From positions 39,184,001 through 39,248,000 of the forward strand of contig NC_092351.1 of the NCBI RefSeq assembly GCF_963676685.1: DNA of 64,000 bases, read 5' to 3'. This DNA is from Mytilus edulis. Lineage: Eukaryota. Positions 1 to 64,000 of this stretch are shown here, piece by piece. The notes below the pieces were generated by a model. That model was not told the origin of the DNA, ran no database searches, and worked only from the letters and a program-made list of their open reading frames with translations. The position numbers and the translations under genes are program-made. The number at the start of each line of letters is the position of its first letter. Positions within the stretch are counted from its first letter, which is position 1.

Positions 1-179
1 AAAAATTGACCCCCCTCTCCCAATTTTTTTTTCACCTCCCCGTTTCCCTTATTCCAAAACTGATCTCAATTCAAATTTCTAATGGAGTTTGCAACATTAA
101 CTACTCATTTAAATACATCATAAAATATAAAATGCCATAGTCATGGTTAAAATTAATATTAATTAACTTCTAAAAAAAA

Positions 180-575
180 TTAATGGGGAATGTGTCCCAA
201 AAACACAGATGATGCCCCGCTAGCATATATAAAATTATAAAGGGACATAACTCAAGAACTGTAAAAGTGAAGCTGCCAAAAATTTAACTTGGACTGAGTT
301 TAGAGGTAATAAGCATTATAAACACATTTCATTAAATTTAGTTGAGACAAACTTAAGTTAAGAGAACAGAAACGAAAAAATTCTTCCAATTTTTCCACTT
401 GAAAAGGGGCATAACCCTAGAATGGTAATCAAAGTGCTTGTAATCACTGAATGGTAAAGATTGTTTAAATTTATTAGTTGGTAGTAAAAGTGAATATTGC
501 ATTGTATATTGTATATAGCATTGATTTAAGTTGAATCAACTACTATTCTGGACAAAGAAAGATAACTCCAATTAT
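180..575 (+). mobile_element. Dispersed repeat (non-autonomous element fragment), near-identical to 6255-6662
   Basis: The block AGGGACATAACTC...GGACAAAGAAAGATAACTCCAATT occurs at about 241-573 and again at about 6256-6590. Confidence 0.75.
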
Positions 576-739
576 CTTATCAACTGGTTTAACAAACAGA
601 TAGTTTGTACAACTGTTTTTATTTCAGAATGACAGTATATAGCAGTGGCTGAGGTATAACAATCCCTCATAAAAAAAGACATTGTATAATAGGTATCAAA
701 ATATTTTGTTCTGAAAATAAAGACAATAATAATACAAAC

Positions 740-3700
740 TTGTATATTCTTCTTCCTCTGATGACGTATCTTCTACACCACACTCTTGTCTAACTTCTTT
801 TAGCAATCTACAATTCAAATATCTATTGTTATTCCTGAATTAAAATATACCAGAATGTCAATTATAACACTTCCATATAAATGGCAGACTTTTTTAATAA
901 GTCAAAGAATAAAATCAAGGACTTATAAAATGCACTTGGTTATCATCTATGAATAATTTTAGCATGCAAGTATTTGAGAAATAAAAGCCTCACATCTAGC
1001 GCAAGAAAAACATTTTTTACCATTTGTTTATCTCTAAATGGCACGCTGATATTAACCAATGTGTATGTGTTCAAAATGAAAACAATACAACTAAATGCAA
1101 TCTAAAACATCAACACAATTGATAATACATTAAATGTTTTATTGGATGAGCCTATCAACTAGGGTAGTACTTGTACTAGTTTGGTCATTGAAATGAGTAA
1201 GAAAACTCAATTCTCCAAATTTTATCATAATTCATAGAAATTGTTTGTTAACAGAAATATCCCTATATATTTCCAATGTCCAAGGCCATTTCTGGATTAA
1301 TCTTCATCATGAGCATTCAAAACTAAACATCCTTTAATATTATTGAGCTGTTGGTCAGCAATACAGTTACCTGTAGATGCCTTTAACACTGAGTTTTGGT
1401 CTTTAAGTAATGGCAGATATACAACACATTAATTTACTTCTCAATTCCAATTGACAAATCGGAATCAAAATTCTATTGTTACTCCTGAATTAAAATATAC
1501 CAGTATATATAAAACTATAGAAGTATTACCTGTAGAATTTCTTCCTTGATCTATGTTCTATGGTTTTCTCCTTTGGGTCAGGCTGTGGTGGTTTGTGATC
1601 AAACTTTAATCTTTCATCTTGTGGGAGGTTTTTCATCTGACCCAAGACTTTCTGTGGAGTAAAAGTAACAAGTATCAAATCTGAGTACATGTATTAGAAT
1701 TAAAGATCCCTCTTTTATTTTTTGTGCCATACTGACAAAAACCTAAAAGAAATGATCAACTGTATTCATCTCTAAAAGAGAAATAAATATCAGACATTTG
1801 AATGTAACTTTGCAATCAGGAAAGAGGAAGGTATAAAACTAAAAAAAATATTTGTGTGCCAATAATCGTATGAAAGCAAATACTGTTGATTCATTTATTG
1901 TCATGGCCCTCATGGGTACCAATTATCATGGCCCTCATGGGTACCGATTGTCATGGCCCTCATGGGTACCAATTGTCATGGCCCTCATGGGTACCAATTG
2001 TCATGGATTGTGGATAACTAACTATTTGTGGATACTTAATTTTGTGGTTTTGCCAAAGTCTGTACACAACCTGTTAGAAATTTGTATTCCATTGAATATT
2101 TAGTTTCATGGTTCACCTGTACCTAAAAAAATACATGAAAATTGGTATCAAACGAATAATAATGAATCCAAAATAGGTTATAATGTTAGTCAGGTTTTAG
2201 TACTTTTATTTCAAAAGATTTGACATGTTATTTTGTTTTCCCTAACTATTCTTGTTGTTTTCCACCCACCTGTCTTGATAACAATATATCTCTCAACAAA
2301 TCACCATAATATTTCTGTTGTCTGAACTCATATTCACGAAATTTCACATTTTTAATCATTCCACTGTATCTTGCTATGTCTGGAGAAAAGAAGCCACCTG
2401 TCAAAAGAAAATAAGCTTCAAGTAGTGTTCTTTGTTCCTTGAAGTCAAACAGACTACAGTATTTTTAAAATGTCATCTAAGGTAATCAAAGTCTTTAATT
2501 ACAACAATAAAAATAAGTGCCAAAATCCATGTGTCATTTTTCTAATTCAAATTTCTTATAAATAATAAGTATTCTTTTGCTTAATATAATATGTAAAGTA
2601 TACTCTATTAGTTGTTAATACAACAATGTAAATATAACAAAAAAATTAACTGAATAATATTTTCTTCACTAGTCTATAACCTATTTGTTGTTTACTGTTT
2701 CACTCATGCTTTGTTGTATTTGTGCATAGGTAAGAGTCTTCTGTCTACACAGTAATAATCTTTCAATCCAACCTTCTAAGAAAATCACAATTAATTTTTG
2801 GAAATCATTTTTTCATTCACAAAAAGTACAAATCTTTCAAATATCTTCCAGTGTTAACATTAAAGTTTAGACTGTTGAATCAAATAAGGGTAGTTTACCT
2901 TTTAATTTTGTGTGGAATTGTTGTGCAGGATTTCCAAACTTAATATTCTCTCCACTAAATAGTTTCCTGAAATAATGATATATCAGACACAACAATCAAA
3001 TTATTATCTTATTTATATGTACGTACCAAAAAGTTGCAGATCTCCCTTCCCCTTCCCTTTCCACAACTTTGCAAATATTGCCATTGGGATACCAATGCTA
3101 TTGTATAGAAGTTACTAGTTAGATACTTATAGTGTCAAATTATTCAAGTCCTAAAGTTGTGATTCCTGAGATATAAAGCACAATGCTAAGCTTCTCAATT
3201 TAAGAGTTTTAACTTCATTTAATACTTGCAAAGATGGATATTTTACCTCCTCTATCAATTAACATGCCTCCGCAAAAATTAAACAGACATGCTGACAGAA
3301 TTCTGAAATAGTTTGAAAAGTTGTATAAAAAAATATGCATATAGCTTCTGCTAGGTTAACCTGTCAGAGTTCAAACCCATTTAATTCATACTTTAAACAC
3401 TTACTTTACTGTTAATTCTTTTTCTTCTTTATCTTTTTCAGGAAATGATGGAAGGAATTTCTGAAATAACATATATTTGAAAATTACAAGTACAGGAATA
3501 TAAAGTTGACCAAGTTGGTGTGAAATTTTACATACATACATGTATATTTCAATATTGTTACATGGGTTTGTTGATATTGTAATTTTGCACTTTTCTCTGT
3601 TACATTCATACATAGCATGTTGCTCAAAAATTCTTTTAATCAAGCATTGCTTCCTCAATCAAACAGACCACTGAACATGGTTTGGAAGATTGAACTGTTT

Positions 3701-4426
3701 TAATACTGAAATATGATGATTAATAGATGGATGATCTACGCCTCTTTCAGCACTACTGGATATTCAGTGGCAATTAGATTTAATTGGAGTAAGAAGTCTC
3801 AGTGCCCTGACAGAACCATGTTCTTTTAGCAATAAAACCAAATTCCTTGGCAATTAAGATTAAATTTAAGCTCACCTGCCATGTGCCTGGGTTTGAACAA
3901 AAAACCTCTGCATTGACAGAATAGCACTACAGTAAATTTTGCATCTTCACTGACACATTTTTTTTAAAGCAGTCAGGAACAAGTATTGTCAATTTTCAAC
4001 AAGAAAATATACCATAATGCAACACTCACCATAAGATGTTCTCTCTGTGCTGGATTAAGTGCATTCTTCCATGTATCAACACTCATTACCTCATCAAATA
4101 CATGCTTCTGAAATTTAAAAGTCCAGCATTAAAATATCATTCTATTACTGTCAATAATTTATATATCATGTATAATCTGATGTCAAAAGTCGAAAATGGT
4201 CTATTTATAATCAGAGAATCTAATACATCATGCTCAACTAAATTATACAACAATATCAAATCTAAGTCAGCACCTGTTCTGTTAAAGCTTCAGGCAACAT
4301 GATTTCTTGCTTTCCAACTAAACATTGTTCCAATTTCTTGCCACCAAGCTTTGGAGCAGTACATCCCCAGCGGCTGTCCTCTTCTTCCTCTCCAGAGGGA
4401 TCCCACATACCCTCATCTGAAGACAT
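740..4426 (-). CDS. NFRKB: NFRKB (INO80 subunit G), 5' part; coding exons 4426-4274, 4107-4030, 3460-3405, 2966-2899, 2397-2270, 1651-1530, 807-740; gene continues beyond the left edge
   Basis: GT-AG exons join in frame to MSSDEGMWDPSGEEEEDSRWGCTAPKLGGKKLEQCLVGKQEIMLPEALTEQ-KHVFDEVMSVDTWKNALNPAQREHLM-KFLPSFPEKDKEEKELTVK-KLFSGENIKFGNPAQQFHTKLK-GGFFSPDIARYSGMIKNVKFREYEFRQQKYYGDLLRDILLSRQ-KVLGQMKN...KKFYR-LLKEVRQECGVEDTSSEEEEY. This is colinear with the recalled human NFRKB N-terminal/DEUBAD region (LFSGENFRFGNP, QREHLQQFLP, VLREVKEECGD..SSDEED). Confidence 0.93.
1881..2172. mobile_element. MITE of the TACTGTGGATTCAT...ATGAATCCACAGTA family, with an internal 25-bp tandem expansion
   Basis: Ends resemble copies at 15141-15350, 23437-23642, 23836-24020 and 26487-26697. 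TTGTCATGGCCCTCATGGGTACCAA is repeated about 4 times at 1897-2006. Confidence 0.7.
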
Positions 4427-4730
4427 TGTTTACCTGAAAAACACAGGTAAAACAGTGATATTGTTTGCCTTAAATTAGTGGAGAATAAAGGCTTTTTCCC
4501 CTGGAGAAGAATCCCAATTTGAAAAAAAAACAGCTTAAAATTATTCCCCAGCGGCTGTCCTCTTCTTCCTCTCCAGAGGGATCCCACATACCCTCATCTG
4601 AAGACATTGTTTACCTGAAAAACACAGGTAAAACAGTGATATTGTTTGCCTTAAATTAGTGGAGAATAAAGGCTTTTTCCCCTGGAGAAGAATCCCAATT
4701 TGAAAAAAAAACAGCTTAAAATTATTCCCA
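4366..4730. repeat. 181-bp tandem duplication covering the NFRKB splice acceptor, ATG and first ~21 codons
   Basis: CGGCTGTCCTCTTCTTCC occurs at 4371 and 4552 with the following sequence identical; CCCC(A) microhomology at the junction. Confidence 0.95.
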
Positions 4731-5084
4731 AAAAGACAATTTTTTTCCCAAACAGTGCTGTCTCAGTAGAAATTGTGCATGAATACAAACTGAAAAACAC
4801 TCATTTGAACATTTTTCATGGCTAAGATGACTATATTTTCAGATTTTAGGGTCTATTTATGTATCATCACTGACAAAATGAAGTCTTATTTTAAAGCAGG
4901 GTTTGACTCTTGACAATGGCTCTGTAAATTGAAGTTTCAGTCAAGTTCATGGTTGATTTTAATTTTCCCAATTTGATGAAAATGACGCATATTTTCCCAA
5001 TAAAAAAGGGTAGAGGTAGTTTTGAAAAAAGCCAACAATATCACTGTAAAATATAACAATGTATACTACTTTGATAAATAAGAA

Positions 5085-6110
5085 AAATAAATCGGGAATG
5101 TGCCCATTTGGCAGAGATGTTGCTCCAGCTTACAAATCATAAATCTAGATAATTCTACAACAGTAAAAGTGACACCACCAAAATTCAAAATTTATCTGTC
5201 TTTTGACAGTTATGTTGTAATACACTAATATGCATTGTGCATAAGTTTCAAAACATTTGGTTGAAGCACAATAAAGTTAGAGAATGGAAACAAACAATTC
5301 ATCAATGTTTCCATTCATAAAGGGACATAACTCTGGAACAGTAAAAGTATCACCACCAAAATTCAGACCTAATCTGTTTGTGTTGTAATAAGCATTGTGT
5401 AAAAGTTTCATCTCATTTGGTAATTTTGGTTAGGGCAAACTAAAGTAAGAGAATGGAAACAAACAACTCATCAATGTTTCCATTTATAAAGGGGCATAAC
5501 TCTGGAACAGTAAAAGTATCACCACCAAAATTCAGACCTAATCTGTTTGTGTTGTAATAAGTATTGTGTAAAAGTTTCATCTCATTTGGTAATTTTGGTT
5601 GGGGCAAACTAAAGTAAGAGAATGGAAACAAACAACTCATCAATGTTTCCATTTATAAAGGGGCATAACTCTGGAACAGTAAAAGTATCACCACCAAAAT
5701 TCAGACCTAATCTGTTTGTGTTGTAATAAGTTTTGTGTATAAGTTTCATATCATTTGGTTGAGGCAAACTAAAAGTAAGAGAATGGAAACAAAAAATTCA
5801 GCAAATTTTTCCATTTGTAAAGGGGTATAACTCTAGAACGGTAAAAGTGACACAACCAAAATTCATACTTGATCTGTATTTTGCAGTAATAAGAATTGTG
5901 TACAAGTTTCATATCATTTGGTTGAGGCAAACTAAAAGTAAGAGAATGGAAACAAAAAATTCAGCAATTTTTCCATTTTAAAAGGGGCATAACTCTAGAA
6001 CAGTTAAAGTGATGCCACCAAAAATGTAAAATTGATCTGTGTTTAGTGGCAATAAGAATTTTGCATAAGTTTCATAACATTTAGTTGAGGCAAACTAAAG
6101 TAAGGGATCA
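5085..6110 (+). repeat. Tandem array of ~170-180-bp subunits inside a Helentron/HINE-like element
   Basis: Repeated unit GGGCATAACTCTGGAACAGTAAAAGTATCACCACCAAAATTCAGACC...GAGAATGGAAACAAA, about 5-6 copies. Confidence 0.8.
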
Positions 6111-6135
6111 TAATACATCCCATAAACGATGTTTA

Positions 6136-6255
6136 ACCAGATGCTCCCCAGGGTGCAGCTTTATACAACCGCAGAGGTGGAACCCTGAATGGTTGGGGCA
6201 AGTATGGACACAACATTCAAGCTGGATACAGCTCTGAATTTGGATTGTGATTAAA
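6136..6255 (+). mobile_element. Dispersed repeat fragment; reverse-complement copy at ~10735-10845
   Basis: GGGGCAAGTATGGACACAACATTCAAGCTGGAT is here, and its reverse complement lies at about 10760-10792. Confidence 0.7.
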
Positions 6256-6689
6256 GGGACATAACTCAGAAACTGTAAAAGTGAAGCTGCCAAAAATTGA
6301 ACTTAAACTGAGTTAAGAGGTTATAAGCATTATATACACATTTCATTAAATTTAGTTGAGACAAACTTAAGTTAAGAGACCAGAAACTTGAAAAATCTTC
6401 AATTTTTCCACTTGTAAAGGGGCATAACCCTAGAATGGTAATCAAAGTGCTTGTAATCACTGAATGGTAAAGATTGCTTTAATTTATCAGTTGGTAGTAA
6501 AGTGAATATTGCATTGTATATTGTATATAGCATTGATTTAAGTTGATTCAACTTCTATTCTGGACAAAGAAAGATAACTCCAATTTTCAAAGAAGATTAT
6601 ATAAAGCATTGGTTTTAGTTGATTCAACAACCATTCTGGACAAAGAAAGATAACTCCAATTTATTGTCTTGAAACTACACAAATGCTTG

Positions 6690-7025
6690 TTTTTGACCCC
6701 TTTTTGGCCCCTTTTTGGCCTCTTTTTGGCCCTTTTTTCCCAGACTGTTTGCCCCATAACCCTTAAAATATATCTCAATCTTCTACTTATGGTATTAAAC
6801 ATTGTGGTACAATTTCAGAACAATTGAAATACTTAGACACTAGATAAATGCTATTGTTGGGCCCTTTGGGTCCCTAATTCTTAAACCTTAGGGACCATAA
6901 CCCCCAAAATCAATCCCAATCGTCCTTTTTTTGTTATAAACATTGTGTTAAAATTTTATTGATTTCTATTTACTTATACTAAAGTTATTATCCGGAAACC
7001 ATCTGTAGATGTGATACCAATTTAT
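6690..7025 (+). mobile_element. Repeat of the family also present (inverted) in the HMGB spacers
   Basis: CCCTAATTC...GGGACC...AAAATCAATC...GATTTCTATTTACTTATACTAAAGTTAT...GTGATACCAAT.TATGAC is the reverse complement of the 45900-46380-type repeats. Confidence 0.6.
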
Positions 7026-7799
7026 GACTGCAAAATTTTAATTCAAGTTCTTGTTTCTTAATGAGTTACACAGATTGACTAATGAAAGGTTAATCCTTGT
7101 TAATGACATGTATAAACAATTAGTCCTTACTGTGACAATATTACATTTAAGCATTGTGAATATGTACGGAAAATCCAAACAAACATGAAACAAGGTACAA
7201 AATAAGGATAATTTTTGTTTTCAATTAAATGGCCCTATAAACAGCTTAAATCTAATGATTAAACATAAATAGAGATGATGAAAAAAAACAGAGTTTTACA
7301 ATAACTGTCTATACATAAGTATGATATATAAAGGTACATGCATGGATACTGATGTAGGCAGCTCTTTATAGGGGGAAATTTTTAAAAGGAAATCTTATTC
7401 TTAACAATATTTGAATTAACTTTTTATTACAGTGCGCATTAAGCTAATACAAAGTTGTGTATTAACTTGTCTGTTTAATGTATAAAATAACTGCTCCATA
7501 AATATCCTGATCCAAATACCACTTAGAGGCTTCCAGTGGGGATTCCAATGTATATCATGCCGGTTCGACGCTTTTAATTTTCATTCAACAGTTATGACAT
7601 TGGCGTAACGTGTACGAAAATTTTAAAACTAAGTTAAAGTTTTATGTTAGTTCTTTTAGAGGTGATGTCAAGGACCATGCATGCTTCCAAGAAGGAAATA
7701 AAATGATTGAAACTTGAGTTTTAGACAAGCCTTCACTCGGTAGGAATATGACAAAAATACTCATTATGCCATTGTTATAATTAAAAATTAACCTTTTTG

Positions 7800-8125
7800 T
7801 CGTTTTACCTACAATATTTTCAGTATGTAACCGGTATGCACATGGAATTCTTCAAAAAATGTCAGGTGTTTCTTCATACAAAATTTAAACCGGAAGTTAT
7901 CATTGGCCATCATGGTTTCTTGTTGGGTGCAAATTCTTTTATCCCATTGGCTGACGAATGATAATTTAAAATATTTATTGTCAGATTAGTTCAGATTACT
8001 AATTTCGTAATCATATTCTCAATTGTTTAAGTTTGTTTTGAATTAATATGTAAACCATTGCATAATTTTTTTTATTTTATCAAACGATTGATTAAGTTTG
8101 CATTCTCTTCAAATATGGCAGCCAG
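7800..8125. promoter_or_regulatory. Putative bidirectional promoter between NFRKB and EIF3F
   Basis: Divergent genes. ETS/GABP motif CCGGAAGT at 7890-7897, YY1-like AAATATGGCAGCC over the EIF3F ATG, locally more CpG, and a candidate minus-strand non-coding exon donor (AG|GTAAAA) at about 7808. Confidence 0.55.
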
Positions 8126-11100
8126 CCTCGTGTGCCGGGTTCACCCGGTTGTTTTATTTAGTATAATCGATTCATATGAAAGGCGAAACGAGGACGCAAA
8201 AAGAGTGATTGGAACATTATTGGGTACTTGTTTGATGAATTACAAAGTCACTATTTAAAATAATTAGGAATAAGAAATGCTTTTAAACTTCATTGTTTAC
8301 AAATTACATCTGTCATTTTATACGTTTATAAAGCATATGCCAAGTTCTGTATGCGTTCCAACTTTCCTAAACAACGGTAATTTGATGTTCAATATGATAC
8401 CAAGTAATAAATCACCCGATTTTAAGAATATTGGCGGCTTCACTTTTACTGTTGTACCCCTTTCCTGAAGGAAAAATTGCTGAAATTTTGGGTTTTCATA
8501 CACCTTATCGCTATTCCCGGCTGACCCGTCCGCTTGAACTTTTGACGTCAACAACAATCACTTTTCCATTGTGGCGTCAGACATTTTGCTTTATGACGTC
8601 AAAATTTTACGGGAACCTGTGTGATTTCCAGCAATGGCGGACAAATAGCGATAAGGTGTATTGTCTAACTTTAGTTTGCTTCAACCAAATGTTTTGAAAC
8701 TTGTGCACAATGCATATTCAGGAGGGTCAAACAGTTATTTTTGGCTACCGTTAGCGTCAAACTGGTTAAAAGTTTACTGTGACTCGTCAAAATATCCTTA
8801 TCATGATTAGTCAGAGGTCCCAGATCCGGGTACAAGTCAAATCGGCATCTAGTCAAATCGGCACCTATTTAAAGTCAATTCGGCATCCAATAATATTTGA
8901 TATAATATATGGGACTGGGACTATTATGCTAAGTTGGTAAGTTAAGTATACTAGCATAATAGTTCCAGATATATATAAATAATTCTAAAAATGTATAAAT
9001 TCGATCATGATCTATTTTGGGGGTTGGATTATGTGACTGATGTTTTGATAAATTTTCTTTTCAATTAATTAATAACTTTAATCAAGTACATAGTTAATAT
9101 TTTTTTTAACTCAACAGTAAACAGGTAGAGTTATTGATGTTTTATTCTTCAGGGATTCTATCGAAATTATTCACACAGGCGTTGGTTCACCATACAGAGA
9201 TTAAGTTGTAATGTTGTACAAATTATAAATTGTACAGAGTTTTTGTGCATGTTATCAGTGTTTTATGAACTGCTGAACACAATGTAACACCGGCTTTTGT
9301 TTCGCATATTTCTGTCATATTTTCACAACTATATGATACAATCTAATAGTGAGAATTAATACAAAAACATTATTAGACCACAAAAAGACTTTTTATGGAT
9401 ATACATATGGTATCAGGAGAAAATTAAAATTAGAATTTAAACTATTCAGGTATCCTCATTTCCATTGTGAGGACAAGGAGAATAGCACGAAATTTTAGGT
9501 TGAAGCATATAAATTTGAATTTAAAACATTGAACTAGAACATTTTTAAAGATAAACTTGTATCACCTGGTGTAAGAAAATGTGTGTCAAAAAACTTATAA
9601 CTGGTACAGAAACCCTGTACAAATTATAATTTGTACAAACTTACATCTTGTACACAACATATATATAAACAAATTTTACATGGGTGCCGAATTGACTACA
9701 TCAAGTGCCGATTTAACCAGGTGCCAATTTGACTAGGTGCCGATTTGACCAGGTACCGATTTAACCAGGTGCCGATTTGACTAGAATTCAAATAATTATC
9801 GTTAGTGTCATAATTTTTTGGTGATTTAGGTGATGCGTCAAAATGAGTTGATTTTTTATGGTCTACAAGAAAGTACATTTTATCGTCATGCATCAAAAAT
9901 TACCGTAAACGTTATTTGGCAAGAATATTTACCATTATTTTTCATGAAGGTACCCCCATTACTTGCCTCATTTTTAAAGCTCTAAAATAGCGTACCTTTA
10001 AAGTTTTTTATGTCATTTTCTATAAGCACGGTTAAAGTCAGAATGTCCCTCTCAGTCTCATGCACTCAATGTAAAAATATTGTAAAATAAAAAATAATCC
10101 CTACCTACAAATGTACCTACATTTGTGTACCCCTTCTTTTTTTAAAGATGCATTAGGAAACACACATTTTTTTTTATTAGCCTCAAACGAATGTTATGAA
10201 TCTTATACACAGTGCTAATTAATTACGATGAATATGCATTAAGGCTACCAATGATAACCTATCTTTTTTTAGGGTTCATAGACATGATTTCAACTGACGT
10301 AATACAGCAAATTTTTTTTTTTGCTCAGCATGCAGATGTGCACGCACATGTATGTTTGCGAAAAGGGAGCTACGCGCCTGGCCTAAATCAAATGTTATTA
10401 CTCAATGTTTGTAACCTCAAAACACAAATAAAGTACAAAACTCAGTGTTTGATTCTCTTCTATTTCAGGAATATATGACAAAGGATCATTAGAAGTAACA
10501 AACTGTTTTGCAGTTCCACATAATGAATCTGAGGATGAGGTAAGTTGGTAAAATAATTAACACTAAGGTCAATTTTTCTCATTTTAGATTTCAGATAAAA
10601 AAAAACATTCTTTTTCTTTATGAGAGGATTAATATTCAACAGCATAGTGAATTGCTCAAAAGCAAAAAAAAAATTTTAAGTTCATTAGACCACATTCATT
10701 CTGTGTCGGAAACCTATGCTGTGTCAACTATTTAATCACAATCCAAATTCAGAGCTGAATCCAGCTTGAATGTTGTGTCCATACTTGCCCCAACCGTTCA
10801 GGGTTTGACCTCTGCGGTCATATAAAGCTGCGCCCTGCAGAGCATCAAGTTTTATGTTGCAATATTAAAATTTTAATTTAGAACATAGACACTTTAGTTT
10901 TTATCATGAGATTAAGGTTGTTTTCTTGTTGTAGGTTGCAGCTGATCTGGAATATGCTAGAAACATGTATGAACTTCACAGAAAAGTCAATGCTTCAGAA
11001 GTCATAGTTGGATGGTAAGTTTAGTTGTGCATGTTTATTTGTCCCCTACTGATGAAGTAGTATGTGTGTCTGTTTATCCATTGTAAGACCAGCAAATCAG

Positions 11101-14100
11101 TTTTCCACACTTTTTTTATGCTTCATAATCAGTTTTCCAATCTTTTTTTATGCTTCTTAATCAGTGATCTGGAAGGTTTTTTTTCACTATTGGCCCAGGG
11201 CCCCTCAAAAATAAATTCAATGGGCCATGTTGTCAAATGAGTGGGCCATTTGAATTGACTTCTGTAAACAAAAAAGTATCAGTATATTTGGCAAAGAGGT
11301 GTTGGTACTTACCTTTATGATTTTAAATAAAATCATGGATATTGTTCCTGTGATTTTGTAATTTCAATTTCAATCTATATACAATAACTTCTTCCAACCT
11401 GAACAATATTTAAGTTAACCTTTATTTACAATGTTTAAACTTCTACTGTTGCCTTGTTCATGTTCATGGTTTTTTTTGTACATTAAATTTGGGTCTTCGT
11501 CGATACCATACTTATTCCAGACGTTCCGTATCAGAGGACATTTCAGGCATTTCCTCTGTACTTCTTGTATTATTATAACTTCATCACAGTGACAAGAATA
11601 ACAGTATAGAGTACCATTAATTCATAGAACAATACAACAAATAAGTCATGTTTACAAAATGTCAAAACGAGCCAAAGGCCAAAACATGACAGTTAAGGGT
11701 CTTTTATGGAGACAAAAACTATATTCCTAAAAAGTCTTTTGGGTTTTTTTCAATCGAAATAATAGCAAGCTAAACTAAATGAGATTATTATTAGAGTTAA
11801 ATCTTGTCTGTACTAGCCAAAGTTTACAAATTTAAAGTTGTTAACAAAAAAAATATATCATGAATGATGGTTAATTACGTTTTTTGGGTTATCAGTTAGA
11901 CCGCATGGTTCTATTATTACAATAGGAAAACACCCGAGACGTTAAACCGCATGGTTCTATTATCATAGGGAAACACCTGAGACGTTCCAAAAATATATAA
12001 GTACTCCTATCATTGGAGGAACATTACACAGTTGTGTACACACACATGGCGGCACGGAACATGATCGGAAATCCATTTGACGATATCTAAACGAAGTGAA
12101 AAATATCGTGCACCACGTGGGCGCTTACATTTGTCACTGTATGCGCCATTTCTTGTCAATATGCGCTATAGGCGCAGGGCGCACATTCTTCCCAATCACT
12201 GCTTAATCAGTTTTCCACTCTTCTTTTTATGCTTCAAAATATTGATTTGATATTTGTTATGTAGTTTGATCATGACACTTTAAAGATCACATTTGTAGTT
12301 TGTTCCAGTCTGATGGTTTTGTGCAGAGTTATGGTCCTTGGACTTCTATCATGTCTATGTATCTTGAAATATTATATTGTCTGTGTTTTCTTTTATCTTC
12401 ATGATATTGAATTCTCTAGAGTGAAATTAATGAGGTTTATATACCTAAGATGAAATAAATATTTTATAGGTATTCTACAGGGAATGAAGTGTCTGAGCAC
12501 TCTGTACTTATCCATGAATATTATACAAGAGAATCTAAAAATCCAGTACATTTAACTGTTGATACCAGTCTAAAAAGTTCTAAAATGGATATCAAAGCTT
12601 ATGTAAGGTAGGTACCAGTCAATTTAGTCTACAATTATTGTTTTGCTTTGTAACAGAAGACATTTTGTTCTGAGAGCATTTAGAGCGGATACAATTCATA
12701 TATTTAATGTTCATATTAACTCATCATACAATGTCATAGAAACTCAAATTTTCACACTGATCTCAGAGACCCAAATACATTAATCCTTACAGCCACATGA
12801 TTATCATACTCAGTGCCAAAATTCAACCAATAAAAAAACTGGACTTGTTTCTTATTAGTTTCAATTATTCCAGAACAATGACATTTGCTTTGCAAAGCAC
12901 ATGGCTAATTAAGGTTCAGATCCTTAATGTTGTCTTATTTCACTTGTTATATTCTTAAAAACATTGTACTGTTGATCATTTATTATTAGTTCAACAATTG
13001 GAGTTCCAGGAAAAACCATGGGAACTATGTTTACACCAGTTCAAGTAGAAATGATAGCTTATGAACCTGAACGAGTTGGTGGTAAGTTAAATATTGTCCT
13101 TACTCTTTACAAAATTAATCCATATTTATCCTTTGCTTTCATTGAAGTCAACACATACAATTAATTGCTATGGTTCTCTTTGTCTTATTTTTTGAATTTT
13201 TATTTTAATATGTATTATGACTCTTGTTTCATTAAAAAAAGGAGATAATTTACTACTTATTAAGATCAACATTGATGCTTTACAAATATTTAACCATATA
13301 CAAGAACTCAACTTAAACTTAAAGAAAGTTGTTGATTTTTGTATCCTGACTCAATACAGGTACCTAAACTAACAAGTTGTATTTATGAGAAAGTTTCAAG
13401 AAAAAATATTGGAGGATTGACCACCCTATACCACTTTTTCCCGTCTGGAACAGGGGTGGAAGCAAATACATTTCTGTTACACATGGAAATAAAACATCAC
13501 AGTTGTTAGTGTATAAAATAAAGTGTTGTGAAACATGCTACCTGCTATTTTTCTCTGAAAAGCCTCAAGCATATTCTTGCATGTCTAATTTCTTAATAAA
13601 TGCTAATTTGTATTTTACAGTTGACCTCATACAAAAGGGAAAACATAATCCTAAGAGAACTGTTCAGATGGTATCTGACTTGACACAAGTATCCAGAGCT
13701 TGCAGTTCATTAAAAGATAAATTAGCTGTAACACAGGAATATATAGAGGATATTTTAGTAAGTATGGGGTTTATGAAATGATAGATTAGCTATAACACAG
13801 GAATGTATAGAGGATAATTTAGTGAGTATGGGGTTTATAGAAAGATAAATTTGCTACAATGTAGAAATATTTAGACAGTGTTGTGAAGAATTGATGGTTC
13901 ATGGTTATATTATGTATAATGCAGGGATATCTAGATGATGTAGAGGGAAGGAGGTTCAAGGAAAAAAGAATAAAGTGTGAGATATTTATATAAAGACTAT
14001 CCATCCATTATTTTGCACTTTTCCGTATGTAGTACATTTGATTTTTTATTAACCGGATTTTTGTGACAAAAATGTCGGTTATTGATTTGGGGATGTACGG

Positions 14101-16456
14101 CGGGCGGGCGGGAATCAAATGTTGTCCGTGCATTAACTCATGAATCGTTCAACCAAAGCTTTTAAAATTTTAATATGTTGTTATTGACAACTAAATGAAG
14201 GTCAAGTTCAATAATGGCGATTTTGACTTTTACCGTTTAGGAGTTATGGTTCTTGAAAGATTGAAAAATGGAGTTTCCAGTCGTGTCCCTGCATTTACGC
14301 ATGAACTGTTCTAACTAAGCTTTCCAAATTTTAATATGTTGTTACTGATGACAAAATGGAGATCAAGTCCAATAATGGCGATTTTGACTTTTACCGTTCA
14401 GGAGTTATGGTTCTTGAAAGATTGAAAAATGGAGTTTCCAGTCGTGTCCGTGCATTTACGCATGAACTGTTCTACCTAAGCTTCCCAAATTTTAATATGT
14501 TGTTACTGATGACAAAATGGAGGTCAAGTTTAATAATGACGATTTTGACTTTTACCGTTCAGGAGTTATGGTTCTTGAAAGATTGAAAAATGGTGTTTCC
14601 AGTCGTGTTCGTGCATTTACGCATGAACTGTTTTACCAAAGCTTCCCAAATTTTAATATGTTGTTACTGATGACAAAATAGAGGTCAAGTTCAATAATGA
14701 CGATTTTGACTTTTACCGTTCAGGAGTTATGGTTCTTGAAAGATTGAAAAATGGTGTTTCCAGTCGTGTCCGTGCATTTTCTCATGAACCATTCAACCAA
14801 AGCTTTTGAAATTTTTATATGTTGTTACTGATGGCAAATTAGAGGTCAAGTTCAATAATGACGATTTTGACTTTTACCGTTCAGGAGTTATGGTTCTTGA
14901 AAGATTGTGAAATGGCGTTTCCATTCACGTTAATGCATTTACTCATGAACCATTCAATCTAAGCTTTTCAAATTTTAAGATGTTGATACTGATGACAAAA
15001 TGGAGGTCAAATTTGATATTGACGATTTTCACTTTCACCATTCATCAGTAATGGTTCTTGTGATATTGCCAGGACACAAATAAATATTAATAAATCCGGT
15101 TTGCTGTCGTTGTGACAGCCTCTTGTTAAACATTCAGCCATTGTGGATACATTATTATTCGTTGGATATCAATTTTTATGGGTTTCATGGCTACCAGTGA
15201 ACCATGAATTCAAATGTTCCAAGGAATTACACATTTTCTACAGGCTTTGTACACAGAAAACGACAAAACCATCAAATAAAATATCCACAAAAATGCAAGT
15301 TTCCCTTAATCCATGGAAATTGATAACCACGATAATAATAAACTCATCATAGATACAAGGACTAAATTTAATATATACGCCAGACGCGCGTTTCATATAC
15401 AAAAGACTCATCAGTATCCACACCCGTGACAGTATTTTATGGCTCAAGATGTAAAGTGAAAAAAATTGTGATGGAAGAAAGACAGTATATTCTGAAAAAT
15501 ATATTTTACACCAAATCATTTAACAACTGTTTTGACAAACTTTAATAAACATCTTTATTGGTAATAACTGACAAGAAAATACTTTTTGATTCTAGGCTAA
15601 CAAGATTCCTGCTGACAGTAATGTAGGAAGATTTCTCATGGATTTAATGGACAGTGTACCACAGATAGACAAAGATGAATTTGATACAATGTTAAATGCT
15701 AGCATGAAGGTAAATACACATTTGGTATCAAAAAGTGCTGCTTGTTAGGATTTTCAAAAATGCAACAGACAGTGTCTAAATATGATATGCTTTTCAATAG
15801 ATATATGTAAAATACATAATTATTAGAAGGGGGGATAATTATACTGGCATGATTAGATTAAAAAAAGTAAATTTTTTGGTAGACTAAGAATTTTCTTGAT
15901 TTATCATGGTAAAGGGTGGAACTACTCTATGGAATATGTAACAGTTTGGTAGAATTAACAAGAATCTGAACTTGCATTGCTATGAGTGTATTTGAGTTAT
16001 ACTTAATTAAAAATAGGGTACACTTTTAATTATGATTATTCAGGCTTTCTTTCTTATTGATAGCAACAACCCATCAGATTAAAAAAGAGGTGACTGCTGA
16101 TCTTTGTTCAATTCTGGAATAACTCTTATATTATTTCAGAATCAATTCTTTGCAGGGTTTGAATTTAACAGGGGCCCACTCGCCAATGGCCCCTAAAAAA
16201 CTATATTTATTGGGTACAAAATATAAGATGTGAGCTACAATGCCAACTTCAATCCCTGCTTTGTTATTTGTTTGTTTTCTTTTATGTATGGCAATTTGTT
16301 TCGAAGTACAGAATAGAATAGTAATGACAATAATGACTGAATTTCTGTGACAATAAAAATTTGCCTTTATTTTTGTAGGATTTATTGATGGTAGTTTATC
16401 TAGCTAACCTGACCAAGGCACAATTAGCACTGAACGAGAAACTGCACAAACTGTAG
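8115..16456 (+). CDS. EIF3F: Eukaryotic translation initiation factor 3 subunit F (272 aa); exons 8115-8223, 10469-10539, 10935-11014, 12470-12607, 12990-13081, 13621-13757, 15596-15709, 16379-16456
   Basis: Exons total 819 nt in frame with GT-AG sites. MPN/Mov34 motifs: [119 protein letters not shown] at 16539. Confidence 0.97.
8828..9790. mobile_element. Non-autonomous DNA transposon with inverted arrays of ~17-bp subterminal repeats (EIF3F intron 1)
   Basis: AGTCAAATCGGCA(C/T)CT occurs 3 times at 8835-8890; the inverted AGGTGCCGATTT(G/A)AC occurs about 6 times at 9682-9783. Confidence 0.7.
11162..12201. mobile_element. TIR DNA transposon derivative (CAGTGAT...ATCACTG)
   Basis: TIR CAGTGATCTGGAAG vs CTTCCCAATCACTG (12/14 match), flanked on both sides by CTTAAT, and interrupting a short tandem repeat. 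Confidence 0.7.
14049..15127 (+). mobile_element. Helentron/HINE-like element with 161-bp internal tandem array
   Basis: Sub-terminal inverted CCGGATTT/AAATCCGG, (GGCG)n microsatellite, about 5.5 x 161-bp units and a 3' hairpin GCTGTC-GTTGT-GACAGC. Same family at 31480-31700 (inverted) and directly upstream of HMGB copies 3-5. Confidence 0.8.
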
Positions 16457-16645
16457 ACTTAAAAAAAACACTCCTGTGAATAGGCTGGCTGGCTATTTAT
16501 TGTGACATTATGGAACACAAACCATTAGTCTGTACTATAATAAATTATAAAGCTGTCTGTTTGTGTTATATACTTGTAAACTAGATACTGGGATTGGTAA
16601 AGAATACAAATTATATGAATTGAAATGGTATCCATCAGCATAATA

Positions 16646-16841
16646 CCGTATAGGGGGTTATTTATGGGGGTGTAAAATTTAGCGATTTTCATTATATAAG
16701 GAAATATTTTGGCGGCTCCAAAACTTTTATCAATACCTTTGCATGTGCTGTCTTAAGTTGGCGGAATTTGTTTTGGTGATTTTGTTCTTGTCGTGAAAAT
16801 AAGCCAAAATTTACACCCTGCATAAATAACCCTCTATACTG
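16646..16841. mobile_element. MITE, Tc1/mariner-like (TA-flanked)
   Basis: Imperfect TIRs CCGTATAGGGGGTTATTTATGGGGGTGTAAAATTT / AAATTTTACACCCTGCATAAATAACCCTCTATACTG, with TA on both sides. Confidence 0.75.
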
Positions 16842-18125
16842 TACAGCCTTGTGGTCATAAAGTTATAATAATCATGGTACTCAGATTCTACTGGATTTGG
16901 TGTTCAGCTTATTGAGTACAATTTCATTAACACCCTTAAATAGTTATCATAGTTTGTTACCCTAGTCTATCTTAAAGCATCAGTTTAATACACATCACAA
17001 AGTTCAGACAAGTTGGTCAATGAATCTAATCGATATAGCCACATATCTGAAACTAACAACTTACTCTGTATTAAAAACCATCACAAGATTGCAGGAACCA
17101 CTGGAAAATTAAAGACTATACAGGCATAATAAGAACACTAAGTTGAAGGTCAAGTGAGATTTTGCAATCAGTTTCCTTTTCCAGAACTTGACAGAATGAA
17201 ACTAAACTTGACATGGACTTTCCTTACAAGTTCCTTTCCAAGTTTTCATACTTTTAATAGTTTGATATCTAAAATCAAGTCTGTCACAACCATTTCATAA
17301 AAAAAACCCAAAAAAAACATGCTGCATTGCAGATTAACCAATTAAAAGCCCAACAGAAAACACTTATTTCTGTCAATATAATACTTGTTTACCTGACAAT
17401 CCATGCAACAAATAAAGTTAACCTTTTTGCAATACTATAGTATCTGATAAACTGACAAAACCATGTTGAGGTTACATTGACCAATCAACCATGACTAAGA
17501 GGTCGAAAGAAACCTGTCAGTCAGTTAGACATGTACACCTTGCAATCACTGCACACACCATCAAGAGAGGCCCATTGTTATTGTATCTTGAAAAAGCCAG
17601 ATCTCTATATTAACTAAATATTTTCCAATGAACCATGAAAACAAGATCCAGGTTCTATGAACCCTGTTATTCATGTTAACCAGACATTCAATACATACAC
17701 CAGAAACAAGTTGACCTCTTGTTATAGTATCTGTAAACATTTACTAATGAACCTTGGAAATGATCTACAGAAATATGAGGCATTATACAAATAGTTTACA
17801 CCACCGACTCTAGATCGATCTCAATTTTTTTTTTAATGGAACATATTTGCAAGATTTTTAGGGAAATTTTATGCTCAAAATGAGAGATATAGTTAAGATT
17901 GTGCAGGCTGTTCTACTGGCATCTTAACCTTTGTAAGCATTAACCTGACATTTTGTGTGCACATTTAAAATTTAAGTTCACACTTTTGTAACCATAAAAA
18001 AATCTGAAATTTGATGTCAAATATCCAACAAGGTACATGTAATTAGAAGTAAGACAAATCTAGCTATGGATATACGAAGATGTGGTAAGAGACAACTCTC
18101 CATCCAAGTCACAATTTTTAAAAGA

Positions 18126-19210
18126 ACAAGAGTGCACACACTGAAATGTCTCGCCTTCTATACTAATCATTGATATTATGTTGATAGTCCTAACTATAAA
18201 GCTAAGCTTTATTACAACTGTCACATAAACTTAACATTAACCAAGATAACTGAACAAAGACCAATGAACCTTGAAAATGAGGTCAAGGTCAGATGAACCA
18301 TGCCAGGCAGACATGTACAACTAACAATGCTTCTATACAACATATATAGTTGACCCATTACTTATAGTTTAAGAAAAATAGCCCAAAACACAAAAACTTA
18401 ACACTGCAATGAACTGTGAAAATGAGGTCAAGGTCAAATAAAACCTGGGCGACTGACATAAAGATCATAAAATATTTCCATACACCAAATATAGTTGACC
18501 TATGGCATATAGTATTAGATAAAAAGACCAAAACTCAAAAACTTAACTTTGACCACTGAACCATGAAAATGAGGTCAAGGTCACATGACATCTGCCCGCT
18601 AGACATGTACACCTTACAATCATTCCATACAACAAATATAGTAGACCTATTGCATATAGTATGAGAAAAACAGACCAAAACACAAAAATTTAACCATAAC
18701 CACTGAACCATGAAAATGAGGTCAAGGTCAGATGACACCTGCCAGTTGGACATGTACACCTTGCAGTCCTTCCATACACTGAATATACTAGCCCTATTGC
18801 TTATAGTATCTGAGATATGGACTTGACCACCAAAACTTAACCTTGTTCACTGATCCATGAAATGAGGTCGAGGTCAAGTGAAAACTGTCTGACAGACATA
18901 AGGACCTTGCAAGGTACGCACACACCAAATATAGTTATCCTATTACTTATAATAAGAGAGAATTCAACATTACAAAAAATTTGAACTTTTTTCCAAGTGG
19001 TCACTGAACCATAAAAATGAGGTCAAGGACATTGGACATGTGACTGACAGAAACTTCGTAACATGAAGCATCTATATACAAAGTATGAAGCATCCAGGTC
19101 TTCCACCTTCTAAAATATAAAGCTTTTAAGAAGTTAGCTAACACCGCCGCCGCCGGATCACTATCCCTATGTCTAGCTTTCTGCAACAAAAGTTGCAGGC
19201 TCGACAAAAA
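18126..19210. mobile_element. Helentron/HINE-like element with ~150-bp internal repeats
   Basis: Repeated AACCATGAAAATGAGGTCAAGGTC units, a (CCG)n tract and a terminal hairpin CTGCAAC-AAAA-GTTGCAG. Degenerate relatives at 17100-17770. Confidence 0.7.
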
Positions 19211-20486
19211 CCATGATAGGACAAAAACAGTGCCTTGGCTCAAACCAAACAGCAAGCTATATAGGGCCCCAAAAATGGCTACCAGAATTGTAAAATCATG
19301 TAGATTGGAAAACTAACAGTCTAATCTATATAAGAAACAAGAAACCTGATCCCCATCAACAAACAACAACTACTGAACATCAGGTTCCCGACTTAGGACA
19401 GGTGGAAACAAATGCCGTGGGTTTATACGTTTTAATAGGTACCAACCTTCATCCTTACCAAAATATCAATTGAAATGGCTTAACTCAATCAAGTAAGTCT
19501 TTTTTTCACTCTTGCATCAAGATCTTTTAGCATTACATTTAAGGAGACTCGAGGGTATAAAAATTTCAGAAAAAAAATAGACATTTTTTTTTTCATTACA
19601 AATTTTATTAATTACTTTATTAGTTGTTACTTTATCATACGGTACAAAAATCATTCCAAAAAAAATATCATTTTGGCCCTAGATGACTTTTTCTATTTAT
19701 TCAATGGGAAAATAGAACATACAAAAGTTTAAGTAACTTGACCAATAGGATACATGTATAACTCTGGCGAGAACTTGCATTAAGTTGTCAATAATAATAT
19801 TTGTTAAGTAAACAATAAGATTCTTATGCATCATGATCGTCCCCTTATTTTATTACTATCCTCATATTATTGTTCTATGAATTTGAAATACAGCACTGTA
19901 TTACTAAAAGTACTTATGTACCAAATTCTACTAATAAAAAATACTGAAATTTTCATGTATATAATGTATTTGGAAATCATAACATGCATCTGCCATGATC
20001 ACAAATGTATTCCTAAAAGTAAGCCTAAATGGATGTGAAAAGTTGGTATTATAATTATATTATTGATCCAATGAAGATATATTATTAGCAATAAGCAGCT
20101 CTGAACATGTTGAAAACCTTTTTTAGTATGTCTTTGTACTAAATAGATATAACAAGCATCCTCTGATATTATAAAGCTTTTTATTCCTTAATATACAATG
20201 TAGCTAAATGCAAATGATAGACTTCAGTAGAGTTAACTTTACAATATATATATAGAATGTATATATATTGGTATACAAATGCTCGTGTGGGTAGATTTTC
20301 AAATGATCATTAGCGACAAAAATGTAAATTATTTAATATATCCTCAGATTTAGTAGTAAACAAGTAAAACAAGGACAGAAAATTTAAATTTGAAATGTAA
20401 ACAAAAATGATAATATGATTTAGCTTTAATTCAGTCAAACTGAAGATTACAAAAACATTGAATGAAAATCTAGAGATATATATTCA

Positions 20487-23400
20487 TTAGTGAACAGTTT
20501 CTAAATGTTTCTGATCAAATCTGCTTTTGTAATTCTTTGCCATGTAAATGAAGTACGTCAGCGCTTCTTTTTCTATGACTGGAATACCTTTGAAATGCCT
20601 GGCTACTATCTGTGAAAAAGAAAAAGAAGTATATTAAACAAAATTGTAATATCAATTTCATTAAGACAGATAATAATAATGGTTATGTCTCACTTGTTTA
20701 ACCTGTTCACAAATTTTTAATGTTAACGCAAGAACAAGCACACCTTAGTTTAGCTTCTATGACTCTCGTCGTAGTTGAGACAATAATCCAATTTAAAATT
20801 CCCCAACTAATGCACAAGCTTAAAAAAAATTCTGGTTCTTTAAATTTCTGAAATTTATTCTTATGATTGAATGAAAATGATCTTAAGGTTTATGTACCCT
20901 TCTGTAGCCATTTTTGTACGAATTTTTCAAACCTCAATTGTATCAAAACTAAAGATATAATAAATAATAGCGATAGGCCATTTAGTACATGTTCCAAGGG
21001 GAAACTTGATGCAAAGCATTATTTTTTTACTGTTTCATTGCATTTGATAGAAAAAGAGGACTTTGTGGCAAATAAATCAAGATTTTTATAGAAAATCCAC
21101 AGCCTTTAATACAGAGATTATTGTTATAAAATTTGAAACATAAATTACTCACTTGATTTTCTATGATGTGCTAGTGTTTATTTTTTACAAAAAGTTCTGA
21201 GTAACCTGTAAATTCCAAAACACCTCGTGCTGAGTCACTAAAGTCGAGCGCACCCTAAAAGGTGTACTTGATTTTGGCCATATTTATACTTGTCTTAACC
21301 AATAACTACATTTATAAACTTGTTTTAAGGAAATCAATGCTAGCACTGCATGCAATAATCCTATATCTATCAGTCATCAAATTGCCAAATATGAGAGTAC
21401 AAGGATAAAGGCTGTGGATTTTCTATAAAAATCTTGATTTATTTGCCACAAAGTCATCTTTTCTATTAAATGCAATGGAACAGTAAAAAATAATGCTTTG
21501 CATCAAGTATCCCCTTGGAATATGTACAAAATGGCCTATCTCTATTATTCATAATATCTGTAGTTTTGATACAATTGAAGTTTGAAAAGTTCGTACAAAA
21601 ATGGCTACAGAAGGGTACATAAACCTTAATATGTGTTTTATTATTTGCTTGTATATATGTTTAATTTGATAGATAGAAAAACTTGAGATCGATTTGTCTG
21701 TTATGCCATTTATCAATCAAAGAATATAAACAAGAGGATAATGATGTTCTTATCACAGAAGGCCCTGTCCATCTATCAACTTAGCTTATACTCACCAAAG
21801 GCAAAATCTTGACTAATACACCAATTTATTGTTAACTTTAAAAGAAGTTTATAGAACAAAAACAATTTTTGGTATTAATGCACAAGGGGAACTAATTTAA
21901 ACTTTGTTATTGACCTTGACTTTAAACCTTGTTCGAAAAAACCCTTCCAGAAGTGATGGCTAATCATTGTAAGTCTCATTTCCCAACTCCAAGGGATTTT
22001 AAAGTTAGTGGGTAGAAAAAGATCAATCTAATCAAAATTAAATCCTTGAACTGCTCCCATTCTGATATGTTGCGCATTAAGGATCTATATCAAAATATGT
22101 TTGAATGCAAAAACTAGAGGCTCTAAAGAGCCTGTGTCACTCACCTTGGTCTATGTGAATATTAAACAATGGACACAGATGGATTCATGACAAAATTGTG
22201 TTTTGGTGATGGTGATATGTTTGTAGATCTTACTTTACTAAACATTCTTGCTGCTTTAAATTATCTGTATCTATAACAGTAGTCTCTTTGGAAAATATTA
22301 TTGAAAATCTACAAATTTTATGAAAATTGTTAAAAATTGACTATGAAGGGCAATAACTCCTTAGGGGGTCAATTGACTTTTTTGGTCATGTTGACTTATT
22401 TTTAGTTCTTACTTTGCTGTACATTATTGCTGTTTACAGTTTATCTCTATCTATAATAATATTCAAGATAATAACAAAAAAACAGCAAAAGTTCCTCAAA
22501 ATTACCAATTCAGGGGCAGCAACCTAACAACCGATTATCCGATTCATCTGAAAATTTCAGGGCAGATAGATTGTGACCTGATCAACAATTTTACTTCCTG
22601 TCAGATTTGCTCTTAATGCTTTGGTTTTTGAGTTCTAAGCCAAAAACTGCATTTTACCCCCATGTTCTATTTTTAGCCATGGCGGCCATCTTGGTTTGTT
22701 GGCCGAGTTACTGGACACATTTTTTAAACTAGATACCCCAATGATGATTATGGCCAAGTTTGGTTTAATTTGGCCCAGTAGTTTCAGAGGAGAAGATTTT
22801 TCTAAAAGATTACTAAGATTTAAGAAAAATGGTTAAAAATTGACTATAAAGGGCAATAACTCCTAAAGTGGTCAACTGACCATTTTGGTCATGTTGACTT
22901 ATTTGTAGATCTTACTTTGCTGAACATTATTGCTGTTTACAGTTTATCTCTATCTATAATAATATTCAAGATAAAAACCAAAAATACGGCAAAATTTCCT
23001 TAAAATTACCAATTCAGGGGCAGCAACCTAACAACGTAATGACCGATTCATCTGAAAATTTCAGGTCAGATAGATCTTGACCTGATGAACAATTTTAGAA
23101 GATTTTTGTAAAAGTTAACGCCGGACGCAGGACGACGACGATGAACGACGACGACGGACAACGGACACCTTTGGGCCAGGTGAGCTAAAAATGAACAATT
23201 CTTAACAAAACTACTTAAAGATTAAGATAAAATCTGATATCTGATATTTTTCCCTTACTATAACTAAAAATAAACTTACATCTGATAACTGTGCCTTGTT
23301 CATACCAGGTCTTGTTGGCAATTTAAAATGTCTTTTATATCTTCTTAACGTGTTCACAGGCATTTGGAAGAAGTCAATCTACAATGGATCAGAACAGAGT

Positions 23401-26400
23401 TATCTCCCATACCTGACACATCATGTTAGTACAATAATGTGGATTCATTAATATTCTTTCGATACCAATTTTGGTTGATTTCGTTGGTCCAGAGGAACCA
23501 CAAATTTAAATCTTCAATGAACATCAATTTTCTAAAGGAATGCATGCAAACTTTGCCCAAACATCGAAATAAAATATCCATGAAAATAAGTTTTCCTCAG
23601 CCACAAACATTGGTACATACGAAAATAAATGAATCCACAGTATTCTACAATTATGCATTGCCTTTCTCTGAATTTTACATGTCTGTTTTTATCCTTGATA
23701 TTGTAAGATGAAGAATAAACTTTAATTTCTAATCATTTAACACTTATAAATTGAACATCATAAGAATGCTTTGGTTCTGGATAAATTTATTTTTTATATA
23801 AAAGTACAGCTCCAGGAATATAATTTATGCAATTAGTGTAGATTCATTTATTTTTGTGGAAATCAATTTTTGTGGATATTTGATTTCTAAGTTTTGACGA
23901 AATCTGAATATAAGACTATCACTGACTAGGAAATTTGTTATTCATTCAACATTTCATTTTTTGGTTCACCAGTATAAACAAAATGCACATAAATTGGTAT
24001 CCCACAATATTAACGAAACTTGACAGCAAAATAGCATCAGTGTCCTGATAATGTAAAAACAATATGAAATCACAACTTAAGGATGTTTGCTTGTCATGTT
24101 TTGGATTTTTTTGTCAGATTTTCGAAATCCTCTAGTTTTGCATGTATAATTAAGCTATTTGTAAAAGCTTTACAAAATTTTATTTATTCTTTAATAGTTT
24201 TTGAGACCTTTAACTGGTCAATGATAAAGCTATGAAAATTCAAGAGAGAACATTTTCCCGCCAAAATTCCAATAGCTAATATCTCGAAAACAAGCACATT
24301 GACCCCTATATTTTTTTTGCTTTTTTGATTCCTCAATTAATCCCCTATCAATATATACGTGTCTCGTGGAAAGTTATTTATTTTTAAACTGAGCAGCGAA
24401 CTTCCTTTAGAGAAAACGCTAAACAATCAACAGTATTAGATTTTATTTTTTTTAGTAAAGATATAAATATTTTCTTAATTTTTCAATTCTTCTACATTAT
24501 GGACCAACATTTAGTTTCAGAGATCGGAGCTGAAAACTAAAGGAGTAAATCACACAAATAAGACACCCCCTTTTCCCTGCCTGCTCTTCATCCTTTTACT
24601 ATAAGTTCATTTGGTAAAAAAACAGCCAAAATTTGCTTTGGATTGAGAAATAGATTTGTTCATTTGAAAATTGATACTTTTTTTTAATTCAGAGTGGGTA
24701 ACAAGACAGATTGAATAAGAATGGATTAATATTACAGTTAAAACATATTTTCCCTATTTCAATTAGTGTTGGGATCACTGCAGAATGACTTTTACAACAT
24801 GTTTATATACCTCTGGAATATCCTCATCCCCATCTGGAGAACCATTATCGTCTTCTGAATCTTTCCTCTTCCGTTTAGTTCTCACACTCTGTATAACATT
24901 CTTATGGTAATCACAGATATAGATATGGGAAACCTGTGGAGAGAAACATTGATGAAAAACTCATCCATGATAATTTGGTACACCAGATGATTTCATCTAC
25001 ATAGGACTTATCAGTGGCACAGAAATCAAAACAGTTGCAAAGCCAAAGATTATAAAATTCCATGTCAGGTTTACAGAAGTGTTATATGCACATTCATATA
25101 TGCATTCTAGATAAGTAAATATATTCCAAATTCCAAACAGACATGACAGATGCAGTAGTTGTAATTATATGGATAGCAAAGAAGTTGTATGTTACAAAGC
25201 ATTTTCTATTGCATGTCTGTCTGTAATCCTTTTCCAACAGCAAAACTTTAGTTGGGAGTGTATTTGTGCCCAATCTTTTACAATTGCCAATGTCAGAATT
25301 GCAGGTTTGATATAGTTTTATTACATATGACTATGACCATCGAATTGATCTATGTCATTCAACTAGCAAATCAATCATGCCATGTTCAAATTCTTATCTA
25401 TCTTTTCATAAATTGAATGAAGGGTCAAATGCTTCTATGATTTTCATGTAGTGTAGGTTTTCTGTATTATCTTCATATTTATAAGGTATATTTCCTTTGT
25501 ACATGTTGTATATTGTACATAACCATTGTATACTGTATATTACTTTTGTATATTGTAGATTACCTTTGTATATTGTATATTATCTTTGCATATTGTACAC
25601 TACCTTTGTATATTGTATATTACATTTGTATATTATATATTACATTTGTATATTGTATACTACATTTGTATATTGTATATTACATTTGTATATTATATAT
25701 TATCTTTGTATATTGTATATTATCTTTGTACATTGTATATTACCTTTGTATATTATATATTATATTTGTATATTGTACACTACTTTTGTATATTGTATAT
25801 TACCTTTGTATATTGTATACTACCTTTGTATGTTATATATTATATTTGTATATTGTACACTACTTTTGTATATTGTATATTACCTTTGTATATTGTATAT
25901 TATATTTGTATATTGTACACTACCTTTGTATATTGTACACTACCTTTGTATATTGTAGATTACCTTTGTATATTGTAGATTATCTTTGTATATTGTAGAT
26001 TATCTTTGTATATTGTACACTACCTTTGTATATTGTACACTACCTTTGTATATTGTATATTGTACACTACCTTTGTATATTGTAAACTACCTTTGTATAT
26101 TGTAGATTACCTTTGTATATTGTAGATTATCTTTGTATATTGTACACTACCTTTGTATATTGTATATTGTACACTACCTTTGTATATTGTATATTGTACA
26201 CTACCTTTGTATATTGTATATTGTACAATACCTTTGTATATTGTATATTGTACACTTCCTTTGTATATTGTATATTGTACACTACCTTTGTATATTGTAC
26301 ACTACCTTTGTATATTGTATATTGTACACTACCTTTGTATATTGTATATTGTACACTACCTTTGTATATTGTATATTGTACACTACCTTTGTATATTGTA

Positions 26401-28983
26401 TATTGAACACTTCCTTTGTATATTGTATATTGTACACTAACTTTGTATATTGTATATTGTACACTACCTTTGTATATTGTACATTACTGTGGATTCATTT
26501 ATTTTCATGGGTATCAATTTTTTGTGGATTGAAGAAAACCTCCATTTTCGAGGATATTTAATTTCGTGGTTTTGCTAATCTCTGCATACGAAACCCTTAG
26601 AAAATTTGTTATTTGTTAAACATATGAATTCGTGGTTCATCTGTATCCACGAAACCCACCAAAATTGGCACCCAACGAAAAATACTGATCCACTGTAACT
26701 TTATATAATGACTTACACTATCATCCCTAACCAGTTTCAGTTTTCTCTGCTGAACTATTTTCTGTATTCTCTTGCTATAGCTTGCATTACCAGCATGATT
26801 AGTACATCTGTTTGTGTTGTCAATTAAACAACAGATCTGGTCATGACCATTACGGCTGTCTTCCTCAGTACTGAAAAAAAAATCATAAAAATAGTGTCAT
26901 CTCTGAAAGATTACCTTACTGTAAACTACAGTTTGAGATAATCTATTGAAAACATTTAATTACTGATGACGAAACAATTTTACATTTAAAAGTATGTTTA
27001 ATACCTTAATACAATTGAAAATTGGATGGGGAATGTGACAAAGAGACAATAACCTAATCAACATGACCAAAGAGCAGAAAACACACAAAGGTCACCAATG
27101 TCTTCAAAACAGCTAGAAAATACTGCACCCAGAAGCAGGTTACAGTTGGCCTCTAAACAACAATTTGCAGTTTGAAATTTCATCTATGAGTGGATGTTTT
27201 AGTGAAAGTGGAAGAGAAATGTATAAATATATTGATGATTAATTTACAGAGTGTCTTTCCTAGGTACTGTGTTTATCTACAAATGTATATGGTACAGGTT
27301 TTTAAGTAAAACCGGTTTATAAGAAGTTCTGTCATCAGGTACATGAGGTATTTTCAAATAAATTGGAATTGAAAAGCAGGTATTGTTTCATTCTTTCAGT
27401 ACTTTTTTCGTCAATGATCATTTATTTTTAACTTAAAAACTACCTCTGCTTAGGTCTATGTAACCATAAATGTGTTTTTCTCCTCCTTTTCTTTCCTTCT
27501 TTTGCTGATCCCTGTAAAATGAATCAAATCTTAGAGAATAATCACATATTAGGTAAAGAATACCACATAAAAGTTAATTTCTTTTCATATAACTTTCTGA
27601 AATATACACTGTAGCCTAAATTGAACAAAAGAATTCCAATATTTAATAAAATAATTGCTTTCGTGCATGTTAAAAATAAAATACTACATTGATGGGATGT
27701 TCACTAAGCTCTTTACTGACCTATATTTGTCATTTTAATATATCATATACTAAGGGACGACAACTTAAGTTCAATGTAGGATAAACAACTTAATTCACAT
27801 ACATGTAGTTTTTTTCACTGAAAATCGATTTTGGATTAACAAAACTTGCAGCCATGTTGACCCCCACCCCCAAACTATTTGATTTAAGTTTTTTATCCTA
27901 CATCGATCTTTTGATGTCATCCCTAAAAACCAAGGGCTTTTTTACAGTCTAATTGTATTGTAACTGTGTAATTTTGAAAAATTCTATATATAGCTAATAG
28001 CTTTTTAAGGAAAAAGAACATTGATTAGCATAGATACATAGGCTAAGGAAAAAGAACATTGATTAGCATAGATACATAGCCTATGTATCTATGCTAATCA
28101 ATGTTCTTTTTCCTTAAAAATGTAGTCTTTACATGCCCCTTGTGGGCCCTTTATTGGTAATAAAATATATCTTCTCTTATCTCTTATATTGTCTTTCTGT
28201 ATTAACATCAAAGTCCTAGGAGGAGTTGAATTCCAACTTAACCAATTAGCTCAATAAAAACTAAATGTGTCACTTTCAAGCCAGGAGCTCAGAGTGTTTT
28301 TTTTTTAATTGTTCGGTGTTATTGACTAAAATAACCCTCTGGGTATGTGTATGTCTGTCTCTTTTAAAGATTTCCTGGTATTACTACATTGCTGTCTGAT
28401 TGGCCTTTGATATGTGTTCATGACATCAAATACATTTTTCTTTCAATATCTATTCTTGATTACAGCATTGTGTAAACTTTTAAATAAGATGTTTATAAAC
28501 ATTGTGACCTTTAGATGTTTATGAACATTGTGACCTTTAGATGTTTATTTACATTGTGACCTTTAGATGTTTATTTACATTGTGACCTTTAGATGTTTAT
28601 AAACATTGTGACCTTTAGATGTTTATTTACATTGTGACCTTTAGATGTTTATTAACATTGTGACCTTTAGATGTTTATTAACATTGTGACCTTTGGTGTT
28701 AATTTCCAGAGTGACCTTTTGATGTTAGGTGTGACAGTGGTTTTTTTTACATTCTCATGCTTTTTATTTGATAGTTGTGTTTTTAGTTATCATACCACAA
28801 GTTTTATTATTATCTTTATAAATTATACTTTACAAGTACCTGACTATTTTCGTCAAACTGGTAATCACCGGTTTTATTATTCATGGAATCTTCTGCAGCT
28901 TTACATAGTGTTGGTAGGGCTGAGTAACTATGTATAGCATTGCTATGGTTACCAGAATACAATGATGAAACTTCAGAACTCAT
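20487..28983 (-). CDS. SAP30: SAP30/SAP30L-family Sin3-HDAC subunit; core exons 26870-26717, 24933-24811, 23378-23280, 20609-20487; predicted upstream coding exons 28983-28840 and 27511-27444 (236 aa total)
   Basis: Core: [38 protein letters not shown]...[24 protein letters not shown] (zinc finger plus NLS), [31 protein letters not shown] and [23 protein letters not shown] (Sin3-binding domain). Confidence in the core is ~0.97. The two upstream exons are supported only by GT-AG sites and matching phases (~0.65). Confidence 0.9.
20887..21625. mobile_element. Long-TIR non-autonomous DNA transposon with TTAA target duplication (Kolobok-like), in the last SAP30 intron
   Basis: TTAA|GGTTTATGTACCCTTCTGTAGCCATTTTTGTACGAA ... 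TTCGTACAAAAATGGCTACAGAAGGGTACATAAACC|TTAA; inverted arms of about 220 bp. Confidence 0.85.
22113..23190. mobile_element. Helentron/HINE-like element with internal duplication
   Basis: Terminal hairpin AGGCTCT-AA-AGAGCCT, a duplicated ~270-bp block, a (GAC)n tract and the end TTTGGGCCAGGTGAGCTAAAA. Inverted relatives at 45510-45880, 51310-52650 and 58525-58880. Confidence 0.75.
24081..24405. mobile_element. MITE with TTAA-like flanks
   Basis: TTAA|GGATGTTTGCT ... AGCGAACTTCC|TTTA imperfect TIR. Confidence 0.55.
25497..26486. repeat. AT-rich minisatellite (20-bp unit TACCTTTGTATATTGTACAC grading into a 27-bp unit)
   Basis: Directly visible periodicity; it accounts for the low-complexity Y/C/I/L ORFs. 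Confidence 0.95.
27754..27923. mobile_element. PIF/Harbinger (Tourist)-like MITE
   Basis: TAA|GGGACGACAAC...TGTAGGATAAA / TTTATCCTACA...GATGTCATCCC|TAA; 3-bp TAA duplication. Confidence 0.7.
28002..28120. repeat. Direct plus inverted repeat (A-A-A' palindrome)
   Basis: TAAGGAAAAAGAACATTGATTAGCATAGATACATAG occurs twice, followed immediately by its reverse complement. Confidence 0.9.
28488..28694. repeat. 26-bp tandem repeat, ~8 copies
   Basis: Unit AGATGTTTATWWACATTGTGACCTTT. Confidence 0.95.
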
Positions 28984-29439
28984 AATTCTACTGGGGATCC
29001 ATTTAAATTCTGAAATAAGCATAAAAAATCTATAATATTATTACTTCAAAAAGAGAGGCAAAATTTATGATATCAAAAGGATATTCAAATTCATAAGTTG
29101 AAAAGCAAATCAAACTGAAAATGGCATGGCAAAAAGCAATAAAAAGCCAACTAACAGTACACAAAATACAACATAGAAAACCAAAGATTGAGCAACATGA
29201 ACCCCATCAAAAACCAAGGTGACCTCAAGAGCTCCAGAATAGTAAGCAGATCCTGCTCCACATGTGAACCCAGTCATGTTGCTAATGTTAGTATAAACTT
29301 GGTGATAGTGTAAGTGTAATTTATATTAGTAAGTAACTTTTTAACTTATGAAATGCATCATGTTAAGAACTATATCCTACATGGTAATATGAAAATAGTC
29401 AATGCCACATTACAATGAGAGTTGTTTAACTATTAACAA

Positions 29440-31320
29440 TCAAGTGATACAATCTTCCACATGTGAGTCTTTTAGGCATTTAAATTGACCCTTCCCTCAC
29501 ATCGACAAATCAAATTGATGTGATCTGCTCAAAAATTTCATCTAGACTATATCTACTATTAAAGATTAAGAAATTTCTAAATCTAGTCTGCAGAAAATTA
29601 TTCTATAATGGTTATATCTTGCCACTAATTGATTATTGTTGTATAGTGTGGAGTAGTTGTAGCAGTGAGGGTTTAAATAGGATATTAAAGTTACAGAAGA
29701 GAGCTGCTAGATTAATACTAGAAACAGACCCTTTCGCTCCTTCTGAGCCCTTATTCAATCACTTAAACTGGATGACAGTTGAACAGAGAATAAAATATCA
29801 CAAGTTTGTGATGACATTTATAAGGGCATTAAAAATGATGCCCCATCATATCTTACTAACATAAACAAGTTTCATAATGTTTCAGACAGAAATCCATACC
29901 CCTTGAGAAATGCTGTTCAAGGAAACCTCATATTTCCTAAACCAAAAAAACAGAATTGTTCAAAAAATCTTTTATGTATTCTAGACAATTTTTGTGGAAT
30001 AATTTGCCAATACCGTTAAGAAATATTAAAAATGTTAATTCTTTCAAATATAAAATAACAGATCATTTATTGAAATCAACCTAGTTGTATAAATAATATT
30101 AATAAACAGCGCCATGAGCGCATGATACGCCCGACGTCTTATGTGGAAGTCTTATGCAATAATCATAAATAGTTTCTGAGAAAGTTTTAAGCAAAAACCA
30201 TATATTGTTTTAGAGACACAGCGGGACATGTAAAACCCCCCACCCTGGTTTTTTTTTACAAAAAACTAAATATTACCAAAATAAAATTTTGAATCAAAAC
30301 CAAAAAGTATACAGATCTTTAGATTAATATAACAAAGAAGTGTGTAAAGTTTTAAGCAATAATCATAAATTATTTTTGAGATACGGCGCGACATGTTAAA
30401 AAACCCTCCCGTTTTACAAAATACTCAATAACAAAATTTTGAATAATCACCAAAAAGTATACAGATCTTTAGATTAATTAAACAAAGAAGTGTGTAAAGT
30501 TTTAAGCAATAATCATAAATCGTTTTTGAGATACGGCACAACATGTTAAAAAAAAACTCCCCCTTTTTTACAAAATACTAATAACTCAAAAAGAAAATTT
30601 TGAATCATCACCAAAAAGTATACAGATCTTTAAATTAATATAACAAGGACATGTGTAAAGTTTAAACAATAATCATAAATAGTTTTTGAGATATGGCACG
30701 ACATGTAAAAAAAAACCTCCCCCTTTTTTACAAAATACTCAATAACTCAAAAATGAAATTTTGAATCATCACCAAAAAGTATACAGATATTGAGATTAAT
30801 ATAACTAAGAAGTGTTTAAAGTTTAAAGTCATAATCAAGAATCATTTTTGAGATACAGTGCGACATGTGAAAAAAACACACCCCTGTTTTAGTTATAAAG
30901 TGCCACAACTCAAAAAGTTTAAATCTTATTTTCACCAAAAAGTATACAGATCATTTGACCATCATAAGAAACAACTATATTAAGTTTCATGAAATTTGGA
31001 TTAGTCATTCTCAAGTTACGGTGCGACATGTTTACGCCGGCCAGACAGACGGACACTGGACATTTGTATACCATAATACGTCCCGTCAAAATTTGGACGG
31101 GCGTATAAAAACTGATTATGTCATCAGGTTTATTTTTTCATCACATTTTATCAAATTGTATTGAACGCTATTATCATACTTGACTTTTTATACTAATGCA
31201 TGCAATGTATATGATTGCATTTTGTTTGATTTTTCATGATGAGGGCCTCAGGGAAGATTAGTTATATAGCTAACTGTGTAACCCTCTTAAAATAAAGTAT
31301 TGTTGTTGTTGTTATTATTG
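29440..31320 (+). mobile_element. 5'-truncated, frameshifted CR1/L2-clade LINE (RT C-terminus plus 3' tail), interrupted by a nested element
   Basis: ORF 29520-29864 contains KLFYNGYILPLIDYCCIVW...LQKRAARLIL...LNWMTVEQRIKYHK, typical of the region after RT. LWNNLP-like remnant near 29995. 3' end AATAAAG followed by (TTG)n/(TTA)n at 31292-31320. Confidence 0.8.
30105..31110. mobile_element. Helentron/HINE-like element with ~150-bp tandem units nested in the LINE
   Basis: TACGCCCG / CGGGCGTA sub-terminal inverted repeats, about 5 units of CACCAAAAAGTATACAGATC, a (CAGA/CGGA)n tract and a terminal hairpin. Confidence 0.75.
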
Positions 31321-31912
31321 ACTGAATTTATTGAAATGAACAAGAAATGTGTTACAATGATGCTTTTTCCTGAATCTATATTCAAACAAATGTACACTGA
31401 TTTGGAAGATTTCCTGCAGTTATGGTATGCATCTGTAAATAAAAAAAGTCGTGCAGCTAGGAGTTATAACAATTCTACAAGGCAACAAGAGGCTGTCACA
31501 ACGACAGCAAACCGGATTTATTAACATTTATTTGTGTCCTTGCAATATCACAAGAACCATAAGTGATGAACAGTGAAATTGAAAATCATCAATATCAAAT
31601 TTGACCTCAATTTTGTCATCAGTATCAACATGTTAAAATTTGAAAAGCTTGGGTTAAATAATTCATGAGTAAATGCAACAGCATGAATGGAAACGCCATT
31701 TTTGCGTGAGTAGATCTAAGGTTATTCGGATTAAACATATTTACACTTTTGGTATTTAGCTGAATCTCTCTGCATGACCTTAGATCTACTCCGAATCACC
31801 TTTTGACGTCAAGCAACAATCACTTTTAAATTGTGACGTCAAATATTTTAAATTATGATGTCAAAGTTTACAGGAACCTGTGTGATTTTACGTAATGGCA
31901 GACAAATTTGCA

Positions 31913-32120
31913 TTTAGTTTCTTGTGTATAATTCAGAGTTTAGTATGACGTCCATTCTCACTGTACTAGTATACATATTTTTAGGGGCCAGCTGAAGGAC
32001 ACCTACGGGTGCGGGAATTCTCGCTACATTGAAGACCCATTGGTGGCCTTCGGCTGTTGTCTGCTTTATGGTCGGGTTGTTGTCGCTTAGACACATTCCC
32101 CATTTCCTTTCTCAATTTTA
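31913..32120. mobile_element. Short dispersed repeat; inverted degenerate copy at ~27010-27160
   Basis: GACACATTCCCCATTTCC...CAATTTTA here versus AAAATTGGATGGGGAATGTGAC at about 27018. Confidence 0.6.
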
Positions 32121-32226
32121 AGTGTAAATACGTCTTTTCCCTTTTGCAAGCCTTCCTGTGTTTCTGAAAAAATTACTACATCATCAGCATACATGTACAT
32201 AAGACAGTCTACTCTACGGTTATTAA

Positions 32227-32373
32227 CAGTGGCGGATCCAGGGGGGGTTCCGGGGTGCGCACCCCCCCTTTATTTTTGCCGATCAATGCATTTGTATCGG
32301 GACATATGTTTTGCACCCCCCCTTTGCCCTGGGTTAGCACCCTCCCTTTCGAAAATTCCTGCATCCGCCCCTG
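32227..32373. mobile_element. GC-rich MITE (CAGTGGCGGAT...ATCCGCCCCTG)
   Basis: Imperfect TIRs CAGTGGCGGATCCAGG / CCTGCATCCGCCCCTG, with ATTAA on both flanks. Confidence 0.75.
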
Positions 32374-32599
32374 ATTAATATTTACTGGAGCGACCCGGAG
32401 TGAAATACTGGTAGAATTCATAAATTATATTGGTAAAATGACCAACTTTCTGTATGTTTGTGAACTGTTACACTAGTCTGTCGAAAAAAATGAATATATA
32501 TTACAAGTTGAATCAAATTTACAGGTCTTTCTGCAATCGCTTTTTGTTTTCCAAAAAAAATACTCTATTTCAATAACCTAGAGATAATAATAATACTCA

Positions 32600-33175
32600 C
32601 AACATCACTTACAAGAAAAAAATGACTGTTTATACAATATTCGCAAATTGGTTTTCTCTACACACTAAAACCTCAATCTGTCAACAAACACACAACCGTG
32701 TTTTAGTTTGAAATGGCGGCTGTTGTGTACATGCATTGCAAGTTCAGAGGTTAACACGCCAAATATGGCAAAAAGACTCCGCCCATATATTTATATTTTG
32801 TTTTTGTGAAATTTTGTTTAGATTTGCCAAAGCATAATTTTTAAAGATCATAAAAAAAATTATTGTTTGTTTCTTGAAAAATTACAATCAGATGCATATC
32901 ATTAAATTCAGTCAAGTGTTGCAGTCACAATGATCTCTATTTGTTTACAACCAATGTGATTTTCAAACGTAAGTCACATGTCAAAATCTCCTTTGACTTA
33001 TCAATTTACATAAACGTCACGCACCTGCTAAATCATTGATTGGTCAATAAATCCATTCAATCGACAAATCATCCAATCAACGTTCACGATTCGCCCCATA
33101 GCTTTGTCTATGTAGCCTGCATACTGTAGCGTGGGTTATCATTGCGGCATTTCCAGCTTGGGTATAGGTAAGTCT
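32600..33175. promoter_or_regulatory. Putative bidirectional SAP30/HMGB promoter with non-coding first exons (SAP30 donor ~32612, minus strand; HMGB exon 1 ending 33167)
   Basis: YY1 motif AAATGGCGGC at 32711, GC box CTCCGCCC at ~32778, CCAAT/ATTGG boxes at ~32951, ~33040 and ~33072, consensus donor AG|GTAAGT at 33167/33168, minus-strand donor (CACTTAC) at 32606-32612, and local CpG enrichment. Confidence 0.65.
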
Positions 33176-36100
33176 GATCAATTTTAAATTATTTCAAATG
33201 TGAAAAAAATATTTTAATAATTATTATGCAAAAGTAAAAGGATTTATCTTTCATTTTCATTAATTTGGTATAACTTGCGTTATCGGTGGAGGATGCATTT
33301 TGCCTCTGAAAAGTGTTGATTTTGCAGGATTAACACTGTAAGCAACCGCCATTACTTTATGCTTGTGGATGCCATTGCTGTAGTATTTGGATTACTCGCC
33401 CTGATATTTTTTTTCTGGTAAGGTAACATGTCAAAATAAGTAAAGACGTTTTATAATATTGGCATTTGCTACATTTCTGTAAAATTTGAACAACCAGCGT
33501 TACTGAAAAGTTGTCGAAATCGACGATTCATTTTGTCGTTCCTTTGTGAAGAAAGCCGTACACAGCCATCAACGATAAACCAAGGCATTTGCATTGTACA
33601 TAGAGTTACTATATAACCATAGGATTCTATGGGCAATGAAAACGGAAACCTTAAACTTTCTTGGAAACGATTGTAATTGATATTTAGCGAAATAACATCG
33701 AAGAAGGGTTAAATTTAACTGGACTTTCATTCATAGTATTGGAATTTGACTTTGAGAAGGTGCTTTTTGAGGTCGTAGTTTGTCGGCGGCAGAAATATGC
33801 GCCATGTCTGATTTTTACATTGAACAACATAGGGAAAATATCTTGCATAGGATAGCATGGGGAAAAATTTATAATGTTTAAAAAAAAATATTTACTAAAT
33901 TAATATTAACAGTGAAAGTTTAAAATCAATCTTTGTTTGTATTTCAATCTTTTCTTTGTTCCAAAACAGATGGAAACAGGTTTAAAAACATAAATTATGA
34001 ATTTTGAAATATTTTCATAGAGAATGCATAGGAACATCTGTGGGTGATTTTTTATTCCATATTCAAGCAGATTATATGCTTTAGTGGCAAAAATGGAATT
34101 TGATACTAATAATTCTCCCCTGATATTATTTCTTTTTATTGATTTTAAAATCAGACTTGTTGTTAGTGTGAATTTTTATGAAAAGGACAACAACAGCTGA
34201 AGTTTCAATGCAAAAATACTGACTAAATTGTGATGTATTTTTTAAAAATTCATTCAATGTTTTAAATTGCATGATCCTTCAACGTAATAACTTAAGTTCC
34301 AAACAAGAAGTGCGGTTTGTAAATCATCTTGAGATATATAATTCCACTGACTTTCATCATTGAACAGGGTATATTTTTCTCGAAAACTTTTTATGATTGA
34401 AATGTAGCATATTCATTTTCCTTAAGATAAATAGTATTCTAATTCACTGAGATGTTACTTTTATTCCACAAAGTTTTGCCCTTTTAATCTCAACAATATT
34501 CAGCTAAAAAAATCATTTGGACATTTGAATGAATCATTTATGGCAGAGTGTTTCTACTGTAGATCCTGCCATTTTTCAATGAAAGACATCCAATTTTTTA
34601 CTCCCTGATTAGTCCTGCCTAGAAATTCCTTTTTTAGGTTGACTAAATGTATGATATAATACAAAAGACTTGAAAAGGCACTCTTTATTAATAAAAATGA
34701 ACACGGTTACCTTGGACATTTCTACATGAACAGCGCATGGATTTGAAGTTGATGATCATGTATGACGTTCCATCAAAACTCGTCTATCATTCGGTATTTC
34801 GAGAAAAATGATCGTGAATTTCGAAAAAAATAAGTAACTGTGACCAAGTATTGTGATATGAATGTGAAGGAAATCTTATCAAGGAGACACATGCAAGGTC
34901 AGTATTTAATCTAATTTTATTGAATTTTATTTTTAAGGATAAAAATCGGTAAAAAATAAAAATCTGAAAACTGATTATTTCATGAGAAAAAATCCAGTTT
35001 TATAAAGCTCACTGTTAAACCATATTGCTCATCAATTTCGATATAAAAAAAATGGCAAATATTTTCTTCATTATATGAATATTACTGTTTTAAATGGCTC
35101 ATAAAATTATTTTGTAGTATTTTAATCAAAAATTTTGCCACAATTGGCATATTTAATAACATGAAATTGATATTAGATTGTGAAAAATCAAGTATTGCTT
35201 TTGATTATTTCCAAAGATCACAGACAATTATTGTTGATAAAATTCATTAAAGCTCTGAAATGATCTGTAATAAATTGAATAAAGAAAGGTTGAATTCTTT
35301 GTAGAAAAAAAAGGGGGAGGTGTTGTAGATATTATGGTTTTACTCTTGCAAATATTAAGAATTGTTTTATTACAGATTTTAGATGTTTTCACAGAATAAG
35401 TTACCAGATCTTTCACATTCAATTGCAATACTTGAGCACCCATTATTTCATGATCATTTTTCTCGACATACCGAATGAAGGCAGTGAAACGGACATGTTT
35501 TAATAAACTATTGAACATAACTTTTGTTTTTCACTTTGCCACTGGCTGTCAATTTGAGTCACGGGCAATCCATATAATGTTATTAAGACTGTAATAAATT
35601 AGTGATTATCCAGTACTCATTGAGATTAATTCTGACATTCTTGGGATTTCAATTGTCAAGTGACATGGACTGGCCAAATAATATAGAAAAATTAGCAAAA
35701 ATTGATAGTGGAAATATTAACCAAAATATTTTTAGGGGGTCTTGAAATTTTTACCTATTGTTTTTCCGTGAAGAACCAAATATTTGGAAATCTGCTGCAT
35801 TTTTCATGTATTGATACCAATTCCAGATTTTGCCTTTGATGTGAAATTAGTTTTTTTATCAACATGAAATGAAATCTATAATATAAGATGCTGTATGTTG
35901 CTAGCTTTATTAAATATGGGATAAAATATTTAAGTAATGCTAAACTTTTAACCAGCTGTTTACTTGAGCTTAAAAATAACTTTCTTTATAAAGCAGTATC
36001 ATATTCGAGTAGGAATTATCTCCCCTTCACCATGCAATTATACTATGCTTTGTTCGTATGGTATGGAATGAATTAATGTACTGCTCTAATCAGGGCAACA

Positions 36101-36739
36101 GCATAGAACTGATAAAATGTGTTTGTGCAATTTAAAGTATGAATCATTCAAAAATTACTTGATAAATATTCTCCATTTGATGGGTCGTGCCCAACTGGTT
36201 TTATTTTCACTGAGCAGTCACAGCTTTTATAAGATATGGTGCATATTAAATTCAACAATGTCTTGCACAAATGAATTAAACAACCAGGACAGTTACCTGA
36301 CTTTATATTCAAGGTTTCCAAAAGCAATATATTAACTGAATGGTGCACCATATAAACTTTTGTTTACTTTTTGATGCAAATAATAGATTTTTTTTGTTTA
36401 GCCCATTAGTTTTTTTCTTAAAAGGGAGACAGATGTACATTAAAACATCTACAGCATCTATGATTCATTCATTTTGATCATAAAAACTTCTTTAACATTA
36501 GAAAATAATAACTTTTCATTCAGTGTCTGATAATGATCTTGCAGTTATGGCTAACAAATTTGCTCCTTTTTCAAACAAAATGTCCAGTAGAAACTGAAAC
36601 TCAATGGTTAAGACCAGTACCAGCTAAAGTCTTGAGTGCTAAGTAATAGCCTACAATGTTTATATTCAAATGGTTTTTTTTCTTGTAAAGAGTTTAATCA
36701 TTTTATTTCAGAAATATTTCAATTTAATATTCAATCAAG

Positions 36740-38740
36740 ATGGGGAAAAAAGATGGAAAGCCACGTGGACGTATGTCATCATATGCCTTCTTTGTGCAGA
36801 CTTGTAGAGAGGAACACAAGAAAAAGCACCCAACAGAAAAGGTGGTGTTTGCTGAATTCACCAAAAAGTGTGCAGAAAAATGGAAGGTAAAGCACTATTT
36901 AATTAACTTGGAAAAGTGAAATACTTGAAACATTTTGACAACAATTATGTAATCTTGTTCAATTTATAATATGTGACCTTTCTTTCTTTCTTTTCATTTT
37001 ATAAAATGAATCTCCTTTTTTTTCTGTATATAAATAATTTCTCTATTGTAATTTTTTTATGCAAGATTATTTAATTCTGGTGTTTTTTTTATCTTAGGAA
37101 ATGAGTGGCAAGGAAAAGAAAAGATTTGAAGATATGGCAGAGAAAGACAAATCTAGATATGAGGCAGAAATGAAGAATTATGTACCAGGACCAGGGGAGA
37201 AGGTCGGAAGAAAGAAGAGAGAAAAAGATCCTAATGCACCAAAGAGATCACTGTAAGTCTTATATCTGTAATATTTATTATATCCCCACCCAGGAGTAGG
37301 GGTTTCATTGTAATCATATCCGTTGGTACACAATAACTATTTTTGGCCATCCTTTTCACAGAGATGACATGTGCTGTTTGTCGATACTTGAAATTTTTAA
37401 TGTTGAATGAACTTAATATTTCATCTTGCTTTTCTATGATCCTTGCTATTTTAACTGCTTATTTATTCAGTTGTTGAACAGTGAAAAAAAATCTTGTATT
37501 TGGGTACTTTACTCATCTGTTCTACTTTAATTTCAGTTTTCTGATCCTTTGAATTATTCTATAGTTGCTTTATGATTTATCTAGTTATGAAATGGGGAGG
37601 TTTATAAATTGTTAGGAAAAAGTTGTTTTTAATCAAAATCAGGAGTTCAATAGATCATTACTAGTATTTGATGTATAATTACATTTCATTGCAACAAAAA
37701 TACTTACAATGACTTCTAATTTTCTTGCAGTTCTGCATTCTTTTTCTTCTGCAACGAAGAAAGACCAAGTGTAAGGAAAGATCATGGTGATTGGTCGGTA
37801 GCACAGGTTGCCAAGGAGATGGGAAAACGATGGGAGAAAGTAACAGATAGATCAAAATATGAAAAACAGGCAGCTGCAGATAAAATCAGATATGAGCAGG
37901 TAGGTTATAAACCATATAGCTTTTTTACTGGCTTGTTTGTCTTTACAATCAAATTAAGTGGCCAGAGGACCTAAACTGATTTTTTGGGGAAATTTTATAT
38001 AGATTCTACTGGCCTGTTCTTATACGGCCCATGGTAATTGTACAAGTGTAAATTCTTCTGTTAATGAAATTTTCCATCTGTCCCATGAAATTTCAGTAGC
38101 ATTTTTCTATTGATCTACAAATTAAAGCTTACTGAAATTTGTAATCTGCCTACATATTGGCATATCATAATCACTACTTATCAACCCATTTACCAAATAC
38201 TTGTATAATTTTAGATATAATGAGCATGTATGAAATTTTTGTCAAGTTCATATCTGGAGGTTTAAATTGAATATTTTGAAATTTCATGTGAGCATGATAT
38301 CGCGAGGGGCATTTTCGCAGCCAAGCTCATTAGTTTCCTGTTTACCTGGTACAAATCAGAGCTTCTTAAAAAAAAAAACCAGGGTTATGGTGGATAGCCT
38401 GACTGTAATGGGTTCCACTTCTTATTGTACACTTTTACATTTTTAACTTCATGACAATGAATACATATTTTCTTCACATTTCTTTATATCTAGTGATGCA
38501 TATTTACATCCTTTACTTTAGAATTACCTGTTTGCCAAATACTTGAAGAAGGGGATCATTATTACTTATATTAACCAATTCTTCTCTCCACAGGCAATGA
38601 TAATATACAGAGGAGGTGGTGCATCTCCAGCAAAGAAACCAGCAGGACCCCCAGCAAAGAAAGCCAAGCCAGAAAGTGAAGAGGAGGAAGATGACGATGA
38701 TGAAGAAGAGGAGGAGGAGGATGAAGACGATGATGAATAA
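36740..38740 (+). CDS. HMGB: HMGB copy 1 (HMGB1/2-like, two HMG boxes plus acidic tail, 205 aa); exons 36740-36886, 37098-37252, 37731-37899, 38594-38740
   Basis: [31 protein letters not shown]...[30 protein letters not shown]...[17 protein letters not shown]...[20 protein letters not shown]. 618 nt in frame; acceptor at 36711; AATAAA at 39153. Confidence 0.97.
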
Positions 38741-40995
38741 ACACAGGAGATTCTGTATCATGAACAAATGGGGGGGGGGGGGTATCCTGGATCAAGAAAT
38801 GTACAATTTCTGTTTATGTATAGTTGATCATTTGTATATATTGTTCATCTTAGATAATTGTATATTTATCATTGTATATAAAAATCATTATTTTAATCAC
38901 CCCCTCCAAGGGGAAACAATCCTGTCAATTCATTTAACAAAAAAATTTAGAAGCTTTCATTATATTTAATTATTTATGCCTTCAGCGTTGAATTCAAAAA
39001 TTTATCTATGTACATTTAAAGTTTCATTTGTCTCAGACTTTCAAGCTAACAGCTACAATACATTTTTCACTATGAAAGTGCTAAATAATTTTCATCACCA
39101 TTATATTTTAATTATGAAATGTTAATGAATGTCATGTTTAAATAGATTTTATAATAAAACATGAGAAATGTTACTATTTTCTTCTTTGTAGCTCATCTGA
39201 CCCTTAAGTCCATCATGATCTTTTGTCATCACTTGGTGTTCAGCATAAATTTATAGGAGTTAAAATGCCCTAACAGATGTTATTTAGCTAAATTGAAAAA
39301 ATTAACAGCCTTATTTATGTACAAGATAGTGGAAGAGAAGCACTAATTTGTAGGCATCAACCCTCCTCTAACCCTAGACACATGTGAAACTGTACAACAT
39401 AAGAACAAACAATTAAAAATCAGTTGAAAAAGCTTTAACTTCTCAAATGAATACTAATAGAAATACATCTACCAAAAATATCGAGTGGACGTTAACAAGT
39501 ACAACATCTCGACAACAAAAAGACAGATCTGAGAGTATGTCCAGCTACTGAAAGCTAGTTTGAAGCCAATAATAACTAATATAAATAAATCATGCATCTA
39601 AGACTAAATTATCAAGCAGTACACAGCCAACTTCCAATGGATTATGTAAAACAATAAAAACAATATTCAAAGATCTAAGTACAGGGTTGAATTGGTAACC
39701 TTTTAGAATAGGTTTATTTTAAGGATAGATTCTTAATTCCTGGGCTCTGCAAAGTTTGTCACAGCAGTATAAATTCATTTCCACGCATTTGAGAAATCAC
39801 AATCAGAAAATTATAGAAATTTTAACCACAGGTTTAATTTGTATTATAGATTGTTATTTTTTGTTTTGAAGAATATCATGATTATTTCTACTGGTCATAA
39901 TTGCATTGTGCACCGTCTACTTTTGATGCAAATGATTCTTTTCTTTTTTTTTGCTCATTAGATATAAACAAATTTGTTATAAAAGGATAAGTCTCCATGC
40001 CAATCTAGAGTTCTATTTTTATTTAGAATTTGGATTGTTTTACCAATTAAAAAATTGACATTTTTATGCATTATTATTTTAATTTGTTAAGTCACTGTAA
40101 TTGATATGAGAGACTTCTCCATAATTCATACTGAAAATATGAATAATAATGTAACAAGAAAATGTTAAGATTGGAAATGATATGAGTAATAATAATTATC
40201 TTTTGTATTAATTAATGTCAATGCTATCACCTACAGCTAAAGGTTATGACATGTAATTTTAATTGGAGTATTGCTTCAAACTTGTCATATTAATTAAGTA
40301 TTGCCTATGTTTAGTATAAATATTGGTTGTAAACTTATTTCAAAATAGAACACACATATAGAGTAGGACAGTACTTCAAATAGAGACGAGAGAAAGAGAA
40401 AAACAAGTATATAAGTAGTAGGGAACTTTTACAATAAGAGTCATATTGTAATAATTGTATAGACTTTAACCATTGTTTGTAACTTTGGCTTGGAATTAAA
40501 AGATGCACATGAATAAGTTGGATATTTGTAAACTGCAAATAATTATTTTCTGTCTTTGGTGTCTTTTAAACTGAAATGATTTTTTAATGATTTAAAAAAT
40601 AAAATCATGACCCATAACATAAAGGTAGCCAACCAAGCACCATCAGCCTCATTGTTGTTTTTATTTTAGATTTTGGTATAAATACAGCATCTATGTGTCC
40701 TTAGTTTTGTCAGAAAAATATTTTATTAACTTTAGGAAATACTTCCATAAACAATCTTTGACAAAAACTGAATGTAGTCTTGTATGTCAGAAATGTAATG
40801 TCGTGTAAAAGTTGTGATCTTTTCTAAAAACAAAATATCCAGAGGAAATTGAAGATAATGATTCAAAATAGTGGGAGTGCTTACAATGATAAATTTGAGT
40901 ATTCAAATGTTTTACACTATTAGAATTGCCTTCTCTTGCATATATAAACAAATCATTTTATTTTCAGAAATATTTCAAATCAATATTAAATCAAG

Positions 40996-43900
40996 ATGGG
41001 AAGGAAAGATGGAAAGCCACGTGGACGTATGTCATCATATGCCTTCTTTGTGCAGTGTTTTAGAGAGGAACACAAGAAAAAAAATCCAACAGAAAAAGTT
41101 GTGTTTGCTGAATTCACGAAAAAGTGTGCTGAAAAATGGAGGGTACGGTTTTTGATTGCATTATTTTATGGGAATTTACTATAAGGTTTGCCTGTCCCTT
41201 GATTATATCTTCCCTTGGACCAAGGACAACTTTCTACTTAAGGAGTGTTTCCTTCTCTGGGTTTTCTTTAAAAACCTTGTCCAGGCGGTCCATATATTTT
41301 TTTTTGATATTTAGCATGCATGGTGCTGACATGAATCATAATGGTGCTTCCCATAATTCATTATTGAGTTTGAAGCATATTTTTATCTTGCCTCGAGGTC
41401 AATAGGCCTTACTTTTTTATATTTTCGTGTGGAACATTCCATTCTTTGACAGGCTTTTGATATTTGGCGCATGGATGCACCACCTCAAGACAATGTTTTG
41501 ATTTCCATAGAAGAATACCGGTACTATGTACTTGTTATCTTTATATGTCCATCTTAAAACCTAGCATATTCTTTTTTGACATGGCAAGACTTTTTTAATG
41601 CATCTAATTATTTCTCTGAGTCATGCTCTACTCATTCTATAATAAATTGTAAGATATATTGAAAAAATATGGTTTAGATCCTCGCCCTTAATCATATAAT
41701 TCTACCTAGTTGTCTGTTGCGCTGCGAAAGATATGGTAATGGTCTTATGTCTGTCCCAAGCACATCATTACTCAGAGACCGTTTGACAGAAAGCTCTCAT
41801 TCATGGTAGAATTGTTGGCCACCATATCCAGTTGACCATAATATACCAACATTTTGTGGGAGATATGGGTAGTAGGTCTCATTGGGGTCTAAGCCTGACG
41901 CGGTATTGACTGATTTTTTTGTAAGTGTGACTCGTGAAAGTCAAATTATTGTGCATGGAAATGAAGTCTGGCAGGACACCTGGAATTACAAGCAATATTA
42001 TTTCAATGATAAGCGGGATACAGGATCAGATTTTAGGCATTTATTTAAGCAAAAGAGATCAGCCAAAATTTTAAAAATGTACTACCAAGTAATCATGTAC
42101 AATTTACAACTGGGTAAACAATACCTTTAGAGATTTAACAGTCAGAGTCCACTACCTTTAGAGATTTAACAGTCAGAGTCCACTACCTTTAGAGATTTAA
42201 CAGTCAAGTCTACTACTAGTGGTGTCAATAAATCAAAATCAAAACATTCTGATTTCTAACTGTGAACTAGCTTGGACTTGCAATTTGATAGTAGTAATGA
42301 TTTTATTTGTTACAATAGATGAATATTTTTTTGTATGTAAGAATTCTGGTTTTGTTTTGTAGGAAATCAGTGCAAAGGAAAAGAGGAAATATGAAGATAT
42401 GGCAGAGAAAGACAAAGCTAGATATGAGGGAGAAATGCAAAATTACGAGCCAGGACCAGGGGAGAAGGTCGGAAGAAAGAAGAGAGATAAAGATCCCAAT
42501 GCACCAAAGAGATCCCTGTAAGATGAATGTATATGTAGTGTGGCAATATTGGCTAATTTCTGAATCATCTTCCGTTTAAATATTTGAATTACTTGTCCGG
42601 GTTAAAAATTGACAACAGGATAAAAGTGGGAGCCAGGGACTTAAAGGATTATTTGAAAATGCCTGTACCAAGTCAGGAATATGACAGTTCTTGTCCATTT
42701 GTTTTTGATGCGTTTTGTTATTTGAATTTGCCATGTGATTATGGACTTTCCAAATTGATTTTCCTCTAAGTTCAGTATTTTTGTGATTTTACTTTTTAGA
42801 TTCTTAATTTGTAATCATTAAAGTACATAAATAATTGTTGTGTAGTAAGTTTTTCTAGAGCAGCTAGAATTGTCAGTAATGTCTGATTTTTTTAGACACT
42901 TGTGTGACTAGGTGTCTAGGTCAAAAATGTTCTTCATATTTTGGCTTATTGCATTGAACATGGGTAAATCTATTGATTTTGTGGCTAAGCTGACACAAGA
43001 TGAAAAGAATTATTTTTCCTTAGCTTGATGTAAGATCAATCCAATGGCAGTAAATACATAAAATAACTATTTATTTTCTTACAGTTCTGCATTCTTTTTC
43101 TTCTGTAATGAAGAAAGACCAAAAGTAAGGAAAGATCATGGTGATTGGTCGGTAGCGCTAGTAGCCAAGGAGATGGGAAAACGATGGGAGAAACAAACAG
43201 ATAGATCAAAATATGAAAAACAGGCAGCTGCAGATAAAATCAGATATGAGCAGGTAGGTTCAGCGCCACACAACTTTAAACTATTTTTTAAAAGCCAGCT
43301 TGGTTACTTTCTGCTCTGCAATTTCTTTCAATACATTAATGAATTTTATGGCAGTGCATGCATTTCAATTTTCAATAAGGAGGGATATTCTGGAAAAAGT
43401 TATTTGTGAGGAGGGGATGGGTAGGAAATTTGGAGGGTATAACTTTTCTTGTAATCGCTATCCATACAACTTGTAAGAAATGTACTGTAAATTCTGAATG
43501 TTTTTATTGTCGTGAAAAATTTACAGAATAAGGTATTGCAAAAACAAATAACTCCTATTTTGAATTCTGAAAGCATCATTTCATTATGTAGAGCAGGATT
43601 TGCTTACCCTTGCAGAGCACCTGAAATCACCCCCTGTTTTTGGTGGGATTCTTGTTGCTCAGTCTTTAGTTTTCTATGTTAAGTTTTGTCTACTCTTATT
43701 TGTCTCTTTTTCTTTTTTAACCAAGGCGTTGTCAGTTTATTTTTCGACTTGTGAATTTGAAATCACCTTTGGTATCTTTCGCCTCTCTTTTATATACAAC
43801 ATTTACTGGAATTGCAATAATTAATATCATTTTTGACCTTTTTTCAAAAATTCCAATAATGAATACATGCAGGAAATTACAGTTAAGATTTGAAATTAAT

Positions 43901-44276
43901 GCTAACTCCTACTAGATGAATTTTCCATTTTTTGTATCTCTCTAAAAAAAAATGAACTTGTTACAACAGCAACATAGGAACAACCATTTAACATAATGAC
44001 ATTTTAATGATAAGGTAATTTCCATGTCTTGTGAAGGACTACATTCAGTGGTAAAATTTCTTCTGAATTCTTGTTACTCATCATTTTTCCATGTGGATAC
44101 TTTAATTGATCTGATTCTTCTCCCCACAGGCAATGGCAAAATACAGGGGAGGTGGTGGTGGATCTCCAGCAAAGAAACCTGCAGGACCCCCAGCAAAGAA
44201 AGCCAAGCCAGAGAGTGAAGAAGAGGATGATGATGATGAAGAAGATGAGGAAGACGACGAAGAAGATGATGAATAA
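40996..44276 (+). CDS. HMGB: HMGB copy 2 (205 aa, intact); exons 40996-41142, 42363-42517, 43085-43253, 44130-44276
   Basis: Same exon lengths (147/155/169/147), GT-AG sites, no stops; VQCFREE variant; AATAAA at 44711. Confidence 0.93.
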
Positions 44277-46392
44277 ACACAAAAGATTCTGTATCATGAA
44301 CAATTGGGGGGTATCCTGGATCAAGAAATGTACAATTTCTGTTATGTATAGTTGATCATTTGTATATATTGTTCATCTTAGATGATTGTATATTTATCAT
44401 TGTACATAAAATCATTATTTTATTCATCCCATCTGAGGGGAAACAATCCTGTCATCTTACTTTAGAACAAAATTTAAGTAGTTTTTATGATATTATAATT
44501 ATTTATACATTTTCATGATGAATTTAAAATTTAACTGTGTAAAACATTTTAAGTTTCATCAGCTTCACAGACTTGCAGGCTAACAGCTACAATATTTTCT
44601 TTTTGCTATGGAGCAATGTAAAGGGAATGACTGAAAGTGCTGTATTTTTCATCACCATTTTTGTTTTAATCATGAAATGTCAATGAATGTCATGTTTAAA
44701 TAGATTTTATAATAAAACATATTTTAACTTGCTTAATTCTTTTTTTTTAACCAAACCTGGCACCAAGGCAATTTTACTGAAAACGTTTATTAACTTTTAT
44801 TAGGAGTGATTGCCTATAAACGACTGTTTTAACAAACTATTGCCTATTGTCTTCAAAACTATAATAGGTAGAAGTTCTTAGTGGGGCCTTTATCAAACAA
44901 GAGACTTGCAAATTTGAATGAAGTGTGAATAATTTGTACCATTATGGAGAAATGTGGACTTGTCTCAGGAACTATGTTATTGAAATCCAGCTCAGCAGAT
45001 GTGGTATGATTGCCAATAAGACAACACTCCACAAGAGACCAACTGGCAGAAATTAACAGCAATAGGTCACTGTTAAGCCTTCAACAATAAAAAAAAAAAA
45101 AATCCATACTGCATAGTCAGCTTTTAAAGGCCCAGAAATCAAATGTAAAACAAACTAACAGCCTTATAAATGTACACAAAAAATGATGAAACAAGAAATA
45201 TGTAACACAGCAACAAATGACAACTACTGAATTACAGGCTCTTGACATGGGATAGGCACATACAAACAAAATGTGACTGGTGTAACAGTACATCATAATA
45301 GTCCTGCCAACTTAGCATAAATTTCACCCTAACCTTGAAGAAAATGATAAGGGAGATAACTCTGCAAAAAAGACAGAAATATCAGTGAAAATTAATACAA
45401 AATTATAATTTAACCCTTGAAGGGCCTTCTATTTAACAGAATGTATTGATTCTTGATATTTTAACCATCTTTAGAGAATAAAAAACAACTATAAAGGTGT
45501 TTTCATATTTTTAGCTCGCCTGGCCCAAAGGACCAAGTAAGCTTTTCCCATCACTTGCGTACGTCGTCGTTAACTTTTACAAAAATCTTCTCCTGAAACT
45601 ACTGGGCCAAAATCATCATTGGGGTGTCTAGTTTAAAAAATGTGTCCAGTGACCCAGCCAACAAACCAAGATGGCCACCAGGACTAAAAATAGAACAGAG
45701 ACATAGTGGTAAAATATACATTTTGGCTTATATCTCTGAAACCAAAGCAAATCTTACAAGGGGTTAAATTGTTTATCAGGTCAAGATCTATCTGCCCTGA
45801 AATTTTCAGATAGATTGGAGAACCCGTTGTAACATTGCTGCTCCTTAAATGCTAATTTCAAGGAAATTTTGCTGTTTTTATATGACCACAAACAACCACA
45901 AAATTGAAAATTTTTTGGTCATATATTGGTATCACATTGGCGTCGGCATCCCAAGACTTTTGGTTTTCGCATTATAACTTTAGTATAAGTGAATAGAAAT
46001 CTATGAAATTTAAACACAAGGTTTATGACCATAAAAGGAAGGTTGTGATTGATTTTGGAAGTTTTGGTCCCAACAGTTTGGGAATTAGGGGCCCAAATAA
46101 GGATTTTCTTGGTTATCGCACTATTACTTTAGTTTAAGTAAATAGAAATCTATGAAATTTTGACACAAGGTTTATGACCACTAAAGGAAGGTTGGGAGCG
46201 TTGGTCCCAACAGTTAAGGAATTAGGAGCCAAAAAAGGGCCATTAAAAGCATTATTCTTGGTTTTCGCACAATAACTTTAGTATTAGTAAATAGAAATCA
46301 ATGAAATTTAAACACAAGGTTTATGAACACAAAAGGAAGTTTGGGAGTTGAGGTCCCAACAGTTTAGGAATTAGGGGCACAAATAAGCATTT

Positions 46393-46770
46393 TTAACCGG
46401 ATTTTTGTGACAAAAATGTCGGTTATTGATTTGGGGATGGGCGGGCGGGCGGCAATCAAATGTTGTCCGTGCATTAACTCATGAACCGTTTAACCAAAGC
46501 TTTTAAAATTTTAATATGTTGTTACTGACAACTAAATGAAGGTCAAGTTCAATAATGGCGATTTGACTTTTACCGTTCAGGATTTATGGTTCTTGAAAGA
46601 TTGAAAAATGGTTTTTCCAGTCATGTCCGTGCATTTACGCATGAACTGTTCTACCAAAACTTCCCATATTTTAATATGTGGTTACTGATGACAAAATGGA
46701 GGTCAAGTTCAATAACGACGATTTTGACTTTTACCGTTCAGGAGTTATGGTTCTTGAAAGATTGAAAAAA
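46393..46770 (+). mobile_element. 3'-truncated copy of the 161-bp-unit HINE-like element at the duplication junction (also 53170-53720 and 59386-59762)
   Basis: Begins TTAACCGGATTTTTGTGACAAAAATGTCGG as at 14049 and breaks off at GAAAGATTGAAAAAA just before the HMGB acceptor. Confidence 0.85.
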
Positions 46771-46832
46771 GATTGCATATATAAACAAATCATTTTATTT
46801 TCAGAAATATTTCAAATCAATATTAAATCAAG

Positions 46833-49800
46833 ATGGGAAGGAAAGATGGAAAGCCACGTGGACGTATGTCATCATATGTCTTCTTTGTGCAGAGTTTCAG
46901 AGAGGAACACAAGAAAAAAAATCCAACAGAAAAAGTTGTGTTTGCTGAATTCTCGAAAAAGTGTGCTGAAAAATGGAGGGTACGGTTTTTGATTGCATTA
47001 TTTTATGGGAAATTTACTATAAGGTTTGCCTGTCTCTTGATTATATCTTCCCTTGGACCAAGGACAACTTTCTACTTAAGGAGTGTTTCCTTCTCTGGGT
47101 TTTCTTTAAAAACCTTGTCCAGGCGGTCCATATTTTTTTTTTTATATTTAGCATGCATGGTGCTTCCCATAATTCATTATTGACTTTGAAGCATATTTTT
47201 ATCTTGCCTCGATAGGCCTTACATTTTTACATTTTCGTGTGGAACATTCCATTCTTTGACAGGCTTTTGATATTTGGCGCATGGATGCACCACCTCAAGA
47301 CAATGTGTTGATTTCCATGGAAGAATACTATGTACTTGTTATCTTTATATGTCCATCTTAAAACCTCACATATTCTTATTTGACATGGCAAGACTTTTTT
47401 AATGCATCTAATTATTTCTCTCTAAGTCATGCCCTACTCATTCTATAATAAATTGTAAGATATATTGAAAAAATATGGTTTAGATCCTCGCCCTTAATCA
47501 TATAATTCTACCTAGTTGTCTGTTGCGCTGCGAAAGATATAGTAATGGTCTCATGTCTGTCCCAAGCACATCAATACTCGGGAGACCGTTTGACAGAAAG
47601 CTCTCATTCATGGTAGGATTGTTGGCCACCATGTCCAGTTGACCATAATATACCAACATTTTGTGGGAGATATGGGTAGTAGGTCTCATTGGGGTCTAAG
47701 CCTGACGCGGTATTGGCTGATTTTTTTGTAAGTGTGACTCGTGAAAGTCAAATTATTGTGCATGGAAATGGAAATGAAGTCGGGCAGGACACATGGAATT
47801 ACAAGCAATATTATTTCAATGATAAGCGGGATACAGGATCAGATTTTAGGCATTTATTTAAGCAAAAGAGATCAGCCAAAGTTTTAAAAATGTACTACCA
47901 AGTAATCATGTACAATTTACAACTGGGTAAACAATACCTTTAGAGATTTAACAGTCAGAGTCCACTACTAGTGGTTCAATAAATCAGAATCAAAACATTC
48001 TGATTTCAAACTGAACTTGCTTAGACTTGCAATTTGATAGAAGTAATGATTTCATTTGTTACAATAGATGAATATTATTTTGTTCGTAAGAATCCTGGTT
48101 TTGTTTTGTAGGAAATCAGTGCAAAGGAAAAAAAGAAATATGAAGATATGGCAGAGAAAGACAAAGCTAGATATGAGGGAGAAATGCAAAATTACGAGCC
48201 AGGACCAGGGGAGAAAGTTGGAAGAAAGAAGAGAGATAAAGATCCCAATGCACCAAAGAGATCCCTGTAAGATAAATGCATATGTAGTGTGGCAATATTG
48301 GCTAATTTCTGAATCATCTTCCGTTTAAATATATGAATTACTTGTCCGGGTAAAAAAATTTACAACAGGATAAAAGTGGGAGCCAGGGACTAAAAGGATT
48401 ATTAGATTCTTAATTTGTAATCATTTAAAGTACATAAATGATTGTTAAAGTAAGACATTTTCACAATTCAATGTGGGTATTGCAATATATTAATTTCATG
48501 TCATGCTTTGTTGTTCATTGTTGTTCATTTTGGTACTTATAAATATCAACATATAATTTCTCTTTAACCTCCTTTCCCTTAATACTGCATTATACTGGCA
48601 CAAATGAAGTCTTGTGGATTATAAGTTTTTCTAGAGCAGCTTGAATTGTCAGTAATGTCTGATTTTGTAGACACTTGTGTGACTAGGTGTCTAGGGCAAA
48701 AATGTTCTTCATATTTTGGCTTATTGCAATGAAGATCATTGAACATGGGTAAATCTATTGATTTTGTGGCTGAGCTGACACAAGATGAAAGGAATCCCAA
48801 GATAAATAATTTTTCTTTAGCTTGATGTAAGATCAATCCAATGGCAGTAAATACATAAAATAACTATTTATTTTCTTACAGTTCTTCATTCTTTTTCTTC
48901 TGTAACGAAGAAAGGCCAAAAGTAAGGAAAGATCATGGTGATTGGTCGGTAGCGCTAGTAGCCAAGGAGATGGGGAAACGATGGGAGAAACAAACAGATA
49001 GATCAAAATATGAAAAACAGGCAGCTGCAGATAAAATCAGATATGAGCAGGTAGGTTCAGCGCCATACAACTTTAAATTATTTTTTAAAAGCCAGCTTGG
49101 TTACTTTCTGCTCTGCAATTTCTTTCAATACATTAATGTATTTTATGGCAGTGCATGCATTTCAATCTTCAATAAGGAGGGCTATTCTGGAAAAAGTTAT
49201 TTGTGAGGAAGGGATGGGTAGGAAATTTTGAGGGTATAACTTTTCTTGTACTCGCTATCCATACAACTTGTAAGAAATGTACTGTAAATTCTGAATGTTT
49301 TTATTGTCGTGAAAAATTTACAGAATAAGGTATTGCAAAAACAAATAACTCCTATTTTAAATTCTGAAAGCATCATTTCATTATGTAGAGCAGGATTTGC
49401 TTACCCTTGCAGAGCACCTGAAATCACCCCCTGTTTTTGGTGGGATTCTTGTTGCTCAGTCTTTAGTTTTCTACGTTAAGTTTTGTCTACTCTTATTTGT
49501 CTCTCTTTCTTTTTTAACCAAGGCGTTGTCAGTTTATTTTTGGACTTATGAATTTGAATGTACCTTTGGTATCTTTCGCCTCTCTTTTATATACAGCATT
49601 TACTGGAATTGCAATAATTAATATCATTTTTGACCTTTTTTCAAAAATTCCAATAATGAATACATGCAGGAATTTACAGTTAAGATTTGAAATTTATGCT
49701 AACTCCTACTAGATGAATTTTCCATTTTTTGTATCTCTCTAAAAAAAAAAATGAACTGGTTACAACAGCAACATAGGAACAACCATTTAACATATAAATG

Positions 49801-50077
49801 ACATTTTAATGATAAGGTAATTTCCATGTCTTGTGAAGGACTACATTCAGTGGTAAAATTTCTTCTGAATTCTTGTTACTCATCTTTTTCCATGTGGATA
49901 CTTTAATTGATCTGATTCTTCTCCCCACAGGCAATGGCAAAATACAGGGGAGGTGGTGGTGGATCTCCAGCAAAGAAACCTGCAGGACCCCCAGCAAAGA
50001 AAGCCAAGCCAGAGAGTGAAGAAGAGGATGATGATGATGAAGAAGATGAGGAAGATGACGAAGAAGATGATGAATAA
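46833..50077 (+). CDS. HMGB: HMGB copy 3 (205 aa, intact); exons 46833-46979, 48112-48266, 48882-49050, 49931-50077
   Basis: Same exon lengths and open frame; [13 protein letters not shown] variant and A103S; AATAAA at 50512. Confidence 0.9.
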
Positions 50078-51580
50078 ATACAAAAGATTCTGTATCATGA
50101 ACAATTGGGGGGTATCCTGGATCAAGAAATGTACAATTTCTGTTATGTATAGTTGATCATTTGTATATATTGTTCATCTTAGATGATTGTATATTTATCA
50201 TTGTACATAAAATCATTATTTTATTCATCCCAACTGAGGGGAAACAATCCTGTCATCTTACTTTAGAACAAAATTTAAGTAGTTTTTATGATATTATAAT
50301 TATTTATACATTTTCATGATGAATTTAAAATTTAACTGTGTAAAACATTTTAAGTTTCATCAGCTTCACAGACTTGCAGGCTAACAGCTACAATATTTTC
50401 TTTTTGCTATGGAGCAATGTAAAGGGAATGACTGAAAGTGCTGTATTTTTCATCACCATTTTTGTTTTAATCATGAAATGTCAATGAATGTCATGTTTAA
50501 ATAGATTTTATAATAAAACATATTTTAACTTGCTTAATTCTTTTTTTTAACCAAACCTGGCACCAAGGCAATTTTACTGAAAACTTTTATTAACTTTTAT
50601 TAGGAGTGATTGCCTATAAACGACTGTTTTGACAAACTATTGCCTATTGTCTTCAAAACTATAATAGGTAGAAGTTCTTAGTGGGTTTGATAAGGCCTTT
50701 ATCAAACAAGAGACTTGCAAATTTGAATGAAGTGTGAAAAATTTGTACCATTATGGAGAAATGTGGACTTGTCACAGGAACTATGTTATTGAAATCCAGC
50801 TCAGCAGATGTGGTATGATTGCCAATAAGACAACACTCCACAAGAGACCAACTGGCAGAAATTAACAGCAATAGGTCACTTAAGCCTTCAACAATAAAAA
50901 AAAAATTCATACTGCATAGTCGGCTTTAAAAGGCCCAGAAATCAAATGTAAAACAAACTAACGGCCTTATAAATGTACACAAAAAATGATGAAACAAAAA
51001 ATATGTAACACAGCAACAAGTGACAACTACTGAATTACAGGCTCTTGACATGGGATAGGCACATACATACATAATGTGACTGGTGTAACAGTACATCATA
51101 ATAGTCCAGCTAACTTAGCATAAATTTCACCCTAACCTTGAAGAAAATGATAAGGGAGATAACTCTGCAAAAAAGACAGAAATATCAGTGAAAATTGATA
51201 CAAAATCATAATTTAACCCTTGAAGTACCTTCCATTTAACAGAATGTATTGATTCTTGATATTTTAGCCATCTTTAGAGAATAAAAAACAACTATAAAGG
51301 TGTTTTCATATTTTTAGCTTGCCTGGCTAAGTGAGCTTTTCCCATCACTTGCGTCCGTCGTCGTTAACTTTTACAAAAATCTTCTCCTGAAACTACTGGG
51401 CCAAATTAAACCAACCTTGGCCAAAATCGTCATTGGGATGTCTAGTTTAAAAAATGTGTCCAATGACCCGGCCAACAAACCAAGATGGCCACCAGGACTA
51501 AAAAAAGAACAGAGACGTAGTGGTAAAATATACATTTTGGCTTATATCTCTGAAACCAAAGCAAATCTTACAAGGGGTTA

Positions 51581-52534
51581 CAGTGAGTTGACTGTTAGTG
51601 TTGCTCTCCACCAATTGCAATTCATTCCAAATTTTGACCAAATTGCAATTTGTTTTATAAAATCAAATTGTTCAACTGGTCAGAAATTTGAACCAACTGC
51701 TGTAGAAAACTACAGCCAAGTCATGAAAGTGCAAGGTGATAAAATAAAACATACTTACAATCCTATAAGACTTTAACTCCACTTTAATGATGTAACAAAA
51801 TTAGTTTATCAGTTTGTATAGTTATATTATATTCATTTCCATGCTGAAGGGGAACTGTTTATTTTGAATTGCTATTAAATTGTCCAAACTAAGCTTTCAT
51901 ATAGTTTTTCTTTTAGAAAGAAAAACTATATGAAAGCTTAGTATAGTTTTTCTTTCTAAAAGTATTCTATATTTATAAGAATCAGACATTATGTGAATTA
52001 AAACATTTCATATTCAGTAAAATATGTGTAAAATTGCAATATATGTTTGTATGAAGTTTCCATGGGGGAGATAATAACTTTTCTTTCAAAAAGTCTTTAT
52101 TCAAAAGAATAATATTTTAGGTTATCTCCCCTGAAAACTTATCAATAGCATATTGTTATTTCACACATATTTTACTGAATATATGATGTTTTATTTAAAA
52201 TGATATCTGATTCTTATAAATATAGAATACTTTTAGAAAGAAAAACTATATGAAAGCTTAGTTTGGACAATTTTATAGCATGAAAATAGCTATAATATAA
52301 CTATACAAACTGATAAACTAATTTTGTCACAACATCATTAAAGTGGAGTTAAAGTCATATAGGATTGTAAGTATGTTTTATTTTATCACCTTGCACTTTC
52401 ACATTTTGACTGAACAATTTGTTCAATATTCTGACCAGTTGAACAATTTGGGTTAATAAAACAAATTGCAATTTGGTCAAAATTTTTGAATGAGTTGCAA
52501 TTGGTGGAGAGCAACACTAACAGTCAACTCACTG
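51581..52534. mobile_element. 954-bp foldback/MITE, Tc1/mariner-like, TA target duplication
   Basis: TA|CAGTGAGTTGACTGTTAGTGTTGCTCTCCACCAATTGCAA...TTGCAATTGGTGGAGAGCAACACTAACAGTCAACTCACTG|TA. The empty site GGGGTTAAATTG is present in the sister units (~45760, ~58785). Confidence 0.93.
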
Positions 52535-53782
52535 TAAATTGTTTATCAGGTCAAGATCTATCTGCCCTGAAATTTTCAGATAGATTAAAGAACACGTTGT
52601 AACGTTGCTGCCCCTTAAATGCTAATTTCAAGGAAATTTTGCTGTTTTTATATGACCACAAAAAACCACAAAATTGAAAATTTTTTGGTCATATATTGGT
52701 ATCACATTGGCGTCGGCGTCCCAAGACTTGGTTTTCGCATTATAACTTTAGTATAAGTGAATAGAAATCTATGAAATTTAAACACAAGGGTTATGGCCAT
52801 AAAAGGAAGGTTGTGATTGATTTTGGAAGTTTTGGTCCCAACAGTTTGGGAATTAGGGGCCAAAAAGGGCCCAAATAAGGATTTTCTTGGTTTTCGCACT
52901 TACTTTCGTTTAAAGTAAATAGAAGTCTATGAAATTTTGACACAAGGTTTATGACCACTAAAGGAAGGTTGGGAGTGTTGGTCCCAACAGTTTAGGAATT
53001 AGGAGCCAAAAAAGGGCCATAATAAGCATTATTCTTGGTTTTCGCACAATAACTTTAGTATAAGTAAATAGAAATCAATGAAATTTAAACACAAGGTTTA
53101 TGAACACAAAAGGAAGTTTGGGAGTTGAGGTCCCAACAGTTTAGGAATTAGGGGCACAAATAAGCATTTTTAACCGGATTTTTGAGACAAAAATGTCGGT
53201 TATTGATTTGGGGATGTACGGCGGGCAGTCGGGCGGGCGGCAATCGAATGTTGTCTGTGCATTAACTCATGAACCGTTCAACCAAAGCTTTTAAAATTTT
53301 AATATGTTGTTACTGACAACTAAATGAAGGTCAAGTTCAATAATGGCGATTTTGACTTTTACCGTTCAGGAGTTAAGGTTCTTGAAAGATTGAAAAATGT
53401 TTTTTCCAGTCGTGTCCGTGCATTGACGCATGAACTGTTCTACCAAAGTTTCCCAAATTTTAATATGTTGGTACTGATGACAAAATGGAGGTCAAGTTCA
53501 ATAATGACGATTTTTACTTTTACCGTTCAGGAGTTAAGGTTCTTGAAAGATTGAAAAATGGTTTTTCCAGTCGTGTCCGTGCATTGACGCATGAACTGTT
53601 CTACCAAAGTTTCCCAAATTTTAATATGTTGGTACTGATGACAAAATGGAGGTCAAGTTCAATAATGACGATTTTTACTTTTACCGTTCAGGAGTTATGG
53701 TTCTTGAAAGAATGAAAAAAGTTTGTATATATAAACAAATCATTTTATTTTCAGAAATATTTCAAATCAATATTAAATCAAG

Positions 53783-56700
53783 ATGGGAAGGAAAGATGGA
53801 AAGCCACGTGGACGTATGTCATCATATGTCTTCTTTGTGCAGTGTTTTAGAGAGGAACACAAGAAAAAAAATCCAACAGAAAAAGTTGTGTTTGCTGAAT
53901 TCTCGAAAAAGTGTGCTGAAAAATGGAGGGTACGGTTTTTGATTGCATTATTTTATGGGAAATTTACTATAAGGTTTGCCTGTCCCTTGATTTATCTTCC
54001 CTTGGACCAAGGACAAATTTCTACTTAAGGAGTGTTTCCTTCTCTGGGTTTTCTTTAAAAACCTTGTCCAGGAGGTCCATAATTTTTTTTTTTATATATT
54101 TAGCATGCATGGTGCTGACATAAATCATAATGGTGCTTCCCATAATTCATTATTGACTTTGAAGCATATTTTTATCTTGCCTCGAGGTCAATAGGCCTTA
54201 CATTTTTACATTTTCGTGTGGAACATTCCATTCTTTGACGGGCTTTTGATATTTGGCGCATGGATGCACCACCTCAAGACAATGTGTTGATTTCCATGGA
54301 AGAATACTATGTACTTGTTATCTTTATATGTCCATCTTAAAACCTCACATATTCTTATTTGACATGGCAAGACTTTTTTAATGCATCTAATTATTTATCT
54401 AAGTCGTGCCCTACTCATTCTATAATAAATTGTAAGATATATTGAAAAAATATGGTTTAGATCCTCGCCCTTAATCATATAATTCTACCTAGTTGTCTGT
54501 TGCGCTGCGAAAGATATAGTAATGGTCTTATGTCTGTCCCAAGCACATCATTACTCAGAGACCGTTTGACAGAAAGCTCTCATTCATGGTAGGATTGTTG
54601 GCCACCATGTCCAGTTGACCATAATATACCAACATTTTGTGGGAGATATGGGTAGTAGGTCTCATTGGGGTCTAAGCCTGACGCGGTATTGGCTGATTTT
54701 TTTGTAAGTGTGACTCGTGAAAGTCAAATTATTGTGCATGGAAATGGAAATGAAGTCGGGCAGGAAACATGGAATTACAAGCAATATTATTTCAATAATC
54801 AAAACATTCTGATTTCAAACTGTGAACTTGCTTAGACTTGCAATTTGTTAGAAGTAATGATTTCATTTGTTACAATAGATGAATAATATTTTGTTCGTAA
54901 GACTCCTGGTTTTGTTTTGTAGGAAATCAGTGCAAAGGAAAAGAGGAAATATGAAGATATGGCAGAGAAAGACAAAGCTAGATATGAGGGAGAAATGCAA
55001 AATTACGAGCCAGGACCAGGAGAGAAGGTTGGAAGAAAGAAGAGAGATAAAGATCCCAATGCACCAAAGAGATCCCTGTAAGATAAATGCATATGTAGTG
55101 TGGCAATATTGGCTAATTTCTGAAGCATCTTCCGTCTAAATATTTGAATTACTTGTCCGGGTTAAGAATTGACAACAGGATAAAAGTGGGAGCCAGGGAC
55201 TTAAAGGATTATTAGATTGTTAATTTGTAATCATTAAAGTACATAAATGATTGTTAAAGTAAGACATTTTCACAATTCAATGTGGGTATTGCAATATATT
55301 AATTTCATGTCATGCTTTGTTGTTCATTGTTGTTTATTTTGGTACATATCAATATCAACATATAATTTCTCTTTAACCTCCTTTCCCTTAATACTGCATT
55401 ATACTGGCACAAATCAAGTCTTGTGGATTATAAGTTTTTCTAGAGCAGCTTGAATTGTCAGTAATGTCTGATTTTGTAGACACTTGTGTGACTAGGTGTC
55501 TAGGGCAAAAACGTTCTTTATATTTTAGCTTATTGCATTGAACATGGGTAAATCTATTGATTTTGTGGCTGAGCTGACATAAGGCCAAAAAAAATTACAT
55601 ATCTCTGTTTCCTGCTGCCAAGGCAAATAAATCAGGGTCGGAAGGTCGGGTTTTTTTTTTTTTATTATTTTTTTATTTTTGCACTCCCTGTCAGATTTGC
55701 AGTCGGTTAAATGTCATGTTTGGTTAGGGTCCTGTACCCTAAAATGATCTAATCTCTTAAAAGAAGCTTAAATTGAATAATCCTCCCAGTGCCGACATTT
55801 TTTAAACCTTAATTGTAGCACATTTGTGCTGGGAGCAGCCATTTTGATTGTTTGGGTATAGTAAAATACGGATCGGGATCAGACAGGAAACGAATTTTTC
55901 CGGACCAGAAACAAATTTTTTCCGGATTTGAATAAAAAGATCTAGGGTCGGGGTAGGTCGGGAAACAGGAAACAGACATATATTTTTTTTTGGCCTAAGA
56001 TGAAAAGAATCCCAAGGTAAATTATTTTTCTTTAGCTTGATGTAAGATCAATCCAATGGCAGTAAATACATAAAAATAACTATTTATTTTCTTACAGTTC
56101 TGCATTCTTTTTCTTCTGTAATGAAGAAAGACCAAAAGTAAGGAAAGATCATGGTGATTGGTCGGTAGCGCTAGTAGCCAAGGAGATGGGAAAACGATGG
56201 GAGAAACAAACAGATAGATCAAAATATGAAAAACAGGCAGCTGCAGATAAAATCAGATATGAGCAGGTAGGTTCAGCACCATACAACTTTAAACTATTTT
56301 TTAAAAGCCAGCTTGGTTACTTTCTGCTCTGCAATTTCTTTCAATACATTAATGAATTTTATGGCAGTGCATGCATTTCAATCTTCAATAAGGAGGGCTA
56401 TTCTGGAAAAAGTTATTAGTGAGGAAGGAATGGGTAGGAAATTTGGAGGGTATAATTTTTTCTTGTACTCGCTATCCATACAACTTGTAAGAAATGTACT
56501 GTAAATTCTGAATGTTTTTATTGTCGTGAAAAATTTACAGAATAAGGTATTGCAAAAACAAATAACTCCTATTTTAAATTCTGAAAGCATCATTTCATTA
56601 TGTAGAGCAGGATTTGCTTACCCTTGCAGAGCACCTGAAATCACCCCCTGTTTTTGGTGGGATTCTTGTTGCTCAGTCTTTAGTTTTCTATGTTATGTTT

Positions 56701-57290
56701 TGTCTACTCTTATTTGTCTCTTTTTCTTTTTTAACCAAGGCGTTGTCAGTTTATTTTTCGACTTGTGAATTTGAATGTACCTTTGGTATCTTTCGCCTCT
56801 CTTTTATATACAGCATTTACTGGAATTGCAATAATTAATATCATTTTTGACCTTTTTTCAAAAATTCCAATAATGAATACATGCAGGAATTTACAGTTAA
56901 GATTTGAAATTTATGCCAACTCCTACTAGATGAATTTTCCATTTTTTGTATCTCTCTAAAAAAAAATGAACTTGTTACAACAGCAACATAGAAACAACCA
57001 TTTAACATAATGACATTTTAATGATAAGGTAATTTCCATGTCTTGTGAAGGACTACATTCAGTGGTAAAATTTCTTCTGAATTCTTGTTACTCCTCATTT
57101 TTCCATGTGGATACTTAAATTGATCTGATTCTTCTACCCACAGGCAATGGCAAAATACAGGGGAGGTGGTGGTGGATCTCCAGCAAAGAAACCTGCAGGA
57201 CCCCCAGCAAAGAAAGCTAAGCCAGAGAGTGAAGAAGAGGATGATGATGATGAAGAAGATGAGGAAGACGACGAAGAAGATGATGAATAA
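53783..57290 (+). CDS. HMGB: HMGB copy 4 (205 aa, intact); exons 53783-53929, 54923-55077, 56098-56266, 57144-57290
   Basis: Same exon lengths and open frame; [13 protein letters not shown]; AATAAA at 57725. Confidence 0.9.
55583..55995. mobile_element. 413-bp PIF/Harbinger-like MITE in an intron of HMGB copy 4
   Basis: TAA|GGCCAAAAAAAA...TTTTTTTTGGCC|TAA. The empty site GACATAAGATG is present in copy 5 (~61820). Confidence 0.9.
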
Positions 57291-59824
57291 GCACAAAAGA
57301 TTCTGTATCATGAACAATTGGGGGGTATCCTGGATCAAGAAATGTACAATTTCTGTTATGTATAGTTGATCATTTGTATATATTGTTCATCTTAGATGAT
57401 TGTATATTTATCATTGTACATAAAATCATTATTTTATTCATCCCATCTGAGGGGAAACAATCCTGTCATCTTACTTTAGAACAAAATTTAAGTAGTTTTT
57501 ATGATATTATAATTATTTATACATTTTCATGATGAATTTAAAATTTAACTGTGTAAAACATTTTAAGTTTCATCAGCTTCACAGACTTGCAGGCTAACAG
57601 CTACAATATTTTCTTTTTGCTATGGAGCAATGTAAAGGGAATGACTGAAAGTGCTGTATTTTTCATCACCATTTTTGTTTTAATCATGAAATGTCAATGA
57701 ATGTCATGTTTAAATAGATTTTATAATAAAACATATTTTAACTTGCTTAATTCTTTTTTTTAACCAAACCTGGCACCAAGGCAATTTTACTGAAAACGCT
57801 TATTAACTTTTATTAGGAGTGATTGCCTATAAACGACTGTTTTAACAAACTATTGCCTATTGTCTTCAAAACTATAATAGGTAGAAGTTCTTAGTGGGTT
57901 TGATAAGGCCTTTATCAAACAAGAGACTTGCAAATTTGAATGAAGTGTGAATAATTTGTACCATTATGGAGAAATGTGGACTTGTCACAGGAACTATGTT
58001 ATTGAAATCCAGCTCAGCAGATGTGGTATGATTGCCAATAAGACAAAACTCCACAAGAGACCAACTGGCAGAAATTAACAGCAATAGGTCACTATTTAGC
58101 CTTCAACAATAAGAAAAGTCTATACTTCATAGTTGGCTTTAAAAGGCCCAGAAATCAAATGTAAAACAAACTAACGGCCTTATAAATGTACACAAAAAAA
58201 TGATGAAACAAGAAATATGTAACACAGCAACAAATGACAACTACTGAATTACAGGCTCTTGACATGGGATAGGCACATACAAACAGAATGTGACTGGTGT
58301 AACAGTACATCATAATAGTCTAGCCAACTTAGCATAAATTTCACCCTAACCTTGAAGAAAATGATAAGGGAGATAACTCTGCAAAAAAGACAGAAATATC
58401 AGTGAAAATTGATACAAAATTATAATTTAAACCTTGAAGGGCCTTCCATTTAACAGAATGTATTGATTCTTGATATTTTAGCCATCTTTAGAGAATAAAA
58501 AACAACTATAAAGGTGTTATCATATTTTTAGCTCGCCTGGCTAAGTGAGCTTTTCCCATCACTTGTGTCCGTCGTCGTTAACTTTTACAAAAATCTTCTC
58601 CTGAAACTACTGGGCCAAATTAAACCAAACTTGGCCAAAATCATCATTGGGGTGTCTAGTTTAAAAAATGTGTCCAGTGACCCGGCCAACAATCCAAGAT
58701 GGCCACCAGGACTAAAAATAGAACAGACACATAGTGGTAAAATATACATTTTGGCTTCTCTGAAACCAAAGCAAATCTTACAAGGGGTTAAATTGTTTAT
58801 CAGGTCAAGATCTATCAGCCCTGAAATTTTCAGATAGATTGGAGAACCCATTGTAACGTTGCTGCCCCTTAAATGCTTATATGACCACAAAAAACCACAA
58901 AATTGAAAAAATTTTGGTCATATATTGGTATCACATTGGCGTCGGCGTCCCAAGACTTTTGGTTTTCGCATTATAACTTTAGTATAAGTGAATAGAAATC
59001 TATGAAATTTAAACACAAGGTTTATGACCATAAAAGGAAGGTTGTGATTGATTTTGGAAGTTATGGTCCCAACAGTTTGGGAATTAGGGGCCAAAAAGGG
59101 CCCAAATAAGGATTTTCTTGGTTTTCGCACTTACTTTAGTTTAAGTAAATAGAAATCTATGAAATTTTGACACAAGGTTTATGACCACTAAAGGAAGGTT
59201 GGGAGTGTTGGTCCCAACAGTTTAGGAATTAGGAACCAAAAAAGGGCCATAATAAGCATTATTCTTGGTTTTCGCACAATAACTTTAGTATAAGTAAAAT
59301 AGAAATCAATGAAATTTAAACACAAAAGGAAGTTTGGGAGTTGAGGTCCCAACAGTTTAGGAATTGGGGGCACAAATAAGCATTTTTAACCGGATTTTTG
59401 TGACAAAAATGTCGGTTATTGATTTGGGGATGGGCGGCGGATTCAATCAAATGATGTCTGTACATAAACTCATGAACCGTTCAACCAAAGCTTTTAAAAT
59501 TTTAATATGTTGTTACTGACAACTAAATGAAGGTCAAGTTCAATAATGGCGATTTTGACTTTTACCGTTCAGGAGTTATGGTTCTTGAAAGATTGAAAAA
59601 TAGTTTTTCCAGTCGTGTCCGTGCATTTATGCATGAACTGTTCTACCAAAGCTTCCCAAATTTTAATATGTTGTTACTGATGACAAAATGGAGGTCAAGT
59701 TTAATAATGACGATTTTGACTTTTACCGTTCAGGAGTTATGGTTCTTGAAAGATTGAAAAAAGATTGCATATATAAACAAATTATTTTATTTTCAGAAAT
59801 ATTTCAAATCAATATTAAATCAAG

Positions 59825-62711
59825 ATGGGAAGGAAAGATGGAAAGCCACGTGGACGTATGTCATCATATGTCTTCTTTGTGCAGTGTTTTAGAGAGGAAC
59901 ACAAGAAAAAAAATCCAACAGAAAAAGTTGTGTTTGCTGAATTCTCGAAAAAGTGTGCTGAAAAATGGAGGGTACGGTTTTTGATTGCATTATTTTATGG
60001 GAAATTTACTATAAGGTTTGCCTGTGCCTTGATTATATCTTCTCTTGGACCAAGGACAACTTTCTACTTAAGGAGTGTTTCCTTCTCTGGGTTTTCTTTA
60101 AAAACCTTGTCCAGGCGGTCCATATTTTTTTTTTATATTTAGCATGCATGGTGCTGACATAAATCATAATGGTGCTTCCCATAATTCATTATTGACTTTG
60201 AAGCATATTTTTATCTTGCCTCGAGGTCAATAGGCCTTACTTTTTTACATTTTTGTGTGGAACATTCCATTCTTTGACAGGCTTTTGATATATGGTGCAT
60301 GGATGCACCACCTCAAGAAAAAGTGTTGATTTCCATAGAAGAATACCGGTACTATGTACTTGTTATCTTTATATGTCCATCTTAAAACCTCACATATTCT
60401 TATTTGACATGGCAAGACTTTTTTAATGCATCTAATTATTTCTCTAAGTCGTGTCCTACTCATTCTATAATAAATTGTAAGATATATTGAAAAAATATGG
60501 TTTAGATCCTCGCCCTTAATCATATAATTCTACCTAGTTGTCTGTTGCGCTGCGAAAGATATAGTAATGGTCTTATGTCTGTCCTAAGCACATCATTACT
60601 CAGAGACCGTTTGACAGAAAGCTCTCATTCATGGTAGGATTGTTGGCCACCATGTCCAGTTGACCATAATATACCAACATTTTGTGGGAGATATGGGTAG
60701 TAGGTCTCATTGGGGTCTAAGCCTGACGCGGTATTGGCTGATTTTTTTGTAAGTGTGACTCGTGAAAGTCAAATTATTGTGCATGGAAATGGAAATGAAG
60801 TCGGACAGGAAACATGGAATTACAAGCAATATTATTTCAATGATAAGCGGGATACAGGATCAGATTTTAGGCATTTATTTAAGCAAAAGAGATCAGCCAA
60901 AGTTTTAAAAATGTACTACCAAGTAATCATGTACAATTTACAACTGGGTAAACAATACCTTTAGAGATTTAAAAGTCAGAGTTCACTACCTTTAGAGATT
61001 TAACAGTCAGAGTCCACTACTAGTGGTTCAATAAATCAGAATCAAAACATTCTGATTTCAAACTGTGAACTTGCTTAGACTTGCAATTTGATAGAAGTAA
61101 TGATTTTATTTGTTACAATAGATGAATATTATTTTGTATGTAAGAATTCTGGTTTTGTTTTGTAGGAAATCAGTGCAAAGGAAAAGAGGAAATATGAAGA
61201 TATGGCAGAGAAAGACAAAGCTAGATATGAGGGAAAAATGCAAAATTACGAGCCAGGACCAGGGGAGAAGGTTGGCAGAAAGAAGAGAGATAAAGATCCC
61301 AATGCACCAAAGAGATCCCTGTAAGATAAATGCATATGTAGTGTGGCAATATTGGCTAATTTCTGAATCATCTTCTGTCTAAATATTTGAATTACTTGTC
61401 CGGGTTAAAAATTGACAACAGGATAAAAGTGGGAGCCAGGGACTAAAAGGATTTTTAGATTCTTAATTTGTAATCATTTAAAGTACATAAATGATTGTTA
61501 AAGTAAGACATTTTCACAATTCAATGTGGGTATTGTAATATATTAATTTCATGTCATGCTTTGTTGTTCATTGTTGTTTATTTTGGTACATATAAATATC
61601 AACATATAATTTCTCTTTAACCTCCTTTCCCTTAATACTGCATTATACTTGCACAAATGAATTCTTGTGGATTATAAGTTTTTCTAGAGCAGCTTGAATT
61701 GTCAGTAATGTCTGATTTTGTAGACACTTGTGTGACTAGGTGTCTAGGTCAAAAATGTTCTTCATATTTTGGCTTATTGCATTGAACATGGGTAAATCTA
61801 TTGATTTTGTGGCTGAGCTGACATAAGATGAATCAATCCCAAGAAAAATAATTTTTCTTTAGCTTGATGTAAGATCAATCCAATGGCAGTAAATACATAA
61901 AATAACTATTTATTTTCTTACAGTTCTGCATTCTTTTTCTTCTGTAACGAAGAAAGACCAAAAGTAAGGAAAGATCATGGTGATTGGTCGGTAGCGCTAG
62001 TAGCCAAGGAGATGGGAAAACGATGGGAGAAACAAACAGATAGATCAAAATATGAAAAACAGGCAGCTGCAGATAAAATCAGATACGAGCAGGTAGGTTC
62101 AGCGCCACACAACTTTAGACTATTTTTTAAAAGCCACCTTGGTTACTTTCTGCTCTGCAATTTCTTTCAATACATTAATGAATTTTATGGCAGTGCAGTG
62201 AATTTGAATGTACCTATGGTATCTTTCGCCTCTCTTTTATATACAGCATTTACTGGAAATGCAATAATTAATATCATTTTTGACCTTTTTTCAAAAATTC
62301 CAATAATGATCAATAATGAATACATGCAGGAATTTACAGTTAAGATTTGAAATTTATGCTAACTCCTACTAGATGAATTTTCCATTTTTTGTATCTCTCC
62401 TAAAAAATGAACTCGTTACAACAGCAACATAGGAACAACTATTTAACATAATGACATTTTAATGATAAGGTCATTTCCATGTCTTGTGAAGGACTACATT
62501 TAGTGGTAAATTTCTTCTGAATTCCATGTGGATACTTTAATTGATCTGATTTTTCTCCCCACAGGCAATGGCAAAATACAGGGGAGGTGGTGGTGGATCT
62601 CCAGCAAAGAAACCTGCAGGACCCCCAGCAAAGAAAGCCAAGCCAGAGAGTGAAGAAGAGGATGATGATGATGAAGAAGAGGAGGAAGACGACGAAGAAG
62701 ATGATGAATAA
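59825..62711 (+). CDS. HMGB: HMGB copy 5 (205 aa, intact); exons 59825-59971, 61166-61320, 61924-62092, 62565-62711
   Basis: Same exon lengths and open frame; E73K; AATAAA at 63145. Confidence 0.9.
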
Positions 62712-64000
62712 ACACAAAGATTCTGTATCATGAACAATTGGGGGGTATCCTGGATCAAGAAATGTACAATTTCTGTTATGTATAGTTGATCATTTGTATA
62801 TATTGTTCATCTTAGATGATTGTATATTTATCATTGTACATAAAATCATTATTTTATTCATCCCATCTGAGGGGAAACAATCCTGTCATCTTACTTTAGA
62901 ACAAAATTTAAGTAGTTTTTATGATATTATAATTATTTATACATTTTCATGATGAATTTAAAATTTAACTGTGTAAAACATTTTAAGTTTCATCGACTTC
63001 ACAGACTTGCAGGCTAACAGCTACAATATTTTCTTTTTGCTATGGAGCAATGTAAAGGGAATGACTGAAAGTGCTGTATTTTTCATCACCATTTTTGTTT
63101 TAATCATGAAATGTCAATGAATGTCATGTTTAAATAGATTTTATAATAAAACATATTTTAACTTGCTTAATTCTTTTTTTAACCAAACCTGGCACCAAGG
63201 CAATTTTACTGAAAACGTTTATTAACTTTTATTAGGAGTGATTGCCAATAAACGACTGTTTTAACAAACTATTGCCTATTGTCTTCAAAACTATAATAGG
63301 TAGAAGTTCTTAGTGGGTTTGATCAGGCCTTTGTCAAACAAGAGCCTTGCAAATTTGAATGAAGTGTGAATAATTTGTACCATTATGGAGAAATGTGGAC
63401 TTGTCACAGGAACTATGTTATTGAAATCCAGCTCAGCAGATGTGGTATGATTGCCAATGAGACAACACTCCACAAGAGACCAACTGGCAGAAATTAACAG
63501 CTAAAGGTCACTGTTTAGCCTTCAACAATAAGAAAAGTGCATACTGCATAGTCGGCTTTAAAAGGCCCAGAAATCAAATGTAAAACAAACTAACGGCCTT
63601 ATAACTGTATAAATGTACACAAAAAATAATGAAACAAGAAATATGTAACACAGCAACAAATGACAACTACTGAATTGCAGGCTCTTGACATGGGATAGGC
63701 ACATACATACAGAATGTGACTGGGTTAAACATGTAAGCAGGATCCCGAACCTGTGACTGGTGTAACAGTACATCATAATATTCCAGTCAATCTAGCATAA
63801 ATTTCACCCTATCCTTGAAGTAATTGCAACAGAGGATTTTAAGTTTTAATCTTTAGCATTATATCCAAAATTAAACCAAAATATACACAGAAAAAAGTCC
63901 CATAAAATCTAACTTGAGGAAAACTAAAATTTAAAATTCCTATGGAGATTTGCATTGATAAGGGAGATGACTCTGCAAAAAAGGCAGAAATATCAATGAA

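What the first reader, a model, noticed from the sequence alone, without database searches (positions are those of the whole stretch)
33120..63150. Five intact HMGB coding cassettes but only one visible promoter and leader exon: candidate shared-leader, gene-cassette choice system
Seen: the only promoter-like region and non-coding exon (donor AG|GTAAGT at 33167) lie upstream of copy 1. Similarity upstream of copy 2 covers only the distal part of intron 1 (39900-40967 vs 36350-36711), and I see no copy of exon 1 in any spacer. Copies 2-5 all keep the exon-2 acceptor (TTTTATTTTCAG|AAATATTTC), an identical 28-nt distance to the ATG, four in-frame exons, a 3'UTR and AATAAA. The introns of copies 1 and 2 have diverged heavily, yet copy 2 has no stop or frameshift, so it has probably been expressed for a long time without its own exon 1. 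Inference: one promoter transcribes through the array, and exon 1 is spliced to one of five whole-gene cassettes, chosen by competition between splicing and polyadenylation. This is the mirror image of protocadherin/UGT1 variable-first-exon loci. Identical intron phases would also allow chimeric inter-copy isoforms. Alternatives are new or TE-derived promoters, trans-splicing, or silent copies 3-5.
Basis: partly seen in the sequence, partly recalled or inferred. Interest (0 to 1): 0.9.

Follow-up and report, generated by a model that had tools for sequence, protein, structure and literature searches.

The report
Mussel HMGB gene array, one leader
A blue-mussel chromosome carries five intact, selectively maintained copies of the chromatin protein gene HMGB in a row. 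Only the first copy has a promoter-side leader exon, so the others probably borrow it or start at a small TATA box of their own; this is a neat case of a known kind, and RNA data were not available to test it.

Summary
The window is Mytilus edulis chromosome DNA. It carries five intact 205-aa two-box HMGB genes in tandem, each with four coding exons, identical intron phases, its own 3'UTR and AATAAA. The putative non-coding exon 1 and its CpG-rich upstream region are single-copy in the whole 1.37-Gb genome.

Copy 2 arose from an old duplication whose 5' breakpoint lies in intron 1. About 300 nt of distal intron 1 are still alignable. Both lineages occur in five Mytilus species. Copies 3-5 are young (2-4% intron divergence). 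They keep only 32 nt upstream of exon 2, joined to a 3'-truncated dispersed repeat element. Coding differences among copies 2-5 are 12 synonymous to 7 non-synonymous (p=3e-5), so these copies are not decaying.

The shared-leader reading is only indirectly supported:
- RefSeq names the M. edulis copy-2 protein "isoform X1", with the copy-1 protein taking the next accession numbers.
- In M. californianus both cassettes are isoforms of one gene, and a third isoform is an exact exon-3/exon-4 chimera.

Against it:
- M. galloprovincialis and M. trossulus name the two as separate genes.
- M. edulis copies 3-5 are separate genes.
- A TATATAAA sits 27 nt upstream of exon 2 in copies 2-5 only.

Precedents exist (ANG/RNASE4, HOXC4-6).

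The parts
31800..33119 (+). CpG-rich, promoter-like region upstream of copy 1. It has three CCAAT/ATTGG boxes at 32951, 33039 and 33073. It is single-copy in the genome.
   Evidence: CpG counts are 12-17 per 400 nt against a window median of 3. No second copy was found. Promoter function is inferred, not shown.
33120..33167 (+). Putative non-coding exon 1 (leader). The donor is AG|GTAAGT after 33167, and there is no ATG inside. The 5' end is uncertain.
   Evidence: The sequence was read. It is unique in the window, spacers and genome. No RNA evidence was available.
33168..36711 (+). Intron 1 of copy 1. Its last ~300 nt (36407-36711) are homologous to the stretch upstream of copy 2.
36712..39175 (+). 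Copy 1, the canonical HMGB. Exons are 36712-36886 (ATG at 36740), 37098-37252, 37731-37899 and 38594-38740 (stop). The 3'UTR runs to the AATAAA at 39154. The product equals P0135 (XP_071126163/4).
39176..40967 (+). Spacer between copies 1 and 2. It contains an old dispersed SINE-like repeat at ~39358-39730 and unique AT-rich DNA. The remnant of distal intron 1 lies at 40655-40967. A TATATAAA lies at 40941-40948.
40968..44735 (+). Copy 2. Exons are 40968-41142 (ATG at 40996), 42363-42517, 43085-43253 and 44130-44276. AATAAA is at 44712. The product equals P0132 (XP_071126160-2, named 'isoform X1').
46390..46772 (+). Dispersed ~0.9-kb element with internal 161-bp repeats, truncated at its 3' end and joined to the 32-nt intron-1 remnant (46773-46804, with TATATAAA at 46778). 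Equivalent junctions lie upstream of copy 4 (element 53167-53722) and copy 5 (about 59471-59764).
46805..50535 (+). Copy 3. Exons are 46805-46979 (ATG at 46833), 48112-48266, 48882-49050 and 49931-50077. AATAAA is at 50513. The product equals P0126 (XP_071126165).
53755..57750 (+). Copy 4. Exons are 53755-53929 (ATG at 53783), 54923-55077, 56098-56266 and 57144-57290. AATAAA is at 57726. The product equals P0123 (XP_071126168).
59797..63170 (+). Copy 5, the last of the array. Exons are 59797-59971 (ATG at 59825), 61166-61320, 61924-62092 and 62565-62711. AATAAA is at 63146. The product equals P0122 (XP_071126167).

Best explanation
This is a tandem array of HMGB paralogues in Mytilus edulis, built in two steps.

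Step 1. An old tandem duplication had its 5' breakpoint inside intron 1. It copied the distal intron, the four coding exons and the 3'UTR, but not the promoter or the leader exon. The resulting second cassette has been kept as a distinct, conserved paralogue across the genus.

Step 2. In the M. edulis species complex, unequal exchange multiplied this cassette. One breakpoint lay 32 nt upstream of exon 2. The other lay in a repeat element downstream of the gene.

All five cassettes are functional genes. The leaderless cassettes are most likely expressed, at least in part, from the copy-1 promoter. Transcription that runs past the copy-1 poly(A) site would let the exon-1 donor, or occasionally an internal donor, pair with the retained exon-2 acceptor of a downstream cassette. 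Each such mRNA would end at that cassette's own poly(A) signal.

This is reasonably indicated for copy 2 and is open for copies 3-5. It is alternative splicing and polyadenylation between paralogous whole-coding-sequence cassettes, as at ANG/RNASE4. A regulated five-way choice device has not been demonstrated.

Shown here: the anatomy, the uniqueness of exon 1, the selection on the copies, and the age of the duplication. Inferred: the route of transcription.
For: Anatomy and intactness of the five cassettes.

Exon 1 is unique in the window, spacers and genome.

The 5' breakpoint lies in intron 1, with colinear homology of the last ~300 nt.

The copy-2 exon-2 acceptor is conserved (16 of 17 nt plus the AG) although dS is ~0.5 and the introns are otherwise unalignable. 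The 28-nt 5'UTR part of exon 2 is 25/28 identical.

Purifying selection:
- omega is ~0.25 for copy 1 against copies 2-5, and 0.07-0.23 among copies 2-5.
- Variable sites among copies 2-5 are 12 synonymous to 7 non-synonymous, p=3e-5 against neutrality.

Both lineages are present in M. californianus, M. coruscus, M. trossulus, M. galloprovincialis and M. edulis.

Copy-2-type full-length open frames occur on ~1.1-kb JGI/Logan contigs (P0134, P0129). This implies spliced mRNA.

RefSeq naming:
- The M. edulis copy-2 protein is 'isoform X1' (XP_071126160-2), and copy 1 takes the next numbers (163-164).
- No other M. edulis isoform of 115-364 aa exists in the database.
- M. californianus has X1 (copy-1 type), X2 (copy-2 type) and X3, a chimera that switches between residues 100 and 126, which is the exon 3/4 junction.

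Exon 1 and the exon-2 leader contain no upstream ATG.
Against: No RNA junction was examined.

RefSeq names copy 1 and copy 2 as different genes in M. galloprovincialis and M. trossulus, and names M. edulis copies 3-5 as separate single-isoform genes.

Gene merging by an annotation pipeline can come from mis-mapped spliced reads between near-identical paralogues.

A TATATAAA lies at -27..-20 of the exon-2 start in copies 2-5 and is absent from copy 1.

Each cassette has a well-conserved poly(A) signal with a U-rich downstream region, which should limit read-through.

The proximal acceptor of copy 1 should win most of the competition for the exon-1 donor. Leader splicing over 13-27 kb to copies 3-5 would have to pass two to four poly(A) sites.
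Confidence: 0.5

Rival explanations
1. Copies 2-5 are autonomous genes with a minimal TATA-type core promoter. The TATATAAA 27 nt upstream of 'exon 2' would direct initiation in the first bases of that exon, giving mRNAs with a ~25-nt 5'UTR and no leader exon. The 32 nt carried along by the young duplications would then be exactly the core promoter. This may coexist with some leader splicing.
For: TATATAAA is present at 40941, 46778, 53728 and 59770 and absent at the matching place in copy 1. TATAWAWR occurs only 0.83 times per kb on this strand, so about 1% chance of one in a 10-nt window. Homology among copies 2-5 begins 5 nt upstream of this box. The CpG-rich repeat element abuts it in copies 3-5. 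RefSeq treats copies 3-5 in M. edulis, and copy 2 in two other species, as separate genes.
Against: The motif was found post hoc in a 68% A+T genome, and it could equally be a branch-point or polypyrimidine context. The acceptor (pyrimidine tract plus CAG) is as well conserved between copy 1 and copy 2 as the working acceptors of introns 2-4, which is expected if it is still spliced. TATA-to-CAG spacing of 25 nt is short for an initiator at the CAG. M. edulis and M. californianus annotations link copy 2 to copy 1.
Confidence: 0.25
2. Copies 2-5 have acquired new first exons and promoters in the spacers. For copy 2 this would be unique spacer DNA or the SINE-like repeat. For copies 3-5 it would be the repeat elements. 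Each new exon would be spliced to the retained exon-2 acceptor.
For: The acceptor is retained. CCAAT clusters lie in spacers at 39566-39691, 45814-45936 and 58838-58935. The repeat upstream of copies 3-5 is CpG-rich. RefSeq names these copies as separate genes.
Against: Copy 2 and copies 3-5 share nothing upstream beyond 32 nt, so two independent promoter gains would be needed. The spacer before copy 2 is CpG-poor with no island. The 161-bp-repeat element is a short non-autonomous dispersed repeat with no known promoter, and it holds upstream ATGs that open a 98-104-aa frame overlapping the start codon.
Confidence: 0.12
3. Copies 3-5 are transcriptionally silent young duplicates. Their intact frames reflect youth and gene conversion from an expressed copy 2.
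For: They are only 2-4% diverged in introns. No Logan/JGI transcript-derived protein identical to copies 3-5 is in the database. Mussel genomes show much presence/absence variation (mentioned in PMC12488463).
Against: By my count from the codon table, changes private to copies 3, 4 and 5 are about 11 synonymous to 5 non-synonymous, where about 81% non-synonymous is expected under neutrality. Copy 3 alone shows 3 non-synonymous to 7 synonymous changes. The copy-3-5 type is also annotated in M. galloprovincialis and M. trossulus.
Confidence: 0.08
4. Exon 1 is a spliced leader added in trans to the exon-2 acceptors.
For: Gene clusters that appear to share a first exon can be an artefact of trans-spliced leaders, as in ctenophores (PMC8527503).
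Against: Exon 1 is single-copy in the genome, whereas spliced-leader genes are multi-copy. To my knowledge spliced-leader trans-splicing has not been described in molluscs.
Confidence: 0.01

Closest known systems
ANG / RNASE4 locus of human and mouse (PMC12602997; listed in PMC2568002)
   Same: Two paralogous genes made by tandem duplication share promoters and 5' non-coding exons. Each complete coding cassette has its own 3' end, and splicing plus polyadenylation decides which protein is made.
   Different: There each cassette is a single coding exon and there are two of them. Here each cassette has four coding exons and there are up to five. Sharing is proven there by cDNA and is only inferred here.
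HOXC4/HOXC5/HOXC6 shared 5' non-coding exon, and other promoter-sharing pairs such as CPNE1/RBM12 (PMC2568002)
   Same: One promoter and leader exon is spliced to one of several downstream complete coding regions.
   Different: The HOX genes are old, diverged paralogues and CPNE1/RBM12 are unrelated. In those cases the downstream genes also have their own promoters.
Read-through ('conjoined', tandem-chimeric) transcripts between neighbouring genes (from my own knowledge: Akiva 2006, Parra 2006, Prakash 2010)
   Same: Transcription passes the upstream poly(A) site, and donors of the upstream gene pair with acceptors of the downstream gene. M. californianus isoform X3 (copy-1 exons 2-3 joined to copy-2 exons 4-5) has this form.
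   Different: Most conjoined transcripts are rare by-products. Here the downstream gene has no leader exon of its own, so read-through could be its normal route.
Clustered protocadherin and UGT1A loci (variable first exons, constant 3' exons)
   Same: Only the general idea of choosing one member of a tandem array per transcript.
   Different: In those loci every variable exon has its own promoter and all share constant coding exons. Here there is no constant coding region, and at most one promoter is shared. The loci are not homologous, and the mechanism is promoter choice rather than acceptor and poly(A) choice.
Vertebrate HMGB1/2/3 genes
   Same: Two HMG boxes plus an acidic tail. From my own knowledge they also have five exons with a non-coding exon 1 and the ATG in exon 2.
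   Different: Vertebrate paralogues are dispersed genes, each with its own promoter. The mussel copies 2-5 have shifted or lost one box-A cysteine.

Membership tests
HMGB proteins (HMG-box family, two boxes plus acidic tail) | Two HMG-box domains | tested here: met
   PF00505 and PF09011 each match in two stretches, with E-values of 1e-29 to 1e-33, in all five products.
HMGB proteins (HMG-box family, two boxes plus acidic tail) | C-terminal run of Asp/Glu | tested here: met
   All five translations end in a run of about 20 D/E residues.
Promoter- and leader-sharing gene cassettes (ANG/RNASE4, HOXC4-6 type) | A single 5' non-coding exon and promoter for several downstream complete coding regions | tested here: inconclusive
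   Exon 1 has no second copy in the window, spacers or genome. Other start sites in the spacers, or at the TATA box at -27, cannot be excluded from sequence.
Promoter- and leader-sharing gene cassettes (ANG/RNASE4, HOXC4-6 type) | mRNAs that join the shared exon to each cassette | not testable with these tools
Only indirect evidence exists: RefSeq isoform naming in M. edulis and M. californianus.
Promoter- and leader-sharing gene cassettes (ANG/RNASE4, HOXC4-6 type) | Each cassette has its own acceptor and poly(A) signal | tested here: met
Variable-first-exon clusters (protocadherin, UGT1A) | Shared constant coding exons downstream of the variable units | tested here: not met
   Each cassette is a complete coding sequence with a stop and AATAAA. 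The array ends after copy 5 with no common exons.
Spliced-leader trans-splicing | Multi-copy spliced-leader RNA gene | tested here: not met
   The exon-1 region has one match in the 1.37-Gb genome.
Retrocopies / processed pseudogenes | Loss of introns | tested here: not met
   All copies keep three internal introns. No intronless HMGB copy exists anywhere in the genome.

The most novel reading that the evidence does not exclude
One promoter and one 48-nt leader exon serve all five HMGB cassettes. Each primary transcript is resolved to a single cassette by competition between leader splicing over 3.5 to 27 kb and the successive poly(A) sites. In-phase inter-cassette chimeras form a further layer. 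This would be a multi-exon, whole-coding-sequence cassette choice that expanded recently in the M. edulis complex and yields HMGB variants with different box-A cysteines.
Probability: 0.15. Interest if true: 0.7.

Novelty: new member of a known kind. Interest (0 to 1): 0.45.

Why it matters
It is a clean natural example of how a duplicate that lost its promoter and leader exon can survive for a long time and then multiply. If the leader is shared, the locus shows duplication turning directly into alternative isoforms of one transcription unit. Those isoforms would be whole-protein variants of a major chromatin and alarmin protein that differ in a redox-sensitive cysteine. If instead the 32-nt remnant is a TATA core promoter, it shows how little sequence a duplicate needs to stay alive. 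Either outcome can be checked with existing mussel RNA data. It also warns annotators, because four Mytilus annotations treat the same locus in two different ways.

Tried and rejected
After that decline I sent one protein query by reference from inside that stretch. No human-likeness had been stated. Later DNA searches used other stretches.

The ~1.1-kb transcript-like contigs behind P0134 and P0129, which would show the 5' leader, could not be read.

It returned only distant HMGB loci L001-L003.

4. I tried a retrocopy trick, because a processed pseudogene would preserve the leader-exon 2 junction. The genome has none.

5. The expression table of a mussel RNA-seq paper is aggregated by gene name, so it is not copy-specific. 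A search for the accession numbers in papers found nothing.

Spliced coding sequences were assembled only inside scripts, for translation and dN/dS. Database proteins identical to the models were used by id.

7. I rejected promoter calling by motif. CCAAT clusters and CpG-rich stretches also occur in repeats.

8. CpG depletion is no use as a proxy for read-through, because the whole window is depleted (median observed/expected 0.29).
Full report
WHAT IS THERE

The window is an A+T-rich animal sequence (about 32% G+C). It lies at G000:C8:39184001-39248000 of a 1.37-Gb genome. The five gene products are identical, residue for residue, to Mytilus edulis RefSeq proteins, so this is blue-mussel DNA.

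| Copy | Database id | RefSeq accession |
|---|---|---|
| 1 | P0135 | XP_071126163/164 |
| 2 | P0132 | XP_071126160-162 |
| 3 | P0126 | XP_071126165 |
| 4 | P0123 | XP_071126168 |
| 5 | P0122 | XP_071126167 |

The exon-2 acceptor motif occurs five times, each 28 nt before an ATG. Four-exon models give five open 618-nt coding sequences of 205 aa. All have GT/AG introns and identical phases. All have two HMG boxes and an acidic tail.

Every copy has a 3'UTR of about 415-435 nt ending in AATAAA. The last 93 aligned columns up to that signal are 89% identical between copy 1 and copy 2. Identity then falls to 40%. The genome contains exactly these five copies and no retrocopy.

EXON 1

It lies in the most CpG-rich stretch of the locus. 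The exon-1/promoter stretch has no second copy in the window, in any spacer (scores at the shuffled mean), or in the genome. That it is the true first exon remains an inference.

HISTORY OF THE ARRAY

Copy 1 against copies 2-5 gives dS of 0.45-0.53 and dN/dS of about 0.25. Their introns do not align (p-distance 0.42-0.54).

The last ~300 nt before exon 2 are an exception. They are colinear between copy 1 (36407-36711) and copy 2 (40655-40967), in blocks of 64-93% identity. At the 3' side homology ends just after the poly(A) signal. So the first duplication copied distal intron 1 through the 3' end and left out the promoter and exon 1.

A protein tree places a copy-1 type and a copy-2 type in M. 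californianus, M. coruscus, M. trossulus, M. galloprovincialis and M. edulis. The duplication therefore predates these species (the copy-2 clade has support 80/71 and shares clear signature residues).

Copies 2-5 are 94-97% identical over gene and spacer, with 2-4% intron divergence. Upstream, copies 3-5 share only 32 nt with copy 2. Beyond that lies a dispersed ~0.9-kb element with internal 161-bp repeats. That element has at least 839 genomic candidates at 95-97% identity. Its 5' end is intact here and its 3' part is missing. The simplest reading is unequal exchange between a point 32 nt upstream of exon 2 and this element in the 3' flank of the ancestral copy 2. This agrees with the earlier scan note s1-837042. 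Downstream of copy 5 the high-identity unit ends near 63723 and no further cassette follows.

ARE THE LEADERLESS COPIES FUNCTIONAL?

Among copies 2-5 there are 19 variable coding sites, 12 synonymous and 7 non-synonymous. About 81% non-synonymous is expected under neutrality (binomial p=3e-5). Pairwise dN/dS is 0.07-0.23.

The copy-2 type has stayed intact in five species. Full-length copy-2-type open frames also sit on ~1.1-kb JGI/Logan contigs (P0134, P0129). A 205-aa frame on such a contig can only come from spliced RNA, because the gene spans 3.3 kb. So at least the copy-2 lineage is expressed, and copies 3-5 are very probably expressed too.

HOW ARE THEY TRANSCRIBED?

The single metagenome scan returned nothing from mussels.

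Indirect evidence for a shared leader:
1. The copy-2 acceptor (pyrimidine tract plus CAG, 16 of 17 nt) and the 28-nt 5'UTR segment (25/28) are conserved against a background of saturated intron divergence. This implies exon 2 is still spliced to something upstream.
2. RefSeq calls the M. edulis copy-2 protein 'isoform X1', and the copy-1 protein holds the next two accession numbers. A second database search found no other M. edulis protein of 115-364 aa that could be the missing isoform. So copy 1 and copy 2 are most likely one annotated gene with five transcripts. With no chimeric protein among them, the link would be a shared non-coding exon.
3. In M. californianus the copy-1 type, the copy-2 type and a third protein are isoforms X1, X2 and X3 of one gene. 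X3 matches X1 at every discriminating residue up to 100 and X2 at every one from 126 on. That is exons 2-3 of cassette 1 joined to exons 4-5 of cassette 2.
4. Neither exon 1 nor the exon-2 leader has an upstream ATG.

Evidence against, or for rivals:
1. RefSeq names copy 1 and copy 2 as different genes in M. galloprovincialis and M. trossulus. It names copies 3-5 of M. edulis as separate genes without isoforms.
2. Pipeline models between near-identical paralogues can rest on ambiguous spliced reads. Exon 2 shows no coding difference among copies 2-5 before codon 16, so short junction reads cannot tell these copies apart.
3. Copies 2-5, but not copy 1, carry TATATAAA at -27 to -20 from the exon-2 start. 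It lies inside the 32 nt that the young duplications preserved. The motif class occurs 0.83 times per kb, so about 1% chance at that place, but I noticed it post hoc. It could direct initiation in the first bases of 'exon 2'.
4. All poly(A) signals look competent. The proximal copy-1 acceptor should capture most leader donors.
5. Splicing exon 4 of one copy to exon 2 of the next would shift the frame and stop after 31 codons (frame seen). Simple terminal-exon skipping is therefore not a productive route.
6. Promoter calling by motif is uninformative, because CCAAT clusters occur at seven places including the spacers.
7. Trans-splicing is unlikely, because exon 1 is single-copy (compare PMC8527503).

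COMPARISON WITH KNOWN SYSTEMS

Sharing of a promoter and 5' non-coding exons by different downstream coding regions is documented for more than 20 human gene pairs. These include HOXC4/5/6 and the paralogues ANG/RNASE4 (PMC2568002; locus structure in PMC12602997). Read-through chimeras between neighbours are also well known. The protocadherin/UGT1A comparison fails on its defining feature, shared constant coding exons. The mussel locus would be a multi-exon, multi-cassette member of the ANG/RNASE4 kind.

VERDICT

- Leader sharing is plausible for copy 2, at about even odds or slightly better.
- It is unresolved for copies 3-5.
- A regulated five-way choice is unproven, at about 0.15.

The case is tidy and testable but not a new kind of system. 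Interest is 0.45.

LEFT OUT BY INSTRUCTION

Spliced coding sequences were built only inside scripts.

Noticed in passing
window 40996-41142, 46833-46979, 53783-53929, 59825-59971 (exon 2 of copies 2-5) against 36740-36886: In box A the canonical 'QTC' of copy 1 reads 'QCF' in copies 2, 4 and 5, so the cysteine is shifted by one residue. It reads 'QSF' in copy 3, so the cysteine is lost. The second box-A cysteine is kept in all copies. The copy-2 type of M. californianus and M. trossulus also reads 'QSF'.
   Followed up: partly
window 14045-15060, 30252-30952, 31551-31703(-), 46390-46772, 53167-53722, 59471-59764; full copies at L007:1891-2831 and L008:1892-2828: A dispersed ~0.9-kb non-autonomous element has about five internal 161-bp repeats. 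It has at least 839 genomic candidates at 95-97% identity on all chromosomes and is unusually CpG-rich. It served as a breakpoint for the HMGB amplification.
   Followed up: partly
window 39070-39162 and the equivalent ends of copies 2-5: The last ~90 nt of the 3'UTR up to AATAAA are 89% identical between the old paralogues, although silent sites are about 50% diverged. This is probably a conserved regulatory block. A second AATAAA overlaps the stop codon in all five copies.
   Followed up: no
window 36407-36711 against 40655-40967: Distal intron 1 keeps colinear conserved blocks up to 300 nt from the acceptor. The other introns keep only 16-33 nt next to their exons. This could be an intronic enhancer, a splicing element or an internal promoter. 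Copies 3-5 lack it.
   Followed up: no
window 39358-39730: An old SINE-like dispersed repeat lies in the spacer between copies 1 and 2. It has at least 4273 genomic candidates at ~78% identity and carries a CCAAT cluster.
   Followed up: no
window 55077-56098 (intron 3 of copy 4); 62092-62565 (intron 4 of copy 5); 42122-42216 and 60956-61020: The young copies differ by indels. Intron 3 of copy 4 has ~400 extra nt. Intron 4 of copy 5 lacks ~400 nt. A 31-bp tandem repeat in intron 2 varies in copy number.
   Followed up: no
proteins P0001 and P0144 (older M. edulis annotation): Two earlier gene models of this locus are mis-predicted. One reads into intron 2. The other uses the wrong frame for exons 2-3.
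   Followed up: partly

What the first reader, a model, noticed from the sequence alone, without database searches (positions are those of the whole stretch)
41056..59890. Redox cysteine of HMG box A is shifted or lost in the duplicated HMGBs
Seen: copy 1 has VQ-T-C-REE (C22), copies 2, 4 and 5 have VQ-C-F-REE (Cys moved one residue; codons ACT TGT to TGT TTT), and copy 3 has VQ-S-F-REE (AGT TTC, no Cys). C44 and C108 are kept in all copies. Established: in vertebrate HMGB1 the equivalent C23-C45 disulfide, together with C106, switches the protein between chemokine-like and cytokine-like forms and changes DNA binding. Inference: the paralogs may be redox-insensitive or rewired variants, a genetically encoded set of redox states.
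Basis: partly seen in the sequence, partly recalled or inferred. Interest (0 to 1): 0.7.

Follow-up and report, generated by a model that had tools for sequence, protein, structure and literature searches.

The report
Splice-selected redox-blind mussel HMGB
In mussels, one promoter splices either into the ancestral HMGB coding sequence or right over it into a duplicate that has lost a redox cysteine, and this duplicate, predicted to be unable to form the disulfide that retunes mammalian HMGB1, is the commoner message in the four RNA samples counted.

Summary
The motifs are real (TC, CF, SF, CF, CF; C44 and C108 kept), but the reading changes in two ways. (1) Copies 2-5 carry no copy of the promoter or of non-coding exon 1. 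Raw RNA reads splice exon 1 either to copy 1 or 7.8 kb further to copy 2, skipping copy 1 whole. Copy 2 takes 93-96% of these junctions in three runs and 62% in a fourth. Copies 1 and 2 are thus alternative whole-ORF isoforms of one gene, as in zebrafish Ugt5a and C. elegans unc-60. (2) The cysteine did not move. All 13 duplicate-type proteins in the copy-2 cluster (five Mytilus species) have Phe22, while residue 21 is C, S or T; Cys22 is kept in 158 of 165 outside homologues. The conserved change is loss of the C22-C44 disulfide partner. Copies 3-5 are constrained but barely seen in RNA, so a five-state redox code is unsupported. Likely result: a dominant disulfide-null nuclear HMGB plus a minor redox-switchable one, chosen by splicing. 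Disulfide status, function and regulation are untested.

The parts
33014..33097 (+). Putative promoter: CRE-like half-site (33014-33019) and two CCAAT boxes (33038-33043 reverse, 33073-33077); motif names from recall
   Evidence: Sequence; read 5' ends pile up at 33098-33144; 33020-33200 found once in the genome and once in the window
33098..33167 (+). Shared non-coding exon 1, donor after 33167; a minor alternative donor after 33417
   Evidence: Spliced reads to 36712 (36/25/16/39 in X21/X23/X22/X24) and to 40968 (705/334/417/63); 33417 to 40968 in 16/14/8 reads
36712..39170 (+). Cassette A (copy 1): acceptor 36712, CDS exons 36740-36886, 37098-37252, 37731-37899, 38594-38740, AATAAA at 39153; ancestral HMGB with C22/C44/C108
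   Evidence: identical to P0135
40968..44730 (+). Cassette B1 (copy 2): acceptor 40968, CDS exons 40996-41142, 42363-42517, 43085-43253, 44130-44276, AATAAA at 44711; C21/F22, A16, T41; the dominant isoform
   Evidence: identical to P0132
41056..41061 (+). Codons 21-22 of copy 2 (Cys-Phe); Phe22 is the conserved derived change
45500..46772 (.). Spacer of dispersed repeats (about 148-bp and 161-bp tandem units); the 161-bp element is cut and joined about 30 nt upstream of the acceptors of copies 3, 4 and 5 by the same junction
   Evidence: Self-BLAST; junction comparison with the copy of the element at 14046-15100
46805..50531 (+). Cassette B2 (copy 3): CDS 46833-50077; S21/F22, V16, S41; intact; expression of its SF allele not seen
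   Evidence: identical to P0126
53755..57744 (+). Cassette B3 (copy 4): CDS 53783-57290; C21/F22, V16, S41; intact
   Evidence: identical to P0123; not itself laid with reads
59797..63165 (+). Cassette B4 (copy 5): CDS 59825-62711; C21/F22, V16, S41, K73; intact; last copy of the array
   Evidence: identical to P0122; no further copy by tblastn in the 50 kb downstream; 5 matches genome-wide among 10 candidates scored

Best explanation
One promoter and one non-coding exon splice either into copy 1 (ancestral Cys22) or over it into copy 2 (Phe22), and the copy-2 protein, the commoner message in the runs counted, is predicted to be unable to form the box A disulfide and so likely keeps binding and bending DNA under oxidising conditions. 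Steps: (1, shown) a partial tandem duplication copied the end of intron 1, all coding exons and the 3' UTR but not exon 1. (2, shown) Exon 1 joins acceptor 36712 or acceptor 40968, and the whole of copy 1 is removed as intron in the second case. (3, inferred) The choice is a race between use of the copy-1 acceptor and poly(A) site and read-through to the copy-2 acceptor, and it likely varies with tissue or state. (4, shown as sequence pattern, order inferred) C22F was fixed in the duplicate before the five Mytilus species sampled diverged; residue 21 then drifted T to S to C. (5, inferred) Phe22 fills the helix I/II core, and Cys21 points about 117 degrees away and would not pair with Cys44. 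(6, inferred, weakest) B is the oxidation-resistant bulk chromatin form and A the redox-responsive, possibly released, form. Copies 3-5 are later expansions of B, under constraint but minor in the samples seen.
For: Junction counts exon 1 to A versus B: 36/705, 25/334, 16/417, 39/63 (B share 0.95, 0.93, 0.96, 0.62). Internal junctions agree (B share 0.87-0.95 and 0.64-0.65). The exon-1-to-B joint also stands in a contig of organism A (X3, 26-letter side). Exon 1 region found once. Collinear remnants of the intron-1 3' end lie before copy 2. RefSeq names label the M. californianus A and B proteins isoforms X1/X2 and the copy-2 protein isoform X1. Phe22 in 13 of 13 B proteins, residue 21 C/S/T; the B clade has 100/100 support. 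Cys22 kept in 158 of 165 outside homologues. A versus B dN/dS 0.20. Box A of the B model matches 1CKT at 0.8 A over 71 residues, with helix I at 14-29; ideal-helix wheel. No other HMGB1-like locus among 17 HMG_box_2 matches (best other locus 38% identical).
Against: All raw reads are from organism B, a close relative, not from the window's individual; tissues are unknown, and three of the four runs are one study. The 93-96% versus 62% difference could be tissue, genotype or library. No coordinates were available, so the C21-C44 distance was not measured, and the wheel uses core positions I chose from recall, including 22 itself. B differs from A at many other residues (28 non-synonymous changes) and in about 20% of the 3' UTR, so C22F need not be the selected change. 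Cys22 has been lost elsewhere (scallop TI, unnamed TF, TT, WT, TQ; 7 of 165), so it is dispensable at times. No regulatory element was found. No protein-level evidence. The oyster HMGB paper does not mention cysteine or redox.
Confidence: 0.62

Rival explanations
1. The shared-exon architecture is real but C22F is a tolerated passenger: B was kept for dosage, for other DNA-binding changes or for its 3' UTR, and the A:B ratio is fixed splice-site competition with no redox purpose.
For: 28 non-synonymous A/B differences, with dN/dS 0.23 in box A and 0.24 in the rest, so no local signal of positive selection. Cys22 lost in 7 of 165 other homologues. Human box B has Tyr at the equivalent position (read from the alignment). 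No redox data for mollusc HMGB found.
Against: Phe22 is invariant across five species while its neighbour varies. A has been kept intact with Cys22 in all five species although it is the minor form. The ratio differs strongly between studies (chi-square p about 1e-35; not a test of regulation).
Confidence: 0.27
2. One reading: the cysteine was shifted to make a rewired C21-C44 (or intermolecular) disulfide, and five paralogs encode a graded set of redox states.
For: Cys21 is present in 9 of 13 B proteins, including the dominant expressed form in the runs laid; clams have CC at 21-22 (7 of 165); copies 3-5 are under purifying selection. A surface Cys21 could form intermolecular or mixed disulfides.
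Against: The copy-2 counterparts in M. californianus, M. trossulus and M. coruscus lack Cys21. Helix geometry turns 21 away from helix II. Distal-type reads are 11-12 in X22 and 0 in X24, and no SF read was listed.
Confidence: 0.07
3. Copies 3-5 are assembly duplicates or silent, recently copied alleles, so only the A/B pair matters.
For: Very low read support; no exon-1-to-copy-3 joint among the 15 joints shown (46 not shown); their constraint could be inherited from a time when each was an allele of a working B.
Against: V16/S41-type proteins are recorded from M. edulis (also in non-RefSeq records), M. galloprovincialis and M. trossulus. Copies differ pairwise by 3.5-9.7% in introns and by separate insertions. 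12 synonymous versus 7 non-synonymous changes (p=3.6e-5), and the 3' UTR varies at 3 of 441 columns against 143 of 1539 in introns. 11-12 sense reads in X22. This rival touches only the distal copies, not the main claim.
Confidence: 0.2

Closest known systems
Zebrafish Ugt5a1-5a4 cluster (PMC2819257; passages read)
   Same: A common 5' non-coding exon and single promoter spliced to mutually exclusive, tandemly duplicated coding cassettes, each apparently with its own poly(A) site.
   Different: Ugt5 ORFs are single exons; here a four-exon cassette with its poly(A) signal is skipped. Ugt5 diversifies enzymes; here a chromatin protein's redox cysteine differs.
C. elegans unc-60A/unc-60B (PMC3469465; passages read)
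   Same: [quoted passage not shown]
   Different: unc-60 regulators (ASD-2, SUP-12; CUAAC and UGUGUG elements) are known; here one STAR-like motif and no UGUGUG lie in the 200 nt before acceptor A. The same paper names the ChAT/VAChT locus as similar, but those ORFs are not paralogues (recalled).
Vertebrate HMGB1-3 with the C23-C45 disulfide and C106 (reviews PMC7659026, PMC7662367, PMC11276821, PMC12682395; passages read)
   Same: Two HMG boxes, acidic tail; isoform A keeps all three cysteines; same box A fold.
   Different: In mammals one protein changes redox state; here the disulfide partner is removed genetically in the major isoform. CXCL12/CXCR4 and TLR4-MD2 read-outs are not shown for mussels.
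Mammalian HMGB4
   Same: From recall only: a paralogue that lacks the C23-equivalent cysteine and binds platinated DNA regardless of redox state. The primary paper was seen only as a reference entry and was not held; six papers checked for HMGB4 passages did not state it.
   Different: Separate, intronless, testis-biased gene without acidic tail (passages); not splice-selected and not the bulk form.
Oyster Ca-HMGB (PMC3510179; abstract and term search)
   Same: A bivalve HMGB reported to leave the nucleus, be released from hemocytes and act as a pro-inflammatory signal.
   Different: Single form described; no mention of cysteine, redox or isoforms in its main text.

Membership tests
HMGB1/2/DSP1-type HMGB proteins | Two tandem HMG boxes | tested here: met
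   PF09011 and PF00505 above cut-off with 2 stretches in 5 of 5 proteins
HMGB1/2/DSP1-type HMGB proteins | Acidic C-terminal tail | tested here: met
   About 20 D/E residues end all five proteins
HMGB1/2/DSP1-type HMGB proteins | Three-helix HMG fold of box A | tested here: met
   AlphaFold model of the copy-2 protein, pLDDT 81-92 over residues 11-70; 0.8 A to 1CKT, 1.1 A to 4QR9
Redox-switch HMGB (C23/C45/C106 triad) | All three cysteines at the canonical positions: copy 1 | tested here: met
   C22, C44, C108
Redox-switch HMGB (C23/C45/C106 triad) | All three cysteines at the canonical positions: copies 2-5 | tested here: not met
   Phe at 22 in 4 of 4
Redox-switch HMGB (C23/C45/C106 triad) | Disulfide forms and changes DNA binding or signalling | not testable with these tools
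   No coordinates or biochemistry; ideal-helix estimate only
Shared-first-exon, whole-ORF alternative loci (Ugt5a, unc-60) | One first exon spliced to alternative paralogous coding cassettes | tested here: met
   Copies 1 and 2: GT-AG joints in 4 of 4 raw runs; exon 1 found once. Not shown for copies 3-5.
Shared-first-exon, whole-ORF alternative loci (Ugt5a, unc-60) | Cassettes used mutually exclusively, without mixing | tested here: inconclusive
   The apparent A-exon-3 to B-exon-4 joint never has more than 55 letters on its short side, within the 58-nt stretch identical in A and B, so it is likely a tie artefact; RefSeq lists one A/B chimera in M. californianus (P0128)
Shared-first-exon, whole-ORF alternative loci (Ugt5a, unc-60) | Separate polyadenylation of each cassette | tested here: inconclusive
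   AATAAA at homologous places (39153, 44711) and coverage of both 3' UTRs; cleavage sites not mapped
Shared-first-exon, whole-ORF alternative loci (Ugt5a, unc-60) | Tissue-regulated choice by trans factors | tested here: inconclusive
   B share 0.93-0.96 in one study, 0.62 in another; tissues unknown; no convincing cis element

The most novel reading that the evidence does not exclude
Mytilus has moved HMGB's redox switch from the protein to the spliceosome: a regulated skip of an entire gene copy sets how much oxidation-proof chromatin HMGB (Phe22) versus disulfide-competent alarmin HMGB (Cys22) a cell makes, as an adaptation to intertidal hypoxia and reoxygenation, with the distal copies as further stage-specific cassettes of the same exon 1.
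Probability: 0.22. Interest if true: 0.8.

Novelty: new variant of a known kind. Interest (0 to 1): 0.56.

Why it matters
The C23-C45 disulfide is treated as a conserved core feature of animal HMGB, and its position is kept in 96% of the homologues surveyed. An animal whose main HMGB message lacks it, while a minor splice form keeps it, offers a natural pair of proteins 87% identical for asking what the disulfide is for outside mammals (nuclear DNA binding versus danger signalling). The locus also shows how a promoterless duplicate can be rescued by the parent's first exon and become the main product. In practice, mussel immunology or stress studies that assay 'HMGB1' with one primer pair or antibody would mix or miss the two forms.

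Tried and rejected
C21-C44 distance: the structure tool gave no coordinates to scripts, so it was not measured. Own promoter for copy 2: a TATATAAA lies about 25 nt before the B acceptors, but hundreds of reads join exon 1 there, so it is rejected for the bulk of copy-2 transcripts and left open for copies 3-5. A second exon 1 elsewhere: none found. A/B exon mixing (37896 to 44127; 42517 back to 37731): explained by mapping ties in identical stretches. RNA pairing that hides acceptor A: best duplex -24.5 kcal/mol, reached by 2 of 60 shuffles; a 71% inverted repeat over the acceptor is one of 127 pairs in an AT-rich stretch; not counted as evidence. Splicing-motif counts near acceptors showed no contrast. 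Positive selection: only pairwise Nei-Gojobori values, all below 1 where defined; no branch-site test, since DNA from other species was not held. The run search listed no holder on record as RNA; contig depths of X1, X3 and X4 were not used as expression measures. More copies downstream or elsewhere: none found. Earlier scan findings: none. The HMGB4 precedent could not be verified.
Full report
OBSERVATION. A six-frame scan and exon models give five intact 205-aa HMGB cassettes: copy 1 at 36740-38740 (T21-C22), copy 2 at 40996-44276 (C21-F22), copy 3 at 46833-50077 (S21-F22), copy 4 at 53783-57290 and copy 5 at 59825-62711 (both C21-F22). C44 and C108 are in all five. Each equals a database protein labelled Mytilus edulis. 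All five score above cut-off for two HMG boxes. A genome search with coding exon 1 gave these 5 matches among 10 candidates; 50 kb downstream hold no further copy. A family search gave 17 HMG_box_2 matches among 54 candidates; 6 are this locus, and of the 11 others the best aligns at 38%. This appears to be the animal's only HMGB1-like locus, though the search is a lower bound.

Copies 2-5 are 92-97% alike including introns, but their similarity to each other begins only about 30 nt before the acceptor of the first coding exon. The region 33020-33200, with two CCAAT boxes and a donor after 33167, is found once in the window and once in the genome. Weak collinear remnants of the 3' end of intron 1 lie before copy 2 (three hits, E 1e-5 to 0.005), so the founding duplication started inside intron 1. 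Copies 3-5 share one junction in which a 161-bp-unit repeat element is cut and fused just upstream of the acceptor, which points to one event followed by unequal crossing-over (inference).

RNA. Four raw-read runs of organism B (a close relative; its DNA runs hold 60-65% of the stretch's words) and three contig sets of organism A were laid, 7 of the 24 runs listed. Exon 1 joins acceptor 36712 (copy 1, 'A') or acceptor 40968 (copy 2, 'B') by GT-AG joints; the second skips 7800 bases including all of A and its AATAAA. Counts A/B: X21 36/705, X23 25/334, X22 16/417, X24 39/63. B shares are 0.95, 0.93, 0.96 and 0.62; internal junctions give 0.87-0.95 and 0.64-0.65. X21-X23 are one study, tissues are unknown, and 6-18% of each run was read. 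A contig of organism A (X3) also holds the exon-1-to-B joint, with a 26-letter side; X1 lists only the joint to A and X4 neither. No difference from the window was listed at codons 21-22 of copy 2 among the best-supported rows (122 and 262 rows were not shown), and contigs of X3 and X4 match that exon from 41026 on (0 other letters in X3, 1 over two exons in X4), so the dominant form is CF with A16/T41. With copy 3's first coding exon in the reference, 11-12 reads of X22 and none of X24 were listed there; they carried the CF allele. No exon-1-to-copy-3 joint was among the 15 joints shown (46 hidden). RefSeq names already call A and B isoforms of one gene in M. californianus, so the architecture is implicit in automated annotation.

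THE CYSTEINE. Among the 13 B-type proteins in the tree (cluster; a 40-aa fragment, a mis-modelled protein P0001 and the A/B chimera P0128 not counted; P0139, a frameshifted model found later, not used), residue 22 is Phe in 13 and residue 21 is Cys in 9, Ser in 3 and Thr in 1: TF in M. coruscus, SF in M. californianus and M. trossulus, CF in M. edulis and M. galloprovincialis for the copy-2 type. B forms a 100/100 clade and an A form with TC exists in all five species. The simplest history is C22F (one base) in the duplicate, then T to S to C drift at 21; the order is inferred. In 165 non-Mytilus homologues of at least 80 aa (best-listed hits; 120 of 120 and 120 of 667, so biased to close relatives) residue 22 is Cys in 158, Phe 2, Ile 2 (scallops), Thr 2, Gln 1; residue 21 is Cys in 7 (clams, as CC). 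Loss of Cys22 is rare but recurrent; Cys21 is tolerated beside an intact Cys22.

STRUCTURE. The B model has helix I at 14-29 and helix II at 37-50 with high confidence and overlays HMGB1 box A at 0.8 A, so Phe22 is compatible with the fold. On an ideal helix, position 22 lies 17 degrees and position 21 lies 117 degrees from the mean direction of core residues 15, 18, 19, 22, 26 (chosen from recall), and a one-residue shift moves a sulfur-like point about 7 A. A C21-C44 bond is therefore predicted to be unfavourable, not excluded.

SELECTION. A versus B: dS 0.30, dN 0.059, ratio 0.20; 0.23 in box A and 0.24 in the rest. Among copies 2-5, 12 synonymous and 7 non-synonymous variable sites (p=3.6e-5), and the 3' UTR varies at 3 of 441 columns against 143 of 1539 intron columns (p=6e-13; intron 2 is probably inflated by misalignment, but introns 1 and 3 alone give 5-6%). 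The distal V16/S41 type is recorded in three species. So the distal copies look maintained, yet are scarcely seen in these samples; this is unexplained.

MECHANISM. Shown: one transcription unit with two whole-ORF outputs; B dominant in the runs counted; B lacks the C23-equivalent. Inferred: competition between acceptor A plus its poly(A) site and read-through to acceptor B; a disulfide-null B; B as oxidation-resistant bulk chromatin HMGB and A as the redox-responsive form. Reviews state that the C23-C45 disulfide changes HMGB1 DNA bending, localisation and receptor use in mammals (passages), and an oyster HMGB is reported to be released and pro-inflammatory (abstract), but its main text has no cysteine or redox term. 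My odds: architecture about 0.93, disulfide-null about 0.85, redox insensitivity as the selected function about 0.45.

COMPARISON AND NOVELTY. The architecture has precedents: zebrafish Ugt5a1-4 and C. elegans unc-60, both read as passages. A paralogue lacking the first cysteine probably has a precedent in HMGB4 (recalled; not verified). I found no paper on Mytilus HMGB isoforms, this splice choice or the CF/SF motif in searches, judged from listings and abstract starts plus passages of one hit; the library lacks most subscription journals, where much shellfish immunology appears, and no supplements were examined. Verdict: a real feature, a new variant of known kinds, more interesting for the splice-selected dominant Cys-less form than for the proposed cysteine shift. 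Interest 0.56.

Noticed in passing
window 44277-44730 and the matching 3' UTRs of copies 3-5: The 3' UTR is almost invariant among copies 2-5 (3 of 441 columns), more conserved than their coding exons, although copies 3-5 are barely seen in RNA. Unexplained.
   Followed up: partly
window 33110-33115: A start-stop (ATG then TAG) element in the 5' part of exon 1, upstream of most read 5' ends.
   Followed up: no
window 33417 and about 34353: Minor alternative 5' variants: a second donor after 33417 joined to acceptor B in 38 reads of three runs, and 4 reads of X24 from about 34353.
   Followed up: no
window 34787-35478: A 692-bp segment with 32-nt terminal inverted repeats (94%) inside intron 1, likely a MITE (label from recall).
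   Followed up: no
window 14046-15100, 31484-31703, 46390-46772, 53167-53722, 59383-59764: A dispersed element with a GGCG microsatellite and 161-bp tandem units, resembling a Helentron-type non-autonomous element (label from recall); a cut copy abuts the acceptors of copies 3-5.
   Followed up: partly
window 40941-40950 and the matching sites before copies 3-5: A TATATAAA about 25 nt before every B acceptor, absent before acceptor A; it could give the distal copies a promoter of their own.
   Followed up: no
window 13389-13781: An exon with a weak MitMem_reg match (E 0.0026, below cut-off), resembling eIF3 subunit F (name from recall); probable upstream neighbour gene.
   Followed up: partly
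proteins P0131, P0008, P0012, P0026, P0022, P0029, P0084, P0030: Other bivalve HMGBs vary their box A cysteines too: Cys30 in the M. coruscus B form and in oyster-like sequences, CC at 21-22 in clams, Ile22 in scallops.
   Followed up: partly
protein P0128 (M. californianus isoform X3): RefSeq lists a chimera of the A front half and the B back half; real mixing or a mapping artefact.
   Followed up: no

What the first reader, a model, noticed from the sequence alone, without database searches (positions are those of the whole stretch)
46393..46832. Duplication breakpoint spares just 32 nt of intron 1 and fuses it to a truncated transposon
Seen: in copies 3, 4 and 5 the HINE-like element stops mid-repeat and is joined to TTGCATATATAAACAAATCATTTTATTTTCAG (46773-46804), roughly a minimal 3' splice site. 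This defines the 5837-bp unit (40936-46772). The TE-derived ATG ORFs (MEVKFNND...) run across the junction out of frame with HMGB, so an unspliced TE-initiated mRNA would carry inhibitory overlapping uORFs. Inference: a TE-associated rearrangement seeded the array, and retention of the acceptor fits the shared-leader model.
Basis: partly seen in the sequence, partly recalled or inferred. Interest (0 to 1): 0.7.

Follow-up and report, generated by a model that had tools for sequence, protein, structure and literature searches.

The report
Mussel HMGB copies share one leader
In this mussel, five full copies of the HMGB coding region lie behind a single first exon that is spliced past copy 1 to the copy-2-type block; three further copies begin at a scar where a broken mobile element meets the last 32 bases of an intron, and they likely borrow the same first exon at a low level.

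Summary
The junction is real. In copies 3-5 of a five-copy Mytilus HMGB array, a young HINE element (family of at least 1,354 copies; 20 of 20 sampled are complete) stops in mid-repeat and joins the last 32 nt of the intron before exon 2. The junction occurs only three times in the genome, so it was made once and then multiplied. It did not seed the array: the copy 1/copy 2 pair is older, lacks the element and is annotated in M. californianus and M. coruscus. The junction is most likely a repair-type join made at or soon after insertion, which probably trimmed an existing spacer. The uORF argument is empty: copy 2 has the same uORFs without the element, and 893 of 2,000 random pieces give one. 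The shared leader is shown for the copy-2 type: 703 RNA reads splice the single-copy exon 1 across all of copy 1. For copies 3-5 it is inferred only (21 sense reads, not linked to exon 1). This is a variant of 3' tandem-cassette genes in which the whole coding region is the cassette.

The parts
33100..33167 (+). Single non-coding exon 1 (shared leader); most read ends at 33126 and 33138; donor GTAAGT follows
   Evidence: joint of 703 reads; ends 65 and 141 molecules; 1 match in genome
36712..38740 (+). HMGB coding cassette 1 (exons 2-5, 205 aa, keeps all three HMGB1-type cysteines); AATAAA at 39153
40936..40967 (+). Parent of the 32-nt intron remnant, acceptor of copy 2
40968..44276 (+). HMGB coding cassette 2 (205 aa, A16/T41 type), the main expressed form; AATAAA at 44711
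45346..46392 (.). Spacer of nested repeat fragments (elements called A and B here), related to the flank behind copy 5 but 9-14% different and carrying deletions shared by all three spacers
46393..46769 (+). 5' fragment of a HINE, precise 5' end in a T run, broken inside a 161-bp monomer
46722..46741 (+). Acceptor-like pyrimidine run plus CAG inside the HINE monomer, 63 nt upstream of exon 2; predicted decoy 3' splice site (use not tested)
   Evidence: sequence only
46770..46772 (+). Three junction letters that, with their neighbours, repeat an 8-mer lying 11 nt upstream in the HINE
46773..46804 (+). 32-nt intron remnant with the acceptor of copy 3
46696..46992 (+). Out-of-frame ORF across the junction (unspliced reading); not specific to the TE
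46805..50077 (+). HMGB coding cassette 3 (intact, V16/S41 type)
53170..53754 (+). Second copy of HINE fragment, junction (53723) and remnant
53755..57290 (+). HMGB coding cassette 4 (intact, V16/S41 type)
59386..59796 (+). Third copy of HINE fragment, junction (59765) and remnant
59797..62711 (+). HMGB coding cassette 5 (intact, V16/S41 type); close likeness to the other units ends near 63826
14049..15127 (+). Full-length member of the same HINE family (reference for the comparison, not part of the array)

Best explanation
The junction is a single join between a young HINE and the last 32 nt of an HMGB intron, likely made by repair-type joining at or soon after the element's insertion and likely copied into three units by unequal crossing over; exon 1 is spliced to the copy-2-type block, and copies 3-5 likely depend on the same exon 1. 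Step 1 (shown by annotation in other species, inferred for order): an old duplication of exons 2-5 gave cassettes 1 and 2 behind one promoter. Step 2 (inferred): cassette 2 was duplicated again; its spacer and the terminal flank drifted 9-14% apart. Step 3 (inferred): a HINE entered the spacer with a precise 5' end, never kept its 3' end, and was joined to the intron 32 nt before the acceptor, removing what lay between. Step 4 (inferred): unequal crossing over made three junction-bearing units. Step 5 (shown for the copy-2 type, inferred for 3-5): transcription reads through upstream poly(A) signals and exon 1 picks one cassette; distal cassettes are used rarely.
For: One junction position in three copies and nowhere else. 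Family copies are normally complete, 20 of 20. No HINE of this family at the partner site upstream of copy 2, so recombination between two like elements is excluded; an 8-mer repeat and 3 shared letters at the join fit end-joining or template switching. The three spacer HINEs share only 1 change from the family consensus against 12 partial or private ones, so insertion, join and first multiplication were close in time. The host DNA of the spacer has by contrast several shared deletions and 8.7-14% difference from the terminal flank, against 1.6-4.0% among spacers, with a step near 45300 (0-3 private changes per 100-nt bin before, 5-12 after). Exon 1 is single-copy; 703 reads from 74 starts join 33167 to 40968 with GT..AG; depth is 0 in all four runs at 40065-40555. 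21 of 21 reads laid on copy-3 exon 2 are sense-strand and carry copy-4/5-like letters at 46893 and 46898. All five ORFs are intact with GT-AG introns. V16/S41-type proteins are annotated in M. galloprovincialis, M. trossulus and further M. edulis records.
Against: No joint from exon 1 to 46805 (nor to copy 1 at 36712) is among the 15 joint rows shown; 103 rows were hidden. The 21 reads are not phased with exon 1, come from 6 starts in one run of another individual, possibly another species, and their letters at the two type-defining sites were not displayed. Reads of copy 4/5 type with one mismatch would have been laid on copy 2, so the 703 cannot be split by copy. Intron 2 of copy 2 differs from copies 3-5 by only 3.1-3.8%, which needs gene conversion if the duplication is as old as the flank suggests. 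Element B sits at a different place in spacer and terminal flank and may be an independent insertion, so its 13-14% is not a safe clock. M. edulis annotation lists the copy 3-5 proteins without isoform labels, that is apparently as separate genes. The junction was not examined in other individuals.
Confidence: 0.5

Rival explanations
1. The join is the primary breakpoint: an aborted HINE insertion behind copy 2 switched template to the intron 5.8 kb upstream and so created copy 3. The terminal flank was later exchanged for a diverged haplotype.
For: No HINE behind copy 5; HINE age (1.4-4.6% from consensus) is similar to copy 2 versus copies 3-5 intron distance, 3.1-3.8%; DNAREP1/DINE-1 elements lie at duplication breakpoints in Drosophila (PMC2211543, passages).
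Against: Needs a 9-10% diverged haplotype in orthologous element A and several deletions fixed on the donor haplotype. Even if true it explains copies 3-5 only, not the array's origin.
Confidence: 0.35
2. Copies 3-5 are practically silent passengers (promoter-less duplicates kept intact by conversion); the 32 nt are an accident.
For: Copy-2-type letters dominate in exon 2 of the contigs of two runs (0 other letters, table 8); a transcript must pass two to four AATAAA signals; decoy acceptor 63 nt upstream; no docking-selector pairing above shuffles.
Against: 21 sense reads of this type; 3 of 3 ORFs intact despite indels in their introns; V16/S41 type kept in three species.
Confidence: 0.3
3. 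The HINE fragment or spacer acts as a promoter for copies 3-5, with or without a splice from a donor in the spacer.
For: Fragment is in sense orientation; separate gene-like annotation of these proteins.
Against: 15-16 ATGs in the 380 nt before the remnant; no exon-1 homologue. RNA depth over the spacer comes from the repeat families at large and cannot be assigned.
Confidence: 0.12
4. Exon 1 reaches the downstream cassettes by trans-splicing, as in mod(mdg4), lola or CG42235, not by read-through.
For: Short reads cannot tell cis from trans; such genes are listed as trans-spliced in PMC3228551 (passages).
Against: All cassettes are downstream and on the same strand; no sign of separate promoters; an M. 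californianus model mixes copy-1 exons 2-3 with copy-2 exons 4-5 (P0066), which fits one long pre-mRNA (annotation only).
Confidence: 0.07
5. Copies 3-5 are an assembly artefact (haplotypes joined in tandem).
For: Copies are 91-97% alike over long blocks; junction not checked in independent DNA.
Against: A novel junction with private mutations in each copy, copy-specific insertions and deletions, and both protein types in other species' annotations.
Confidence: 0.04

Closest known systems
3' tandem cassette clusters (Drosophila PGRP-LC, CG42235; PMC6191721, passages read)
   Same: Common 5' exon, tandem multi-exon 3' cassettes made by duplication, each with its own poly(A) signal, one chosen per mRNA; repeated re-duplication of a cassette.
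   Different: Here the shared part is non-coding, so each cassette is a complete protein. The distal copy-2 type outweighs the proximal copy 1 (401 against 65 reads at the exon 2-3 joint), against the proximity rule reported for PGRP-LC. No docking-selector pairing found.
HINE / DINE-1-like non-autonomous Helentrons of bivalves (Cg_HINE, Pearl, MgE; PMC7492417 and PMC4067079, passages)
   Same: subTIRs, 5' inverted repeat, microsatellite, about 160-bp central repeats, 3' hairpin, T-rich target.
   Different: The array copies lack the 3' module. Identity with a named family such as MgE was not tested.
DNAREP1-associated duplicate genes in Drosophila (PMC2211543, passages)
   Same: A HINE-type element at the edge of a duplicated gene segment.
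   Different: Those were dispersed duplicates, 5 of 10 with the repeat at both parent and copy; here the duplicate is tandem, the element is on one side only, and the copy has no promoter of its own.
HMGB1/2 family (PDB 9cg9_K, E 6e-57)
   Same: Two HMG boxes and an acidic tail; copy 1 keeps the residues aligned to C23, C45 and C106.
   Different: Copy-2-type proteins have F at the C23-equivalent position.

Membership tests
HINE (non-autonomous Helentron) | 5' subTIR with a nearby complementary IR | tested here: met
   5' end folds into a hairpin, -8.2 kcal/mol; no shuffle control run
HINE (non-autonomous Helentron) | 3' subTIR and 3' palindrome | tested here: met
   Present at 15030-15127 and in 20 of 20 sampled family copies; absent from the three array fragments
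HINE (non-autonomous Helentron) | Microsatellite and central tandem repeats | tested here: met
   GGCG-type microsatellite and 5.8 x 161 bp at 14123-15060
HINE (non-autonomous Helentron) | Insertion in T-rich site | tested here: met
   5' flanks of 20 of 20 loci end in TTT or TTA before the TT of the pattern; empty sites not compared
HINE (non-autonomous Helentron) | Autonomous Rep/Helicase partner with the same ends | not tested
   No search made
3' tandem cassette cluster | One 5' exon spliced to a distal cassette, skipping a proximal one | tested here: met
   703 reads 33167 to 40968
3' tandem cassette cluster | The same exon spliced to copy 1 and to copies 3-5 | tested here: inconclusive
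   Not among 15 joint rows shown, 103 hidden; copy 1 exons are spliced and expressed and no other exon 1 exists
3' tandem cassette cluster | Own poly(A) signal per cassette | tested here: met
   AATAAA at the same place behind 5 of 5 cassettes; cleavage sites not mapped
3' tandem cassette cluster | Competing docking-selector RNA pairing (PGRP-LC subtype) | tested here: not met
   Best duplexes for 4 of 4 target regions fall within the range of 12 shuffles each; single species, no covariation test
TE-mediated non-allelic homologous recombination | Homologous element at both parental breakpoints | tested here: not met
   No family match upstream of 40936 or behind copy 5
End-joining / template-switch junction | Microhomology or short templated insertion at the join | tested here: inconclusive
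   8-mer repeated 11 nt apart across the join and 3 shared letters; an alternative parse as a later 10-nt deletion in the intron fits too; no significance test
Inhibitory uORF created by a TE | uORF depends on the TE and lies in a real transcript | tested here: not met
   Same frame open with host ATGs upstream of copy 2; 893 of 2,000 random pieces give it; no such transcript shown

The most novel reading that the evidence does not exclude
All five complete HMGB coding regions are alternative outputs of one promoter and one non-coding exon, the array grows by promoter-free cassettes whose edge was cut by an aborted Helentron insertion, and the choice of cassette switches the mussel between an HMGB with the C23/C45-type redox pair (copy 1) and forms without it (copies 2-5).
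Probability: 0.3. Interest if true: 0.7.

Novelty: new variant of a known kind. Interest (0 to 1): 0.45.

Why it matters
A TE scar at a duplication edge is ordinary. What matters is the context that the reads confirm: whole genes can be duplicated without a promoter and still be expressed by competing for one leader exon, so total output stays tied to one promoter while the protein diverges. The young copies 3-5, with only 32 nt of native intron in front of the acceptor, are a natural minigene for asking what a distal cassette needs in order to be chosen. The two old cassette types differ at the position aligned to HMGB1 C23, whose disulfide with C45 governs cytokine activity in mammals (PMC8185929 and PMC3428943, listing and start of abstract only), so splice choice may set redox behaviour of a mussel alarmin; this is inference. 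Gene counts and RNA-seq quantification at this locus are easily wrong.

Tried and rejected
Full HINE behind the last copy, as a simple head-to-tail duplication predicts: absent in 28 kb. Second promoter or exon-1 copy: 1 match only. Docking-selector pairing: not above shuffles. uORFs as evidence: rejected. Joint from copy-1 exon 4 to copy-2 exon 5 (99 reads): probably a mapping effect, since reads on copy-1 exon 5 carry copy-2-like letters in 10 of 10 and 50 reads on copy-2 exon 5 lack 3 letters as copy 1 does; the protein P0075 shows such an allele. T at 42470 in 865 of 874 reads looks like copies 3-5 but sits in contigs with a copy-2 exon 2, so it is allelic, not copy-diagnostic. The apparent 15-18% difference in copy-2 intron 3 comes from unrelated inserts, not age. 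RNA depth over the spacer was not used: it comes from the repeat families. Literature: searches (20 papers, 15 listed; 0 papers) gave nothing on this locus by title or start of abstract; (122 papers, 15 listed) gave no case of a whole coding region under a shared non-coding exon; the library lacks most subscription journals and no supplements were read. Earlier scan notes did not bear on this.

Full report
Setting. The window lies at G000:C8:39184001-39248000 of a 1.37-Gb genome. It holds five copies of HMGB exons 2-5, with exon 2 starting at 36712, 40968, 46805, 53755 and 59797; a DNA search finds these five and no more (best candidates only). All five splice to intact 205-aa proteins, each identical to a protein annotated for Mytilus edulis. 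Those annotations may derive from the same DNA and are not independent support.

The observation. Copies 3, 4 and 5 agree with copy 2 from 40936 on and differ from it upstream, where each has a repeat fragment. The fragment matches the element at 14049-15127 at 92-93% and stops at the same point of a 161-bp monomer; three further letters precede the 32 nt. The junction pattern has 3 matches in the genome. Unit lengths from the junctions are 5837, 6950 and 6042 bp. The out-of-frame ORF from 46696 is there.

The element. The copy at 14049-15127 has a 5' hairpin, a GGCG-type microsatellite, 5.8 monomers of 161 bp, a 3' inverted copy of the 5' end and a 3' hairpin, the features given for HINEs in PMC7492417 and PMC4067079 (passages). 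Its first 36 letters occur 1,354 times exactly. All 20 loci taken, the first 20 listed on C1 and so not a random sample, have their 3' end. The truncation is therefore a rearrangement and not the family's habit.

How the join arose. No family member lies upstream of 40936 or in 28 kb behind copy 5, which excludes recombination between two like elements. An 8-mer repeated 11 nt apart across the join, ending in three letters shared with the intron, fits end-joining or a template switch; a later 10-nt deletion in the intron is an alternative parse. A break within 32 nt of the acceptor has a chance of about 1.8% if placed evenly in the 1.8 kb between copy 1's end and the acceptor; this is a figure after the fact, and selection would keep the acceptor but not demand closeness.

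When. Against the consensus of 21 family copies, the three spacer fragments share 1 change and have 12 partial or private ones in gap-free columns: the element was new when the spacers began to part. The host spacer is older. It shares the insertion site of element A with the flank behind copy 5, yet differs from it by 8.7-10.5% there (3.3-4.0% among spacers) and carries deletions of 37 and 131 bp and others common to all three spacers. The change is abrupt near 45300, as expected where the last unit is a crossover product. I read this as an older duplication whose spacer was trimmed by an insertion-linked deletion (0.5); a primary breakpoint with a later haplotype exchange stays possible (0.35). 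Against my reading, intron 2 of copy 2 is only 3.1-3.8% from copies 3-5, which needs conversion; conversion is suggested by residues shared between both types within M. trossulus.

The array is older than the junction. Copy-1 and copy-2 types are both annotated in M. californianus (as isoforms X1, X2, X3) and M. coruscus; the V16/S41 type of copies 3-5 appears in M. edulis, M. galloprovincialis and M. trossulus records and in none of the 3 M. californianus or 2 M. coruscus proteins listed. Introns of copies 1 and 2 give no match at E 1e-10. So the TE did not seed the array.

The shared leader. Exon 1 and its upstream region occur once. In raw reads of run X24 (about 6 in 100 of the run read), 703 reads from 74 starts join 33167 to 40968, skipping 7,800 nt with GT..AG ends and the whole of copy 1; molecule ends pile up at 33126 and 33138; depth at 40065-40555 is 0 in all four runs. 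The three contig-based runs did not show this joint. At the exon 2-3 joint the copy-2 type has 401 reads and copy 1 has 65. Joints from exon 1 to copy 1 or copy 3 are not among the 15 rows shown, and 103 rows were hidden. Twenty-one reads from 6 starts were laid on copy-3 exon 2, all sense-strand and all with the copy-2/4/5 letters at 46893 and 46898; to be placed there they should carry V16 or S41 letters, which I infer and did not see. Contigs of runs X16 and X19 match copy-2 exon 2 with no other letter, so that type dominates there. Use of the acceptors of copies 3-5 remains untested.

The uORF argument. One frame is open through the 32 nt and all of exon 2, so any upstream ATG in that frame overlaps the start. 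Copy 2 has two such ATGs without a TE, copy 1 has one, and 893 of 2,000 random 380-nt pieces supply one. It carries no weight. Of more use, each HINE monomer has an acceptor-like site, the last 63 nt before exon 2; its use would include the ATG at 46747. This is a prediction from sequence.

Control of cassette choice. No pairing between the first 830 nt of intron 1 and the regions before the acceptors beat 12 shuffles, and the inverted-repeat list shows nothing convincing. Each cassette has AATAAA at the same place. Competition between 3' splice sites and poly(A) sites is the default mechanism, as described for 3' tandem cassettes in PMC6191721 (passages); trans-splicing is not excluded (PMC3228551, passages).

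Protein. Copy 1 aligns to HMGB1 (E 6e-57) with the cysteines matching C23, C45 and C106. Copy-2-type proteins have F at the first of these in all species listed. Copies 2-5 differ from each other by 2-5 residues.

Verdict. The junction alone is ordinary (compare PMC2211543, passages). The locus is a variant of known 3' cassette genes in which the entire coding region is the cassette. Searches found no paper on it, within the limits given above; public annotation already treats two of the types as isoforms in one species. Interest 0.45.

Noticed in passing
window 51580-52535: About 950-bp element with long terminal inverted repeats inserted in the spacer behind copy 3 only.
   Followed up: no
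window 37899 to 44130: 99 reads join copy-1 exon 4 to copy-2 exon 5; probably an allele of copy-1 exon 5 laid on the wrong copy.
   Followed up: partly
P0066 (M. californianus isoform X3): Annotated protein with copy-1 exons 2-3 and copy-2 exons 4-5, which would be splicing across cassettes.
   Followed up: no
window 36803-36805 and the matching codon in copies 2-5: The cysteine aligned to HMGB1 C23 is F in all copy-2-type proteins; residue 21 is C, S or T.
   Followed up: partly
window 55583-55996; 42656-42846; copy 5 intron 4: Copy-specific indels: about 410 bp extra in copy-4 intron 3, an unrelated repeat in copy-2 intron 3, and a deletion of about 400 bp in copy-5 intron 4.
   Followed up: no
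window 4364-4729: Perfect two-copy tandem repeat of 181 bp; very recent duplication or assembly artefact.
   Followed up: no
window 31484-31703: Reverse-strand fragment holding only the 3' part of the same HINE family, 1.4 kb upstream of exon 1.
   Followed up: no
window 34787-34818 and 35447-35478: 32-nt inverted repeat, 94% complementary, 628 nt apart in intron 1; may be the ends of a small element.
   Followed up: no
window 33191-34172: Low sense-strand RNA depth (1.7-5.4) in the first kilobase of intron 1 in run X24; nascent RNA or a minor alternative exon.
   Followed up: no
L001, window-equivalent about 64600-66140: Full-length element of another repeat family (B) nested in element A behind copy 5; only its 5' part survives in the spacers.
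   Followed up: partly
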